NCBI GenBank assembly: GCA_028710695.1
Contig: JAQTTP010000003.1
Coordinates: 60,001 to 92,000 of the forward strand
Reading direction: 5' to 3'
Length of the DNA: 32,000 nucleotides
From: Candidatus Iainarchaeum sp.
GTDB taxonomy: Archaea; Iainarchaeota; Iainarchaeia; Iainarchaeales; 0-14-0-20-30-16
In this document: positions 1-32,000 of the stretch, in pieces
How positions within the stretch are numbered: position 1 is the first letter of the stretch
Layout of the letters: each line of letters begins with the position of its first letter
Notes under the pieces: generated by a model
Told to the model about the DNA's origin: nothing
Database searches by the model: none
Seen by the model: the letters and a program-made list of their open reading frames with translations, nothing else
Made by a program: the position numbers and the translations under genes

Positions 1-81
1 AATGAATACAAGCGTGGAGAAATCAAAAATGCAAAAAGTTGCATATATACCTTGTTAAAGGTAGTCGATATTTTTAGGTAA
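1..81 (+). CDS. 3' end (last 26 codons) of a gene cut by the window edge; possibly a fourth giant-family paralog
   Basis: Frame 1 is open from nt 1 to TAA at 79-81 (NEYKRGEIKNAKSCIYTLLKVVDIFR*). The first codons aat-gaa-tac (NEY) match aat-gaa-tat in the C-terminal ...VFWNEYAQQN* of the 10108-17346 protein. The 12-mer taggtaaagaac (75-86) recurs just after that gene's stop (17359-17370). Only 26 codons are visible, and a competing short frame-2 ORF exists (2-58). Confidence 0.3.
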   Translation, partial: NEYKRGEIKNAKSCIYTLLKVVDIFR

Positions 82-106
82 AGAACCATTTTTTGGTTCT
101 TTTTTT
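81..106 (+). terminator. Stem-loop plus T-run right after the upstream stop codon
   Basis: aagaacca (81-88) and tggttctt (94-101) form a perfect 8-bp inverted repeat with a T5 loop, followed by T-run 102-106. Oligo-T is the known archaeal termination signal. It may also be the AGAACC/GGTTCT element seen upstream of the other giant genes. Confidence 0.4.
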
Positions 107-111
107 AGTTA

Positions 112-153
112 TTATATTTATCTAATAATAATAGTATGAGGCATAAGAGGGAG
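112..153 (+). promoter_or_regulatory. Candidate promoter and short 5' UTR of giant gene 1
   Basis: A TATA-like ttatattta lies at 112-120, about 40 nt upstream of the ATG at 158. An SD-like gagggag lies at 147-153. A/T boxes are common by chance in this AT-rich DNA. Confidence 0.3.
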
Positions 154-157
154 ATTT

Positions 158-3100
158 ATGGGTCTGAGAGAATTTTACTATAAAATGGAAGAAAAATATT
201 ACGCGTTTTTGGACAGCTTAGACAAAAAAGGAATACCTGTGTATTCTGTTGTTGATCCAATTGATAAAGTTGTTCCATCCTTTGTTTTGTTTTTAGTTCT
301 TTTTGGAATAATTATAATCGCAATAATTTATGCTTTAATTGTTGCATTTGGATTGCCAATGACAAACCAAGTTACAGTAACATTTTCTGATAAGATGGGC
401 ACCCCAATCCCTAATGCTTTAGTAAGCTTTTCTTTGGCAGACTCAAATGAAGAAATGACAACTGATGCTTTTGGAACTATTAAGTTCGAAGCAGAACCAG
501 GAAAAGAAATAATGTTCTCTCTAAAATACAATGATAAGACCTATGTGAAATCAGTAAAAATTGAAGACGATGTATTACAATACAAAGTAAGTATTGACCA
601 ATTGAATTTAAGCAAACAAAAATTATCTTTCTCTCTTTATACAACAGATAATACTCCTTTACAAGCAGTAGATATCTACTTTTCATGTTCTAATTCAAGT
701 GCAGAAGCACCAGACAATATGATGGGCTATAGCACAAATGATGTTGACGTTGACGTAGATGGAGATTGTGGGTACCTAATGGTAAGCACAGCATCAGAAT
801 TCTATAAGCCAACAGATGATACTCAGATAGACAACGGTGAAGCAATATATTTAGATCCTGTACAATCATCAGGAGACTCTGCAATTGTTGTAAATGTAAC
901 TGACACAACAGGTGCAATAGTTACTGATTTTGAAGCAACACTATCTATTGGAATTTATGATGGTTATTATTCTTCAGGATATAGTAATGAAACAAGCCAA
1001 GTTCAATTCGCAAATCTTGCTGCAGGATTATATAAAATAACTGTAAGCAAATCTGGATACACAAATGCAGTTGGCTCTGTAACTCTTGAAGAAACAGATG
1101 TTAAAACATTGAACTTGCAGATGACAAAGCTAGAAGGCGGAACTCAGGTAAGCATAAAGGTAATGAACTTAGCATCAAAAGCTTTGCAAGGTGCAGAAGT
1201 TTGTTTTTATGATATTAATGGTGAAAGTTATACAAAAATTGGTTGTGCAACTACAAACGAAAGTGGGTTGGCAACTTATACTTTAGAAAAAGATAAATCA
1301 CACAAATTTACAGTAACAAAAGAAGGATACTCATCAATAGTTTATACTGATCTTGCTGCAAATTCAGACACAATTGAAGTGAAATTGTCATCAGTAGATC
1401 CAAGCAAGTATAGATTGATGAAAGTAAAAGTAATTGACTCAGAAGGAAAGCCTGTTGAGAATGCAAAAGTAAATGTTTATGATGACAAAGGAAATATAGC
1501 GCCTTATGAGCCTGGAACAACAGACTTAAATGGAATGGCTTATCTGTCTTTTATTGAAGATGGAAAATACAAATTATTTGCATACAAGTTGAATTATTCT
1601 GGATTCTCAGATTTAGCAGACTTTGATAATCAAGATAATTTAGCAACAATTGATTACACAGTTTCAATGTATATTCCAAAAGGAATAATTGCAGTTTCAG
1701 TAGTTGACTCTTATGGAAGCAATGTTCCGAATGCAGTTGTAAAATTCTTTGATGCTTCTTGGAATGAAATTACTGCTTTGGGTGGAAAACACACAGATGG
1801 TTATGGCCAATTGGGTGTTGAATATAGGGCAGACAAAAAATTATTTTTTGTAGTTCAAAAAGAAAGTTATGAAAATTATATTTCAAAATCAGAATATATA
1901 ATTCCAGACACAACAACTGAAAAGAAAGTTGTAATGGAAAAGAAAAAATTAAAGCCTGAACCAAAAGTAGAATTTGTAAATTTAACAACAGAAGATGGAA
2001 CTGATGTTTCTATTTTGGGTGCGGGAAATAAATATATTGCTAAATTTAAAATCACTTTGCCAGAAAAAGAGCAACCATTTGAAACAATGAGCGCATACTT
2101 TGTATCTGGAGATAAAGATATAGTTGAAAAAGATGGTTGGCATATAGAAAAAGTTGTGTATAGTGGATTAGGTACTTTGAGTAAAGGAAGAAGCTATACA
2201 GGAAATTATGATAATGATATAAAAGGGATAAACCAAGTTGGAAATGAAATTGAACAAGGAATGCCATTTGAAGATTCATTTAAATGGATTGGAATAAATT
2301 GGGATCTAGAAAAAATGGATTTAATTTCAGGAATATTCTTTGTTGATGTTTACTTGAAAGTAAAAGATACAACAAAGATTGGTGAAAACCTTCCAATAAA
2401 CTTTAAGTTGTCAACAGAAAATAAAGATGAAAAATTCACAGATCCTTTGAACGAAGTTCCAGAATTCCCAGACGCAAGCAAAACAAAACTGTATAACGAA
2501 AGTAAGAATAAATTCTTTACAGTTGGAACTGCTCAACAGACTTGTGACGAATTATTTTGTTTTGAAATAAACGTTGAAGACAATGACGAAGCAATAATCC
2601 AAGATATGGTTCCTGATACTCCCTATGTTTCAGAGTTAGGAAAGAACTATACTTTGAGATTTAAATTAATAAATAACAACATAAAACCAGTAACAAATTA
2701 TAGGGTAATAATAAAGAACGAGCAAGAAAATACTTTCTTTACAACTTCAAATATAAAAGGAGTTTCAGGAAATATAAGTCCTGTTTTGAACTCAGAAGTT
2801 GCAAAGCAAGAAAACAATTACCAGATTGTTTATAACGAAGATGTATATCAAGAATTGCAAAAGAATGATCTTGTAATTGGAGAGATAAATTTCGAGCCAA
2901 GAAAGATTGGAAGCGGAAGTTTGAAGTTTATTGTAATACAAGATAAACAAGAATATTATTCAAAAGAATTCTTGATAAATGTAAATGCTTACAAAGAAAT
3001 GACTGTAACTTTGGCTCCAGAAGTATTGCCGTCTTATATCCCTTTGAAAGTTGATTTATTAGCAAAGGATAAAGAAACAGGCGAATTAGTAACTGGTGCA

Positions 3101-6100
3101 AAAATATATGTGAAAGATAATTCAGGATTGGTTCTATTTATGGGGGCTACTGACGCAGAAGGAAAAGCAGTAATTGATTTGCCATCTCAAAAACCAAATG
3201 TTTTATTGAAATTATTAGTGTACAAGCCAAAGTATAAATCATTTGAATTTGAATACAAAACAAGTTCAGAATTTATAACTTTGAGCAAAGAAAAAATTGA
3301 TATGAAAATAGATGCGAAATTAGGATTTGCAAAAGAGAGTTTGTTCTTGACAAACACAAGTGAAGTTCCTGTAAAGATTGAAGATATCTTCTTGCAAGGA
3401 AATTTTGCAGAAAAATTGTCATTAGCTCAAATAAATAAATACTTTGAAGTATCACATAAAGGAAAAATGGTTGATAAATCTTTGAAGTATGATTTAGCAA
3501 TAAACCTTGCTTTGACAGAGTTAGGTCAGAACATAACTACAAATGAAGAGTATGATTCAATATTAGTAATTAAATTAAGTGCAATGGGCGGAAAATGGGA
3601 AATGAAAGTTCCAATGCACTTGCTTCTATCTGTTGGTGGAAGTGTTGATGACAGAACTTGTTTGGCTGCAGATTTAATTAATATGAAATTAGTTTCAACT
3701 GAAAATAAACAAGACAAGCAAACACTAACAATAACAAATGGCTGTACAATAAACGGAAAGCCAGTTTCATTGAATAATTTAGAAGCAAAATTAGAATGGA
3801 AAACAAATGCTTTGGGATCAATACAAATGACCAAAGAAGAATATTCAAATAATGTAATGCAAGCTTACTTTACAAGTTTGATTAACAAGTTGACTCCTAG
3901 TAGCGAGAATACTTTTGTAGTGAATATAGAACCAAAATCAAAAGTTTCTGGAAAAGGAGAAGCAATATTACATTTAAGAGCTTTGAACAATACTGAAAGT
4001 GGAGTTGAATATATAATATTAGATATTCCATTGGAAGTTGATGTTGTGAATTATGGTGAATGTATCCAGTTTGAGTTGCCAAATGCAGAAACAGATGTTG
4101 TTGCAACTTTAAGAGATGCAGACACAAGCTTTAAGGTAACAAACACATGTGCTGAAAAAATAGAAGTAACATTTAGCTTGAAGCCAGAGGATACTGTGCA
4201 GATAAGCCCAGACAAGATTTGGGTTAAAGCTAATGAAACAAAAGAAATTAAAGTAAAGCCGACAAATTCAGCAATTGGTGTTTATACTGTTGATGTATTT
4301 GGAAGAACTGAAGGCCACACAAATGAAGGAATAAGAGTAGGAATAAATGCTTTGAGGGTTCTATTGCAACCTTTGACAACAGATTGTTTCTACTTAGAGA
4401 ACTATGAGTTTGATATGGCAAGGAATCCAGAAGAAACAAAGTGGACAACTTTAGTAAATAAATGTGTAAACAAGCAAGCAGTTGTTCAATATGATTTGAA
4501 AATAGAAGTAGATGTTGATGGCTGGGATTATGTTTTAGGTATATTAGGTGGTGCAGCCGGTGGAGCAGTAGGTAATAAACTTGGCGGCATGATCGGTGAG
4601 CTTGGTGGTGGATTACTTGGCGGTTTAGGCGCAGGTAACTTCGGAATGGTAATGCTTGAAACTAAAGATGATTGTGAATTGGAATGTCTCTATAACTATT
4701 CTGGTGAAGAATATACTACCTGTGTGAATGTTTGTGCAAGTATGGGTCTTCCTGAAACAGAAGCCCCAAGTGGTACAACAGGTACTGGAAGTGGTGCTGG
4801 TGCAAGTGGAATTGGTGGAGATGTAAGTGGTACTCCTCCTGCAAATGGTACGGGTACAGGAACAGGTACTGGAGATAAACCGGCGGCAGATAAAAAGAAG
4901 TTTGACAAAGGAAGTTTTAAAGAGGCAATTACTGGTGGACTTGGTTCTGCAGCAGGATCTGCTGGAGTAAGTTACCTAATTGGAAGTCTAACTGGATTAG
5001 ATCCTGAGACAAAGAAAGATACTACTAAATGGTCTGCGATTTTAGGTGGTGTTGGTGGTCTTGCGGGCAGCTGGATTGGAGGCCCAATGGGTATGGTTCT
5101 GGGTGGTTTAGGTGGTGCAGTAGGTAACATTATTGGATTAGCATCTAATGATGGAGACACTATAGAAACAATAACAAGAACAATCCCAACAATGGTTGAA
5201 GATTATATGACTATGAACGATGTTCTCCTGACTGAGGCGGCACAAAAGAGCATGCTGGGTGGAAATATGGCTGCTTTAAAAGCAAAATCAATTGCAGATA
5301 AAGCAGGAACTGTGGCAGCAGAAATAATTAATGCTACGTCAGCTCTCTCTGGAAACGTAGTTTTTGAATCAGGTGGAACAATAGAAATAGAACTATCTAA
5401 AAAAATTGAAAGAACATTTAATAATCAAAATAAACTTGTAAAAGGAATTGGAGAGCAAGCAATTGAAATGTATCCAGTTGGATTTACAAAATCAAAAACA
5501 GGAATGGACAATAAAGTTGAAAGCTTGACTTTGTTATTGAATTATAATAGAAAGAATCTGAAGAGCTTAGTTGCAAGTCAGGATTATAGTACATCCGGAT
5601 GGACAACACAGCCTAACCAGTATATGTCACAGATGGGCGGGTATGGTCAGTCAGGCCAATATGGAATGCAGAATGGCGGATACAATGGCTATGGTTATGG
5701 TTCAAGTATGGGCTATGGCGGTTATGGAACTGGAATGGGTTATAGCGGAATGGACTCATACGGAATGCCATCTGCGTTTAGTACTATAGGACTACAAGCG
5801 GACTCAGATACAATATCCTATGAGGATGCTCAAGAAGACCAGAAAGTAGAAGAAATGGATAGAGAAAAAGTTGAAACATCTCTAGAGCCAGGAAATGTTG
5901 AAATAATAAATGAATATTCTCCGATAAGCATGTTATTTACTGATGTTGCTGATCAGCAAAAGAAATATAACTTGCCAATAGAGAATTGTTTCTTGGCAAA
6001 TGGCAAATCTGGAGCAACAGGTCCAGAAGCAAAACCAAAAGTTGCATTTACTTGGAGATGGAATGATGTTGTAGATTACCAAGTAGGCTCTGGTGGATAT

Positions 6101-7969
6101 ATGTGTAGTGACGGAAACATATATTGTGATGCTACACAGTTTACAATAGAAGTAATAAACAGATTAAAAATTGCAAATGGTTTATTGAAATCATTTAGTC
6201 CAGATTGTGAATATAGCCAAGCAATTTATAATGACACATTTGATGTTACTGATCAATATGTTGGTGTAAGTAGTGTTGTTGTTGAAAGACTTGGGAATTC
6301 ATCAAGTAACTACAATTTAGTTGTGAAAGTACAGAATAATTCCTTGAATAAGCTTTCAGGAAATTATATTGTAAAGGTAGTAGATACACAGCAAACAAAA
6401 GACCTTTACACATTTAATGGACAATTTGATTTGAGCAAGAAATCTAATGCTTCAGATGATGAATTGGTAATAACAAATGAAGTTGAATTGTACTATAGCA
6501 CATTCAAAGTTGAAGTTCAATTTAACTCTGTAAAGAACGAAGATACTACAGAAAAATTGCCATACAATTATGTAATACCTTATAATGGCGAGCAATTTGC
6601 TTATGACTCAACAGCACTAATGGGCTTAGAAAAAAGCACAGATAAAATAATAGAGTGGGGCAATTGTGCTAAGAAAGAAGGCGCAGCAACAACAATTTGG
6701 AATAAGTTGAACTTTGAAGCTTACCTAATGAAGGATGGATTTACAGATGACTTCTTGGCAGACTTCAAAGAATATGCTGTTAACCAGAAATTCTTAGATG
6801 CTCCTGGAGATGCAAAGAAAATAATAAACAACTTGCTTCCAAACAACCTAAAGTTCTTGCCAAAAGAATCTGCTTTGAATGCTATGGGCTATTCATTGCC
6901 GCAAGCAGGATTGTATAAAGTAGAAATTGTTGTGAAATATGGCGATACTCATATGGGCTGGGATGTATTTGACAGCGATGGAAAAATAATTGAAGATGTA
7001 AACTCCATTGCAGTTTATTTAGAGCCAGTAAAGTTTAGTGATAATCCACTATACTATTTGCCATTGGATGCAACTGTTGGTGTTGAGAATTATGAACTTA
7101 AGAGAATTGGATATGGTCTTGACTTTGGCGGAGACACTTTATGGTTCAACAAAGAAAGTGAAGATAATCCAACTTTGATACCAACATTGGTTTCTAAGTC
7201 TAATCCACAAGTTCATGTTGAAACTGTTTCAAAGCAAGATATGGAAACTCTGAACACTTATAAAGGATTAGTTCTAAAGGTTGTTCCAACAGGAACAGTT
7301 GGAGACACAGTAGAAAGAACAATATATTATTATCCATCAGTTCCAGCACCAGTAGCAATGTATATTAGTAAAGAATCAGATGGCCCAGCATATGGATCTT
7401 ATTTGATTTCAAGAGCAAACAAGGGACCTGTAAACTCAGGAAACTCCTTGATGAACTGGTATGGATTCTGTAACAAAGGAACTGAGATGTATGCTCCAGA
7501 AACAGATACAGAAAAGAAATATGCTTGTAAAGGATTCTCTGGCGAAGATATAATTGATCTTCAAGGATATCCTGATAAAGCAGGAACAAAGATAGACATA
7601 CCTTTGGGAGAATTTAAAGCAAATGCTTATGGAATGTTCTTTGATGAGGATAGCTTGTTGAGAACTCCAGAAACAAGCAAGGTATTCTTCAGAGGAATTA
7701 TTTACCTAACACCGAACGAAACATCAACTTTCAAGAAGATAACTGCAAGTGATGAAATGAAGATATTATATCCTGAAGGAGCAAGCGATGAATTCACACT
7801 TGAGCCTTTGAATAAGGATGTATCTACAGTTCAAAGCATTTACGACTTGGTTGGAGATGGGTATATGTGTGTAACTAATCCACAAGGCGGTGCAGGAGTA
7901 GAATTCTGGTGGAACCCTAAGGCTGTATTTGATACCTTGGAGTCCGGAGACGCGGAAGGTAGTAGTTAA
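158..7969 (+). CDS. Giant (2603 aa) membrane-anchored surface protein, paralog 1: conserved N-terminal module + TM helix, prealbumin/CarboxypepD_reg-like beta-sandwich repeats, central glycine-zipper region, G/Y-rich low-complexity tract, conserved C-terminal module
   Basis: This is a single uninterrupted ORF. The N-terminus MGLREFYYKMEEKYYAFLDSLD...IDKVVPSFVLFLVLFGIIIIAIIYALIVAFG aligns with the two other giant ORFs. It has repeated units of the type KVKVIDSEGKPVENAKVNVYDDKGN...TTDLNGMAYLSF..GKYKLFAYKLNYSG (e.g. nt 1418-1605), typical of carboxypeptidase-regulatory-like/prealbumin folds. Many N-x-S/T sequons are visible. GxxxG arrays lie at 4538-4657 and 5030-5146. Confidence 0.9.
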   Translation: MGLREFYYKMEEKYYAFLDSLDKKGIPVYSVVDPIDKVVPSFVLFLVLFGIIIIAIIYALIVAFGLPMTNQVTVTFSDKMGTPIPNALVSFSLADSNEEMTTDAFGTIKFEAEPGKEIMFSLKYNDKTYVKSVKIEDDVLQYKVSIDQLNLSKQKLSFSLYTTDNTPLQAVDIYFSCSNSSAEAPDNMMGYSTNDVDVDVDGDCGYLMVSTASEFYKPTDDTQIDNGEAIYLDPVQSSGDSAIVVNVTDTTGAIVTDFEATLSIGIYDGYYSSGYSNETSQVQFANLAAGLYKITVSKSGYTNAVGSVTLEETDVKTLNLQMTKLEGGTQVSIKVMNLASKALQGAEVCFYDINGESYTKIGCATTNESGLATYTLEKDKSHKFTVTKEGYSSIVYTDLAANSDTIEVKLSSVDPSKYRLMKVKVIDSEGKPVENAKVNVYDDKGNIAPYEPGTTDLNGMAYLSFIEDGKYKLFAYKLNYSGFSDLADFDNQDNLATIDYTVSMYIPKGIIAVSVVDSYGSNVPNAVVKFFDASWNEITALGGKHTDGYGQLGVEYRADKKLFFVVQKESYENYISKSEYIIPDTTTEKKVVMEKKKLKPEPKVEFVNLTTEDGTDVSILGAGNKYIAKFKITLPEKEQPFETMSAYFVSGDKDIVEKDGWHIEKVVYSGLGTLSKGRSYTGNYDNDIKGINQVGNEIEQGMPFEDSFKWIGINWDLEKMDLISGIFFVDVYLKVKDTTKIGENLPINFKLSTENKDEKFTDPLNEVPEFPDASKTKLYNESKNKFFTVGTAQQTCDELFCFEINVEDNDEAIIQDMVPDTPYVSELGKNYTLRFKLINNNIKPVTNYRVIIKNEQENTFFTTSNIKGVSGNISPVLNSEVAKQENNYQIVYNEDVYQELQKNDLVIGEINFEPRKIGSGSLKFIVIQDKQEYYSKEFLINVNAYKEMTVTLAPEVLPSYIPLKVDLLAKDKETGELVTGAKIYVKDNSGLVLFMGATDAEGKAVIDLPSQKPNVLLKLLVYKPKYKSFEFEYKTSSEFITLSKEKIDMKIDAKLGFAKESLFLTNTSEVPVKIEDIFLQGNFAEKLSLAQINKYFEVSHKGKMVDKSLKYDLAINLALTELGQNITTNEEYDSILVIKLSAMGGKWEMKVPMHLLLSVGGSVDDRTCLAADLINMKLVSTENKQDKQTLTITNGCTINGKPVSLNNLEAKLEWKTNALGSIQMTKEEYSNNVMQAYFTSLINKLTPSSENTFVVNIEPKSKVSGKGEAILHLRALNNTESGVEYIILDIPLEVDVVNYGECIQFELPNAETDVVATLRDADTSFKVTNTCAEKIEVTFSLKPEDTVQISPDKIWVKANETKEIKVKPTNSAIGVYTVDVFGRTEGHTNEGIRVGINALRVLLQPLTTDCFYLENYEFDMARNPEETKWTTLVNKCVNKQAVVQYDLKIEVDVDGWDYVLGILGGAAGGAVGNKLGGMIGELGGGLLGGLGAGNFGMVMLETKDDCELECLYNYSGEEYTTCVNVCASMGLPETEAPSGTTGTGSGAGASGIGGDVSGTPPANGTGTGTGTGDKPAADKKKFDKGSFKEAITGGLGSAAGSAGVSYLIGSLTGLDPETKKDTTKWSAILGGVGGLAGSWIGGPMGMVLGGLGGAVGNIIGLASNDGDTIETITRTIPTMVEDYMTMNDVLLTEAAQKSMLGGNMAALKAKSIADKAGTVAAEIINATSALSGNVVFESGGTIEIELSKKIERTFNNQNKLVKGIGEQAIEMYPVGFTKSKTGMDNKVESLTLLLNYNRKNLKSLVASQDYSTSGWTTQPNQYMSQMGGYGQSGQYGMQNGGYNGYGYGSSMGYGGYGTGMGYSGMDSYGMPSAFSTIGLQADSDTISYEDAQEDQKVEEMDREKVETSLEPGNVEIINEYSPISMLFTDVADQQKKYNLPIENCFLANGKSGATGPEAKPKVAFTWRWNDVVDYQVGSGGYMCSDGNIYCDATQFTIEVINRLKIANGLLKSFSPDCEYSQAIYNDTFDVTDQYVGVSSVVVERLGNSSSNYNLVVKVQNNSLNKLSGNYIVKVVDTQQTKDLYTFNGQFDLSKKSNASDDELVITNEVELYYSTFKVEVQFNSVKNEDTTEKLPYNYVIPYNGEQFAYDSTALMGLEKSTDKIIEWGNCAKKEGAATTIWNKLNFEAYLMKDGFTDDFLADFKEYAVNQKFLDAPGDAKKIINNLLPNNLKFLPKESALNAMGYSLPQAGLYKVEIVVKYGDTHMGWDVFDSDGKIIEDVNSIAVYLEPVKFSDNPLYYLPLDATVGVENYELKRIGYGLDFGGDTLWFNKESEDNPTLIPTLVSKSNPQVHVETVSKQDMETLNTYKGLVLKVVPTGTVGDTVERTIYYYPSVPAPVAMYISKESDGPAYGSYLISRANKGPVNSGNSLMNWYGFCNKGTEMYAPETDTEKKYACKGFSGEDIIDLQGYPDKAGTKIDIPLGEFKANAYGMFFDEDSLLRTPETSKVFFRGIIYLTPNETSTFKKITASDEMKILYPEGASDEFTLEPLNKDVSTVQSIYDLVGDGYMCVTNPQGGAGVEFWWNPKAVFDTLESGDAEGSS

Positions 7970-8000
7970 TAACTACTCTTTCTTTCTTTTTTATTTTTTT
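7961..8000 (+). terminator. Hairpin spanning the stop codon followed by a long T-rich tract
   Basis: agtagtt (7961-7967) and aactact (7971-7977) are a perfect 7-bp inverted repeat with loop aat. They are followed by ctttctttcttttttattttttt up to 8000, which includes T6 and T7 runs. Confidence 0.5.
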
Positions 8001-8082
8001 GTGATTTAAATGCCAAGTTTGAATTTATGCTCAAAATCGCAAAAATGTCAAACAGAGACATTAAAATCAAAAGGTGATTTAA

Positions 8083-8712
8083 ATGCAAACCACATTAGAA
8101 GATTTTTTTGAGATTGCATCCAAGCCTACTTGGAGATCACTTCTTCTGGATATTATTAAAAAAAATCAAATAGATCTTTGGAAAATTGATGTTTCTTTGA
8201 TTGCTGAAAAATATCTTAAAGAAATAGAATTCTTAAAAGTAAGTAATTTTGAAATACCTTTGAATGGGGTTTTGATTTGTTCTATTTTGCTAAAATATAA
8301 AGCAAATAGGCTTGTTTCTTTCTTTGAGCTTGCAAAAGAGATTGAGGAAGAACTTAAAGCAGAAGAAAAACTGGAAAACTTTGAGGAAATCTCTCAAGAA
8401 GAAACTAAGCTTGATAGTTTTGTAGAATCTTTAAAAGGTCTGACAGGCCCTGAAAAGAAAAAGTATCCTAAAAAGATACATTATGTGGAGTTAAAAAGGC
8501 CACAAAAAGACTTCAAAACGATCTTGCAATACATAGAGGAAGAGGCAAGGAAAATCGAAGGAAAAACAACGTTTTTTGACTTTAAGCAGAGATTCTCAGA
8601 TACAAGTCCTGCAGAAGTGTTTTACTCTTTGTTGTTTATACATAAAGAAGAGAAAATCGCCCTTGTACAGAACGATCAATATGGGGATTTTACTATAAAA
8701 GCAGGTAAATAG
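8083..8712 (+). CDS. scpA: Segregation and condensation protein A (ScpA, kleisin of SMC complex)
   Basis: The N-terminal WRSLLLDIIKKNQIDLWKIDVSLIAEKYLKEI matches the ScpA signature (LDLLLhLIkkneiDIydIpia.it.qYL). The C-terminal FYSLLFIHKEEKIALVQNDQYGDFTI matches the ScpA winged-helix end. A strong SD aggtgat sits 5 nt upstream of the ATG. Confidence 0.8.
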   Translation: MQTTLEDFFEIASKPTWRSLLLDIIKKNQIDLWKIDVSLIAEKYLKEIEFLKVSNFEIPLNGVLICSILLKYKANRLVSFFELAKEIEEELKAEEKLENFEEISQEETKLDSFVESLKGLTGPEKKKYPKKIHYVELKRPQKDFKTILQYIEEEARKIEGKTTFFDFKQRFSDTSPAEVFYSLLFIHKEEKIALVQNDQYGDFTIKAGK

Positions 8713-8738
8713 TTCGATTAGATAGAAGGATATGTATA

Positions 8739-8762
8739 TATTCTTTTTCTCTAGAAAGAATA
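8739..8762 (+). terminator. Hairpin with internal T-run downstream of scpA
   Basis: tattcttt (8739-8746) and aaagaata (8755-8762) are a perfect 8-bp inverted repeat. A T5 run lies inside, 27 nt after the scpA stop. It overlaps a TATA-like atatgtatata (8730-8740) that could serve rpl40e. Confidence 0.3.
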
Positions 8763-8789
8763 TTATTGTATTTTTAAGGAGATGTTAAC

Positions 8790-8945
8790 ATGGTAATGAA
8801 TCCTATAGCAGAAAATAGATATTTAAAGGGAAAATGGGTTTGTATGAACTGTAACGCTACTATGAGGGGCAGCAAGCAGCCAATAAAATGTAGAAAATGC
8901 GGTTTAACCCAAATCAGACAGAAGAAAAAACAAAGAAAGAAGTAG
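8790..8945 (+). CDS. rpl40e: 50S ribosomal protein L40e (zinc-ribbon)
   Basis: The 51-aa ORF was translated by hand and is absent from the supplied track because it is under 60 aa: MVMNPIAENRYLKGKWVCMNCNATMRGSKQPIKCRKCGLTQIRQKKKQRKK*. The CxxC...CxxC spacing, basic tail and size fit archaeal L40e. An SD aaggag sits 8 nt upstream. The start could instead be the ATG at 8796. Confidence 0.75.
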   Translation: MVMNPIAENRYLKGKWVCMNCNATMRGSKQPIKCRKCGLTQIRQKKKQRKK

Positions 8946-9007
8946 AGTTACTATTTTTTCCGAAGAATTGTCGAGCTTTGGCGAGACTTTTCTTTGGGCA
9001 ACTTACA

Positions 9008-9028
9008 CTTTCTTTTAATAAAAGAAAG
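9008..9028. repeat. Polypyrimidine/polypurine palindromic hairpin 6 nt upstream of tRNA-Arg
   Basis: ctttctttt (9008-9016), loop aat, aaaagaaag (9020-9028): a perfect 9-bp stem. Confidence 0.6.
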
Positions 9029-9034
9029 GGCAGT

Positions 9035-9108
9035 GACCTTGTAGCCTAATCGGATAAGGCACCAGCCTTCTAAGCTGGGGATTGTGGGTTCGAGTCCCAC
9101 CGAGGTCG
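9035..9108 (+). tRNA. tRNA-Arg (anticodon TCT), 74 nt, no encoded CCA, no intron
   Basis: Folded by hand. Acceptor gaccttg/cgaggtc (one G-U pair); D stem gcct/aggc; anticodon stem ccagc/gctgg with loop ctTCTaa; variable ggatt; T arm gtggg-ttcgagt-cccac; discriminator g. Confidence 0.9.
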
Positions 9109-9113
9109 TTCCA

Positions 9114-9138
9114 AGCTTTTCTTTGATAAAGAAAAGCT
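9114..9138. repeat. Polypyrimidine/polypurine palindromic hairpin 5 nt downstream of tRNA-Arg (possible bidirectional terminator)
   Basis: agcttttcttt (9114-9124), loop gat, aaagaaaagct (9128-9138): a perfect 11-bp stem. Read on either strand it presents a T-rich arm. Confidence 0.6.
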
Positions 9139-9203
9139 CCGGTCCATCAAAAGAAACCCCTGCGGGCGCAAATTGGCTTTTTGCATTTTTTCTAAAAATA
9201 CCG

Positions 9204-9217
9204 GAGTCCCACCGAGG
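9204..9217 (+). repeat. Second copy of the 3' end of tRNA-Arg (direct repeat, att-like)
   Basis: gagtcccaccgagg at 9204-9217 is identical to 9092-9105 (T-loop end, T-stem 3' strand and acceptor 3' strand of the tRNA). The match continues as tc after a 1-nt insertion. This is GC-rich sequence in AT-rich surroundings. Confidence 0.7.
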
Positions 9218-9219
9218 AT

Positions 9220-9945
9220 CTAAAGAATTTGTTCTATAATTGAACCCATTCTTTTGATTAACTCTTCTTTTATTTTCTGAGTGGTGGGATAATTATTTAT
9301 TATTTCTTCAAGTAGAGCTAGAATCCGTTTTTCTCCAAAATATTCATAATGATTGTATAAAATGCACATATAATCTTCTCTAAATGCTCTAAATATGTTT
9401 GCTGGGTCAGACCAATCAATCTGTTTTCTTTTTGCAAGAGAAAAATCAATAAAATAAACTTTTCCATCTTTGTATGTTGCATTCTGGAAATGCGGGTGTC
9501 CATGTTCTACGCCCAAAGCATGCATTTTTCCTAATTCTCTAAAAAAAGCAGGGAATATGTGTGGGTTAGATGGGTCTTCTAAGACACTTTGTGTAATACT
9601 TTTGCCCATATCCATAAAGGCCATAGGGTGGTGCCCATTTTCTGGAACCTCAAATCTAAAAGGCTCTTCAACATTTACCCCAGAATTATGTAAATATTTA
9701 ACAATATCAAGCTCGTGTTTTGAAACATTTCGAAGGTAAACTTTTTTTCCGCTTTTTGTTATAGCAACACGAGTACATTTTGCAAGTAGTTTCATATGCC
9801 GATCTCTTAATTCTGGGTTACCGTGTCTAACTGCTAGCATTGCTGATGCTTTTATAGCTGTATCTGTGGAATAAATAGATATTTCTTTTGGTTCTAGTCT
9901 TGTTACTTCTGGCCTTTCATAGGGCCGTTTTATTGGCTTTCTCAT
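9220..9945 (-). CDS. Protein-kinase-like fold protein (RIO/Bud32/Kdo-LPS kinase-like), atypical catalytic motif
   Basis: LGKMHALGVEHGHPHFQN resembles the kinase catalytic loop (lH..gi.HGDl...N). DGKVYFIDFSLAK resembles the DFG-region strand. ELDIVKYLHNSGVNVEEP resembles the alpha-C/hinge region of RIO/Kdo kinases. No glycine-rich loop was recognised. Assignment is by motif memory only. Confidence 0.45.
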   Translation of the reverse strand: MRKPIKRPYERPEVTRLEPKEISIYSTDTAIKASAMLAVRHGNPELRDRHMKLLAKCTRVAITKSGKKVYLRNVSKHELDIVKYLHNSGVNVEEPFRFEVPENGHHPMAFMDMGKSITQSVLEDPSNPHIFPAFFRELGKMHALGVEHGHPHFQNATYKDGKVYFIDFSLAKRKQIDWSDPANIFRAFREDYMCILYNHYEYFGEKRILALLEEIINNYPTTQKIKEELIKRMGSIIEQIL

Positions 9946-10067
9946 AATATATAATCAGTTAAGAAAAATATATACTTTGTGGCTTTTGTGGTCACAGAAA
10001 CTCTAATTATTTTACACTTGTTTTAGAACCTTGGTTTCTGGGGGCCAAAAGATAAGCTTTTTAATAC

Positions 10068-10102
10068 CTATAATTATATATATACAGCGATTATCTCTGG
10101 TG
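10068..10102 (+). promoter_or_regulatory. Candidate promoter/SD of giant gene 2
   Basis: The A/T box ctataattatatatatac (10068-10085) lies 23-40 nt upstream of the ATG at 10108. An SD-like ggtg sits at 10099-10102. The TATA position and the SD are hard to reconcile exactly, so confidence is low. Confidence 0.3.
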
Positions 10103-10107
10103 TTTTT

Positions 10108-13100
10108 ATGGGCTTAAGGGACTTTTATTTTGGTTTAGAAGATAAATACTATAAAATGATCGATAAACTTGATACTATTTTTCCTGCACATGCGATTGTG
10201 GATAGAATAGATAAAGTAATGCCTTCAATGATCCTGTTCTTTATTTTATTTGTAGTTATAATTGTTCTAATAATTTGGGCTGTAATTCCGTCCTATGCTC
10301 AAATAAATGTTTCTTTCTTTAATGATGGCTTGAGTTTGAAGGAAAAAATCCCTTTTAGTATGTATATTGGGGATGAAAACTACTCCTTTGTTTCTGACGG
10401 AGGGTCAGCAATAGTAAAAATACCAAAAAGTGATCTGTATAGAATAAAAGTTGATACTTCTAAGTATTCAATAGACAAAGATTACTCTTTTAGTGATGAA
10501 ATAAAAGTTTTATTAGATAAAAAGAAAAAAAATATTCCAATACAAATTTATTTTAAATCTGGATATTCTGATGTAGAATCCGCAAGCGCAATATTTGATT
10601 GTGATAATATTTCAATACCGGATTCTGAAGCAAGTAAAGAAACAAATAATGGATATATTGAGATAACTGTGCCAGAAGATTGTGGAATTTTGAATATTTC
10701 TGCAAGTGCAGAAGGTTATAATTCTAAGAATGATGTTTGTGATTCAACTTCTTGTGTAATTAATTTTGAAAGTGCTACAAGCGTTAGTGATAATGGAAAA
10801 ACAAATATTCCGACTGCAAATATAGTTGTAAAAATTGCAGATAATTTGGGCTCAAAAGATGGACAGGTAACTATTTATGATTCTTCTGATTTGATAAACC
10901 CTGTTGAAACAGGATATTCTTTAAACGGGTATTATAACTCTAAAGCTTTGGCTGTTGGGGGCTATAAAGTTGCTGTTAATGTTGGAACTTATTTGCCACA
11001 AACAAAAACAATAGTTTTGACTGAAGCAGGAATGAATGTTGATTTCATGGTTATGAAAAACACATTAGGAAATGTATTATTAAAAGTTGATGAAGAAACA
11101 GAATTTTCATATAAGTTGAAAGATTTAAATAATAATATATTGGATTCTGGAAATAGTGACAAAGAAGTTGCATTCCTTCCTGTATTTGAGTACGGAAAAT
11201 ACCTGATTGATTTGACTCCAGATAGTAATGAATTTGGAGTAATCTCAAATGAGCAAGTTGAATTTAAAGAAGGCACTTCAGAAATTACCTTGGATTTGAA
11301 AGAGATAACTTCTTTTAACGCTGTTTTAGTTAAATTGCATGTAATTGATGAATCAGAATCTCCAATACAAGGCGCAAAAGCATTTGTGCAAGATTTGTTT
11401 AGCGGATTTGAAGTGTTTAGTTATAACTTCCCAGAAACTGATGAAAATGGAGACACTCAACTTCCCATTACTGAAGAAGGGGCTTACTCTTTTAGAGTTT
11501 ACAAAGGTTATTCAGAAGGAATGAGCGAGCAAGTAACAATTACTTTTGAGCCAGGAACTGAAATGCCAGAAGAAGAGTTGGATGTTGTAATTTATTTGGG
11601 AAATGGAAGTTTTAATATAACTGTTTTGGATGAATTAGATTATGTTGTGCCATTTGCACAAATTGATTTTTATACAAAAGGACTGACAAAAAAATCAGGA
11701 ACAAAATTAACTGATAATGCTGGAAAATTATTATTTTCATTAAAAGCAGGAACAGAAAAATTCTTTGTGGCATCTAAAGAAGGCTATATGCCATTCTATA
11801 GTGAAGCAAGGTTTTTAACTCCTGCAAATATTTGGGATATAAATGCAAATTTAGAACCACAAAAACTAAAAGAGGATGATGAAAAAGCAAGAGTTGAATA
11901 CTTGGGTGTATTTGATGCTCTTGGCGGAGAACCAACTAATTTCGAAGTTGATAAAGCAGTATATTTGGGTTATGATATCCACCTTTACACTGATGTGGAT
12001 GAAATGAACTTCGAATATACTACTGGAAAAGAAACAACAACTGTAGAACAAGATTCTTTATTTATTTTTGATAGTAGTTCTTCATCACAAGTGGATTCAA
12101 TGTATGAAGATCTGGAAAAAACAATTTACACTGAGGATAAAGGAAAAATATTAACTGCAAAATGGACTACTGGATTGGATTCTGCAAAAGTGGAAAAAGG
12201 AATTTATAGGATCTATGTGAAAGTAATGGTTAGAAATGATAGCTCAGTATCTTTGTACGAACCATTGAATATAAAATGGAAATTATATTTGGATGAAAAG
12301 TTAAATTCAAGCGAAGAAAAAGAATATTTCTTAGGAAGTAGTTTGGATTGTAGTGATATGTTTTGTGCAAAAACATCTTTATTGGACATTGAAAACCAAA
12401 TCTATGTTGAAAATATTGGAAATGTAAATAAAAATGAACAAAAATATCCTTTAGTAATTGGAAAGAAGTATAAAACTGAATTCACCTTAATGAACGGAAT
12501 AACTGCAAGCGATGGAGAAATTGAAAATGGATACTTGAAAGCACACACAGCAACAAGTTCAGATACAAGTTTCATGGCTGTTGAAAATGATGTTGATAAA
12601 TATAATTTCTATCAATTTTCAAATATATCTTTGAGTGGACCAAACAGCGAGAGCCAATATTATGGCGCCGCAAAAACAATTTTAGTAGATAAATATAATT
12701 TCACAAAATTCTTTGCAAATAAAACAATTTCTGGAAGCTTTAATTTAATTCCAACTTATGATAATGGGAATTACATTAACTTTTGGGTTATAGATTCTGA
12801 TAAACAAGTTCCAGTAAGGGGGGCTCCAGCATTTAATTATTGGTTTGTGCCTGATGCACCACACTCTCTGAGCATAAAACTATTCCCTAATACTTTGTTA
12901 GTGCCAAATAAAGTTCAGAATTTGAAAGTGTATGTTTATGATGAACTTGAAAGTGTTGTAAAAGACGCAAAAGTAGTTGTATTAAAGAAAGCACCTAATG
13001 ACTCAGTATACAAAACTGTGCAAGGTTGTAATAACTTAACAACTGATTATGAGGGCAAAGTAGTTTGTGAACTTCCGCCTTTTGAACCTAATACCTTTAT

Positions 13101-16100
13101 ACAAGTGTTGGCTTACAAAGAAGGATACAAGAGCTACAAGCATAATGATTTATTGCCTGATTTGAAAGTTGTGGAAGAAATAATTTCTTTTAATCCTGCG
13201 AAATTGGATATTACAATTTCATATCCTAAAGAAAAAGCAGTGGTTGCAGATTTGACAATTGCAAATGCAAGTGCACAGGATTTAATAATAAACAATATTG
13301 ATTTGCAATTTGATAAATATTCTGAAAATTCTAAATTCCTTTTGAACTGGGAAGCAATGGAAGCTTACTTTGAGTCAGAATATAAAGGAAAAGTTATTTA
13401 TGGAATTGAAGAAGATAAAGGAGTAAATGAAACAATTTTGCAAAACTTCTTTAAGGTAATAGCAAATGACACTTTTGATAAGAGTGTATATGCTGATAAA
13501 ATTGGCGGAATAATAAAAGTAACTTTGGATACAAGTCCAGGAACTGTAACTTTGGATATTCCTTTTTCAATAAAATTCAAATTAGATTCTTATCCTGAAA
13601 ATGCAGGAGAGTGTTTGAAGATTTCAATGCTAGAAAAAGATTTCTATATTGAAAAAGCAACAAACACAGAAATCGAAATGATAAATACTTGTTTGTTAGA
13701 TTCTGAAAAATTAACTCCTGCAATATTTGATAAATTATTTTTGTTGCTAACTTTAGAAGATGGAAGTTATAGTATTGTGAATTATAGTTTAACAATACCT
13801 GACAAAGTTTCAAAGAATGTTGATATCGGAGTTCCTGCTTTACTTCTTGAAAATCTGAAAACAGATGTAACAAAACCAGATATGACTGGGTTCTTGGGAA
13901 TGACTCCTAAGTCAGTAAAAGGAAACCAAAAAATTGGAATTAAATTAATGGGTTATGTGACAACGGAATCTGGCCCAGCAAAACTTGAATCTAATACAAT
14001 ATCAATTAATGTAAATACTGTTGAGTTAGCAAATTGTATTGGGGTTTACAATGACAACGGCGAAAAAATAGACAGAATAGATTTTGGTGTGTTTAGTAGT
14101 ATAGAATATTTGGCGACAGCAGAATCAATAAATAATAAAGTTCATGGTCCATCAACAGAAATAGAAATAAAGAACGAATGTTCTGGATCTTTGTTGTATA
14201 TAAGAGCATGTAAAGATAATGAAAATAATTTTAGTCCGGGTTGTGGAAATGAAAACAGCGATGCAAAACTTTCATTCTCTGTTGAAGACTTCACAAAAGG
14301 AATTGAATTGGCTGGTGGCGCAAGCCAAAAAGTAGAGATTTATAGGCCATCAATACCTGGTGCATATGCTTTAGATCTGTGGGTAAAAACAAAAGACCAA
14401 TGGGGCTATAAAAAGATTTATGATGTTAAAACAAATGTAAAAACAACAACCGCATTTGGATACTTTAGTTATAATCCATTCTTGCCTATGTTTGATCTGA
14501 ATACTGATATTACTCCTATGACAAATGGAGACGAATTTGAGTCAGATATAATGTACCTGTTCAATAGAGATTTATGGGTTTCAAAGATGAGTGATTTAGA
14601 GACTCTAGAAAAAATAGCAGAATGTGATACTGGCGGCTCTGGATGTTGGAATTCTTTAGATAGATTAGATCTGAGCTCTGGACTTGGTGACGATGGAGAT
14701 AGTGTAGACAATTCAGAAACTGCGAGAAAAGCAGTATTCTATAGTGGAGTGGGAGTTGCAGGTGTTGGAGTTATTATTTTGATTGGTGTTGCTCTGTGTG
14801 CATCTTCTGTGCCAGTAGCCGGTTGGATTATTGGTGGTGCCGCGGCCATTGCTGCAGGGACATTTGCAATAATTTCTGCATTGGCTCCGGATGACTTTGA
14901 ACAAATAACAGAATATCACTTGTTTGATATGGTTGGGGAAGATATTGCTCTTGATGCTGTGATTTATAGTCAAACTGATAAGAAAACTTATAATTGGCTG
15001 GATGGTACTTCAATGGATCCCGTAAAGTTGACGAGCTTGTTTGGAGAGCGGTATTATGATCTGTATTATGTTAATAAAGAAGTTGCTGGGTCTGTAGGAT
15101 TTGCAGGCGGAGACCACAAGAAAGATTTGTGGTTTACTGTGTATTGTGGAACTGAATATGAGCCAGTTGTAGATGCAATTGTAATAAACGACATAAAAAA
15201 AGAAGTTTGTGGCTGGCCTGAAGATGAACCTTTTGTTGTGAATGGTTCTGATGTTGAATTTAGACCAGATTGTTCTGATGCAGGATTCTTGGACGGATTT
15301 GAACTACATTCACATGTTTATGTTCCTTGTGTTCTAAAACCAAAGAACTGGGTATATGAACAATTCAAAGGTGTAGATTATGGTTTGCCAAATACTGGTT
15401 TGGCAAGAGTAAAATATACTACAAAAGATTTGAAGCCAGGATATAATTACTTTGATGTTGATATGAATGTTATTGGGCTTTTGGATATAGATCCAAAAGA
15501 AGTAAAGTTTAGAGTTTCTTTGTACAACCCTTTATCTGAAGAAGAAAAAATTCTTCCTCTTGGAGACTCTTGTAAGAATCTAAGTGGAGAGATTATTGGT
15601 TATACTGGTGAAAAAGCAAGGCCAAAACTAAAGTTTGTATGGGATTGGCAATCACAGGGGTCTGTTTTGAGCCCATATGAAGATATGAACTTTTGTAATA
15701 CAGATAACTATTGTGACTCAACTCAATTCATGATGAATATGTTCAATAGAATAAATACATTTAATGATGAAATTTTGGATTTGAGTAAGAGCAATGATAT
15801 GGATTTGCCGAAAACAAATCCTCAACCAGAAACACTTAAACCAGAGTATGACTACGATCCTGCAAAAGCAGAATCTCTTGGAGTTAAGTCTGTAAAACTA
15901 GAATTTACTAATTCAAACCTTTTGTATTTGAAAGTATCAAAAGATGTTGATGTAAATGTAAGTAAAATAAGTGTAATAGTTGGTGGGGCAGATGGGTCTT
16001 CTGGAGATATGGCTGTATCTTCTCAAAATCCAAATGTGTTTACTTATACCATATCTGATCAACCAGTTGAAGAATACAAAGATTTAGATGGAAAGAAGTA

Positions 16101-17346
16101 TTCAATCATTTTGAAAATATATTCCGGAAATGAATCCGGGTTGTTGCCTGTGAATGTAACGTTAACATATATTCCAGAAGTACCTGCAAAGCCAATAAAC
16201 GTACCTTTGTCAACAGAAATAATGGATGGTGCAATGGCTTTATCTAAATGGTTCTGGGATACTAATATGAACTTAGATGATGCTACATCTGACACTTTGT
16301 TTGATGCACAAAAGAAGATATATTTCTTGGCAAACATAATGAAAGATGGATTTACAGAAGACTTCTTTAATGACTTTGTAAATTCATGTAATAGTGAATT
16401 CTTTGTGTGTCCAAGTGAAGTAAAAGATAGTTTTATGGCTCTTATGGAAGAAGGGCGTTTGAAAGTAGTTAATGTAGATGGCACAAACAAATTAAATGGC
16501 CCCGGAAAGTATGTTGTAAGAACTATAATTGATTATAAGAATACAGACCTAGAAATTAAAGATGCAAATATAATAATAATTTTAGAGAAAGTTGAGCCAC
16601 CAATACAAGATAATATTTTGTATTATATGCCTCTGGATGGTCCTATTGGAATAAGTGATTATAGTGTTGATAGACAAGGCTATGGTGTTGACTTCTCTGG
16701 AGCAACAATTGACCTTTTTAAGCTTGGAAATTTAGCAAAGAAATTGACAGTAAACACAACATCTAATCCAATAAATACTGTGAATGTAGAATCAAATTAT
16801 GATTTTGCTTCTGCTAACAAAATTGCAAGAGGCAGAGTTTTAGGAATAAATACTTTGGGCGACCAACAAGTGTTTGTGAACTTTGTTCCAATGAATCAAA
16901 CAAAGTTTAACTTTGAACTAACTCCAGAAACAGATAAAGATACAAAATTCTGTTATGAAGTAGAACTTGATGACCAGATAATGAAAGGTCCAGATTCCTT
17001 GCTGCCGTTCTTTGCAAAAGATCCTGAAGCAAAAGATTTCACAGGACAAATGATGGTAGATAACTACCCTAAATTTGCAGAGGCAGGAGTTTGTGGAGAT
17101 CAAGCTGGATTGAAGTATAGCTTAGAATCAGTAATGAGTTCTGATCCAATAGGTCTTTACACTTATGTGTATGCTTTGAATAACACAAATGTAAAAGTGA
17201 CCAATAGTAGTTATGACAATACAGAAAGTTTGTCTGGAAAAACATTAAGTAGTGTATTTGATGATATTGCTGCAGGAAGGCTGTGTATAAATTCCACAAG
17301 CCAGACAATGGATGTATTTTGGAATGAATATGCTCAACAAAATTAA
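10108..17346 (+). CDS. Giant (2412 aa) membrane-anchored surface protein, paralog 2: same N-terminal module, beta-sandwich repeats, central two-helix TM hairpin, conserved C-terminal module
   Basis: This is an uninterrupted ORF. The N-terminus MGLRDFYFGLEDKYYKMIDKLD...IDKVMPSMILFFILFVVIIVLIIWAVIPSYA aligns with paralogs 1 and 3. It has repeats such as VKLHVIDESESPIQGAKAFVQD...ETDENGDTQLPITEEGAYSFRVYKGYSEG. A hydrophobic pair lies at nt 14731-14889. C-terminal motifs are shared with paralogs 1 and 3. Confidence 0.9.
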   Translation: MGLRDFYFGLEDKYYKMIDKLDTIFPAHAIVDRIDKVMPSMILFFILFVVIIVLIIWAVIPSYAQINVSFFNDGLSLKEKIPFSMYIGDENYSFVSDGGSAIVKIPKSDLYRIKVDTSKYSIDKDYSFSDEIKVLLDKKKKNIPIQIYFKSGYSDVESASAIFDCDNISIPDSEASKETNNGYIEITVPEDCGILNISASAEGYNSKNDVCDSTSCVINFESATSVSDNGKTNIPTANIVVKIADNLGSKDGQVTIYDSSDLINPVETGYSLNGYYNSKALAVGGYKVAVNVGTYLPQTKTIVLTEAGMNVDFMVMKNTLGNVLLKVDEETEFSYKLKDLNNNILDSGNSDKEVAFLPVFEYGKYLIDLTPDSNEFGVISNEQVEFKEGTSEITLDLKEITSFNAVLVKLHVIDESESPIQGAKAFVQDLFSGFEVFSYNFPETDENGDTQLPITEEGAYSFRVYKGYSEGMSEQVTITFEPGTEMPEEELDVVIYLGNGSFNITVLDELDYVVPFAQIDFYTKGLTKKSGTKLTDNAGKLLFSLKAGTEKFFVASKEGYMPFYSEARFLTPANIWDINANLEPQKLKEDDEKARVEYLGVFDALGGEPTNFEVDKAVYLGYDIHLYTDVDEMNFEYTTGKETTTVEQDSLFIFDSSSSSQVDSMYEDLEKTIYTEDKGKILTAKWTTGLDSAKVEKGIYRIYVKVMVRNDSSVSLYEPLNIKWKLYLDEKLNSSEEKEYFLGSSLDCSDMFCAKTSLLDIENQIYVENIGNVNKNEQKYPLVIGKKYKTEFTLMNGITASDGEIENGYLKAHTATSSDTSFMAVENDVDKYNFYQFSNISLSGPNSESQYYGAAKTILVDKYNFTKFFANKTISGSFNLIPTYDNGNYINFWVIDSDKQVPVRGAPAFNYWFVPDAPHSLSIKLFPNTLLVPNKVQNLKVYVYDELESVVKDAKVVVLKKAPNDSVYKTVQGCNNLTTDYEGKVVCELPPFEPNTFIQVLAYKEGYKSYKHNDLLPDLKVVEEIISFNPAKLDITISYPKEKAVVADLTIANASAQDLIINNIDLQFDKYSENSKFLLNWEAMEAYFESEYKGKVIYGIEEDKGVNETILQNFFKVIANDTFDKSVYADKIGGIIKVTLDTSPGTVTLDIPFSIKFKLDSYPENAGECLKISMLEKDFYIEKATNTEIEMINTCLLDSEKLTPAIFDKLFLLLTLEDGSYSIVNYSLTIPDKVSKNVDIGVPALLLENLKTDVTKPDMTGFLGMTPKSVKGNQKIGIKLMGYVTTESGPAKLESNTISINVNTVELANCIGVYNDNGEKIDRIDFGVFSSIEYLATAESINNKVHGPSTEIEIKNECSGSLLYIRACKDNENNFSPGCGNENSDAKLSFSVEDFTKGIELAGGASQKVEIYRPSIPGAYALDLWVKTKDQWGYKKIYDVKTNVKTTTAFGYFSYNPFLPMFDLNTDITPMTNGDEFESDIMYLFNRDLWVSKMSDLETLEKIAECDTGGSGCWNSLDRLDLSSGLGDDGDSVDNSETARKAVFYSGVGVAGVGVIILIGVALCASSVPVAGWIIGGAAAIAAGTFAIISALAPDDFEQITEYHLFDMVGEDIALDAVIYSQTDKKTYNWLDGTSMDPVKLTSLFGERYYDLYYVNKEVAGSVGFAGGDHKKDLWFTVYCGTEYEPVVDAIVINDIKKEVCGWPEDEPFVVNGSDVEFRPDCSDAGFLDGFELHSHVYVPCVLKPKNWVYEQFKGVDYGLPNTGLARVKYTTKDLKPGYNYFDVDMNVIGLLDIDPKEVKFRVSLYNPLSEEEKILPLGDSCKNLSGEIIGYTGEKARPKLKFVWDWQSQGSVLSPYEDMNFCNTDNYCDSTQFMMNMFNRINTFNDEILDLSKSNDMDLPKTNPQPETLKPEYDYDPAKAESLGVKSVKLEFTNSNLLYLKVSKDVDVNVSKISVIVGGADGSSGDMAVSSQNPNVFTYTISDQPVEEYKDLDGKKYSIILKIYSGNESGLLPVNVTLTYIPEVPAKPINVPLSTEIMDGAMALSKWFWDTNMNLDDATSDTLFDAQKKIYFLANIMKDGFTEDFFNDFVNSCNSEFFVCPSEVKDSFMALMEEGRLKVVNVDGTNKLNGPGKYVVRTIIDYKNTDLEIKDANIIIILEKVEPPIQDNILYYMPLDGPIGISDYSVDRQGYGVDFSGATIDLFKLGNLAKKLTVNTTSNPINTVNVESNYDFASANKIARGRVLGINTLGDQQVFVNFVPMNQTKFNFELTPETDKDTKFCYEVELDDQIMKGPDSLLPFFAKDPEAKDFTGQMMVDNYPKFAEAGVCGDQAGLKYSLESVMSSDPIGLYTYVYALNNTNVKVTNSSYDNTESLSGKTLSSVFDDIAAGRLCINSTSQTMDVFWNEYAQQN

Positions 17347-17497
17347 TAAAAAAGTAAGTAGGTAAAGAACAGCATTAGTTAGGTTAAAAAAATGCTAAAA
17401 AAAGGTCAACGGTTAGTACAGAAAGGAGACAAAAAACACCTCTTAAGATGGTGTACAAAATTTGGCTCCTATAAGAATTATAATTATTGGTGATTGT

Positions 17498-20400
17498 ATG
17501 AGTTTTAGAGAGCTATATACGAAAATAGAAGATAAATATTATGCGATGTTGGATAAGATAAATCAAGTTATACCTATCCACAAGCTTACTGACCAAATTG
17601 ACAAGGTAATGCCCTCGATGATATTCTTTTCTGTATTCTTTTTAGTGATAATTGGACTTATTATTTGGCTAATAGTTGCTAGTGTTGGATCTTCAACAAT
17701 CACTTTTGAATTTTATTCTAATGGAACACTTGCATCCGGAGAATTTAATGTAACTTTCTCTTCCGAAGGTGGAGAACAAATTGCTCTTGTGAAGAATGGA
17801 ATTGCCTTTGGAAATTATGATATGGGGGATTTTGTAACTGTGAAAATAAAAGAGCCTTATACTTTTTCAAAAACTTATGAAATTAAAAGCGAATTAATGA
17901 AAATTGACTTGCCAGGATTAGACAAACTTGCTTTGAAGGAAGCAGAAAAAAAGAATAAAGAAATTTCTATTTATTTGTATGATGGCACATCTGGGTCTCT
18001 AGTTAAAGAAAAAGCGATTGTTAGCGCAAGTTGTGAGGATTTTAGTAAAGAAATAGAAGTAACTGGAAACACAAAACTTGCAATTCCTGATAATTGTTCT
18101 TATGTTGATTTGTTAGCAACTGCTGACGGATATTTACAATCTAAAAAAAGTTGTGATACCGCTTTGTGTAAAATATTTATGGACAAAAAAGGAACAACTA
18201 CTCCAACAACTGTTGTTCAATCAATTCCAAAAAATAAAGTTGTTGTGTATGTAAAAGATAATAAAGGAACTTCTCTGGAAGGGTTTGATGTAAAAATTAC
18301 TGGGGTTGAATCAATACAAGATGTTTTGAACCAAGCAAAAACAAATGCTTTTGGAAGTTACACTTTTGAAGATATTACTGTTGGAAATTATAAATTGTAT
18401 GTGTCTGATCCTTCTGGAACTTTGACTACTGTAAGCAAAGATTTAATTGTTGTATCTGGGCCTCCAGTTATTGCAGATATTACTATGGAAAAGCCGCCTT
18501 TGGGATATTTTAATGTAAAAGTGAATACTGAGAATACAGGTGGATTTGCATTAGCTACTTTGTATGTGAAAGATGTAAATGATAATTATCTTGGAACTGT
18601 GGACATAAATACTGGTGTAGAATACAAGATAGGTGTTTATGAAAAAGGAAAATATATTTTTAATGTAATTCCTGTAACTGGTTATGATGAAAATTATTCA
18701 ATTGTTACTGAAGAAAGAGAATACGATTTGCAAAGCGGAGATAAAAAAGTTGATTTAGTTTTGAAAGAATTAAAATATTATGAAAATACAAAAGTTAATT
18801 TGAAAGTTGTAAAAGAAAAAGATGATGGGTCTGAGGAACCATTGCCAAATATGAAAATAATAGTTGAAAATGACGAAGGCTGGCAAATAGAATTGCCTGC
18901 TGACAAAACAAAAACAGATGTAAATGGTTCTGTGAGTTTTATTTTGCCATCTGGAGTTTACATAGTTCATGCTTATAATTATTATTTTACTGGAGAAACA
19001 AATTTACAATTATTGGACACTCCTGGTGCAACAGAATTGCCTGAAACAGATGCAAAGATTGCTGTTCAGATTGGAAAAGCAAAAATAAAAGTTTCTGTTA
19101 AAGACGAAGATGGAAAGGATTTGACAGATGTGAAAGTAGATATCTATATGGATTCCAATTTTTTTGGACCAATGTTTATAAGTCAAGAAAAATACAAAGA
19201 GGTTCAGGTTGAGGCATATCATAGTTATTATGTAAAGGTAACAAAAGAAGGATATTTGAATTATTATAGTCCAGAGTTGGTTTTGAAGAAAGACCAATTA
19301 ATGGATGAGAAAGTAATTTTGTATAATAAATTAGAACACTTAAACTCAGATCCTGAAATGATTTATGTTGGGGCATATAAAGATCAAGAATTAAAAACAA
19401 AGCTTGATAAAATAGATCAAGAGAATGAGTTTTATTATGTGTTTGATTTAGTTGTTCCAGAATTTAGTGAAAAATTGTATGAAATTTCTGGGGTTAAAGT
19501 AACTGGTGTTGCAGGAAACAAAAATTTGCCAGTTTTAGAAAGCGATTTAGTTTTAAAGAACGTATTTGCGTCTGGAAAAACACATTTATTTAGTACAATA
19601 ACTGGAACTTCTTTAGCAGAACAAGGTGAAGATTTTACTTATACTGCAAAATCTTTTACAAGCGAGTTTAATGGGGGCTCTTATGTTGCAAGAATGGTTG
19701 TGCATTTGAGATCTACTGATATTCCTCAAATAGGGGATAAATTATTCTTTTATTATAAATTAGATATAGATACTAAACAAAATGGCTCTTTTAATTTGCC
19801 AATACCAACTGACGCAGAATATTATGAATTAATTAAGTTCTTGGGAAAACGAGAACTTTGTGAAAATGAAGTTGTTTGTGTTGATACTTACTTAGATGGA
19901 ATGGCAACAAGTAGTTTGCCTGGCGGAAGCGAAAATAAAGTGGAATTATATTCTGGAAAGCAGAATAATATTCTTGTAAATCTTACAAAGGGTGATGAAC
20001 TTCCAACTGAACTTGAAGCAAGTAAGTTTACAGTATTCAATTCTACAATTTCTTCTGTAGAGAACTTTAATTCTTTGAAAGACTTCTATGTTGATTTGGA
20101 AGATATGAGTTTAGTGCACGACAAAATAACATCTACAAAGCCAATAGAAATTGACTCACAAACAGCACCGGTATTTGTAAAAGAAGCATCAATAAATAAT
20201 TATAAAATTAATACTACTTTGAAGTTTGATTCAAAAATTGAATTGGTGGAACCAGAGAATTCAAAACTTTATTTTAATTTTGATACTACTAATGAAGTTG
20301 AGCAAGTATATGTTGATTTAGAAACAATGAACGATGACGAACCATTAAAGTTAGAAGGGCTGCCAGAAGGAGATCTTTTGATTCCTGGAATTGAAAACTC

Positions 20401-23400
20401 TTTTGATGTAATTGTGAAATCTGGAGAAGATAAGATTGGGGCTGCAATAATAAAAATATATTTCTTTGATGGAATGAATTGGTCTTTAGAAAATACTTTT
20501 ACTGCAGGAAATGATGGTGTTGCAAAAATTACTATAAAGCCACACACACAAGGTGAAGAAGTAAAAATATCTGCTGAAAAAGAAAGTTATTTGCCTTGTG
20601 CAAAGATTTTATTAGTAAGTACTGATTTGTTTGAAATAAACAAAAGCAAGAATGAAACAAAAATAGTTTATCCAAAAGATTTAAATCCAGTTGCAGGAAA
20701 ATTGGGAATAAAAAACAAAACAAATATTGATTTTGAAGTTTATAATGTGGAATTTGTGGGTTCTTCAAATTTGGGTTTATTGATGAATGTAGAAAAAATG
20801 GAAAACTACCTTAAAGATGCAAAACCATTGTTAATTCCAAATGAAGAAACAATAGGATTTAAAATGCATTATAATGATTTGCCAGTACAAACTTTGACAG
20901 ATTCAGTTGCTCTTGATGATGTTCATGCAATGTTATCTGTTAGGCCAAAAGGATCAGAAAGTGAAATTGTTTTGGATGTTCCAATAACTTTGGAAATAAC
21001 TTTTAATAATCAGCCTTTGGAAGAGAATTGTGTTTCTGTTGAATTTACAAAAGATTTAAGTAAACTATCTGGGGAAACAGAGTTTAGTGCTGTATTCCTG
21101 AACGGTGTTGCGCCAGAAACTTATTTGATAATAGAAAACTCTTGTACAATTGAATTGAACGAAGGCCAAGGAAGTGTTGCGGATTATGAATTTGCTGACT
21201 TTTTGTTAGATGCGTCATTTTCTAAGATGGCAAATAATATAATGGGCGGATTCACAATTAATATTGAAGGTGCAAGTGATAATACAAAAACAGAAAATTA
21301 TTCTTTGTTTAAAGTTGATACTGGCGAAGTAATAAAATTGCTTTCTCCAAAGAAAAAGAGCAATGACAAATATATTTACAAAATCACATTTGAAAAACTT
21401 GGAGATTATGAATTTGGAAAGAACGGAACAAATGTAGAATTTAAATTTATTCCAAAGTACCAAGGTGTTGGAAACCAAACGATCTCTTTTGGAGAGAAGA
21501 AACTTTCAATGAACGTTTCTGAAAAGAAGATATCTGATTGCTTATATTTCGGGTTGAATACAAATGTTAATACCCAATCTGTTGCTACCGACACTGAAGG
21601 AGTGGCTACTGAAGAAGGTTCTGAACAGCAAGTTATTATGCCAATTAGTATAGACGAACAACAATATTATTTGAAAGGTGGAAATGGAATATTAAGATTG
21701 GGTTATGATTATGTTGATGAGACTGTGGGCCCAGAATCTTTGAATGCGAATTTGACTTTGGATAACACAAGTAACTTGCAAATAACTAGGCCAGGTAATG
21801 ATTATGTTGTAAACTCCCTGCCGCTTTTAATTAAGAACACTTGTGGAATTGATTTGGAAATAAAATTGTGTAAAGAAGATGATGAATATTGTAGAATTCC
21901 TGATGTAGGATTTATGCAATTTGATACTTTATATGGTGTTGAAGGATTTGAGTTATATAATACTCCTTTAACTATTGGTGCGGATAAAGAAATACAATTC
22001 TCCTTATTGAGGCCGCAGGAATTCTCCGGTGCTGTTGTACTTCCTTTGTATGTAAAAAACACAACAGGAGAATATGGCTTGGCAAAAGAAGCAAAGGTAT
22101 CAGTTCAATCTTCATTGTTTAATCCATACTTTGTGTTAAATCCATTTGTTGAAGATGGAAACATGGACATTACTTTCTACAAGAATGAATATTATCCAGA
22201 TATGACTGGTTGGTCAGATCCAATAGAGAAACAGTTATTGACCAACGACACAGATTCAAGCTCATATCTGCGATTGATCCAAATAACTCCTGGTCCAATT
22301 TTTAATTATGATGGGGACGATGATTCTGGAAATATTTTAGATTCTTTTGAAGCACTGAACCCAAAGTCAATTGACTATACGGATGATAGTTCTGATGTTG
22401 ACCAAAGTCTTAGTGAAAAAGTTGTTGGGGTTGTAGGCGGTATGATTAGTGGCGGCGTAGATATATTGTACTATATAAAAGAAGTAGAATATAATCTTCC
22501 ACAATGGGCTATAATAAAAATAATGGCAAATAGATTCCATAAAGGGTCTTTGAGTGATTTAGATGATGATGTGGCCGCAACAGCAGAATATAGAATTTGG
22601 TCAGAAAGCTTGCCAATACAAAATATATTAAATAATAAACAGATTTTTGACGGTTTTAATAATGATTGGTGTGAGCTTGAAGATGATTCTTGCTTCTTTA
22701 ATTATGAAGGCCCAGTTCAAAAAATTGCAGATATTTTGCGTGAAACTGTCGGAACAAAGTACCCTTATTTTACATCAATAAGTGTTGCAAGGTTGGAAGG
22801 AGATTGTGGTTGGTCAAATGTTATTGCCTATGCACAAGGGTTTTGTCCACAGGGGTATGAACTTGCAAAAATAGAACTTTTTAGAAAAGATGGCGGAACT
22901 GTTGATGGCAGAGATAATACTTTCTCTCAAGTTACTGAAGGCAAGACAACAAAATACTTATATGGTGGCTCTGTAAACTTTGAAGATAAATATATTAATG
23001 AAGAGTCAGATACTGGCTATCAGATGATGACTATTTGTAGGCTTCCTAGATCAGAGTTTGGAGAAGTAGATCGTGCTGTTGGGGGAACAATGAAATATAG
23101 TTCTTTTGGCAGTGGGTCAATATTTGATTCCTCAGGAATAGAAAATATTGTAAAAAGTAAGATCCAAGCAACAGACATATTTAATTGCACGGACTGCACT
23201 TCTGAATTGAGAGAATTTTTATTTGATGTATATGATGCAGAGGCAGCAGATATGGATTGTGAAATAACACCGCCAGGTTATTTTGATGCGGGTGATAATG
23301 ATGAATATGAGATATACCAGAATAATTCATCTGGATGCCCCGGATTTGACTACTCAAAAATAAACTTATTAAATGAGTTATACCAAGGCAAGGAAAATGA

Positions 23401-24874
23401 TGTAGACAATTATAAGGCAAGGACTGCGGCAGTAGTAACTAGTATAGTAACAAACTCAGGGAAAACGACATCTGGAGAACTTGCTTATGCAGCAAATATG
23501 GCTTTTGCAGGTAGTGATACTTTCTTTGGTTATATTGATGATGCATATGGTATTAATTTTGATGGGCTAATAATAGAACTTTGTAAAGATGGTTCAAAGA
23601 CAAAAAATAATGGTACTTGTAGTCATGCAACTCAATTACGTGCTAGCTTTGGACCGTATAATTATAATTCCATCTCTATAACTGCTGCTGAATTTGATGG
23701 CTTAAATTCAAACATAAGACTATATCTTGAGCCAAAGACAATGAAGAAAGACTTTGCATTCTATAAGAAAGTAAATTCATGCCCATATGGTGGGTATACT
23801 GGCCCAGAAGTAAAGCCAACAATAAATTATACTTGGGCAGAAAGTGCAATAAAAAAAGATTTCTGTGTTGTTGAGGGTGAAGAGAATTATGCAGATGTAA
23901 ATGCTTGTGATTTAGTTCAATTCTCTAAAGTGATTTCAAAACAATTTTCAGATGATATGGAACAAAAGCATTTTACTGTAAAACTGATGTATGACAACTA
24001 TTCTGAAAGTGCAATAAATTCTTTAATAGAATGGTCTTTCTTTGAACACATAAAAGATTTAAGAATCCTGAATTATGATGGAAGCCCGGTGGGAGAAATT
24101 GGGCCTGGAATTTACAATGTAGATTTAATACGTGATGAAAATGTATTGGATGTGTACTTATCATATCTGACAAGTTATGGGCCAGATCATATATTCTATA
24201 GGATGCCTGTAGACAATGTTGGTACTGGGGCAATCCCTGGAATTGGAACTTCAATGAACTATCCAATAAATTATGATGGCTTTGGAAGCTTTAGTCAGAT
24301 TAAAGATGACGTTTCTACCTTAAAAGAATATTCTGTTTCAAACCACGATTTGAAAACAATAAATACAACTCAAAAAGGAACTGTGTTTGCAGGATACTTT
24401 AATGATGGCTTGATATATTGGAATAACATGGATGTATATCTGCTGACTGCACACTTGGGAACTGACGAGAATAAAGAAATTTTGCTAACTGCTCCAGAAT
24501 ATGATACGGAAATCTATGAAGTTCTAAAATCTGGCTGGATTTATGAAGATGGTGAAGACTACTACTATGCTGAAAATGCGGGATTTGGGTTTGGAGTGGT
24601 TGACACAGATAATGGCAAGAAGTTAAAGATAAGTAATGCAAGCGGATACAATAGAACTGTAAAGAAAATATTATTCTATCCACAAGGAAGCGCGTTGGAT
24701 TTGCCAGAACAGGATGATGTAACTCTTACACAGCTTGATGTTGAGCCAATATACAGTATAACAGACATATTCAAAGGATTGGAAAATGAAAACATTTGTT
24801 ATAGGGCTTTGGAAGACGGAAGTGAATATTATTATAACCCTTTGAAATTATTAGATATAATACAAACGCAATAA
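17498..24874 (+). CDS. Giant (about 2458 aa) membrane-anchored surface protein, paralog 3
   Basis: The ORF is open from 17462 (TTG). The ATG at 17498 is preferred because it gives MSFRELYTKIEDKYYAMLDKIN...IDKVMPSMIFF, colinear with the other two N-termini, and is preceded by the SD ggtgat (17489-17494). It has beta-sandwich repeats (e.g. KIKVSVKDEDGKDLTDVKVDIYMD...YYVKVTKEGYLN) and a shared C-terminal motif at about 23765-23950. Confidence 0.88.
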   Translation: MSFRELYTKIEDKYYAMLDKINQVIPIHKLTDQIDKVMPSMIFFSVFFLVIIGLIIWLIVASVGSSTITFEFYSNGTLASGEFNVTFSSEGGEQIALVKNGIAFGNYDMGDFVTVKIKEPYTFSKTYEIKSELMKIDLPGLDKLALKEAEKKNKEISIYLYDGTSGSLVKEKAIVSASCEDFSKEIEVTGNTKLAIPDNCSYVDLLATADGYLQSKKSCDTALCKIFMDKKGTTTPTTVVQSIPKNKVVVYVKDNKGTSLEGFDVKITGVESIQDVLNQAKTNAFGSYTFEDITVGNYKLYVSDPSGTLTTVSKDLIVVSGPPVIADITMEKPPLGYFNVKVNTENTGGFALATLYVKDVNDNYLGTVDINTGVEYKIGVYEKGKYIFNVIPVTGYDENYSIVTEEREYDLQSGDKKVDLVLKELKYYENTKVNLKVVKEKDDGSEEPLPNMKIIVENDEGWQIELPADKTKTDVNGSVSFILPSGVYIVHAYNYYFTGETNLQLLDTPGATELPETDAKIAVQIGKAKIKVSVKDEDGKDLTDVKVDIYMDSNFFGPMFISQEKYKEVQVEAYHSYYVKVTKEGYLNYYSPELVLKKDQLMDEKVILYNKLEHLNSDPEMIYVGAYKDQELKTKLDKIDQENEFYYVFDLVVPEFSEKLYEISGVKVTGVAGNKNLPVLESDLVLKNVFASGKTHLFSTITGTSLAEQGEDFTYTAKSFTSEFNGGSYVARMVVHLRSTDIPQIGDKLFFYYKLDIDTKQNGSFNLPIPTDAEYYELIKFLGKRELCENEVVCVDTYLDGMATSSLPGGSENKVELYSGKQNNILVNLTKGDELPTELEASKFTVFNSTISSVENFNSLKDFYVDLEDMSLVHDKITSTKPIEIDSQTAPVFVKEASINNYKINTTLKFDSKIELVEPENSKLYFNFDTTNEVEQVYVDLETMNDDEPLKLEGLPEGDLLIPGIENSFDVIVKSGEDKIGAAIIKIYFFDGMNWSLENTFTAGNDGVAKITIKPHTQGEEVKISAEKESYLPCAKILLVSTDLFEINKSKNETKIVYPKDLNPVAGKLGIKNKTNIDFEVYNVEFVGSSNLGLLMNVEKMENYLKDAKPLLIPNEETIGFKMHYNDLPVQTLTDSVALDDVHAMLSVRPKGSESEIVLDVPITLEITFNNQPLEENCVSVEFTKDLSKLSGETEFSAVFLNGVAPETYLIIENSCTIELNEGQGSVADYEFADFLLDASFSKMANNIMGGFTINIEGASDNTKTENYSLFKVDTGEVIKLLSPKKKSNDKYIYKITFEKLGDYEFGKNGTNVEFKFIPKYQGVGNQTISFGEKKLSMNVSEKKISDCLYFGLNTNVNTQSVATDTEGVATEEGSEQQVIMPISIDEQQYYLKGGNGILRLGYDYVDETVGPESLNANLTLDNTSNLQITRPGNDYVVNSLPLLIKNTCGIDLEIKLCKEDDEYCRIPDVGFMQFDTLYGVEGFELYNTPLTIGADKEIQFSLLRPQEFSGAVVLPLYVKNTTGEYGLAKEAKVSVQSSLFNPYFVLNPFVEDGNMDITFYKNEYYPDMTGWSDPIEKQLLTNDTDSSSYLRLIQITPGPIFNYDGDDDSGNILDSFEALNPKSIDYTDDSSDVDQSLSEKVVGVVGGMISGGVDILYYIKEVEYNLPQWAIIKIMANRFHKGSLSDLDDDVAATAEYRIWSESLPIQNILNNKQIFDGFNNDWCELEDDSCFFNYEGPVQKIADILRETVGTKYPYFTSISVARLEGDCGWSNVIAYAQGFCPQGYELAKIELFRKDGGTVDGRDNTFSQVTEGKTTKYLYGGSVNFEDKYINEESDTGYQMMTICRLPRSEFGEVDRAVGGTMKYSSFGSGSIFDSSGIENIVKSKIQATDIFNCTDCTSELREFLFDVYDAEAADMDCEITPPGYFDAGDNDEYEIYQNNSSGCPGFDYSKINLLNELYQGKENDVDNYKARTAAVVTSIVTNSGKTTSGELAYAANMAFAGSDTFFGYIDDAYGINFDGLIIELCKDGSKTKNNGTCSHATQLRASFGPYNYNSISITAAEFDGLNSNIRLYLEPKTMKKDFAFYKKVNSCPYGGYTGPEVKPTINYTWAESAIKKDFCVVEGEENYADVNACDLVQFSKVISKQFSDDMEQKHFTVKLMYDNYSESAINSLIEWSFFEHIKDLRILNYDGSPVGEIGPGIYNVDLIRDENVLDVYLSYLTSYGPDHIFYRMPVDNVGTGAIPGIGTSMNYPINYDGFGSFSQIKDDVSTLKEYSVSNHDLKTINTTQKGTVFAGYFNDGLIYWNNMDVYLLTAHLGTDENKEILLTAPEYDTEIYEVLKSGWIYEDGEDYYYAENAGFGFGVVDTDNGKKLKISNASGYNRTVKKILFYPQGSALDLPEQDDVTLTQLDVEPIYSITDIFKGLENENICYRALEDGSEYYYNPLKLLDIIQTQ

Positions 24875-24907
24875 GTAACAGGATAATGAAAAAATTGGTG
24901 TTTAAGA

Positions 24908-25327
24908 ATGGATATAACAATGTTGATAGGGCTAGGAGAGTTCTTTGGGGACTTTGTCTTCATAATAAAGATCTTTGCCTTTATTGCCATTCTTGGGTTT
25001 GTTAACAGATATATCCAGAGCAAGTTAATAAAAATAATAATGGTCGTGTTTATGGGTTATTTTATCCTTATTGCAAACTGGGCTGTATTTGGAACTATGT
25101 TTGTGATATATACTTTATTGGGAATTGGTGTTGCAGGAATACTAACAGATTTCTTCTTTGCTGGTCAGAATATTATTGGTGAAGGTGAACAAGAAAGGCA
25201 GATGGCCCAAGAAAAAGAGCGGGAAGAAATGGAGAGAAGAAGAATGCTTGAGGATGCACGGCCAGTATCTAGTAGTGCGAGTTTGCATAAAAGGCCCCCA
25301 ATTCCACCTGCACTTATGAGAAGGTAG
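24908..25327 (+). CDS. Small polytopic membrane protein (about 3 TM) with charged E/R/K-rich and Pro-rich C-terminal tail
   Basis: The ORF lies 33 nt after the giant gene 3 stop with no T-run between. An SD ggtg lies at 24897-24900. Hydrophobic segments are FVFIIKIFAFIAILGFV, IIMVVFMGYFILIANWAVF and MFVIYTLLGIGVAGIL. The tail is EGEQERQMAQEKEREEMERRRMLED...KRPPIPPALMRR. Confidence 0.7.
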   Translation: MDITMLIGLGEFFGDFVFIIKIFAFIAILGFVNRYIQSKLIKIIMVVFMGYFILIANWAVFGTMFVIYTLLGIGVAGILTDFFFAGQNIIGEGEQERQMAQEKEREEMERRRMLEDARPVSSSASLHKRPPIPPALMRR

Positions 25328-25331
25328 AACT

Positions 25332-25691
25332 ATGGCGATTAAATTAAATGAAAAGGGTGCAATAATAATTGCAATTGGCATTGCGTTTGTAGTAATAATA
25401 CTGCTGCCAATTGTGTTTATGCAAATCTTTTCAATTTCAAAGCCTCTATTTCAGATTATAATTGCCTTTGTTATAATGGGGTATATACGAAATGTTGGAA
25501 TAGAAGGAATACCATTTTGGACTTTGTCTGCTATTCTAATATACTTTTTAGCTTGGAAATATGTTGAGATTGCTTCAAGCTTTTATGTTTTGATGTTATT
25601 AATGGGTTTAGGATTTACTTCATCTTTGATCTGGGGTTCAATATTCTTTACTGGGCTTTTGAAAAATAGAAAAATGGCGAAGCAAGGATAA
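25332..25691 (+). CDS. Small polytopic membrane protein (about 4 TM)
   Basis: It starts 4 nt after the preceding stop, with aggt upstream. Hydrophobic segments are AIIIAIGIAFVVIILLPIVF, IIIAFVIMGYI, FWTLSAILIYFLAW and FYVLMLLMGLGFTSSLIWGSIFFTGLL. Confidence 0.7.
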   Translation: MAIKLNEKGAIIIAIGIAFVVIILLPIVFMQIFSISKPLFQIIIAFVIMGYIRNVGIEGIPFWTLSAILIYFLAWKYVEIASSFYVLMLLMGLGFTSSLIWGSIFFTGLLKNRKMAKQG

Positions 25692-25725
25692 CTATAAAAA
25701 CAAAATTGTGTTATATAGTGATAAT

Positions 25726-25971
25726 ATGAATTGGATTCTGTTAGTTGCTGATGTAGGAACATTTAAAGGGGATGTATGGTTAGCCCTGTTCCTTTACGTA
25801 AGTATAATGGTTTTTGCATGGGCAAAAGGAAAGCTTGGAAGCCCAGAAGTAGCTATTTTGTATACAATCATAATGATGTTTTTGGTGTTTTATCAGCACG
25901 ATGTTCTAATTTGGCTTGCCTTGGGACTATACCTTTACCAGACCTATGGTAAGGAGATATTCAAGGGCTGA
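25726..25971 (+). CDS. Small polytopic membrane protein (about 3 TM)
   Basis: The track ORF starts at GTG 25708. The ATG at 25726 is preferred because the SD-like gtgat (25718-25722) precedes it. Hydrophobic segments are VWLALFLYVSIMVFAWA, VAILYTIIMMFLVFY and VLIWLALGLYLY. Confidence 0.65.
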   Translation: MNWILLVADVGTFKGDVWLALFLYVSIMVFAWAKGKLGSPEVAILYTIIMMFLVFYQHDVLIWLALGLYLYQTYGKEIFKG

Positions 25972-25976
25972 TCTGA

Positions 25977-26315
25977 ATGGAAATTTTCTCCTTTATAATC
26001 TCGATGTTTGTAATGATGGTTGCATCGCAATATGGGTTATATTGGCTTATGATAATAGTTGCGGGTGTTGCTGCTTTCATGTCTAAGGAGAAGAAAGTAC
26101 TGATAATTTTTGTGATTTATATTGCAATCCTGTATTTCATAAAGGGCACTGCCTATGAATCTTATGGAATTTATGTTGCTGCAGTAATCATTGTGGTTTA
26201 TTTAATCTTGAATAAAGGGGATTCTGGTGGTGAAGAAGAAGCACTGGGCGGAATGGGAGATCAATATGGTGATCTTCTGAAGGGCCTTGGCGGCGGTGGC
26301 GGCGGGGGAATGTAA
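25977..26315 (+). CDS. Small polytopic membrane protein (about 4 TM) with acidic, poly-Gly C-terminal tail
   Basis: It starts 5 nt after the preceding stop, with tgatc upstream. Hydrophobic segments are FSFIISMFVMMVA, LYWLMIIVAGVAAFM, VLIIFVIYIAILYFI and IYVAAVIIVVYLIL. The tail is DSGGEEEALGGMGDQYGDLLKGLGGGGGGGM. Confidence 0.7.
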   Translation: MEIFSFIISMFVMMVASQYGLYWLMIIVAGVAAFMSKEKKVLIIFVIYIAILYFIKGTAYESYGIYVAAVIIVVYLILNKGDSGGEEEALGGMGDQYGDLLKGLGGGGGGGM

Positions 26316-26422
26316 ATTCCTGAAGGAATTGTGAAGGAAAACCCCCCAAAAAGACCAAGAAACCTTTATAAAGCTATGTTATATTGATTATATATATTAT
26401 ATATAGAGCGATGTGAAGTATC

Positions 26423-26767
26423 ATGAAGTTATTAATTGCTTTGTTATTAGGAATATTGGTATTTGGATTGATGAACAACTCATCCCTGTTAAGTATAGGT
26501 CTAATTTTGTTAGGAGTTTACCTATTGTTTAACATAGTACAGGGTGCAAAGAGCAATGCAAGTACTTTGAAGAAGTTTGTTGATGTTAAGGAAATTAACT
26601 TCGACAATCTAAAATGCCCTGAGGGTATTGTGGACAATATGTTGAAGGATGCCGGAAAAGTTACAAAGAATATGCTTAACGGAAACAAGACTGAAAACAT
26701 AGGAAAGGCATTGCATAACGGAACTTATAATGCTTTACAAGACGTTGGTGCTCCTTTCAAGAACTAG
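26423..26767 (+). CDS. Small membrane protein (two N-terminal hydrophobic helices + about 70-aa soluble domain), unknown function
   Basis: The N-terminus is MKLLIALLLGILVFGLMNNSSLLSIGLILLGVYLLFNIV, followed by a polar domain. It is separated from the upstream operon by 107 nt containing A/T boxes (tttataaa at 26365-26372 and tatatatattatatata further on), so it probably has its own promoter. Confidence 0.6.
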   Translation: MKLLIALLLGILVFGLMNNSSLLSIGLILLGVYLLFNIVQGAKSNASTLKKFVDVKEINFDNLKCPEGIVDNMLKDAGKVTKNMLNGNKTENIGKALHNGTYNALQDVGAPFKN

Positions 26768-26782
26768 TACAACGCCTAAACC

Positions 26783-26803
26783 TTTTTTTTATTGGTTTTT
26801 TTT
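26783..26803 (+). terminator. Double oligo-T terminator
   Basis: T8 (26783-26790) and T8 (26796-26803) lie 16 nt after the stop at 26767. Confidence 0.5.
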
Positions 26804-26858
26804 CAAAATCTAATCTTTAATGGCAAAAATTATAAGCCCTACTTGATAATATGTAAAT

Positions 26859-27524
26859 ATGCAAGTTAAAAGCCTTATAAAAAAGTTTGACGAACTACAA
26901 CTTGTGTACGGAGACCAAAACTTAGATGCGATTTGTGGTGCGGGGCAAATTCAAAACCCTCAACTCTGTTTAGTGTTTATGAATCCAACTGGAAGGAATG
27001 TATCTTCAAGCAAAAGCTGGAAAGGGCTAAAAGCCCCCTGGATTGGCACAAAGAATGTTTGGAAGATGTTTTCTCAACTTGGTTTTTTTGACTCTGCTTT
27101 TTTTAAGGAAATTGAAAATAAAAGTCCAGATGATTGGGATTATGAATTCGCTAACAAAGTTTATTCTAAAGTTAGAGATAGTTCTATCTATATTACTAAT
27201 TTATCAAAGGCAACACAGGCAGATGCAAGGCACCTTAAGAATGAGGTCTTTAGAGATTATTTAGAGGTATTTTTTGAAGAAATAAGTACTGTCAAGCCGC
27301 AAATTATAATTGCCTTTGGTAATCAAGTAAGTTCGGTTTTACTTGATAAAACTATTAAAGTATCGGATTATCGTAAAAAATGTGAAAACCTTGAAATTGA
27401 TGGAAATGCAATCAAAGTTTTTCCTGTATATTATCCTGTTGGGCAAGGTCAGAGAAACATAGAAAAAGCAAAAGAAGATATTAGCTGGATTCTTAAAACG
27501 CAACTTGCTGGCTTAAAGCTTTAA
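26859..27524 (+). CDS. Uracil-DNA glycosylase superfamily protein (non-canonical motifs)
   Basis: The overall layout matches the UDG fold. Motif-1 position: LCLVFMNPTGRN (compare GINPG/GMNPG of MUG/SMUG-type and GEAPG of family 4). There is a central IIIAFGNQVSSVLL strand and a late motif VYYPVGQGQRN at the HPS-type position. Family assignment is uncertain. Confidence 0.55.
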   Translation: MQVKSLIKKFDELQLVYGDQNLDAICGAGQIQNPQLCLVFMNPTGRNVSSSKSWKGLKAPWIGTKNVWKMFSQLGFFDSAFFKEIENKSPDDWDYEFANKVYSKVRDSSIYITNLSKATQADARHLKNEVFRDYLEVFFEEISTVKPQIIIAFGNQVSSVLLDKTIKVSDYRKKCENLEIDGNAIKVFPVYYPVGQGQRNIEKAKEDISWILKTQLAGLKL

Positions 27525-28046
27525 CTTGTATATCCCAAAGGTTAGATCCCTTACTTTTAAGGCCTTTTTTCTTGAAAAACCTTCTTTTGTAAGTAGGCTT
27601 GTTGATGCAGGGTTATAATGTGGTTTCTCTACAATTACTGCATAGATTGCTTTGTATCCTTCTGCCTTCGCATCTGAAATAAGCTGTTTTGTTAGTTCTG
27701 AACCTAAGTCTTGATCTTGTTTATGCTTTGCAACTCCTAAAAGGTCCCAGTAAATGAAGTCCTTTTCTGTCTCTTTGGAGAAATAGATTATGATTGGATC
27801 TCTGTCTTTGTCTAATTTTCGCAATGCTTTTTGCTCATAAGCCATATTGAAGCCAATAACTTTCTTGCGGTCTAGGACAACATAGCAAAAATTAGAATTC
27901 TTTATTCTGTTTGAGATTGTGCCTATCTTTGGGATATTATAATCTACAAATCCGGTATCTTTTTTTGAGTTGGCAGGAATAGTTAATTCTTTTATTATTT
28001 TTTGGATATCTTTGGCGTCTTTTGCCTTTGCTTTTATTATCTCCAT
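27513..28046 (-). CDS. GNAT-family N-acetyltransferase-like protein
   Basis: MEIIKAKAKDAKDIQKI..., VVLDRKKVIGF, WDLLGVAKHKQDQDLGSELTKQLISDAKAEGYKAIYAVIV...NPASTSLLTKEGF follows the GNAT beta4-alpha3 (Q/RxxGxG/A-like QDLGSE) and beta5-alpha4 pattern. Confidence 0.55.
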   Translation of the reverse strand: MEIIKAKAKDAKDIQKIIKELTIPANSKKDTGFVDYNIPKIGTISNRIKNSNFCYVVLDRKKVIGFNMAYEQKALRKLDKDRDPIIIYFSKETEKDFIYWDLLGVAKHKQDQDLGSELTKQLISDAKAEGYKAIYAVIVEKPHYNPASTSLLTKEGFSRKKALKVRDLTFGIYKLKL

Positions 28047-28118
28047 GTTATAAGATGTGCATTAAAGTTTAAAAGATTAACACAAACTAATAAAAAATAG
28101 TTTTGTTTATATTATACG

Positions 28119-28781
28119 ATGTTGTCATATACTTTTATAGAGGGCTTCCTAGAAAAACACTTAGAAAAAAATAAAGTTATTGCTTTAGGAACATCAATGA
28201 CCTCACAGAAAATAATTAAGCAAATGGCTTTACATAATGTGATTAAAGACCTGAAGCTTAGAATTGTGCCTACTTCTTTGGAGATTGCACATGTTTTGAG
28301 TGAGTTCAATATTCCTTTGGCAAAGCCAGAAGAGCATATAGATTTGGTTATTGAGTTTGGAAGCTTTGCGGATAAGTTCTGTAATTATGTTAAAACTGAC
28401 ACTACTTCTCTGGTTATAGATAAGATCATTGCTAACATGGCTTCTAAAGTATTTGTGTTCCTTGAAGCAGAGAAATATGAAAATTATTATGATTTAACTA
28501 TTCCATTCGAAGTATCTACTTTTTGTATTAAACACACTTTGAACTCTTTAAGTGCTTTTGGGGAAGCGAAACTGAGAAAGAAAGATGGTAGAGCAGTAAG
28601 AACTGTTGGTGGAAACTATTTAATTGATCTAGAATTAAACAAAAGTATTTCTTTTGATGACTTAGAGTACAAGACAAGACAAATCCCTGGTGTCTTTGAA
28701 ACTGGATGCTTTTTAGGCGAAGCAGATAAAATATATTTGGTCCATAAAAATAAAATAGAGAAGAAATTGGACCGATTGTGA
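28119..28781 (+). CDS. Ribose-5-phosphate isomerase A-like protein with degenerate active-site motifs
   Basis: It is colinear with RpiA: VIALGTSMTS (GTGST), VPTS, IDLVIEFGSFAD (DGADE), VKTDTTSLVIDK (KGGGGAL.REK), IPFEV (PVEV), RTVGGNYLIDL (TDNGN.I.D), IPGVFETGCF (IPGVV..GLF). Confidence 0.6.
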   Translation: MLSYTFIEGFLEKHLEKNKVIALGTSMTSQKIIKQMALHNVIKDLKLRIVPTSLEIAHVLSEFNIPLAKPEEHIDLVIEFGSFADKFCNYVKTDTTSLVIDKIIANMASKVFVFLEAEKYENYYDLTIPFEVSTFCIKHTLNSLSAFGEAKLRKKDGRAVRTVGGNYLIDLELNKSISFDDLEYKTRQIPGVFETGCFLGEADKIYLVHKNKIEKKLDRL

Positions 28782-28787
28782 TTCGCT

Positions 28788-29984
28788 ATGCGTGTGGCTT
28801 TTATTTCAGATACTCATCTAGGGTTTTCTAAGCATAAAGTTGAACTTGACTCCTATATCTATGCAGAACAAGCCTTAAAGATCGCTAAAGAAAAAGCGGA
28901 TTTGATTGTTTTGCCTGGAGACATATTTGATAGCTCAAGCCCTGGCGAAGACTGTTTATCTAAGGCGTTTTCTATTTTGCAAATATTTAAGGGGTTTGAA
29001 TCTAAAGCAAAAATGATTGGGGTTGTAGATAGAAGGCAACATAATAGTCAAATTACTTTGGGTATGCCAATAGTTGCTATTCCTGGTACTCACGAATACA
29101 AACTGAAAGAAGATGGTCCTTTAGAAGTATTAGAAAATGCGGGATATCTTGTTTGCTTGCATGCGGGCTATTGTAAAATACAGAAAGGGGAAGAAATAGT
29201 TAATATTTTTGGAATGAAAGGTGTTCCTGAGCAGGTTGCAAGAGATGCTCTGAAAAAACTTTCTTTTATTCCGCAAGATGGAAAGAATATTCTTGTTTTG
29301 CATCAGTCTTTTAAGGAACTTCTGCCGTTTAATGACGAGATGGTGGCTACTTTAGAATACAAAGATCTGCCGTCTGGATTTGACTTGTATGTTAATGGGC
29401 ATATCCATCAGCATAAAACTTTTGAATTGGATTCAGGAGTATTTCTTATCCCTGGTTCTACAATAAACACCCAGGTTAGAAAGTCGGAAATTAAACATAG
29501 GAAAGGGTTTGTTGTTTATGACACAGAATCAAAGAATGTGGAATTCGTGGAAATTCCTATTCAGAGGCAGTATAAGTATTTAGAATTGGATGTTTCTAAT
29601 GGGCTTGAAGATCAGGAAATTATATTTGACGGATTAAAACCGGTGTCTTATTCTTTATTTGGAAAAGAAGTTGTTCTTGAGCCATATGTGAAAGTTAAGA
29701 TTGTTGGGGAAATTGATGAACATAAGAAAAACATTTTGCAGACCATAAAGAAAAGAGATGGGTTTATTATTGACGTTGAGAAGGATCTTTCTGTAATTGA
29801 GCAGAAAATAAAAGATATTGACCTAAAAGCTATAAGAGATGGGGCAATTACAACTGCAGAGAATGTGTTCTTTGACAATTTGTATAGCTCAGGGTTTAAG
29901 AAGTCATTTGACTTAAAACAGGTTTTTGAATATCTTAAAGAAGAAAAGCCAGATAAGGTAATGGAACACCTGGAGAAAGATTAG
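28788..29984 (+). CDS. mre11: Mre11/SbcD-like DNA repair metallophosphoesterase
   Basis: Calcineurin-like phosphoesterase motifs appear in order: ISDTHLG (I), LPGDIFD (II), IPGTHE (III, N to T variant), VLHQ (IV), VNGHIHQH (V). An SD gtgat lies upstream. The 398-aa size fits archaeal Mre11. Confidence 0.65.
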   Translation: MRVAFISDTHLGFSKHKVELDSYIYAEQALKIAKEKADLIVLPGDIFDSSSPGEDCLSKAFSILQIFKGFESKAKMIGVVDRRQHNSQITLGMPIVAIPGTHEYKLKEDGPLEVLENAGYLVCLHAGYCKIQKGEEIVNIFGMKGVPEQVARDALKKLSFIPQDGKNILVLHQSFKELLPFNDEMVATLEYKDLPSGFDLYVNGHIHQHKTFELDSGVFLIPGSTINTQVRKSEIKHRKGFVVYDTESKNVEFVEIPIQRQYKYLELDVSNGLEDQEIIFDGLKPVSYSLFGKEVVLEPYVKVKIVGEIDEHKKNILQTIKKRDGFIIDVEKDLSVIEQKIKDIDLKAIRDGAITTAENVFFDNLYSSGFKKSFDLKQVFEYLKEEKPDKVMEHLEKD

Positions 29985-31438
29985 TTCTCACAAGCCCCAC
30001 ACAACATATAATTTAAATGTGATTTTACCTTTTCTTTTTGTTCTTGTGGAGTGAAATATAAGGCGGCTTTACAAAAGTCGCTGTTACTTATTTTCTTACT
30101 TGTATATTTGTATTTTTCTAATACTAATTTAAGTGTGTTTATTGTATTCTCTTTGCCAATATTAAAATAGAGGTATTCCAGAATGAGGTATCTGCCTGCA
30201 TAACTTGATTTTATATAGTCTCCAGTTAAGTCACAAACTGGCTTATTAAAGTCAATGGTCTTTAAGTTGTTGTAAAGTCCGTCTTTATAATCATCTAATA
30301 CTGTGGAATATGCTGTGTGCCCAATTCCTATTGAATCAAAGTCGTTTTTGAAGTCTGTAATTAATATAAGCGGCAGTACACTAGATGGCGCCTCAGTTAA
30401 CCATTCTTGACACATCCCATTAAAAAAATAAGAATGAACTAATTCATGGCCTAACAGCCAGGGATGATTTACTCCGGACTCTCCCCCAATAACTATTGAT
30501 CCTGGGCTTCCCAGGGCTGCGTTTCCAAATGATTGGACAATTATGTCCTTGCAGGGGAATTGAACAATATAACTTTGAATCTGTGGAATATACTTTTCCA
30601 ATATTATTTTGCCTTGGTTTGCAATCTCTAGTCGTTCCGTAGTTGGATCTGGCACGAAAATTGTAATTCCTACTCCTTCGCTTGAAGAAGTGATTTCGTC
30701 TACTTCTATGTTTAAATCAGTATAATTCCACTTTTTTACATATTCAGGGGTAAGACAATTAAACGGATCTTCCTTTAGTTCCATAATTCCATAAACTTCT
30801 TGTAAAGCATTGCCATAATTTATCTCTTCATGTGCTTGTTCATTACAATAGTGGTTATCGCAAATTAAGCCAGACAAACAATCTGAGTCTTGATTGCAAG
30901 CTCCATATGTTAGTTCACATGATTTGTTATTGCAGTATTCCCAATTGTCACAATCATCATCATATACACATTTATTTTCTTCTAGTTTGCAAGAGTTATT
31001 GATGCAGATGTAAGGCAGATTACAACTTGGGTTATTGTATTCACAGCCATCTTTTAAGAAACAATTTCCGCTAGAACAATAATGCTGATTGTCACAATAT
31101 TTGTTTTTATATCCTTCAAAGTTTTCACAACATTGATAAGGGCAATCAAGGATAATTGGGGTGGTTGGCTTTGTACCTGTGGTTGTTGTGTTTGTGTCGG
31201 GAGTTGTTTTTGTTTGGATATTTGTAATTGTTTGTTCTGTGTTTATATCTTTTTTACATTGCCAATATTCACTACACTTAAACCCTTCTTGGCAGCCTTT
31301 GTCTAAATATTGGGAATCATCATAGCAACATTCAAAAGGGCAGGCTTTCTTTTGATCTGTAATATTGTCCGTAATACAGCCAGATAGGGAAAGCACAATT
31401 ATTGAAAGTATAAGTAAAGTAAGCAAGTATTTTGTCAT
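29981..31438 (-). CDS. Secreted/lipid-anchored Cys-rich zinc metalloprotease (HExxH...E gluzincin-like)
   Basis: The signal peptide has a lipobox-like end, MTKYLLTLLILSIIVLSLSGC. Two CP(F/Y)(E/Q)CC...C modules are separated by a Thr-rich linker (TKTTPDTNTTTTGTKPTTP), followed by DxDC-type Cys repeats. The C-terminal domain carries LLGHELVHSYFFNGMCQEWLTEA (an HExxH with a WLxE glutamate downstream, as in M1-like gluzincins). Confidence 0.65.
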   Translation of the reverse strand: MTKYLLTLLILSIIVLSLSGCITDNITDQKKACPFECCYDDSQYLDKGCQEGFKCSEYWQCKKDINTEQTITNIQTKTTPDTNTTTTGTKPTTPIILDCPYQCCENFEGYKNKYCDNQHYCSSGNCFLKDGCEYNNPSCNLPYICINNSCKLEENKCVYDDDCDNWEYCNNKSCELTYGACNQDSDCLSGLICDNHYCNEQAHEEINYGNALQEVYGIMELKEDPFNCLTPEYVKKWNYTDLNIEVDEITSSSEGVGITIFVPDPTTERLEIANQGKIILEKYIPQIQSYIVQFPCKDIIVQSFGNAALGSPGSIVIGGESGVNHPWLLGHELVHSYFFNGMCQEWLTEAPSSVLPLILITDFKNDFDSIGIGHTAYSTVLDDYKDGLYNNLKTIDFNKPVCDLTGDYIKSSYAGRYLILEYLYFNIGKENTINTLKLVLEKYKYTSKKISNSDFCKAALYFTPQEQKEKVKSHLNYMLCGACEN

Positions 31439-31483
31439 AATTTAATTAGGAAATAGTTGTATAAATAACATTTGTTGTTGAGA

Positions 31484-31555
31484 TGCCCCGGCCGGGAATT
31501 GAACCCGGGTCGAAAGAGTGAGAGTCTTTCGTGATAGCCACTACACTACCGGGGC
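31484..31555 (-). tRNA. tRNA-Glu (anticodon CTC), 72 nt, no encoded CCA
   Basis: The reverse complement folds as follows: acceptor gccccgg/ccggggc; D arm gtgt-agtggcta-tcac; anticodon stem aaaga/tcttt with loop ctCTCac; variable cgac; T arm ccggg-ttcaatt-cccgg; discriminator a. Confidence 0.88.
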
Positions 31556-31557
31556 AC

Positions 31558-31577
31558 TAGCCTTTTAATAAAGGCTA
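31558..31577. repeat. Palindromic hairpin 2 nt from the 5' end of tRNA-Glu
   Basis: tagccttt (31558-31565), loop taat, aaaggcta (31570-31577): a perfect 8-bp stem. Its core cctttTAATaaagg resembles the ctttcttttAATaaaagaaag element upstream of tRNA-Arg. Confidence 0.55.
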
Positions 31578-31745
31578 AGTTTGCCAAAATTGGGTCCATC
31601 TTCGCGGCTAGCCGCTCGATAACCCTTACTTACTTTTTTGGAGAGCTTACCGTTTTCTTTCTTTTATGAACTTAAGCTCTTCCAAGAATCTTTTTTGCAA
31701 AGCAAAAAAATTCAGGGGCTAAAGCAGTTTGTGAAACAAACTGGC

Positions 31746-31777
31746 TTTTTCTTTTCTTTTTTGAAAAGAAAGAAAAA
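31746..31777. repeat. Polypyrimidine/polypurine hairpin immediately 3' of tRNA-Leu (possible bidirectional terminator)
   Basis: tttttcttttctttt (31746-31760), loop ttg, aaaagaaagaaaaa (31764-31777): a 14-bp stem with one bulged T. It has the same arm family as the hairpins flanking tRNA-Arg. Confidence 0.5.
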
Positions 31778-31784
31778 CTTAGAG

Positions 31785-31868
31785 TGCTGGAGGCAGGACT
31801 TGAACCTGCGAAGGCACTAAGCCAACAGATCTTGAGTCTGTCCCGTTTGACCGCTTCGGTACCCCAGC
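31785..31868 (-). tRNA. tRNA-Leu (anticodon CAA), 84 nt, class II with long variable arm, no encoded CCA
   Basis: The reverse complement folds as follows: acceptor gctgggg/ctccagc (one G-U pair); D arm ccg-aagcggtcaaa-cgg; anticodon stem acaga/tctgt with loop ctCAAga; 15-nt variable arm tggcttagtgccttc; T arm gcagg-ttcaagt-cctgc; discriminator a. Confidence 0.88.
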
Positions 31869-32000
31869 TCGGGAACAAACTTTCCCGTTCGAGTTGTACC
31901 ACACAAGGTGGTACGGTGCTAATGCACAAGCCTTTAGTTAATATAATATATCTATATCTAATACAAAATATATATAAATAAAATCTTTGGGTCTAACTTT

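Follow-up and report, generated by a model that had tools for sequence, protein, structure and literature searches.

A phylum-specific cluster of giant membrane-anchored proteins and small membrane proteins in Iainarchaeota

Giant bacterial adhesins built from Ig-like repeats (the RTX/BIg proteins SiiE, LapA, and MpIBP) are anchored at one end, continue as an Ig-like extender, and carry a distinct distal module. The serine-rich-repeat adhesins of the accessory Sec system (SecA2/Y2-Asp), as well as proteins with ESPR signal peptides, have a long conserved leader and small dedicated membrane components nearby. In archaea, the SPEARE proteins include serine-protease, laminin-G/adhesion, and intracellular type III restriction-endonuclease domains, usually with a C-terminal transmembrane (TM) helix (PMC6642349). 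Archaeal S-layer proteins are typically 40–200 kDa and comprise Micrarchaeota proteins with TIGR01564/01567 (bioRxiv 10.1101/2021.04.28.441871), as well as Ig-like and MSTP-like ones (bioRxiv 10.1101/2024.05.28.596244).

The 32,000-nt stretch of DNA analysed here (the window) comes from a DPANN archaeon of the Iainarchaeota and carries a chromosomal cluster specific to that phylum, with three to four anciently diverged giants followed by the small genes s1–s4 (and, in this lineage, s5). This cluster is an undescribed variant among giant surface-protein systems. Like SiiE, LapA, and MpIBP, its giants are anchored at one end and contain an Ig-like string and a distal module; unlike them, they are archaeal, possess an N-terminal leader and TM anchor, a mid-chain hairpin, and a novel C-module, and occur as fixed ancient paralogs together with s1–s4. 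An RTX/T1SS adhesin was rejected, since Pfam gives no HemolysinCabind or related match, no T1SS signal was detected, and the C terminus is a conserved globular module. With the SPEARE proteins (PMC6642349) they share giant size, a mostly extracytoplasmic and membrane-anchored plan, several copies, and the occupation of a few percent of a ~1-Mb DPANN genome, whereas the conserved part of the giants described here would be extracellular. Serine protease, laminin-G, and restriction-endonuclease domains are undetected by Pfam/NCBIfam, which argues against SPEARE membership.

Similarly to archaeal S-layer proteins, the giants are acidic, rich in β-sandwiches, and predicted to be tethered to the membrane outside the cell; they are conserved in their phylum and unrecognisable beyond it. 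They differ in their size of 270–290 kDa, N-terminal anchor, several cysteines, and arrangement as a multi-paralog cluster with s1–s4. Known S-layer families were set aside, as TIGR01564/TIGR01567, DUF1608, and a PGF-CTERM/archaeosortase signal are absent (Pfam, NCBIfam, E ≤ 0.1). NOMO/CarboxypepD_reg rods and bacterial α-2-macroglobulins are likewise membrane-anchored strings of prealbumin/MG-like domains, and weak bMG3 and MG4 matches are found in the giants, with faint NOMO1-like matches in relatives; however, the C-terminal module is another one, and the giants are twice the length of NOMO. Assignment to the α-2-macroglobulins fails on the absence of the C[GL]EQ thioester motif and of any TED or A2M Pfam match. 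Neither do the giants correspond to a class II fusion protein or fusexin, with its three-domain β-rich fold, fusion loops, stem, and C-terminal TM helix.

The likeness to accessory Sec and ESPR systems, consisting of the long leader and adjoining small membrane genes, is one of working only, with no homology, and no SecA or SecY paralog is present in the window. By this analogy, which draws on conserved adjacency and co-distribution, s1–s4 may work like a dedicated export or anchoring platform for the giants.

Architecture of the giants

The features of the cluster, in window coordinates, are as follows.

1–78, plus strand: probable C-terminal tail of an upstream giant (frame-0 translation ending …NEYKRGEIKNAKSCIYTLLKVVDIFR before the stop)
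158–7969, plus: G1, type-1 giant, 2603 aa, 286 kDa, pI 4.6
158–355, plus: G1 leader (aa 1–41, …EEKYY..LD…PVY.VVDPIDKVVPSF) and TM helix (aa 42–66, hydropathy 3.3)
356–4654, plus: G1 ectodomain stalk of prealbumin/Ig-like β-sandwich domains (Pfam matches, alignments)
4655–5167, plus: G1 central linker (aa 1500–1670), glycine-zipper-like, hydrophobic, low-complexity (hydropathy, sequence)
5168–5959, plus: G1 pre-C region (aa 1671–1934), including a G/Y-rich low-complexity insert; dN/dS 0.15 versus L073
5960–7969, plus: G1 conserved C-module (aa 1935–2603; alignments A1, A2)
10108–17346, plus: G2, 2412 aa, 269 kDa
14746–14883, plus: mid-chain hairpin of G2, formed by two hydrophobic helices (aa 1547–1592; Kyte–Doolittle 2.5 and 2.05)
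15550–17346, plus: G2 C-module (aa 1815–2412), included in A1 and A2
17498–24874, plus: G3, 2458 aa, 275 kDa, divergent, with the family leader and stalk and a shortened C-module
23792–24874, plus: G3 degenerate C-module (aa 2099–2458), matching the family HMM in three collinear islands
24908–25327, plus: s1, 139 aa, three TM helices and a charged tail; dN/dS 0.12
25332–25691, plus: s2, 119 aa, polytopic; dN/dS 0.09
25708–25971, plus: s3, 87 aa, polytopic, conserved core from ~25726; dN/dS 0.03
25977–26315, plus: s4, 112 aa, polytopic, Gly-rich acidic tail
26423–26767, plus: s5, 114 aa, N-terminal hydrophobic region; dN/dS 0.05

An earlier note, made from the DNA letters, had described three same-strand giant ORFs as tandem, membrane-anchored paralogs of common architecture. 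Their coordinates are confirmed (22,428 nt in total, ~70% of the window), and paralogy is borne out by significant pairwise BLASTP matches, which for G1–G2 cover aa 1–1155 (23% identity, E 2e-47) and additionally the C-terminal region (E 1e-15), for G2–G3 ~600 aa (E 1.6e-46), and for G1–G3 ~650 aa (E 2.6e-23). The N-terminal ~650 aa of G3 are thus homologous to G1 and G2. The statement that the ectodomains had diverged almost beyond recognition does not hold, because G1 and G2 can be aligned across more than 1100 aa; at the nucleotide level, the three copies show no similarity. The G3 ORF opens at 17462 or 17498, the homologous start being the ATG at 17498, and is intact over 7.4 kb in a genome of 32% G+C. 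The giants are acidic (pI 4.5–4.6) and contain 24–29 cysteines, with no enrichment of N-glycosylation sequons (z −0.4 to 1.8). G1 is 100% identical to a MAG protein of 'Candidatus ainarchaeum sp.' at NCBI, labelled merely 'carboxypeptidase-like regulatory domain-containing protein'. In agreement with the earlier note, Pfam/NCBIfam find no enzymatic domain, PGF-CTERM, or named family for the giants.

Each giant consists, in order, of a ~40-aa leader, a TM anchor, a ~1450-aa Ig-like string, a central linker, and a ~900-aa C-half that ends in a ~650-aa head. The N-terminal module of ~40 aa with a hydrophobic helix, already noticed earlier, is found as a motif followed by a strong TM segment in G1, G2, and G3. 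It is the best-conserved stretch among the paralogs, with 18 of the first 50 columns identical. The motif E-D/E-K/R-Y/W-Y … D-x-I-D-x-V-x-P-S, with the TM helix directly after it, recurs in nearly all homologs and is present even in P0015 and P0017, whose ectodomains differ.

Domains of the G1 stalk are recognisable at aa ~70–115, 243–323, 421–480, 971–1050, and 1322–1371, and the stalk aligns with G2 over aa 1–1155 and with orthologs over aa 1–1500. The predicted prealbumin/CarboxypepD_reg-like repeats are real in all three giants, each having at least one CarboxypepD_reg domain (PF13620) that exceeds the 32.3-bit gathering threshold (G1 76.5, G2 37.7, G3 45.7 bits); G1 additionally matches Big_1, MG4, bMG3, and SpaA. 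The CarboxypepD_reg label covers the stalk domains alone and not the giants as a family.

The central membrane-like segment proposed earlier is clear in G2, with two TM helices, but takes the form of glycine-zipper-like segments in G1 and of a weak peak in G3. The G1 linker has its hydropathy maximum at aa 1644–1662 and Gly-rich GxxxG runs. Hairpins like that of G2 are visible in P0008, P0009, and P0013.

The C-module is marked by the motifs G.TG..alP+v.f.W.W, YCDATQF, DGYs.DF..DF, LPFDG.vG…R.GYG, PS.ATPV, and FWWNP, by conserved cysteines (A1, A2), and by invariant polar residues in short motifs (D259, D264, D268, R382, Y385, and G-Y-G). The earlier claim of a conserved C-terminal module stands for G1 and G2, which share ~650 aa and carry YCDATQF, DGYS.DF, LPFDG…R.GYG, and FWWNP in full, but only in part for G3, whose short, degenerate version is reduced to three weak collinear islands (whole-sequence E 1.5e-8 against the family HMM). 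The G3 ortholog in the sister lineage (L074) shows the same three-island pattern. The AF2 model of the G1 C-module (pLDDT 77, pTM 0.68) gave no significant fold match in the PDB or BFVD, and a sequence search of the PDB returned only Asp3, which at E 0.83 is noise. As judged from these searches and the model, the conserved ~650-aa end domain matches nothing described. The G1 pre-C region is the counterpart of the N-terminal ~300 aa of stand-alone C-half proteins (P0018–P0023), and split N-half/C-half gene pairs occur within arrays. The C-half appears to be extracellular and separable, since in some genomes it is a gene of its own with its own signal peptide.

A fourth giant just upstream of G1 is plausible, because nucleotides 1–78 in frame 0 (NEYKRGEIKNAKSCIY... 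and a stop) fit the family tail (...WNE...C-I), in which WNP or WNE is followed after 10–30 aa by a Cys-Ile motif, and because at most related loci the G1-type gene is preceded by another giant.

Gene order, orthology, and selection

Exhaustive hmmsearch with the C-module retrieves 839 cluster representatives from metagenomes. Among species genomes, 237 matches are confirmed, almost exclusively from Iainarchaeota; the complete AR10 genome and Ca. Iainarchaeum andersonii are among them, and the cluster appears almost confined to this phylum. Most related loci contain arrays of two or three giants. The copy number varies, with a solitary giant in L027 and two giants at some loci.

C-modules of other genomes fall into three clusters whose order along the DNA is conserved (15 loci with 2-1-3, 19 with 1-3). 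G1 scores 550–680 bits against orthologs elsewhere and ~250 against G2, and its best HMM is that of cluster 1 (302 bits). G2 is closest to the type-3 giants (200 bits, versus 191 and 171 for the other HMMs), which elsewhere lie downstream of type 1 and provide most of its best matches; it is 49% identical to its positional ortholog in L074, where G3 also has a full-length ortholog (41–45% identity). G1, G2, and G3 thus appear to be ancient subfamilies in conserved order, each with orthologs elsewhere. Because the subfamily clusters are ordered and orthologs are closer than paralogs, the copies are not recently diversifying.

In comparison with a close strain, the G1 C-module is under purifying selection (dN/dS 0.13), and evolution is fast only in the central linker, the fastest-evolving part of G1 (50% aa identity, dN/dS 0.67), and in the G3 tail, where the last 144 codons have 52% aa identity with L076 while neighbouring genes have 85–99%. 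The age of the copies and the constraint on the G1 C-module contradict the earlier view of a diversifying surface-protein pattern. Core genes surround the cluster, namely ScpA, RpiA, and an Mre11-like gene in the window and HerA-like and PolB genes at other loci. Of the housekeeping genes said to separate G1 from G2, ScpA and tRNA-Arg are present, whereas rpl40e is doubtful, being a 51-aa zinc-ribbon ORF whose L40e resemblance is weak and falls below the Pfam cut-off (E 0.019).

The window follows the family layout of a same-strand tandem array and then s1–s4 (G1 … G2-G3-s1-s2-s3-s4), with gaps from G3 onwards of 33, 4, 16, and 5 nt, and the gene unit evidently extends beyond G3 into s1–s4 (24908–26315), a continuation that the earlier note had missed. 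By tblastn, 37 of 72 related loci have s1–s3(-s4) behind their last giant, with order and strand unchanged and a median distance of 106 nt; s4 is kept after s3 in 10 loci and is 99% identical in the close strain. No known family was matched by s1–s4, and s1 gives no Pfam or NCBIfam match. Its family (n = 89), whose named members are all from Diapherotrites or Micrarchaeota-labelled MAGs, has D15, K21, and D81 invariant in or near the TM helices (alignment A4). The s2 protein is probably an s1 paralog (hhalign probability 97%, E 2e-11), and the s1–s3 comparison gives a probability of 87%. The s5 gene follows s4 in L074, L075, and L076, and tblastn of 72 other loci finds no match, so that its conservation seems limited to the lineage of the window. 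Across s1–s5, dN/dS is 0.01–0.12. The small proteins are putatively tied to the giants through gene adjacency, with a kept order and strand and a restriction of the s1 family to the same lineage.

A possible cell-envelope assembly and its alternatives

The explanation that we tentatively prefer is that the cluster may encode a lineage-specific cell-envelope assembly of rod-like stalks with distal heads and a small membrane platform. The leader, taken as facing the cytoplasm, and the TM helix would be received by s1–s4, acting as a dedicated insertion or anchoring complex analogous in function to the accessory export of giant adhesins. Rooted in the membrane of the cell that makes it, the Ig-like string would serve as a rod or spacer; the hydrophobic hairpin at mid-chain may re-anchor the chain or act as its hinge, and the conserved heads would make contact at the far end, whether with one another or with a conserved ligand. 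The giants would then be non-redundant subunits of a constitutive surface assembly, an envelope or coat. An extracellular, membrane-anchored architecture is suggested by the leader with its TM helix, the CarboxypepD_reg/Ig-like domains, the C-module cysteines, and the C-halves with signal peptides, and a constitutive, non-redundant role by the phylum-wide presence, ordered subfamilies, orthologs, core-gene setting, and purifying selection. The pI, typical of surface-layer proteins, also supports the envelope.

Several observations weigh against an envelope. The function is wholly inferred; Pfam/NCBIfam find no S-layer domain (TIGR01564/01567, PGF-CTERM); the giants are 2–3 times the size of known archaeal S-layer proteins and have 24–29 cysteines; sequons are not enriched, the copy number is variable, and the G3 tail and linker evolve fast. 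The last feature also fits an interaction surface in an arms race.

The main rival, which goes back to the earlier note and is possible though rather doubtful, is a device for cell–cell attachment or bridging, in which the giants would be rooted in the archaeal membrane, the rod would extend to a partner cell, the head would bind a ligand on its surface, and the hydrophobic or glycine-zipper hairpin would enter the partner membrane. The DPANN lineage and small genome, the adhesin-like plan of anchor, Ig-like extender, and distal globular module, the hydrophobic mid-chain hairpin, and the quickly evolving linker and G3 tail are all consistent with such a device, and the giant SPEARE proteins of Nanohaloarchaeota have been proposed to act in host interaction (PMC6642349). 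However, Iainarchaeota/Diapherotrites are among the DPANN for which autonomous growth was suggested (PMC6349945, PMC6642349), lectin, LamG, and protease domains are absent (Pfam/NCBIfam), and the head is conserved phylum-wide under purifying selection, whereas variation at the tip would be expected of partner-specific adhesins. The top Foldseek matches of the C-terminal core are class II viral fusion proteins, but these are non-significant (probability 0.02–0.06, TM-score 0.05–0.07). It is improbable that the C-module is an enzyme or polymer-binding domain that has escaped recognition and is held off the cell by the stalk for nutrient acquisition. The clustered invariant polar residues and purifying selection would agree with this, as would the protein depolymerisation inferred for Diapherotrites (PMC6349945); on the other hand, neither Pfam/NCBIfam catalytic families nor the PDB (by sequence or fold) provide a match, G3 is conserved despite the loss of most of the C-module, and the need for an ordered set of three or four paralogs plus s1–s4 is left unexplained.

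We give little credence to diversifying surface antigens or phage-receptor decoys, with tandem duplication as the source of variation for immune or phage evasion. Tandem copies of very low pairwise identity, the hypervariable linker, and the divergence of the G3 tail compared to its neighbours do resemble such a system, although each paralog has orthologs in kept order, the copies lack the nucleotide similarity needed for gene conversion, the G1 C-module is constrained, and the window has no diversity-generating retroelement or recombinase. Least credible by far is a polymorphic-toxin or contact-dependent-inhibition-like system, in which the stalk delivers a C-terminal effector and the small membrane proteins confer immunity; it would account for the small ORFs after a giant and for the glycine-zipper-like segments. 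Pfam/NCBIfam find no toxin domains, conservation peaks at the C terminus, with no variable cassette among the 839 representatives, and s1–s4, unlike immunity genes, are conserved across the phylum in fixed order. This conservation pattern is a strong argument against a toxin system.

It is conceivable, though on balance unlikely, that the cluster represents an undescribed phylum-specific surface machine with its own leader signal, s1–s4 platform, and new-fold head, either an Iainarchaeota cell wall that follows a new principle or an apparatus for intercellular bridging or membrane insertion. The literature search found no cultured representative of Iainarchaeota. For metaproteomics and cryo-ET, the cluster offers as targets three giant types, a conserved head with no known fold relative, and a putative new leader signal together with its candidate receptor complex. 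The array also cautions that giant DPANN proteins are not all fast-evolving host adhesins. At 20–30 kb it occupies ~2% of the ~1.2-Mb Iainarchaeota genomes, and this share of a small genome, together with the fixed order and purifying selection, suggests a central part in the construction of these cells or in their interactions.

Three giant paralogs in an ordered array

Three giant ORFs, G1 to G3, lie on one strand, and comparison with relatives places the homologous start of the third at the ATG at 17498.

158-7969, plus strand: G1, 2603 aa
10108-17346, plus strand: G2, 2412 aa
17462/17498-24874, plus strand: G3, 2458 aa from the ATG at 17498

Since chance stops are frequent at the 30-39% G+C of the window, ORFs of 7 kb must be kept by selection. 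The mutual paralogy claimed in the earlier note is borne out by pairwise BLASTP, in which G1 and G2 share 23% identity across aa 1-1155 (E 2e-47) and match again between G1 aa 2183-2383 and G2 aa 2070-2252 (E 1e-15), G2 and G3 align over ~600 aa (E 1.6e-46), and G1 and G3 over ~650 aa (E 2.6e-23). At the nucleotide level, there is no similarity among the three beyond a single 34-nt match. The shared N-terminal module and the prealbumin/CarboxypepD_reg-like repeats described in that note are also present, as all three proteins begin with a conserved motif of ~40 aa followed by a very hydrophobic helix (Kyte-Doolittle 3.2-3.6), and all pass the Pfam threshold for CarboxypepD_reg; weaker matches to Big_1, MG4, bMG3, and SpaA lie within the first ~1400 aa. 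The giants are acidic (pI 4.5-4.6). Two further elements ascribed to every copy stand only in part. A central membrane-like segment is evident in G2, with two clear hydrophobic helices (aa 1547-1592), whereas the center of G1 contains a series of glycine-zipper-like segments and that of G3 only a weak hydropathy peak. The conserved C-terminal module of ~650 aa (C-module) is common to G1 and G2, but in G3 it is about half as long, with three collinear islands remaining.

The interval between G1 and G2 contains ScpA, a 51-aa zinc-ribbon ORF, tRNA-Arg, and a minus-strand ORF. The housekeeping character attributed to this interval is clear for ScpA and tRNA-Arg, whereas the zinc-ribbon ORF is L40e-like only at E 0.019. 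The 241-aa ORF between tRNA-Arg and G2 (9220-9945, minus strand) has a weak HEPN-like Pfam match (E 0.0012), below the cut-off. Nucleotides 1-78 of the window encode …NEYKRGEIKNAKSCIY…*, which fits the C-terminal tail pattern of the family (WNE/WNP, then a Cys-Ile motif), making a fourth giant copy upstream of the window plausible.

An NCBI MAG protein of 'Candidatus ainarchaeum sp.', annotated as 'carboxypeptidase-like regulatory domain-containing protein' and nothing further, matches G1 at 100% identity; the genus Ca. Iainarchaeum is placed in the phylum Iainarchaeota, formerly Diapherotrites. Full-length G1, used as query in a word-indexed search, yielded no more than 16 relatives besides itself, 13 of which (P0002-P0014), 1700-3200 aa long, are family members without a name. 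An exhaustive search of 1.84 billion representatives with a C-module profile gave 839 at E ≤ 1e-3, 537 of which also pass E ≤ 1e-30. Proteins of 2200-3250 aa with the module at the extreme C terminus predominate. In GTDB, with one genome per species, 237 stretches were confirmed, and 71 loci were kept from the best 80 matches. The titles of the kept loci, among them the complete genome GW2011_AR10 and Ca. Iainarchaeum andersonii, are almost all Iainarchaeum, Diapherotrites, or unclassified 'archaeon' MAGs; a few bear Micrarchaeota, Thaumarchaeota, or Chloroflexi labels, which may be binning errors. The cluster is phylum-restricted and chromosomal, comprising several non-redundant giant N-anchored extracellular rod-plus-head proteins (the head being the C-module) together with small membrane proteins.

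A survey of copy number and synteny in related genomes, suggested earlier, found a conserved order. Most fetched loci have two or three head-to-tail giants on one strand, and their C-modules (n = 132), which Ward clustering divides into three groups, follow one another along the chromosome as 2-1-3 in 15 loci and as 1-3 in 19. Average-linkage clustering produced no subfamily split, whereas Ward clustering and subfamily HMMs did. G1 scores best with cluster 1 (302 bits), and its summed BLAST scores are 550-680 bits against central giants elsewhere (aa 1-1500 and 1940-2600) and ~250 bits against G2. G2 would belong to type 3, although by a small margin (200 vs 191 and 171 bits); its best BLAST matches are mostly the immediately downstream giants at other loci. 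G3 is weak against all three cluster HMMs. A contig of a sister lineage (L074) is arranged like the window, with two giants in succession, then s1-s5 (the small membrane protein ORFs described below), RpiA, an Mre11-like gene, and, on the minus strand, a gene for 483 aa. Of its two giants, one matches G2 at 49% identity across an available 1067 aa, and the other matches G3 at 41-45% from end to end. The C-module is shortened in the same way in this G3 ortholog, which rules out a decaying copy and marks G3 as a conserved divergent type. By these comparisons, G1, G2, and G3 are ancient ordered subfamilies.

In other genomes, a type-1 gene usually borders directly on a type-3 gene; in the lineage of the window the two are separated by ScpA, the L40e-like ORF, and tRNA-Arg. 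In Ca. ainarchaeum sp. STA_60 (L027), a G1-type giant is solitary: the next 10 kb downstream contain neither a second giant nor s1-s4, so that array size and linkage differ from lineage to lineage. In L073, a close strain (~86% nucleotide identity), the G1 ortholog is separated from ScpA by an AAA_14/DUF4143 ATPase gene (2885-4153) that is lacking at 7970-8082 of the window, indicating a strain-level indel beside the giant.

Separable halves and the fold of the C-module

The C-module profile search also found stand-alone C-half proteins of about 960-1100 aa, which have their own signal peptide and a Gly-rich hydrophobic helix, followed by the pre-C region (aa 1671-1934 in G1) and the C-module. 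At one locus (L001), such a C-half (P0018) lies inside a tandem array, directly 3' of a 1704-aa N-half (P0010); at least six further loci contain split pairs of this kind. The stand-alone proteins and the split pairs show that the C-half is exported and that the protein can be divided in two at the central hydrophobic region. The conserved cysteines of the C-module agree with an extracellular location.

The central region is the variable cassette of the giant family, in which inspection finds, depending on the member, Gly/Tyr-rich low complexity, coiled-coil-like Ala/Lys-rich runs, Cys-rich repeats, or a vWA-like-looking region. The last of these, read by eye, is located between the stalk and the C-module in P0012 and P0014 (…LVYIVDGSRTF… and …VLYLVDSSKSF…), and members of this type are devoid of the Ig-like insert of the C-module. 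Within the pre-C region of G1, at aa ~1840-1900 (window 5675-5860), there is a Gly/Tyr/Met-rich low-complexity stretch, …QMGGYGQSGQYGMQNGGYNGYGYGSSMGYGGYGTGMGYSGMDSYGM…, that is conserved in L073. Pfam and NCBIfam searches of linker and pre-C tiles at lenient thresholds gave nothing credible. The relatives P0015 and P0017 (1754-1877 aa) have the same 40-aa leader and transmembrane helix without the C-module motifs, so that the leader may serve more generally in the phylum as a signal for targeting or anchoring; the precomputed Pfam list of P0015 includes PKD and other Ig-type domains. A glycoprotein signal sought in sequon enrichment was not significant, and the idea of an alpha-2-macroglobulin, raised by the bMG3 and MG4 matches, was rejected, as there is neither a thioester motif nor a TED.

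The AlphaFold2 model of the G1 C-module (aa 1935-2603, 20-sequence alignment; pLDDT 77, pTM 0.68) consists of a long helix that follows the YCDATQF motif, an inserted β-sandwich (residues ~86-210 in model numbering) that some members lack, a small helical part with the DGYS.DF..DF motif, and a large β-rich body. When the whole module was compared by Foldseek with the PDB and BFVD, the inserted Ig-like sandwich alone was matched (E about 1e-3; 3isy, ApaG, and factor XIII barrels), and no global match emerged. A second model, with the insert removed (pLDDT 73.5), had no fold match in the PDB at E ≤ 1e-3. Class II fusion proteins (flavivirus E, phlebovirus Gc), which came top for this core, were not significant (probability 0.02-0.06, TM-score 0.05-0.07) and are treated as noise. 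A profile search against PDB sequences gave noise only (Asp3, E 0.83).

Small membrane proteins downstream of G3

Five small membrane ORFs follow G3.

24908-25327, plus strand: s1, small polytopic membrane ORF, 33 nt after G3
25332-25691, plus strand: s2, small polytopic membrane ORF, gap 4 nt
25708-25971, plus strand: s3, small polytopic membrane ORF, gap 16 nt
25977-26315, plus strand: s4, small polytopic membrane ORF, gap 5 nt
26423-26767, plus strand: s5, fifth small membrane ORF

The gene unit most probably continues past G3 into s1-s4. In 37 of 72 loci, AR10 included, tblastn places s1-s2-s3(-s4) behind the last giant with order and strand unchanged, and the gap between the last giant and the s1 set has a median of 106 nt (≤600 nt in 29 of 36); s5 is conserved in the window's own lineage only. 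Relaxing the cut-off to E ≤ 10 still brought no Pfam or NCBIfam match for any of the five. All 89 members of the s1 family are short hypotheticals, with those of named source coming from Diapherotrites or Micrarchaeota-labelled MAGs, and the invariant s1 residues Asp15, Lys21, and Asp81 lie inside or beside transmembrane helices. Profile-profile comparisons of s1 with s2 (probability 97%, E 2e-11) and s3 (probability 87%, E 4e-6), scores possibly inflated by hydrophobic composition, suggest that s1 and s2 are paralogs, as s3 probably is; neither s2 with s3 nor s3 with s4 gave a significant score. Downstream ORFs of ~500 and ~815 aa at other loci, considered as partners, are HerA-like and PolB, and so represent ordinary synteny.

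Selection, function, and surroundings of the cluster

Nei-Gojobori estimates for the window versus L073

G1 C-module: dN/dS 0.13, amino acid identity 87%
G1 pre-C region: dN/dS 0.15, amino acid identity 80%
G1 glycine-rich linker: dN/dS 0.67, amino acid identity 50%
ScpA: dN/dS 0.05, amino acid identity 93%
L40e-like ORF: dN/dS 0.04, amino acid identity 96%

Compared with another close strain, L076, the last 144 codons of G3 are 52% identical (dN 0.37, with dS saturated and unreliable), s1-s5 are 85-99% identical (dN/dS 0.01-0.12), and RpiA is 93% identical. In these strain comparisons, the G1 head and the small membrane proteins are constrained, and the linker and the G3 tail evolve several-fold faster than their neighbors. 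The pattern of diversifying surface proteins expected in the earlier note does not describe the giants, which form ancient subfamilies with a constrained G1 C-module and change fast only in the linker and the G3 tail.

We tentatively favor, at somewhat less than even odds, a constitutive surface or envelope assembly, in which the leader and transmembrane helix of the giants would dock onto a platform of s1-s4. This reading is preferred because the cluster occurs widely in the Iainarchaeota genomes sampled, its order is fixed, its surroundings are core genes (HerA-like and PolB, ScpA, RpiA), selection is purifying, and the proteins are acidic. The main rival, a device for cell-cell attachment or bridging, is supported by the hydrophobic mid-chain hairpin and the fast evolution of the linker and G3 tail, but the head is conserved phylum-wide and Iainarchaeum may grow autonomously, as has been suggested (PMC6349945, PMC6642349), and we rate it somewhat lower. 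Lower probability still is given to an enzyme or binding function that the searches did not recognize, to antigenic variation, and to a toxin system. Giant surface proteins of small-genome prokaryotes, the general kind to which the giants belong, are already known.

In general design, the giants are similar to bacterial giant Ig-repeat adhesins and DPANN SPEARE proteins, but they lack the RTX repeats of the former and the protease, LamG, and restriction-endonuclease domains of the latter. Nor do they have S-layer domains, the PGF-CTERM whose absence had been noted before, the thioester motif of alpha-2-macroglobulins, or the class II fusogen fold. They are unrelated to the Micrarchaeota S-layer protein (101 kDa, TIGR01564/01567 domains; bioRxiv 10.1101/2021.04.28.441871). 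The defining features of the compared systems are absent wherever tested. In the literature on giant proteins of Diapherotrites/Iainarchaeota, in which subscription papers were incompletely covered, no description of the family or of its link to s1-s4 was found, and a new type of surface machine is a real possibility for the cluster as a whole.

Beyond the cluster, ordinary housekeeping genes occupy 26859-29984 and 31482-31868, encoding a UDG-superfamily protein, a GNAT acetyltransferase (minus strand), RpiA, an Mre11-like metallophosphoesterase, tRNA-Glu, and tRNA-Leu; L074 and L075, which are syntenic, lack the UDG and GNAT genes. Between these two stretches, a 485-aa ORF (29981-31438, minus strand) with no Pfam match has a lipoprotein-like N terminus (…LSLSGC), several Cys-rich repeats, and a HELVH (HExxH, zincin-like) motif near aa 340. 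Its position is kept in L074 and L075 (483 aa), and similar Cys-rich repeats occur as inserts in the giants P0005 and P0025.

What the first reader, a model, noticed from the sequence alone, without database searches (positions are those of the whole stretch)
158..352. Strongly conserved about 40-aa N-terminal extension before the first hydrophobic helix in all giant paralogs (possible dedicated targeting or docking signal)
Hand alignment of aa 1-65 (nt 158-352), 1-64 (nt 10108-10299) and 1-64 (nt 17498-17689) gives this consensus: M-x-[LF]-R-[ED]-[FL]-Y-x-x-[MLI]-E-[ED]-K-Y-Y-x-[FM]-[LI]-D-x-[LI]...[IF]-P-x-[YH]...D-x-I-D-K-V-[VM]-P-S-[FM]-[VI]-[LF]-F, followed by about 20 hydrophobic residues.

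Copies 2 and 3 are identical at about half of these positions, while the following ectodomains are barely alignable. This is far too long and too conserved for an ordinary Sec n-region.

Two readings are possible. It may be a cytoplasmic handle that docks onto a conserved partner, for example the downstream small membrane proteins. Alternatively it may be an archaeal functional analogue of the extended signal peptides (ESPR, YSIRK) that bacteria use for very large surface proteins.

Small residues after the helix (VAFG|L, PSYA|Q, ASVG|S) could be signal-peptidase sites. If so, the mature protein would be anchored only by the central segment.
Basis: seen in the sequence. Interest (0 to 1): 0.65.

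Follow-up and report, generated by a model that had tools for sequence, protein, structure and literature searches.

The report
Conserved N-terminal handle of archaeal giant proteins
The three giant surface-protein genes in this window all begin with the same roughly 44-residue peptide followed by a membrane helix; this start heads one giant-protein family found in nearly all Iainarchaeota (tiny DPANN archaea), matches no described signal or domain, and most likely stays inside the cell as a docking handle, though that is untested.

Summary

**What is there**
- All three giants (nt 158, 10108, 17498) start with about 40-44 conserved residues, then a 21-25-residue hydrophobic helix.
- A fourth giant lies just upstream of the window. 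A fifth is split across two contigs.
- Among the four tandem paralogs the first 60 residues are 46% identical, against 13% overall.
- Synonymous sites are saturated, so selection acts on the peptide.

**Distribution**
- The genome is Iainarchaeota (Diapherotrites, DPANN).
- A module profile hits 206 of 215 phylum genomes, and 58 of 58 high-quality ones.
- It sits at the N-terminus of 1,500-3,450-aa proteins in 27 of 28 cases in near-complete genomes.
- It gives 1,055 hits among 1.84 billion protein representatives.
- All carriers are collinear homologs. It is therefore one family's N-terminus, not a portable signal.
- Other large secreted proteins of this genome use ordinary short signal peptides.

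**Structure and relatives**
- AlphaFold2 (pLDDT 91.6) gives helix 2-23, helix 28-36 and a membrane helix 41-64.
- The peptide holds two copies of a 14-residue unit (Y-x-Φ-Φ-D-x-Φ-D-K-x-Φ-P-x-aromatic).
- Pfam, NCBIfam (including ESPR and YSIRK) and PDB give no match.

**Reading**
- Best reading, about 0.5: an uncleaved signal anchor with a cytoplasmic docking or assembly handle.
- Cleavage is not excluded.
- The scan had already flagged this operon, and this peptide, from another window.

The parts
158..7969 (+). Giant protein gene 1 (2,603 aa), carrier of the module
   Evidence: ORF and translation. Ig-like domains Big_1, MG4 and CarboxypepD_reg start at residue 69.
147..154 (+). Shine-Dalgarno-like GAGGGAGA, 3 nt before the ATG of gene 1
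   Evidence: Upstream sequence read. It supports ATG 158 as the true start.
158..277 (+). Cytoplasmic N-terminal module of giant 1 (aa 1-40): helix 1 (aa 2-23, nt 161-226), KGIP turn, helix 2 (aa 28-36, nt 239-265), KVVP turn
   Evidence: AF2 with a 67-sequence alignment gives mean pLDDT 91.6. Conservation is shown.
200..244 (+). Repeat unit 1 of the module (aa 15-29, YAFLDSLDKKGIPVY)
   Evidence: Profile-profile comparison of unit 1 with unit 2 gives z = 4.0-4.6, with 0 of 5,000 column shuffles reaching the observed score.
242..283 (+). Repeat unit 2 of the module (aa 29-42, YSVVDPIDKVVPSF), ending in the near-invariant P-S-F cap of the membrane helix
   Evidence: Repeat test. P40 is 99%, S41 95% and F42 90% conserved.
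278..352 (+). Hydrophobic membrane helix of giant 1 (aa 41-65), the presumed signal anchor
   Evidence: AF2 helix 41-64. The uncharged stretch has a median length of 29 aa with a 20-24-aa hydrophobic core across homologs.
10108..17346 (+). Giant protein gene 2 (2,412 aa)
10108..10299 (+). Module (aa 1-39, nt 10108-10224) plus membrane helix (aa 40-64, nt 10225-10299) of giant 2. GGTG lies at 10099-10102 upstream.
   Evidence: Alignments, profile E = 1.7e-35, upstream sequence.
17498..24874 (+). Giant protein gene 3 (2,458 aa from ATG 17498)
   Evidence: Homology begins at this Met, and GGTGA lies at 17489-17493.
17498..17689 (+). Module (aa 1-39, nt 17498-17614) plus membrane helix (aa 40-64, nt 17615-17689) of giant 3
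   Evidence: Alignments and profile E = 1.4e-35.
24908..26767 (+). Cassette of five small membrane-protein genes behind giant 3. It is a candidate partner of the handle by inference only.
   Evidence: ORFs; no Pfam family. Earlier scan notes e1-2518013 and e1-2518081 report the cassette as conserved behind the giants. No interaction was tested here.

Best explanation
The flagged stretch is the N-terminus of a single, undescribed family of giant (about 1,500-3,450 aa) surface proteins found throughout the phylum Iainarchaeota.

**Anatomy**
- It has a 40-48-residue, net-acidic, tyrosine-rich cytoplasmic mini-domain.
- The mini-domain is one 22-residue amphipathic helix with a 3-4 heptad hydrophobic stripe (L3, Y7, L10, Y14, F17, L21), then a short second helix.
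- It is built from two copies of a 14-residue unit, each ending in a Gly/Pro turn.
- An invariant Pro-Ser-Phe cap leads directly into a 21-25-residue membrane helix.

**Proposed mechanism**
- The hydrophobic helix acts as a Sec/SRP signal anchor, with the N-terminus inside the cell and the Ig-like ectodomain outside. The module and its predicted helices are shown; the in/out orientation is inferred from the Ig-like domains that follow the helix and from the lysine/arginine bias.
- The helix is not cleaved. This is inferred.
- The retained cytoplasmic helical hairpin presents an invariant stripe (K4, Y8, E11, Y15, D19, D22). This stripe serves as a common docking or co-assembly handle shared by all 4-5 ancient paralogs of each genome.
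- The handle may bind a shared partner, such as the conserved small-membrane-protein cassette, or the paralogs may bind each other. This is inferred, and no partner has been identified.
For: - **Peptide-level selection.** The first 60 aa are 0.46 identical against 0.13 overall among the four tandem paralogs. More than half of the identical residues use different codons, and third positions differ at 34-39 of 61 codons. This excludes recent gene conversion or a nucleotide-level element.
- **Phylum-wide, N-terminal, on giants.** The profile hits 206 of 215 genomes and 58 of 58 high-quality genomes. In near-complete genomes 27 of 28 hits are on 1,523-3,447-aa frames. The library of 1.84e9 proteins gives 1,055 hits, and in almost all of the best 150 the match starts within the first 20 residues of the called protein (a few at 33-107). 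The short hits read straight on into the first Ig-like domain and stop abruptly or run out of frame, as fragments cut by contig ends would.
- **One family with ancient paralog classes a-e.** Carriers are collinear homologs, and the ectodomain tree shows classes shared across genomes with branch lengths above 1. The module has therefore been kept through very deep divergence.
- **Structure.** pLDDT is 91.6, with helices 2-23 and 28-36 and a membrane helix 41-64. An internal 14-aa repeat is present.
- **Invariant polar residues.** E11, Y15 and D19 are at 99%, D33 at 93% and Y29 at 95%. They are spaced i, i+4, i+8 on helix 1. The hydrophobic moment is only moderate (0.4) and there is no basic face. 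This fits a protein-protein surface better than a lipid-binding helix.
- **Unlike the genome's ordinary signal peptides.** Those are short and basic. Here the n-region is about 44 aa with net charge about -2.4, the hydrophobic core has membrane-helix length, and there is no conserved c-region.
- **Extracellular domains follow.** Ig-like domains start right after the helix.
Against:
- Small residues (A, G, S) and prolines are common just after the helix. The h-regions of this genome's ordinary signal peptides are read by eye as about 16-20 residues, only slightly shorter than the module's helix. Signal-peptidase cleavage therefore remains possible.
- There is one cassette for 4-5 giants, and class a and class e giants are encoded elsewhere. 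Genomic linkage to the cassette is only partial.
- High AF2 confidence for helices does not prove a folded hairpin. Coordinates and PAE were not inspected.
- No expression or proteomic data could be obtained.
Confidence: 0.5

Rival explanations
1. The module plus helix is a cleaved, extended signal peptide, a functional analogue of ESPR or YSIRK. The conserved extension would act only before cleavage, for example to pace or localise Sec translocation of a very long chain. The roughly 65-residue peptide would then be removed by signal peptidase I, leaving the protein held by its mid-protein membrane hairpin.
For: - The layout is N-terminal, with a long conserved extension followed by a hydrophobic segment.
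- Small residues often follow the helix: VAFG, PSYA and ASVG in the window, and A/G/S-rich tails in homologs.
- A second membrane attachment exists mid-protein in many members. Cleavage would therefore not release these proteins.
Against: - No ESPR or YSIRK model matches, in 67 members scanned at E up to 1.
- The hydrophobic core is 20-24 residues and begins with an invariant P-S-F cap. There is no conserved c-region at a fixed distance.
- Class e members (594-2,162 aa) show no GA-rich uncharged mid-protein segment in a crude composition scan, which also missed it in some full-length giants, so the hairpin itself was not searched for. If they do lack it they would be released by cleavage, yet they keep the module.
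- The module is restricted to one protein family. Other large secreted proteins of the genome do without it.
Confidence: 0.22
2. The module is a self-contained juxtamembrane structural or topogenic element with no external partner. The helical hairpin would simply fix the N-in orientation and the register of the anchor for a protein whose flanks lack the usual positive charges. Alternatively it would stiffen the anchor mechanically. Its conservation would then reflect folding and insertion constraints only.
For: - The net charge of the N-region is negative, so the ordinary positive-inside cue is weak.
- A folded N-terminal domain is known to prevent N-terminal translocation (general membrane-protein biology, from my own knowledge).
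- AF2 predicts a compact set of helices next to the membrane helix.
- The hydrophobic heptad stripe could pack onto helix 2 within the same chain.
Against: - Near-invariance of solvent-facing acidic and tyrosine residues across 5 paralog classes and the whole phylum is more than a generic folded plug would need.
- Ordinary type II anchors achieve their topology with far less sequence constraint.
Confidence: 0.2
3. The module is a releasable cytoplasmic signalling peptide. The giant ectodomain would sense contact, intramembrane proteolysis at the P-S-F boundary would follow, and the acidic 40-residue hairpin would be freed to act in the cytoplasm, in the manner of anti-sigma or Notch-type signalling.
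For: Support is by analogy only. The helix-breaking Pro-Ser at the cytoplasmic end of the membrane helix is invariant, and the cytoplasmic peptide is highly conserved.
Against: - No linked intramembrane protease or cytoplasmic target was seen in the window.
- P-S-F is equally well explained as a helix N-cap.
- Nothing was tested directly.
Confidence: 0.05

Closest known systems
ESPR, the extended signal peptide region (Pfam PF13018) of autotransporters, two-partner-secretion proteins and trimeric autotransporters
   Same: Both are conserved N-terminal extensions placed in front of the hydrophobic targeting segment of very large surface proteins. Both are restricted to particular protein families rather than used generally.
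   Different: - No sequence match.
- ESPR is about 25 residues and precedes a classical cleaved n/h/c signal peptide in Gram-negative bacteria (my own knowledge).
- Here the extension is about 44 residues, acidic, with two predicted helices and an internal repeat. It is followed by a helix of membrane-spanning length with no conserved cleavage region, and it occurs in an archaeon with no outer membrane.
YSIRK-G/S signal peptides (PF04650 / TIGR01168) of Gram-positive surface proteins
   Same: Both carry a conserved motif in the N-terminal region of surface-protein precursors. In YSIRK the motif directs where secretion occurs (the cross-wall) rather than whether it occurs (my own knowledge).
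   Different: - No match in Pfam or NCBIfam.
- YSIRK is a short motif inside a cleaved signal peptide and is paired with a C-terminal LPXTG sortase signal.
- The C-termini read end in no hydrophobic tail such as follows an LPXTG signal; the motif itself was not searched for.
N-terminal retention modules of type I-secreted giant adhesins (LapA, SiiE, MpIBP)
   Same: In both, the N-terminal element of a giant Ig-repeat adhesin keeps the protein attached to the producing cell.
   Different: - Those modules are folded periplasmic plugs in a TolC channel, exported C-terminus first by a type I system (my own knowledge).
- Here there is a cytoplasmic peptide plus a membrane helix.
- No ABC transporter, membrane fusion protein or TolC gene was seen in the window.
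SPEARE and other giant surface proteins of DPANN archaea
   Same: Both are very large surface proteins that take up a sizeable share of a tiny DPANN genome and are presumed to mediate cell-surface or cell-cell functions.
   Different: - They come from a different phylum (Nanohaloarchaeota) and have different domain content.
- I did not test them for the module. None of the listed module hits is a record named as another archaeal phylum except a few NCBI-labelled 'Micrarchaeota' contigs, but only the best 80 of 219 confirmed loci and the best 150 of 1,055 library hits were listed.
Giant1-5 of Apilactobacillus kunkeei (PMC12863079)
   Same: Five consecutive giant extracellular-protein genes occupy about 6% of a 1.5 Mb genome. 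This parallels the five giants here, which take about 40 kb, or roughly 4.5%, of a 0.9 Mb genome.
   Different: Those proteins carry ordinary Sec/SPI signal peptides and a conserved C-terminal DUF5776 region. They have no conserved cytoplasmic N-terminal module and are not homologous.

Membership tests
ESPR (PF13018) | Sequence match to the ESPR profile | tested here: not met
   hmmscan of the three window modules at E up to 1 and of 67 family members gave no ESPR hit.
ESPR (PF13018) | The extension precedes a classical, cleaved n/h/c signal peptide | tested here: inconclusive
   The hydrophobic core is 20-24 aa and no conserved c-region is present. Small residues are common after the helix, so cleavage cannot be excluded without proteomics.
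ESPR (PF13018) | Passenger of a type V secretion system in a diderm bacterium | tested here: not met
   The host is an Iainarchaeota archaeon. The protein has Ig-like domains and no beta-barrel translocator family.
YSIRK-G/S signal peptide (PF04650 / TIGR01168) | Sequence match to the YSIRK profile | tested here: not met
   No hit in Pfam or NCBIfam for 67 members.
Tat signal peptide | Twin-arginine motif before a short h-region | tested here: not met
   None of the three window sequences has an RR pair in its N-region.
Archaeal class III (type IV pilin-like) signal peptide | Short basic n-region with a [KR]G-[AF] prepilin peptidase site immediately before the hydrophobic segment | tested here: not met
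   The helix is preceded by the invariant P-S-F, not by K/R-G. The n-region is about 44 aa and acidic.
Type II (N-in) signal-anchor membrane protein (functional class) | Cytoplasmic N-terminal segment, one hydrophobic helix of membrane-spanning length, and extracytoplasmic domains after it | tested here: met
   AF2 places a helix at 41-64. Ig-like domains start at residue 69. There are more K+R residues on the N side than on the C side.
Type II (N-in) signal-anchor membrane protein (functional class) | The anchor is not removed by signal peptidase | not testable with these tools
   This needs N-terminal proteomics or an expression experiment.
Type I-secretion adhesin retention module (LapA type) | C-terminal RTX or type I secretion signal and a linked ABC/MFP/TolC export system | tested here: not met
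   No such families were found in the giants or their neighbours.

The most novel reading that the evidence does not exclude
The module is a phylum-specific cytoplasmic docking domain. Through it, all 4-5 paralogous giant surface proteins of an Iainarchaeota cell would plug into one dedicated membrane platform, namely the conserved cassette of five tiny membrane proteins, possibly with further cytoplasmic factors. This would be an undescribed archaeal apparatus for inserting, positioning or regulating giant envelope proteins. It would be functionally comparable to the accessory systems of bacterial giant adhesins but built from unrelated parts.
Probability: 0.2. Interest if true: 0.7.

Novelty: new variant of a known kind. 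Interest (0 to 1): 0.45.

Why it matters
- Iainarchaeota spend about 4-5% of a genome under 1 Mb on five giant envelope proteins whose function is unknown.
- The N-terminal handle is by far their most constrained part, and it is the only part that faces the cytoplasm.
- The handle is therefore the most tractable entry point for finding what these proteins connect to. A 45-residue peptide can be used for pull-downs, co-folding and reporter fusions.
- It also gives a sharp sequence signature for annotating this family in metagenomes. The consensus is roughly M-G-L-K-[DE]-Φ-Y-x-x-Φ-E-D-K-[YW]-Y-x-Φ-L-D-x-Φ-D-x-K-(G)-I-P-V-Y-K-Φ-Φ-D-P-I-D-K-x-Φ-P-S-F.
- Such genes are usually fragmented and left as 'hypothetical' in metagenome assemblies.
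- If the handle proves to be a targeting or docking signal, it would be the first family-specific extended N-terminal signal described for archaeal surface proteins.

Tried and rejected
**Searches that gave nothing**
- The search for homologous proteins with region 1-66 of giant 1 returned only the query. The word index is too sparse for this peptide.
A 7-sequence subset worked.
- Foldseek of the AF2 model against PDB gave no match. A profile search of PDB sequences gave only noise, with E at least 0.2.
- Pfam and NCBIfam scans of 67 members gave only scattered sub-threshold membrane-helix noise such as ODV-E18 and MamI.
- Literature searches for Iainarchaeota or Diapherotrites giant or surface proteins, and for extended signal peptides in archaea, found no description of this family or module.

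**Leads that did not hold**
In this window the 485-aa gene at 29981-31438 (minus strand) has no HerA similarity. No HerA-like gene stood out among the ORFs within about 14 kb upstream; that stretch was only listed, not family-searched.

**Ideas rejected**
- A nucleotide-level element or recent gene conversion as the cause of conservation: synonymous sites are saturated.
- A general large-protein secretion signal of the organism: other proteins of 1,260-1,810 aa use short signal peptides.
- A lipid-binding in-plane helix: there is no basic face, the hydrophobic moment is only 0.4, and the acidic residues are invariant.
Full report
**1. The observation**

The window holds three very long plus-strand ORFs: 158-7969 (2,603 aa), 10108-17346 (2,412 aa) and 17498-24874 (2,458 aa from the ATG). 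Their first 62 residues align with one single-residue gap and 22 invariant columns.

In a MAFFT alignment of the four tandem paralogs of this genome, the first 60-residue window has a mean pairwise identity of 0.46. The overall mean is 0.13, and the best window that does not overlap the module reaches 0.25.

The ectodomains are still collinearly alignable by BLASTP at 23-27% identity. 'Barely alignable' is therefore an overstatement, but the contrast is real.

At the codon level, more than half of the identical residues use different codons. Third positions differ at 34-39 of 61 codons. The conservation is therefore purifying selection on the peptide, not recent gene conversion or a DNA/RNA element.

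Each ATG is preceded at 3-5 nt by a Shine-Dalgarno-like GGTG(A) or GAGGGAGA. Homology across the phylum begins at this Met.

**2. Where it lies and how far it extends**

The window is G000:C19:60001-92000 of a 0.9 Mb genome that is 86% complete, with 33% G+C.

A module profile finds a fourth giant directly upstream of the window (C19:52346, 2,570 aa). It finds a fifth at the end of contig C5. The 5'-open 1,973-aa frame at the start of C19 is homologous to the C-terminal part of the same paralog class. C5 and C19 are therefore very probably adjacent, and the fifth giant has at least 3,300 aa. Together the five genes take about 40 kb, roughly 4.5% of the genome.

Record titles of related loci name Candidatus Iainarchaeum, Diapherotrites and archaeon GW2011_AR10.

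The profile matches:
- 40 of 41 relatives;
- 206 of 215 genomes of the phylum, including 58 of 58 high-quality genomes, usually with 3-7 copies each and often in tandem.

In five complete or near-complete genomes there are 28 significant matches. Twenty-seven head open frames of 1,523-3,447 aa and one heads a 616-aa frame.

An exhaustive hmmsearch of 1.84 billion representative proteins gives 1,055 hits at E up to 1e-3 and 654 at E up to 1e-10. In almost all of the best 150 the match starts within the first 20 residues of the called protein; a few start at 33-107, probably because the start was called too far upstream. The many short hits run straight into the first Ig-like domain and stop abruptly or go out of frame, which is how genes cut off by contig ends would look.

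**3. One family, not a portable signal**

All module-bearing proteins from four genomes are collinear homologs for at least 500 residues beyond the module. This includes the short ones of 594, 1,505, 1,665 and 1,867 aa.

A tree built on residues 67-700, which excludes the module, recovers paralog classes shared across genomes. Terminal branches are longer than 1 substitution per site. The paralogs are therefore ancient, and the module has been held nearly constant through that divergence.

In the same genome, other large secreted proteins (1,260-1,810 aa) start with ordinary short, basic signal peptides or a lipobox. The module is therefore not this organism's general device for exporting large proteins. 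It belongs to this family.

**4. Anatomy**

Across 173 sequences the following residues are conserved at the stated levels:

| Residue | Conservation |
|---|---|
| E11, Y15, D19, P40 | 99% |
| Y7, P27 | 97% |
| Y29, S41 | 95% |
| D33 | 93% |
| F42 | 90% |

The best 150 library hits used here are biased towards the consensus. The unbiased genome-derived set gives the same near-invariant positions.

AlphaFold2 with a 67-sequence alignment predicts helix 2-23, a KGIP turn, helix 28-36, a KVVP turn and a membrane helix 41-64. Mean pLDDT is 91.6 and pTM is 0.61.

Helix 1 carries a 3-4 heptad hydrophobic stripe (L3, Y7, L10, Y14, F17, L21). Beside it lies an invariant polar stripe (K4, Y8, E11, Y15, D19, D22). 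Its hydrophobic moment is moderate at 0.4, and it has no basic face.

The module contains two copies of a 14-residue unit, Y-x-Φ-Φ-D-x-Φ-D-K-x-Φ-P-x-aromatic. Unit 1 ends in GIPVY and unit 2 ends in (G/N)IPSF or VVPSF. Profile-profile similarity gives z = 4.0 on the 11 columns that were not used to anchor the comparison, and 0 of 5,000 shuffles reach the observed score. Paralog class a shows the duplication most plainly (FLDEKGIP...FLEEKGIP).

The N-region averages 44 residues with net charge about -2.4. The uncharged stretch after P-S has a median of 29 residues, with a 20-24-residue hydrophobic core. The residues that follow it are variable, often containing Pro, Gly or Ser, with no conserved cleavage motif. 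Ig-like domains (Big_1, MG4, CarboxypepD_reg) begin at about residue 69.

**5. Comparison with known families**

- No Pfam or NCBIfam family matches, in the three window sequences or in 67 members scanned at E up to 1. ESPR and YSIRK are not hit.
- No PDB sequence or fold match was found.
- There is no twin-arginine motif and no prepilin site.
- Literature searches found no description of this family or module.
- A convergent parallel is the five tandem giant genes of Apilactobacillus kunkeei. Those use ordinary Sec signal peptides.

**6. Interpretation**

What is shown: the module is a real N-terminal element, conserved across the phylum and specific to one family, with confidently predicted helices and a following helix of membrane-spanning length.

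What is inferred:
- The orientation is N-in. Extracellular-type domains follow the helix, and the N side carries more K+R.
- The helix is a retained signal anchor rather than a cleaved signal. The arguments are its length, the invariant P-S-F cap, the absence of a conserved c-region, and retention of the module in class e members, where a crude scan found no GA-rich mid-protein segment (the hairpin itself was not searched for).
- The cytoplasmic hairpin is a docking or co-assembly handle. The argument is that solvent-facing acidic and tyrosine residues are invariant across all ancient paralog classes.

I put about 0.5 on this composite reading. The rivals are:
- about 0.22 on a cleaved extended signal peptide;
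- about 0.2 on a partner-less topogenic or structural plug;
- about 0.05 on a releasable signalling peptide.

There is one cassette for 4-5 giants, and two paralog classes are encoded elsewhere.

**7. Relation to earlier scan notes**

The scan had already described the giants-plus-cassette operon (e1-2518081, e1-2518013) and the mid-protein glycine-zipper hairpin (e1-2518009). It had also flagged this same N-terminal peptide from an overlapping window without follow-up (e1-2518082). In another genome it reported the cluster (e1-3181671) and the split of the N-terminal motif into two subtypes (e1-3181220).

My results agree with these notes and add:
- the distribution of the module itself;
- the test that it belongs to one family;
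- its predicted structure;
- the internal repeat;
- the membership tests against known signals.

**8. Limits**

- Multimer prediction, signal-peptide predictors and proteomics were not available.
- Only the best 150 of the 1,055 library hits could be inspected. Occurrence outside Iainarchaeota is 'not found in what was searched', not 'absent'.

Noticed in passing
G000:C19:52346-60058 (just upstream of the window; locus L004/L008): A fourth tandem giant paralog (2,570 aa, class b) sits directly upstream of the window. Its module variant is MGLKDFYFGLEEKYYNFLDWLDSKGIPLYKVDDWLHNKGIAGFP. The window therefore shows only three genes of a four-gene array.
   Followed up: yes
G000:C5:50633-54634 and G000:C19:1-5920: The fifth, class a giant is split by an assembly break inside an N/G/Y-rich low-complexity tract. 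C5 ends with its first 1,334 aa. C19 begins with a 1,973-aa 5'-open frame homologous to residues from about 1,360 onward of class a giants in other genomes. Contigs C5 and C19 are therefore very probably adjacent.
   Followed up: partly
G000:C19:50806-52230 (+), immediately upstream of the giant array: A 474-aa ORF starts MLNFDLQGKKGFTLFTALVGFIVIG. This looks like an archaeal class III (type IV pilin-like) signal peptide with a KG/F cleavage site. It may be a pilin-like protein encoded next to the giants.
   Followed up: no
window 8083-8712 (+) and 9220-9945 (-): Two housekeeping-type genes interrupt the giant array between giants 1 and 2. One is a ScpA-like kleisin (PF02616, E 7e-9). The other is a weak Bud32/KEOPS-kinase-like gene (TIGR03724, E 1e-9, far below its cut-off).
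   Followed up: partly
window 29981-31438 (-): A 485-aa ORF has no Pfam, NCBIfam or PDB relative apart from a chance-level cystine-knot-like stretch at residues 174-198.
   Followed up: partly
L092 (JAFCBY010000083.1, 5.2 kb contig labelled Candidatus Falkowbacteria) and L077/L085/L099 (labelled Micrarchaeota): A few module-bearing contigs carry NCBI names from other phyla, including one from a CPR bacterium. They are short contigs and are most likely mis-binned or mis-named Iainarchaeota DNA, but this was not checked.
   Followed up: no
window 17462-17497: the ORF listing extends giant 3 to a TTG at 17462. Homology, the GGTGA at 17489-17493 and the family consensus all point to ATG 17498 as the real start.
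   Followed up: yes

Follow-up and report, generated by a model that had tools for sequence, protein, structure and literature searches.

The Pfam glycine-zipper clan includes SlyB, YfgH, OsmB and the PCP-type lipoproteins of the bacterial outer membrane. [quoted passage not shown] Membrane-inserting segments are typically moderately hydrophobic hairpins, rich in Gly and Ala, with a G-P turn at their centre. A hairpin that is sufficiently hydrophobic is integrated by the Sec translocon into the membrane of the cell that makes it, and helices of marginal hydrophobicity can also be integrated if they pair.

In the definition of Kim et al. 2005 (as cited in PMC12955049), a glycine zipper is a (G,A,S)xxxGxxxG pattern carried by a helical, hydrophobic segment that is embedded in a membrane. 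In SlyB, it forms a membrane alpha-hairpin that oligomerises laterally (bioRxiv 10.64898/2025.12.22.696046; PMC12955049). The secreted glycine-zipper toxins insert into a target membrane and permeabilise it (PMC12955049). The influenza fusion peptide is described as a tight helical hairpin with a Gly ridge (PMC4908596, PMC8634857). Among DPANN archaea, the SPEARE proteins of Nanohaloarchaeota are membrane-anchored proteins of very large size, for the most part extracytoplasmic, that carry adhesion-type domains and for which a role in cell-cell interaction has been proposed (PMC6642349).

The window considered here, i.e. the whole 32,000-nucleotide stretch of a Candidatus Iainarchaeum contig that was analysed, carries three giant genes (G1, G2 and G3) of ~7 kb each, which occupy ~70% of its 32 kb. 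G1 encodes a protein identical to an NCBI MAG protein labelled 'carboxypeptidase-like regulatory domain-containing protein [Candidatus ainarchaeum sp.]'. The original prediction had singled out two glycine-zipper blocks in the middle of this protein, and all the peptides that it quoted are found in frame +2 of the ORF 158-7969. The relevant features are listed below; dGapp values, here and throughout, are approximate, as they were obtained by simply adding up Hessa 2005 central-position values and do not come from a trained transmembrane (TM) predictor.

158..7969, + strand: G1, giant protein of 2603 aa (frame +2 ORF)
158..268, + strand: conserved N-terminal motif MGLxxxYxxxEDKYYxxLDx...PVYxxxDPIDK, common to G1, G2 and G3 and presumably cytoplasmic (aa 1-37)
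269..364, + strand: putative N-terminal signal-anchor TM (aa 38-69; KD 3.29, approximate dGapp -6.0)
365..4528, + strand: N-terminal ectodomain lobe or 'stalk', made of predicted beta-sandwich domains and ending with ...VDVDGWD (Pfam matches and flank HMM)
4532..5167, + strand: central element of G1 (aa 1459-1670), bounded by HMMs of its two conserved flanks and spanning all the features of the original prediction
4529..4657, + strand: block 1, putative arm 1 of a hairpin, YVLGILGGAAGGAVGNKLGGMIGELGGGLLGGLGAGNFGMVML, Gly zipper of (GGxx)n type, longest chain 7 (KD 1.0-1.3, approximate dGapp +4.5 to +8)
4667..4735, + strand: twin CX3C module in an acidic stretch, C1506-x3-C1510 ... C1522-x3-C1526 (aa 1504-1526)
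4748..4924, + strand: T/G/S/P-rich linker containing GTGTGTGTG, with the K-rich DKKKFDKGSFKE at its end
4925..4999, + strand: third small-xxx-small segment, weakly hydrophobic, AITGGLGSAAGSAGVSYLIGSLTGL (approximate dGapp +5.2)
5030..5146, + strand: block 2, putative arm 2 of the hairpin, WSAILGGVGGLAGSWIGGP-MGMVLGGLGGAVGNIIGLAS (aa 1625-1663), with a Gly chain of 6 (KD up to 1.57, approximate dGapp +3.8)
5201..5218, + strand: DYMTMN, counterpart of the family post-hairpin motif L.DY[VI]INL, 19 aa past block 2
5942..7966, + strand: family-defining C-terminal module of ~670 aa, with the motifs G.TG..A.P....W.W / YCDxTQF / FYYLPFDG / FWWNPK
14728..14892, + strand: compact hairpin of G2 at the homologous position (aa 1541-1595; KD 2.53, approximate dGapp -0.5)
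22421..22477, + strand: degenerate, weak central segment of G3 (aa 1654-1672), the sole 19-aa segment left

The layout proposed for the central element was confirmed. Block 2 lies exactly at the proposed 5030-5146 and has a helix-GGP-helix layout, the 4-Cys mini-module is present at aa 1504-1526 (nt 4667-4735) and the further small-xxx-small segment lies at aa 1591-1614 (nt 4928-4999). For block 1, proposed at 4538-4657, the start holds, but the zipper itself (GILGG...GNFG, aa 1461-1496) stops at 4645, and the later end takes in the residues MVML. Similarly, the linker repeat GTGTGTGTG exists but was placed one base off; it corresponds to aa 1564-1572, nt 4847-4873 and codons ggt acg ggt aca gga aca ggt act gga. 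With 39-43 aa, each block has roughly double the length of a TM span. N, K and E residues occur in block 1, which is immediately followed by a stretch of net charge -6; DKKKFDKGSFK and ETKKDTTK are K-rich stretches on either side of segment 3 and ahead of block 2.

Pfam matches to CarboxypepD_reg, Big_1, bMG3 and MG4 between aa 69 and 1050 support the beta-sandwich stalk, and the pre-hairpin flank HMM scores 87 bits on this lobe. The distance between zipper and N-terminal anchor, given as about 1450 aa, was nearly right, since the blocks begin ~1390 aa after the anchor. The zipper is not at the free far end of the stalk: the central element lies between two large ectodomain lobes, with ~940 aa of G1 beyond it. 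Alignment indicates that aa 1929-2603 cover the full profile of the C-terminal module (profile A2). Another Gly-rich, low-complexity run, rich in G, Y and M, is located at aa 1836-1896.

The announced runs of seven and six Gly at consecutive i,i+4 positions are real, the longest chains starting from G1464 in block 1 and from G1633 in block 2; the blocks include 10 and 8 GxxxG pairs, respectively. When residues were shuffled within blocks, thus keeping their 36-47% Gly, chains of 7 and 6 were seldom reached (p = 0.020 and 0.017), and Gly pairs were in excess at lag 4 (p = 0.043 for block 1, 0.009 for block 2) and at lag 8 (p = 0.001 and 0.024). Shuffling the whole protein 500 times never produced a chain of 6 or more. 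Gly pairs are depleted at lags 2 and 6, and the periodicity vector of Gly has its maximum at 90-100 degrees per residue (0.55 and 0.48 for the two blocks) and is near zero at 160-180 degrees, a pattern that is therefore of helical and not of beta type. These depleted lags and the near-zero vector at 180 degrees rule out a beta or amyloid-type alternation. As a strict period of 4.0 over seven repeats drifts off one face of a single straight alpha-helix, the blocks would have to be broken or supercoiled.

The composition of the blocks is membrane-like: hydrophobic residues make up 81% (block 1) and 80% (block 2) of the non-Gly residues, versus 25% in the adjacent T/G/S/P linker. A recent microsatellite-type expansion was also considered as the origin of the 4-residue register and rejected, as the repeats detected by TRF were limited to one of 21 nt x2 in the linker and one of 9 nt x2 at 5045-5063, neither of which accounts for the blocks. 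The blocks thus display a genuine Gly-zipper-type pattern with helical period and membrane-like composition, in which (G,A,S)xxxGxxxG occurs many times; as to the membrane-embedded part of the Kim definition, the approximate dGapp is +3.8 to +8 and the AF2 model (see below) is uninformative.

None of the gathering scores (24.2 bits for PF05433, 25 for Gly-zipper_Omp, 28.9 for Gly-zipper_YMGG and 27 for Gly-zipper_OmpA) is reached by the G1 blocks, which score 8-12 bits against cut-offs of 24-29. With the 43-position profile Glycine zipper 2TM (Rick_17kDa_Anti, PF05433), block 1 obtains 12.1 bits alone (E = 0.19) and 11.3 bits with its flanks, and block 2, a 243-aa segment and the whole of G1 give no match. 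Among PF13488, PF13441 and PF13436, only Gly-zipper_Omp matches G1, over segment 3 and block 2 (8.2 bits, E = 3.1). However, one homolog, P0101, passes both Gly-zipper_YMGG (29.8 vs 28.9 bits) and Gly-zipper_Omp (27.0 vs 25), and P0057 is nearly at the YMGG threshold (28.2 bits), with P0137 at 15.3 bits.

Iainarchaeota (Diapherotrites) are uncultivated. G1 possesses both the C-terminal module and the other marks of a giant family, i.e. the N-terminal motif (EDKYY / DPIDKVVPSF), a 24-30-aa TM, a CarboxypepD_reg/Big_1 lobe and the central element. An exhaustive search with the profile of the C-terminal module, over which G1, G2, G3 and 12 homologs can be aligned, found 834 clusters at 50% identity, including 535 at E<=1e-30, nearly all of them from Candidatus Iainarchaeum MAGs, with one member listed as a Candidatus Diapherotrites archaeon; it supersedes a word-indexed profile search that had returned 5 fragments only. 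Furthermore, a 57-aa sub-alignment of the module, whose motif was taken from split-type proteins (see below), located 63 loci in species-representative genomes; almost all belong to Ca. Iainarchaeum, and both I. andersonii and the complete AR10 genome are among them. Globally, these proteins constitute a large, previously undescribed family of giant surface proteins specific to Iainarchaeota. Database labels of its members are limited to 'carboxypeptidase regulatory-like domain' or hypothetical, the literature returned nothing specific on this family or on giant proteins in Diapherotrites, and NCBIfam scans of the giants gave sub-threshold noise only.

The predicted common architecture consists of a cytoplasmic N-terminal motif, a signal-anchor TM, a beta-sandwich lobe of ~1400 aa, a hairpin, a linker region of ~250 aa and the C-terminal module of ~670 aa. 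Among 118 full-length members, an EDKYY-like motif is found in 58 and DxIDKVxPS in 52. A cleavable signal peptide in place of the anchor was rejected, the N-terminal uncharged run having a median of 27 aa and following a conserved N-region of ~40 aa. The AF2 model of the C-terminal module (pLDDT 62, pTM 0.58) matches only generic beta-sandwiches when compared to the PDB with Foldseek (query TM-scores ~0.1) and therefore provides no functional lead.

In these 118 members, with the stalk as control, the most hydrophobic 19-aa window has a median dGapp of 3.9 in the central zone versus 8.6 in the stalk (Wilcoxon p = 3e-19), and a TM-grade window occurs in the central zone of 41 members but in the stalk of none. 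The element precedes the C-terminal module at a fixed distance, the median being 181 aa (IQR 160-330; 286 aa for the block 2 window of G1). Its length, measured with the flank HMMs, is bimodal. In the compact form (~40% of members, including G2), a TM-grade, uncharged helix-turn-helix of ~50-70 aa comprises a Gly/Ala-rich arm 1 and a strongly hydrophobic arm 2. In the split form, exemplified by G1, two weaker Gly/Ala/Met-rich arms surround an ectodomain-like insert of 100-900 aa. Median dGapp is 0.2 for the compact form and 7.0 and 5.8 for the two split arms (p = 0.0017). Because the flank HMMs bound the G1 element at aa 1459-1670, block 1 is assigned to arm 1 and block 2, whose dGapp of +3.8 equals the family median, to arm 2.

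Both forms carry recurrent motifs. TM-grade members often have C[DE]W ahead of the hairpin (23/41), (D/E)PC behind it (24/41) and sometimes CPxC at the turn (9/41); the flanking Cys pair C[D/E]W...(D/E)PC of compact forms is absent from G1. In split homologs less than 25% identical, a Gly-rich helix followed by (N/S/A)P(W/F) and a motif xAGxxGxxxGT recur in the arms. The inserts resemble ectodomains: they contain 0.83 NxS/T sequons per 100 aa (0.98 in the stalk, 0.19 in the N-terminal cytoplasmic part) and 2.4% Cys (0.9% in the stalk), are net acidic (D+E > K+R) and include ectodomain-like T/P linkers. The inserts of P0005 and P0025 bear at least 70 Cys, arranged in CC-x3-C modules that resemble extracellular, disulfide-rich repeats, not Zn sites. 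Homologs without the i,i+4 Gly register were to count against the original prediction, and most of the family lack a long one: a chain of at least 5 is found in 13 of the 118 members, and the longest chain is only 2-3 in 87. The long register is a lineage-specific elaboration of a conserved hairpin. P0137 combines a dGapp of 0.2 with 13 GxxxG, and its WGSWGGPPGMIIGAIVGG resembles block 2 of G1.

These data bear on the proposal that the blocks are a membrane-insertion and oligomerisation motif. The helical period, the composition and a homologous site of TM grade in 41/118 members speak for it, and the failure of G1 at the Pfam thresholds speaks against it. Some role in membrane interaction or oligomerisation is reasonable, given this TM-grade position and the homologs that pass those thresholds. 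The explanation that we favour, with about an even chance of being correct, is that the blocks are the remodelled arms of a conserved mid-protein hairpin acting on the cell's own membrane; they are probably not a device for piercing another cell. In G2 and a third of the family, Sec integration would be expected from an approximate dGapp of about -4 to +2.5. The compact hairpin would be inserted out-in-out by the translocon, so that the end of the stalk would return to the cell surface, and would serve as a second anchor pinning the junction of the two ectodomain lobes there. In G1, this hairpin would be split at its turn by the ~120-aa insert carrying the twin CX3C module, the T/G/S/P linker and the third small-xxx-small helix, and remodelling would have turned both arms into (GGxx)n zippers, less hydrophobic than the usual threshold for a TM helix. 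As these arms (dGapp +3.8 to +8, KD 1.0-1.6) are not callable as TM segments, their membrane association has to be argued from homology and composition. Most likely, they would be helical and remain outside, at the surface of the cell's own membrane or partly immersed in its outer leaflet, in a SlyB-like monotopic or re-entrant manner. Their flat Gly faces would permit tight lateral helix packing, either by self-association or by docking on the TM hairpin of the partner paralog from the neighbouring gene.

The same weak hydrophobicity could mean that the blocks have no membrane role, being Gly-rich hydrophobic spacers that would serve as a flexible hinge, or would pack within or between the ectodomains of G1 or with neighbouring giants (surface lattice), and would represent the degenerate remnant of a hairpin no longer used as anchor by G1. 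The degeneration of the G3 element to one weak 19-aa segment, the lack of conservation of the Gly register in most of the family and the failure of AF2 to give a confident structure (mean pLDDT 39.8 and no residue >=70 for aa 1358-1785 with an 11-sequence alignment, an unusable model) are compatible with this reading, and G1 tolerates Gly-rich expansions, as its run at aa 1836-1896 indicates. It is nevertheless unlikely, as non-Gly residues that are 80% hydrophobic and almost uncharged (25% hydrophobic in the true linker), a strictly helical period with depleted lags 2 and 6, arm motifs recurring in homologs less than 25% identical and the lack of any recent repeat expansion in the DNA speak against it.

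Alternatively, blocks 1 and 2 could each span the cell's own membrane once (out-in, then in-out), aided by Gly-zipper packing with each other or with partner helices, in which case a cytoplasmic loop would comprise the Cys module, the linker and segment 3. The blocks do occupy the positions of arms 1 and 2 of compact TM hairpins, with the insert at the turn; the K-rich stretches around segment 3 and before block 2 would suit such a loop, four Cys could bind metal in the reducing cytoplasm, and pairing can rescue marginally hydrophobic helices. Yet the dGapp of +3.8 to +8 is far from spontaneous integration, the charge of -6 right after block 1 is contrary to the positive-inside rule and 39-43-aa blocks are about twice too long for single spans. 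The inserts, moreover, are acidic, sequon- and Cys-rich, with T/P linkers of ectodomain type, and the Cys-rich ones of P0005 and P0025 look extracellular. Full integration is thus quite unlikely for G1.

A further possibility, close to the insertion into a host or target membrane put forward in the original prediction, is that the arms escape their own translocon and insert on contact into another cell (host, prey or partner), thus creating a pore, junction or fusion site in the manner of a viral fusion peptide, a ClyA-type alpha-PFT hairpin or the CdzC/D, Tse4 and TelE toxins. Sub-TM split arms (medians 5.8-7.0) are what such an escape needs, the insert looks extracellular and hairpins of this Gly/Ala-rich, G-P-turn kind are typical of membrane-inserting segments. 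PDB sequence searches with the G1 segment and blocks gave nothing significant; the best match of the P0101 hairpin is the hydrophobic beta-tongue of ClyA (residues ~169-196), at a non-significant E = 0.5. Secreted glycine-zipper toxins that permeabilise target membranes are on record (PMC12955049), and DPANN archaea are often ectosymbionts (PMC6349945). However, the homologous element is TM-grade in a third of the family, including G2, for which integration in cis is expected. The element is internal, with ~940 aa of folded ectodomain beyond it, and therefore does not form a free tip. Pfam and NCBIfam revealed no domain of toxin, immunity, protease or fusogen type, the fold search with the C-terminal module returned only generic beta-sandwiches, and all Gly-zipper Pfam thresholds are missed. 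Finally, insertion into a host or target is weakened by the presence of the same gene pair (locus L039) in Ca. Iainarchaeum andersonii, an archaeon for which a capacity for independent life has been argued (PMC6349945, PMC6642349). Taken together, these data make such a trans-acting device distinctly improbable. A variant in which split-type arms, held ~50 nm out on the beta-sandwich lobe or freed by unfolding, enter a neighbour's membrane and build a two-membrane bridge, pore or fusion site with the TM-hairpin paralog, itself retained in the membrane of the producer, is likewise improbable, even if it would, if true, represent a new archaeal cell-cell contact machine specific to Iainarchaeota.

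Set against the systems described above, the G1 blocks resemble the Pfam glycine-zipper clan, with which they share a helix-break-helix unit of ~40-45 aa, repeated GxxxG, hydrophobic intervening residues and a predicted location on the extracytoplasmic side of an anchored protein; P0101 and, nearly, P0057 reach the YMGG/Omp thresholds, and a membrane alpha-hairpin packing laterally into rings, as in SlyB, is a precedent. This resemblance may be convergent, as the profiles are short and of low complexity. The host of G1 is an archaeon with a single membrane, and the element is internal to a 2600-aa protein, where an insert separates its two units, and is related by evolution to a TM-grade hairpin. 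G1 is not a SlyB/PCP-type protein but a 2603-aa archaeal protein with a signal-anchor TM, without lipobox and outside any small-lipoprotein context.

The secreted zipper toxins also display repeated GxxxG in hydrophobic helices but, unlike G1, are small or C-terminal toxin domains, formed by the zipper itself, with dedicated secretion systems and immunity-gene pairs. No secretion-system, immunity or toxin context was found in the window and no secretion-system or LXG/T6SS marker was detected in the giants by Pfam and NCBIfam scans; with its internal element, TM-grade in paralogs, G1 does not group with contact-dependent or secretion-system toxins. The ClyA beta-tongue and the HA2 and gp41 fusion peptides share with G1 a Gly/Ala-rich, moderately hydrophobic helix-turn-helix on a large ectodomain, without significant homology; G1 has no detected trimeric coiled-coil or heptad apparatus and no evident cleavage site. 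In SPEARE proteins, the single TM lies close to one end; they possess a restriction-endonuclease part in the cytoplasm, serine-protease and laminin-G domains and no mid-protein hairpin. Pfam and NCBIfam matches of G1-G3 include none of the SPEARE domains (serine protease, laminin-G, type III restriction endonuclease), and no sequence relationship was seen.

Iainarchaeota thus commit tandem genes of ~7 kb to a lineage-specific giant family of more than 800 clusters. The conserved hairpin would change the expected topology from a single-anchored fibre to a two-point pinned or partner-bridging protein, and glycine-zipper hairpins, which have been characterised mainly in toxins and small lipoproteins of bacteria, would thereby be extended to internal positions of archaeal giants. 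Testable handles on how the cell surface is built, and on whether other cells are contacted, are provided by the Gly faces, the CPxC turn and the Cys pair on either side of the hairpin.

In the window, G1 and G2 are not adjacent, a ScpA-like and a HEPN-like gene lying between them; other neighbours are UDG, GNAT, RpiA and Mre11-like phosphoesterase genes and small membrane ORFs. A phage or mobile-element origin was rejected, these neighbours being housekeeping genes. Giant genes are in tandem in 30 of 33 long loci, and a true TM hairpin in one paralog type and a split Gly zipper in the other are usually encoded side by side. Typically, the element is weak or split in the first gene and more hydrophobic in the second (medians 4.6 vs 2.0); TM grade is reached by 2/23 first genes and 13/23 second genes, a modest difference (p = 0.03) in loci that were ascertained with a split-type motif.

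The two glycine-rich GxxxG stretches in the middle of G1, the first of three giant proteins encoded by tandem ORFs on the + strand of the window (32 kb, about 32% GC), were originally predicted to be Gly zippers. All the peptide strings reported at that time are found in G1, where the relevant features are located as follows (nucleotides counted within the window):

nt 158–7969, + strand: G1 ORF, 2603 aa
nt 4538–4645, + strand: block 1, aa 1461–1496 (the end first proposed, 4657, includes MVML)
aa 1504–1526: 4-Cys module
nt 4847–4873: GTGTGTGTG, aa 1564–1572, codons ggt acg ggt aca gga aca ggt act gga
aa 1591–1614: third small-xxx-small segment
nt 5030–5146, + strand: block 2, aa 1625–1663

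The claimed chains of glycines at i,i+4 positions, seven in block 1 and six in block 2, are both confirmed, and the Gly pattern of the blocks exceeds what their high Gly content gives. Indeed, these chain lengths are matched in within-block shuffles at p = 0.020 and 0.017, respectively, and a chain of at least six occurs in none of 500 whole-protein shuffles of G1. Among Gly pairs of the blocks, lags 4 and 8 are over-represented and lags 2 and 6 under-represented, and TRF detects no DNA repeat that would account for the four-residue register. The Gly periodicity vector is maximal at 90–100 degrees per residue and vanishes at 160–180 degrees; the pattern is therefore helical and not beta. Furthermore, 80–81% of the non-Gly residues of the blocks are hydrophobic, versus 25% in the adjoining T/G/S/P linker, which, together with the helical register, bears out a Gly-zipper-type motif of membrane-like character. 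Each block is 39–43 aa long and broken in its middle (GNK in block 1, GGP in block 2), a size and layout that are those of a Gly-zipper two-helix unit and not of a single TM span.

G1 clearly belongs to an unnamed Iainarchaeota giant-protein family, whose defining features in this analysis are its C-terminal module, its N-terminal motif and its positioned central hairpin. Its sequence is the same as that of an NCBI MAG protein of 'Candidatus ainarchaeum sp.', whose sole annotation is carboxypeptidase-regulatory-like domain protein, and a literature search found no paper on the family. The paralogs G1, G2 and G3 have a single architecture in common, given here from the N-terminus after the two other ORFs:

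nt 10108–17346, + strand: G2 ORF, 2412 aa
nt 17462–24874, + strand: G3 ORF, 2470 aa
N-terminal motif: ~37–40 aa, conserved, MGLxxxYxxxEDKYYxxLDx...PVYxxxDPIDKVVPSF; together with the TM segment that follows it, window 158–364 (G1), 10108–10300 (G2) and 17498–17700 (G3)
TM segment: 24–32 aa, unusually long, approximate dGapp -6 to -7.6
Lobe: CarboxypepD_reg, Big_1 and MG-type beta-sandwich domains
Central element: hydrophobic or Gly-rich
C-terminal module: ~670 aa, with the invariant motifs G.TG..A.P....W.W, YCDxTQF, FYYLPFDG-like and FWWNPK-like

The N-terminal motif has no match in Pfam or NCBIfam and may serve the giants in the cytoplasm, as a signal for docking or sorting. The TTG start listed for G3 adds 12 residues (LAPIRIIIIGDC, window 17462–17497) upstream of an ATG at nt 17498; this ATG is likely the true start because its product opens with MSFRELYTKIEDKYY, which fits the family motif. 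An exhaustive profile search with the C-terminal module retrieves 834 cluster representatives (50% identity), including 535 at E ≤ 1e-30, mostly proteins of 2300–2700 aa that carry the module at their C-terminus. The scan of species-representative genomes yields 63 loci, nearly all labelled Candidatus Iainarchaeum or unclassified archaeon; Ca. Iainarchaeum andersonii SCGC AAA011-E11 is represented, as is archaeon GW2011_AR10 with its complete genome. A few loci carry the labels Chloroflexi, Falkowbacteria or Thaumarchaeota; they derive from a single study and may reflect errors of binning. G1 is to be seen in the setting of a large, uncharacterised and lineage-specific family, whose architecture, together with the gene pairs described below, is more notable than the zipper itself.

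Hydrophobicity was scored in 118 full-length members by simply adding up the apparent free energies (dGapp) of the Hessa 2005 scale over 19 residues, a window being TM-grade at ≤2.5. The most hydrophobic window has a median of -4.7 in the N-terminal anchor, +8.6 in the stalk (internal control; TM-grade in 0/118) and +3.9 in the central zone, upstream of the C-terminal module (TM-grade in 41/118; Wilcoxon p = 3e-19 versus the stalk). The top central window lies at a median of 181 aa (IQR 160–330) upstream of that module, and block 2 of G1 (+3.8) sits at the family median. The bounds of the element were set by HMMs of its two conserved flanks, both found in 77 members; in G1, they delimit aa 1459–1670, an element that opens with the first residue of block 1 and closes slightly beyond block 2. 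The length of the element is bimodal, 31 of these members having at most 80 aa and 37 at least 170 aa.

When the elements of at most 100 aa are compared with the longer ones, the compact class (34 members, including G2, aa 1541–1595) displays a helix-turn-helix whose helices carry few or zero charges (median dGapp 0.2), arm 2 being strongly hydrophobic and arm 1 Gly/Ala-rich. The split class (43 members, including G1) displays two weaker arms (median dGapp 7.0 and 5.8; Mann-Whitney p = 0.0017 versus compact) around an insert of about 100–900 aa. The TM-grade members frequently have C[D/E]W upstream of the hairpin (23/41) and (D/E)PC, then L.DY[VI]INL, downstream (24/41), and nine of the 41 have CPxC at the turn, versus a CxxC background of 1.9% per 84-aa window. 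G1 keeps the conserved flanks of the element, with ...DGWD directly before block 1 and DYMTMN 19 aa downstream of block 2. Therefore, block 1 corresponds by position to arm 1 and block 2 to arm 2, and the Cys module, the linker and the third segment correspond to an insertion at the turn. Hairpins with a CPxC turn are found, for example, in the members P0008, P0013, P0036, P0048, P0103 and P0119 and in the ORF starting at 4190 of locus L034 (AR10). The base of the hairpin in TM-grade members has a Cys on either side (C[DE]W and (D/E)PC); G1 has neither these Cys nor CPxC.

The long Gly register is not a conserved trait of the family, as homologs do not generally share it: no i,i+4 chain of the central zone exceeds 2–3 glycines in 87 of the 118 members, the maximum being four in 18 and at least five in 13 (versus at least five in 1/113 stalk controls). 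Chains of at least six small residues (G/A/S) are found in 51 members. By GxxxG density, G1 is one of the four highest-ranking members, and both members above it have non-hydrophobic Gly linkers. P0137 carries an unquestionably hydrophobic hairpin (dGapp 0.2) with 13 GxxxG, in which WGSWGGPPGMIIGAIVGGIVG is similar to GSWIGGPMGMVLGGLGGAVG of G1. Scanned alone, the hairpin of P0101 passes the Pfam models Gly-zipper_YMGG (29.8 versus a cut-off of 28.9 bits) and Gly-zipper_Omp (27.0 versus 25), and that of P0057 reaches 28.2 bits on Gly-zipper_YMGG. The profile search proposed for the blocks of G1 gives 8–12 bits, below the thresholds of all four Gly-zipper families. As most members have short registers and some have zipper-like hairpins, the hairpin is the conserved feature and the long (GGxx)n zipper an elaboration of G1. 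Another Gly-rich low-complexity run of G1 follows the hairpin and precedes the C-terminal module (aa 1836–1896, nt 5663–5845); it is G/Y/M/S-rich, contains GYNGYGYGSSMGYGGYGTGMGYSGMDSYGMPS and has an i,i+4 chain of five glycines, hydrophobic residues make up just 26% of its non-Gly positions, and G2 has no such run.

The AF2 model of G1 aa 1358–1785 is unusable (mean pLDDT 39.8), and the side of the membrane is addressed here through composition. Family-wide, the inserts carry 0.83 NxS/T sequons per 100 aa, a density like that of the ectodomains (0.98–0.99) and unlike that of the cytoplasmic N-terminal part (0.19); the same inserts are richer in Cys than the stalk (2.4% versus 0.9%), net acidic and provided with T/P-rich linkers. 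In G1, the stretch after block 1 has a net charge of -6 and includes the four Cys as a twin CX3C (C-x3-C, 11 residues, C-x3-C; aa 1506–1526, window 4673–4735). This arrangement is typical of disulfide-stapled alpha-hairpins, a fit that would argue for an extracytoplasmic insert. Globally, sequons, Cys, T/P linkers, acidity and the twin CX3C favour this location. The inserts of P0005 and P0025 (about 780–940 aa) are arrays of Cys-rich modules (CC-x3-C after C-x5-C) with at least 70 Cys and also carry (GT)n and (TP)n linkers; such an insert may be a hypervariable display region inside the hairpin, possibly disulfide-rich.

The best explanation, to which we give roughly an even chance, is that G1 would carry a hairpin acting on the membrane of its own cell, in which an ectodomain-like insert separates the two arms and the arms have been reshaped into glycine zippers that serve helix packing. 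Compact forms would be true out-in-out TM hairpins in that membrane, as inferred from the established behaviour of the translocon at such hydrophobicity. The arms of the G1 type would pass the translocon, then rest on the outer leaflet or dip into it, their Gly faces serving tight helix packing. The central element of G1 most probably works like the SlyB-type Gly-zipper alpha-hairpin, which is membrane-embedded, packs laterally and is part of an anchored protein, on its extracytoplasmic side (bioRxiv 10.64898/2025.12.22.696046; PMC12955049). The lipoprotein features of the SlyB type are all missing from G1. Alternatively, both arms of G1 could span the membrane in an integral topology with a cytoplasmic insert, on the side opposite to that favoured by the composition of the insert.

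Insertion of the zipper arms into the membrane of another cell has a low probability: the arms of split forms are too weakly hydrophobic for retention by the translocon and the P0101 hairpin has its best PDB sequence match in the hydrophobic region with which ClyA inserts into membranes (not significant, E = 0.5), but the element, first placed at the far end of the stalk, lies inside the protein, has about 940 aa after it and is the homolog of a hairpin that anchors in cis, Pfam and NCBIfam reveal no domain of a toxin, immunity protein, secretion system or fusogen, the fold search with the C-terminal module yields only generic beta-sandwiches, and it has been argued that the lineage's best-studied member can live independently (PMC6349945, PMC6642349). 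G1 also differs from the Gly-zipper toxin families, of which it is not a member and whose secretion and immunity context it lacks, and from SPEARE proteins, as it has no SPEARE domain. The original prediction is thus partly supported, a membrane or oligomerisation role being retained as the best guess and no result of the analysis indicating a target membrane.

At least two tandem giant ORFs lie on one strand in 30 of the 33 loci of at least 15 kb (L003–L044, for example L034 of AR10). The usual order is a weak or split element first and a compact, more hydrophobic one second: in 23 scorable pairs, the central element has a median dGapp of 4.6 in the first ORF (TM-grade in 2/23) and 2.0 in the second (13/23; Wilcoxon p = 0.03), the nature of the downstream partner alone being informative because the loci were ascertained with a motif taken from split-type proteins. 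Ca. I. andersonii (L039) shows the same pattern, and in the window a split-type G1 is followed by a compact, TM-grade G2 and a degenerate G3. A membrane hetero-complex is an attractive hypothesis.

The genes around the giants are cellular housekeeping ones (ScpA-like kleisin, UDG, GNAT, RpiA, Mre11-like phosphoesterase). Between G1 and G2 lie a short ScpA/kleisin-like gene (window 8083–8712, + strand), with ScpA N-terminal and Rad21/Rec8-like C-terminal matches, and, on the opposite strand, a weak HEPN_MAE_28990-like ORF (window 9220–9945, - strand); both break an array of giant genes that is contiguous in other genomes. Directly 3' of G3, on the same strand, are five small hydrophobic multi-TM ORFs (window 24908–26767, + strand; 139, 119, 87, 112 and 114 aa). 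A Pfam scan of four of them gave no match, and the ORF at 25977–26315 has the C-terminal end GGMGDQYGDLLKGLGGGGGGGM. These small proteins are possible partners of the giants in the membrane.

What the first reader, a model, noticed from the sequence alone, without database searches (positions are those of the whole stretch)
24875..26315. Operon of four small polytopic membrane proteins fused transcriptionally to giant gene 3: candidate partner, platform or immunity set
Gaps are 33 nt after the giant gene stop, then 4, 34 and 5 nt between the small genes. No T-run or hairpin terminator occurs in any of them. By contrast, clear oligo-T terminators follow giant gene 1 (7961-8000) and the gene ending at 26767. 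Each small gene has an SD fragment of GGTGATC upstream. There is also no terminator between giant genes 2 and 3, so 10108-26315 may be one unit of about 16 kb.

The four products (139, 119, about 81 and 112 aa) each have about 3-4 hydrophobic helices. They show faint mutual resemblance (IIMVVFMGYFIL versus IIIAFVIMGYI; Lys-rich loop followed by an I/V/Y-rich helix). Two carry distinctive cytoplasmic-looking tails.

Their number (4) equals the number of giant paralogs if the truncated upstream gene is counted.

Possible roles:
- subunits of a membrane platform that docks the conserved N-terminal module;
- a dedicated insertion or export aid for 2400+ aa substrates;
- by analogy with the small polytopic immunity proteins of pore-forming bacteriocins, self-protection against the glycine-zipper/TM segments.

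I know of no described system with this composition.
Basis: partly seen in the sequence, partly recalled or inferred. Interest (0 to 1): 0.8.

Follow-up and report, generated by a model that had tools for sequence, protein, structure and literature searches.

The report
Conserved membrane-protein cassette behind archaeal giant genes
The four small membrane-protein genes behind the giant surface-protein gene are real and, with a fifth small gene after them, form a previously undescribed cassette that sits directly behind a giant gene in almost every related DPANN (Iainarchaeota) lineage found, so they probably encode a membrane complex that serves the giant protein, although what it does is untested.

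Summary
Four tightly packed genes (s1-s4; 139, 119, 81 and 112 aa; 3-4 TM helices each) follow giant gene 3 with gaps of 33, 4, 34 and 5 nt and no oligo-T.

The unit continues into a fifth gene, s5 (26423-26767). The first T-runs come after s5.

All five are conserved protein families with no match in Pfam, NCBIfam, PHROGs, PADLOC or PDB sequences.

In 38 lineage clusters (GC 30-53%) the order s1-s2-s3-s4 never varies. In 28 of 31 informative clusters a 2,200-2,640-aa giant, or its truncated C-terminus, lies just upstream.

s1, s2 and s3 are paralogues. s4 and s5 may be.

The small proteins evolve more slowly than the adjacent giant, and their number does not track the number of giants. This argues against an immunity role and refutes the "4 = 4" idea.

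Caveats:
- Three lineages have the cassette without an adjacent giant.
- Distant lineages also share wider synteny, with PolB 3-5 kb downstream.
- One clade keeps the cassette although its giants lack the N-terminal module.

Best reading (about 0.4): a lineage-specific hetero-oligomeric membrane platform for biogenesis or anchoring of the giants. The function is inferred, not shown.

The parts
10108..17346 (+). Giant gene 2 (2412 aa). It is an N-anchored surface protein of the ancestral G1/G2 type. It is the first gene of the stretch 10108-26767, which has no oligo-T in any intergenic gap.
   Evidence: ORF. N-module, one TM and CarboxypepD_reg domain. No T>=5 run in the gap to giant 3. Full-length similarity to cassette-adjacent giants of other lineages.
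17498..24874 (+). Giant gene 3 (2458 aa from ATG 17498; the mechanical ORF starts at TTG 17462). It lies immediately upstream of the cassette. Only its N-terminal ~600-800 aa are shared with giants outside the genus; the rest is genus-specific.
   Evidence: It is 42% identical to the L001 orthologue.
24908..25327 (+). s1: 139 aa with a 3-TM core (predicted N-out, C-in) and a ~55-aa charged cytoplasmic tail. Invariant residues are D15, K21, F61-G62, G74 and D81. It is the founding member of the s1/s2/s3 paralogue group.
   Evidence: (43-sequence alignment). There is no Pfam family.
25332..25691 (+). s2: 119 aa with 4 TM helices (predicted N-in, C-in). Its TM2-4 are homologous to the s1 core.
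   Evidence: AF2 model with pLDDT 94 and helices 7-32, 36-54, 60-76, 78-118. hhalign against s1 gives 98.2%, E 4.6e-14.
25726..25971 (+). s3: 81 aa with 3 TM helices. It is the most conserved member (motif WAKxxLGSxKLA...TFGK) and is related to the N-terminal part of s1.
   Evidence: hhalign s1~s3 gives 93%, E 2.8e-7.
25977..26315 (+). s4: 112 aa with 3-4 TM helices and an acidic, Gly/Met-rich C-terminal tail (...DLLKGLGG...).
   Evidence: It is unrelated to s1-s3. It may be related to s5 (hhalign 77%, E 2e-5).
26423..26767 (+). s5: 114 aa with an N-terminal 2-TM hairpin and a ~70-aa Lys-rich soluble (predicted cytoplasmic) domain.
   Evidence: Gene of the same architecture at -4 to ~100 nt after s4 in nearly all lineages. 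Single-linkage family of 31 members that includes the window protein. Alignment with conserved E-x-x-KA-x-x-x-P-x-G ... NF...LFK.
26783..26803 (+). Two T8 runs: the first oligo-T (archaeal-type terminator signal) after giant gene 2. This is the likely 3' end of the unit.
   Evidence: T-runs follow s5 in most other lineages too.
158..7969 (+). Giant gene 1 (2603 aa). It is a paralogue with its own terminator and is separated from giant 2 by a ScpA-like gene, a tRNA-Arg and a minus-strand gene. It is the window giant most similar to the cassette-adjacent giants of distant lineages.

Best explanation
s1-s5 are the subunits of a hetero-oligomeric integral-membrane complex found only in Iainarchaeota (DPANN archaea). 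The complex is built from two duplicated modules: the 3-TM core shared by s1, s2 and s3, and possibly a hairpin shared by s4 and s5.

The genes are transcribed from the same unit as the last giant gene of an array. In the window this is giant 3, and probably giant 2 as well. Their tight spacing or overlap implies coupled, stoichiometric synthesis.

All long tails (s1, s4, s5) are predicted to face the cytoplasm, while the giant is a signal-anchored protein with a >2,000-aa ectodomain.

The most likely role is a constant membrane base that helps insert, assemble or hold the fast-evolving giant surface proteins. In other words, it is a dedicated biogenesis or anchoring platform shared by all giants of the cell.

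Shown: the genes are real; the order and linkage to giants are conserved; s1/s2/s3 are paralogous; there are no known homologues.

Inferred: co-transcription, complex formation, topology, and the platform role.
For: - Gaps of 33, 4, 34 and 5 nt, with no T>=5 run until after s5.
- Same gene order in all 53 metagenomic loci and in L013/L020.
- A giant lies directly upstream (0-94 nt, sometimes overlapping) or one small gene away in 28 of 31 informative lineage clusters spanning GC 30-53%.
- The cassette always lies after the last giant. No giant (>=900 aa) lies downstream; the only long downstream ORFs are 771-890 aa, PolB where tested.
- In the window's genus the flanking genes have been replaced (UDG, GNAT, RpiA, Mre11-like) and a new giant paralogue has been inserted, yet the giant-s1-s5 block is intact.
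- s1-s4 are more conserved than the adjacent giant in three comparisons: 56-81% vs 42%, 39-52% vs 39%, and 52-65% vs 42%.
- Paralogy of s1/s2/s3 with clean internal controls fits a hetero-oligomer.
- The s2 family is confined to 20 representatives of 1.84e9, all small and unfused.
- The cassette is not viral.
Against: - No experiment, transcript data or multimer model has been obtained.
- Three lineage clusters (L065, L079, L084/85) have the cassette with no giant in the upstream sequence held (1.2-5 kb; in L084 also none in 9.5 kb downstream).
- Unrelated genes (PIN, Asp-protease-like, one minus-strand gene) are inserted between the giant and s1 in some lineages, so co-transcription is not obligatory.
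- Distant lineages share wider synteny: a ~500-aa gene and family-B DNA polymerase lie 3-5 kb downstream, also in L084. Part of the adjacency could therefore be inherited gene order rather than selected linkage.
- TATA-like elements before giant 3, s3 and s5 could be internal promoters.
- Many giants in other loci are not followed by the cassette. This is expected if there is one cassette per genome, but that was not verified.
Confidence: 0.4

Rival explanations
1. An ion-conducting or energy-coupling membrane module that regulates or powers the giant rather than anchoring it. It would control extension, retention or release. The functional analogue is the SiiA/SiiB proton channel that accompanies the giant adhesin SiiE.
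For: - Invariant charged residues lie at the edges of TM helices: s1 D15, K21, D81; s2 K76; s3 D16.
- The composition is hetero-oligomeric and made of paralogues.
- The operon linkage to the giant is as for the best explanation.
Against: - There is no MotA/ExbB/TolQ or MotB-like family hit at E<=1.
- Foldseek of the confident s2 model against the PDB finds nothing (best E 3.9, TM 0.30).
- The charged residues are at membrane boundaries rather than mid-helix (inference).
Confidence: 0.15
2. An autonomous membrane complex, for example a small transporter or an envelope or lipid-related factor. Its position next to the giants would reflect inherited chromosomal gene order or shared regulation, not a direct physical or functional partnership.
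For: - The cassette persists without an adjacent giant in L065, L079 and L084/85.
- Wider synteny, with a ~500-aa gene and PolB downstream, is conserved across the same lineages.
- Foreign genes are inserted between the giant and s1.
- The cassette is kept when the giants lack the N-module.
Against: - Same strand, with 0-94 nt or overlapping spacing to the giant in 24 lineage clusters, and no oligo-T in the window.
- The link survived replacement of both flanks in the window's genus.
- The family is restricted to the taxon that has the giants.
- There is no transporter family signal.
Confidence: 0.25
3. Self-protection (immunity) proteins against membrane-active glycine-zipper segments of the giants. 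The analogy is with the polytopic immunity proteins of pore-forming bacteriocins.
For: - The proteins are small and polytopic and are encoded next to a potentially membrane-active protein.
- Most giants have a central Gly/Ala-rich hydrophobic segment.
Against: - The number of small genes is fixed at 4+1 whatever the number of giants (1, 2 or 3).
- They are more conserved than the giants instead of co-diversifying.
- Several cassette-adjacent giants (L066, L070, L090, L096, L112) have no central hydrophobic segment at the threshold used.
- There is no bacteriocin-immunity or defence family hit.
Confidence: 0.05

Closest known systems
SiiA/SiiB accessory inner-membrane proteins of the SiiE giant adhesin operon (Salmonella SPI-4; from my own knowledge, not tested here)
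   Same: Small integral membrane proteins are encoded in one operon with a multi-thousand-residue, Ig-domain-rich surface protein and are needed for its function. Conserved acidic residues lie in or near the TM helices.
   Different: SiiAB are MotAB/ExbBD homologues and work with a type 1 secretion system. Here there is no MotA/ExbB signature, no ABC/MFP genes, five subunits of two unrelated new families, an archaeal single membrane, and a giant that carries its own N-terminal anchor.
Accessory Sec system small membrane proteins Asp4/Asp5 for serine-rich repeat adhesins (from my own knowledge)
   Same: Dedicated small membrane proteins are encoded next to very large surface proteins that have an unusual conserved N-terminal region. 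They are thought to assist the export of one substrate class.
   Different: aSec is defined by SecA2 and SecY2 paralogues and glycosyltransferases. None is present within 10 kb of the cassette in any locus examined (gene lists). There is no sequence similarity.
SlaB-type membrane stalk that anchors the S-layer protein SlaA in Sulfolobales (from my own knowledge)
   Same: An archaeal operon pairs a large outer surface protein with a membrane-embedded partner that holds it.
   Different: SlaB is a single-pass protein with a long extracellular coiled coil. s1-s5 are polytopic, with almost no extracellular mass and with cytoplasmic tails, and the giants are themselves membrane-anchored.
Paired small multidrug resistance (SMR) transporters, including ArnE/ArnF-type flippases
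   Same: Adjacent genes encode ~110-120-aa, 4-TM paralogues expected to form hetero-oligomers.
   Different: There is no hit to Multi_Drug_Res/EamA models at E<=1 for any member. s1 and s3 have three helices. Five different subunits are present rather than two.
Polytopic immunity proteins of pore-forming colicins and bacteriocins
   Same: Size, 3-4 TM helices, and position downstream of a large exported protein.
   Different: Immunity genes pair one-to-one with their toxin and diversify with it. This cassette is constant in number and more conserved than the giants.

Membership tests
Small multidrug resistance / paired SMR (Pfam Multi_Drug_Res, EamA) | Sequence match to the SMR/DMT profile (4-TM unit with conserved membrane Glu in TM1) | tested here: not met
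   No such family at E<=1 for s1-s5 in Pfam or NCBIfam, nor for 43 s1 homologues scanned individually.
Mrp/Mnh antiporter small subunits (MnhB/C/E/F/G) | Match to the MnhB, Oxidored_q2, MNHE, MrpF_PhaF or PhaG_MnhG Pfam models, and neighbouring large MnhA/D subunits | tested here: not met
   No hits. No 500-900-aa polytopic antiporter-like gene lies next to the cassette in any locus.
MotAB/ExbBD/TolQR-type stator (including SiiAB) | MotA_ExbB family subunit plus a single-pass partner with a conserved TM Asp | tested here: not met
   No MotA_ExbB or MotB/ExbD hit. No single-pass subunit is present. The conserved Asp residues in s1 lie at helix ends.
Accessory Sec system (SecA2/SecY2/Asp1-5) | SecY2 and SecA2 paralogues encoded with the substrate | tested here: not met
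   Gene content within +/-10 kb of the cassette shows no SecY- or SecA-sized homologue. The Pfam-annotated neighbours are RpiA, a Mre11-like phosphoesterase, PolB, PIN and similar.
Oxa1/YidC/DUF106/TMEM208-type insertases | Profile match to the 3-TM insertase core with a cytoplasmic coiled coil between TM1 and TM2 | tested here: not met
   There is only a sub-threshold TMEM208_SND2 hit in 1 of 43 s1 homologues (E 0.054, 13.8 bits against a 22.9-bit cut-off). The TM1-TM2 loop of s1 is only ~9 residues long.
Bacteriocin/colicin pore-former immunity proteins | One immunity gene per toxin gene, co-diversifying with it | tested here: not met
   There are always 4+1 genes with 1, 2 or 3 adjacent giants. 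s1-s4 are more conserved than the giant.
Phage holins / anti-phage defence membrane effectors | Match to PHROGs holin families or PADLOC models; phage or defence-island context | tested here: not met
   No PHROGs hit. PADLOC gives only a 13-bit KwaA hit for s5. No relative is found in 2.9 million viral contigs.
Archaeosortase / PGF-CTERM surface-protein anchoring | C-terminal PGF motif plus a TM helix on the substrate, and an archaeosortase gene | tested here: not met
   The giants end in a soluble V-C...FWWNP module without a terminal TM helix. No archaeosortase-like (~300 aa, polytopic) hit occurs among the cassette genes.
New Iainarchaeota giant-linked cassette (defined here) | Collinear s1-s2-s3-s4(-s5) families immediately downstream of an N-anchored ~2,200-2,640-aa giant | tested here: met
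   The window matches all five family profiles and the order. The giant is upstream at 33 nt.
New Iainarchaeota giant-linked cassette (defined here) | Physical complex of s1-s5 and interaction with the giant | not testable with these tools
There are no expression or interaction data.

The most novel reading that the evidence does not exclude
Iainarchaeota possess a self-contained, archaea-specific machine made only of five small membrane proteins, which arose by duplication of a 3-TM unit and a 2-TM hairpin. The machine inserts, assembles or anchors >2,000-residue surface proteins. It would recognise their conserved terminal modules (cytoplasmic N-module and/or the C-terminal V-C...FWWNP module) and would act independently of any known secretion, sortase or S-layer anchoring system.
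Probability: 0.25. Interest if true: 0.85.

Novelty: categorically new. Interest (0 to 1): 0.6.

Why it matters
Giant surface proteins take up a large share of the tiny genomes of DPANN archaea and are thought to mediate their contacts with other cells. How proteins of this size are handled at an archaeal membrane is unknown.

This work adds four things:
- A conserved set of five small partner proteins, present in essentially every lineage that has this giant family.
- Profiles for five new families.
- A defined operon.
- A prediction of a hetero-oligomer with cytoplasmic tails, testable with multimer modelling, metatranscriptomes from the groundwater and sediment samples where these contigs come from, and heterologous expression.

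If the link is only positional, the result is still five new membrane-protein families marking one archaeal phylum.

Tried and rejected
- Exact-sequence look-ups of s2 and s4 found nothing.
- Word-indexed searches with single proteins reached only genus-level relatives.
- The third protein search used a concatenated s1-s4 alignment and failed: 8000 candidates shared words and none scored. The cause was probably low-complexity words. That search was wasted.
- AF2 on s2 with 7 close sequences was poor (pLDDT 69). It became confident only with 26 diverse sequences.
- Profile searches of PDB sequences with s1, s2 and s5, and phmmer with giants 1 and 3, found nothing significant.
- Pfam, NCBIfam, PHROGs and PADLOC gave no family. 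The weak TMEM208/SND2 hit of s1 was rejected because only 1 of 43 homologues shows it.
- I considered that large membrane proteins following other giants (L052, 349 aa, 10 TM; L057, 418 aa) might be fused cassettes. The cassette HMMs do not match them.
It was rejected.
- The viral-contig scan was negative.
- Rfam found only the three tRNAs.
- Literature searches found no description of this cassette.
Full report
**What is in the window**

The window is low-GC (about 33%) archaeal DNA. It has three + strand giant genes:
- G1, 158-7969
- G2, 10108-17346
- G3, 17498-24874 (ATG start)

All three share a ~40-aa N-terminal module followed by one TM helix and Ig-like/CarboxypepD_reg domains.

Directly after G3 come the small genes:
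- s1 (24908-25327, 139 aa)
- s2 (25332-25691, 119 aa)
- s3 (25726-25971, 81 aa)
- s4 (25977-26315, 112 aa)
- a fifth small gene, s5 (26423-26767, 114 aa)

The gaps are 33, 4, 34, 5 and 107 nt. No T>=5 run occurs in any gap from the end of G2 to the end of s5. T6+T7 follow G1, and T8+T8 follow s5 at 26783-26803. No hairpin terminator is found on the + strand.

Hydropathy gives 3 TM segments plus a charged tail for s1, 4 for s2, 3 for s3, 3-4 plus a Gly-rich tail for s4, and a 2-TM hairpin plus a soluble tail for s5.

**Are they real genes, and what are they?**

None of the five matches Pfam, NCBIfam, PHROGs or PADLOC. Word-indexed searches found only close relatives: s2 gave 6 hits at 67-93% identity and s3 gave 5 hits at 74-96%. 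Their contigs show the same order, giant-141-114-81-106-114 aa.

A scan of one genome per species with the giants' N-module returned 51 loci. Almost all are Candidatus Iainarchaeum/Diapherotrites MAGs (lineage). Local HMM searches found the four genes, in order and right after a giant, in two distant genomes: L013 and L020.

A metagenome scan with a concatenated alignment then returned 53 loci. Every one carries s1-s2-s3-s4 in the same order, at 25-45% identity to the window.

A full HMMER scan of 1.84 billion representative proteins with an s2 profile found only 20 proteins at E<=1e-3. All are 84-121 aa and none is fused to another domain. No relative is found on viral contigs.

AlphaFold2 of s2 with 26 diverse sequences gives a confident four-helix membrane bundle (pLDDT 94.3, pTM 0.73). 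It has no Foldseek match in the PDB. Profile searches of PDB sequences are also negative.

**Linkage to the giants**

Clustering by s2 (>=85% identity) gives 38 lineage clusters, with GC from 0.30 to 0.53. Seven have too little upstream sequence to judge. The other 31 break down as follows:

| Upstream situation | Clusters |
|---|---|
| Complete giant (2,227-2,627 aa) ending -19 to 73 nt before s1 | 13 |
| Complete giant with one small gene in between (PIN in a variant of one cluster, Asp-protease-like, unknowns) | 4 |
| Same-strand ORF cut by the contig end and significantly similar to giant C-termini (E 1e-16 to 1e-304) | 11 |
| No giant in the upstream sequence held, 1.2-5 kb (L065, L079, L084/85) | 3 |

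No giant lies downstream of the cassette.

In distant lineages the adjacent giant resembles G1/G2 over its full length. G3 shares only its first ~600-800 residues with them. G3 is therefore a genus-specific paralogue inserted between the ancestral giant and the cassette.

The other neighbours in the window (UDG, GNAT, RpiA, Mre11-like, a 485-aa protein) are conserved only within the genus.

**A caveat on synteny**

Distant lineages also share a wider gene order downstream:
- s5
- a minus-strand gene of 160-225 aa
- a ~500-aa protein without a Pfam family (23 hits)
- a family-B DNA polymerase 3-5 kb away

This order also holds in L084, which lacks the giant. Some of the adjacency could therefore be inherited rather than selected.

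Three things distinguish the giant-cassette link from this background. The genes are on the same strand with very tight or overlapping spacing. The window has no terminator signal within the unit. The link survived replacement of both flanks in the window's genus.

**Internal structure of the cassette**

Profile-profile comparison of deep family alignments gives (shallower alignments):

| Pair | Probability | E-value | Columns |
|---|---|---|---|
| s1~s2 | 98.2% | 4.6e-14 | 77 |
| s1~s3 | 93.3% | 2.8e-7 | 71 |
| s2~s3 | 45% | - | - |
| s4~s5 | 77% | 2e-5 | - |
| All six other pairs | below 4% | - | - |

The six low-scoring pairs act as an internal control against membrane-composition artefacts. 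s1, s2 (TM2-4) and s3 thus share one 3-TM core.

Invariant or near-invariant residues:
- s1: D15, K21, F61-G62, G74, D81
- s2: G9, G59, Y71, K76
- s3: a WAKxxLGS...TFGK pattern
- s4: a ...LLxGLGG Gly/Met-rich tail

s5-type genes (2 TM plus ~70 soluble residues) follow s4 at -4 to ~100 nt in nearly all lineages and form one family. L020/L112 has four in tandem.

By the positive-inside rule, all long tails (s1, s4, s5) are cytoplasmic. This is an inference.

**Bearing on the proposed roles**

- The cassette has 4+1 genes whether one (L020), two (L013) or three (window) giants are nearby. The window's 5' gene fragment lacks the giants' C-terminal motif. The numerical coincidence with four giants is therefore not meaningful.
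- s1-s4 are more conserved than the adjacent giant in three lineage pairs. Several adjacent giants lack a central hydrophobic segment. Both points argue against an immunity role.
- One clade (L068, L070, L088, L097, partly L081) keeps the cassette although its giants lack the canonical N-module. Docking of that module cannot be the sole function.
- A constant, slowly evolving membrane complex encoded after the last of several fast-evolving exposed giants fits best with a shared biogenesis or anchoring platform. I give this about 0.4.
- An energy- or ion-coupling regulator of the giant gets about 0.15.
- An autonomous complex that is merely co-located gets about 0.25.
- Immunity gets about 0.05.

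**Comparison with known systems**

The closest functional analogies are listed below. They come from my own knowledge and none rests on homology.
- SiiA/SiiB with the giant adhesin SiiE
- Asp4/Asp5 of the accessory Sec system
- SlaB with SlaA
- paired SMR proteins
- bacteriocin immunity proteins

Each was tested for its defining sequence or context features, and none is met (see membership table). Literature searches for giant or large surface proteins in Iainarchaeota/DPANN found no description of this cassette.

**Verdict**

The link to the giants is well supported by comparative genomics but is not proven to be functional. The specific mechanisms remain hypotheses. The five families and their arrangement are new.

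Noticed in passing
window 7870-7969, 17250-17346, 24780-24874 (C-termini of G1, G2, G3); also giants in L013, L016, L027, L066-L111: The giants share a conserved C-terminal module, V-C-[VL]...x(8-12)...[FY][FWY][WY]-N-[PE], 10-45 residues before the stop. G1 has FWWNP, G2 VFWNE and G3 YYYNP. Even the otherwise genus-specific G3 keeps it. 41 of 78 distinct long-ORF ends match the strict pattern and others show xWN variants.
   Followed up: partly
window about 5085-5145 (G1 aa ~1644), 14745-14880 (G2 aa ~1547-1592), 22420-22480 (G3 aa ~1642): Central Gly/Ala-rich hydrophobic segments (glycine-zipper-like) occur in most but not all giants, at aa ~1450-1780. They fall in the region that does not align between paralogues.
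   Followed up: partly
L068:2398-9966, L070:2724-9956, L088:1660-8919, L097:2693-9979, L081:2934-9911: A clade of cassette-adjacent giants lacks the canonical cytoplasmic N-terminal module (only 19-57 residues before the TM helix, no EDKYY...IDKV motif). These giants keep the G1-like ectodomain and the cassette.
   Followed up: partly
L064-L112, 0.4-6 kb downstream of s4 (e.g. L097:11887-12486(-), 12684-14189(+), 14740-17151(+)): Distant lineages share downstream synteny: a minus-strand 160-225-aa gene, a highly conserved ~500-aa protein with no Pfam family (23 loci), then a family-B DNA polymerase. This synteny is absent from the window's genus.
   Followed up: partly
L102:796-1233, L103:1324-1761, L080:9242-9682, L066:9271-9930, L083:9241-9642, L088:9277-9759(-): Small unrelated genes are inserted between the giant and s1 in some lineages: a PIN-domain protein, an aspartyl-protease-like protein and three proteins without a family.
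   Followed up: partly
L020:18549-20031 (= L112:11218-12700): Four tandem s5-like genes (113, 114, 118 and 152 aa; 2 TM plus a charged tail) follow the cassette. At least three are mutually similar (E 5e-8 to 2e-6). Other lineages have a single s5.
   Followed up: partly
window 29981-31438 (-): A 485-aa Cys-rich protein with a lipoprotein-like N-terminus (…LSLSGC) and an HELVH (HExxH-type) motif. It has no Pfam family above threshold and is conserved only within the genus.
   Followed up: no
window 8083-9945: Giant 1 is separated from giant 2 by a short ScpA-like gene (209 aa; SMC_ScpA hit on residues 25-98, plus a sub-threshold Rad21/Rec8-like C-terminus (17.7 bits against a 22.7-bit cut-off)), a tRNA-Arg(TCT) at 9034-9109, and a minus-strand 241-aa gene with a weak HEPN-like hit.
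   Followed up: no
window 1-80: The 3' end of an upstream + strand gene (…NEYKRGEIKNAKSCIYTLLKVVDIFR*) does not carry the giants' C-terminal motif. There is therefore no evidence that it is a fourth giant.
   Followed up: partly
L052:8301-9350: Another N-module giant is followed, 13 nt later, by a 349-aa, ~10-TM protein. From its sequence (GRIPN…, AGDSKLF) it looks like a prepilin/preflagellin peptidase. This is my reading only and was not tested against a profile.
   Followed up: no
L017, L019, L028: Three contigs carrying N-module giants are filed in bacterial bins (Falkowbacteria, Chloroflexota). These are probably mis-binned archaeal contigs.
   Followed up: no
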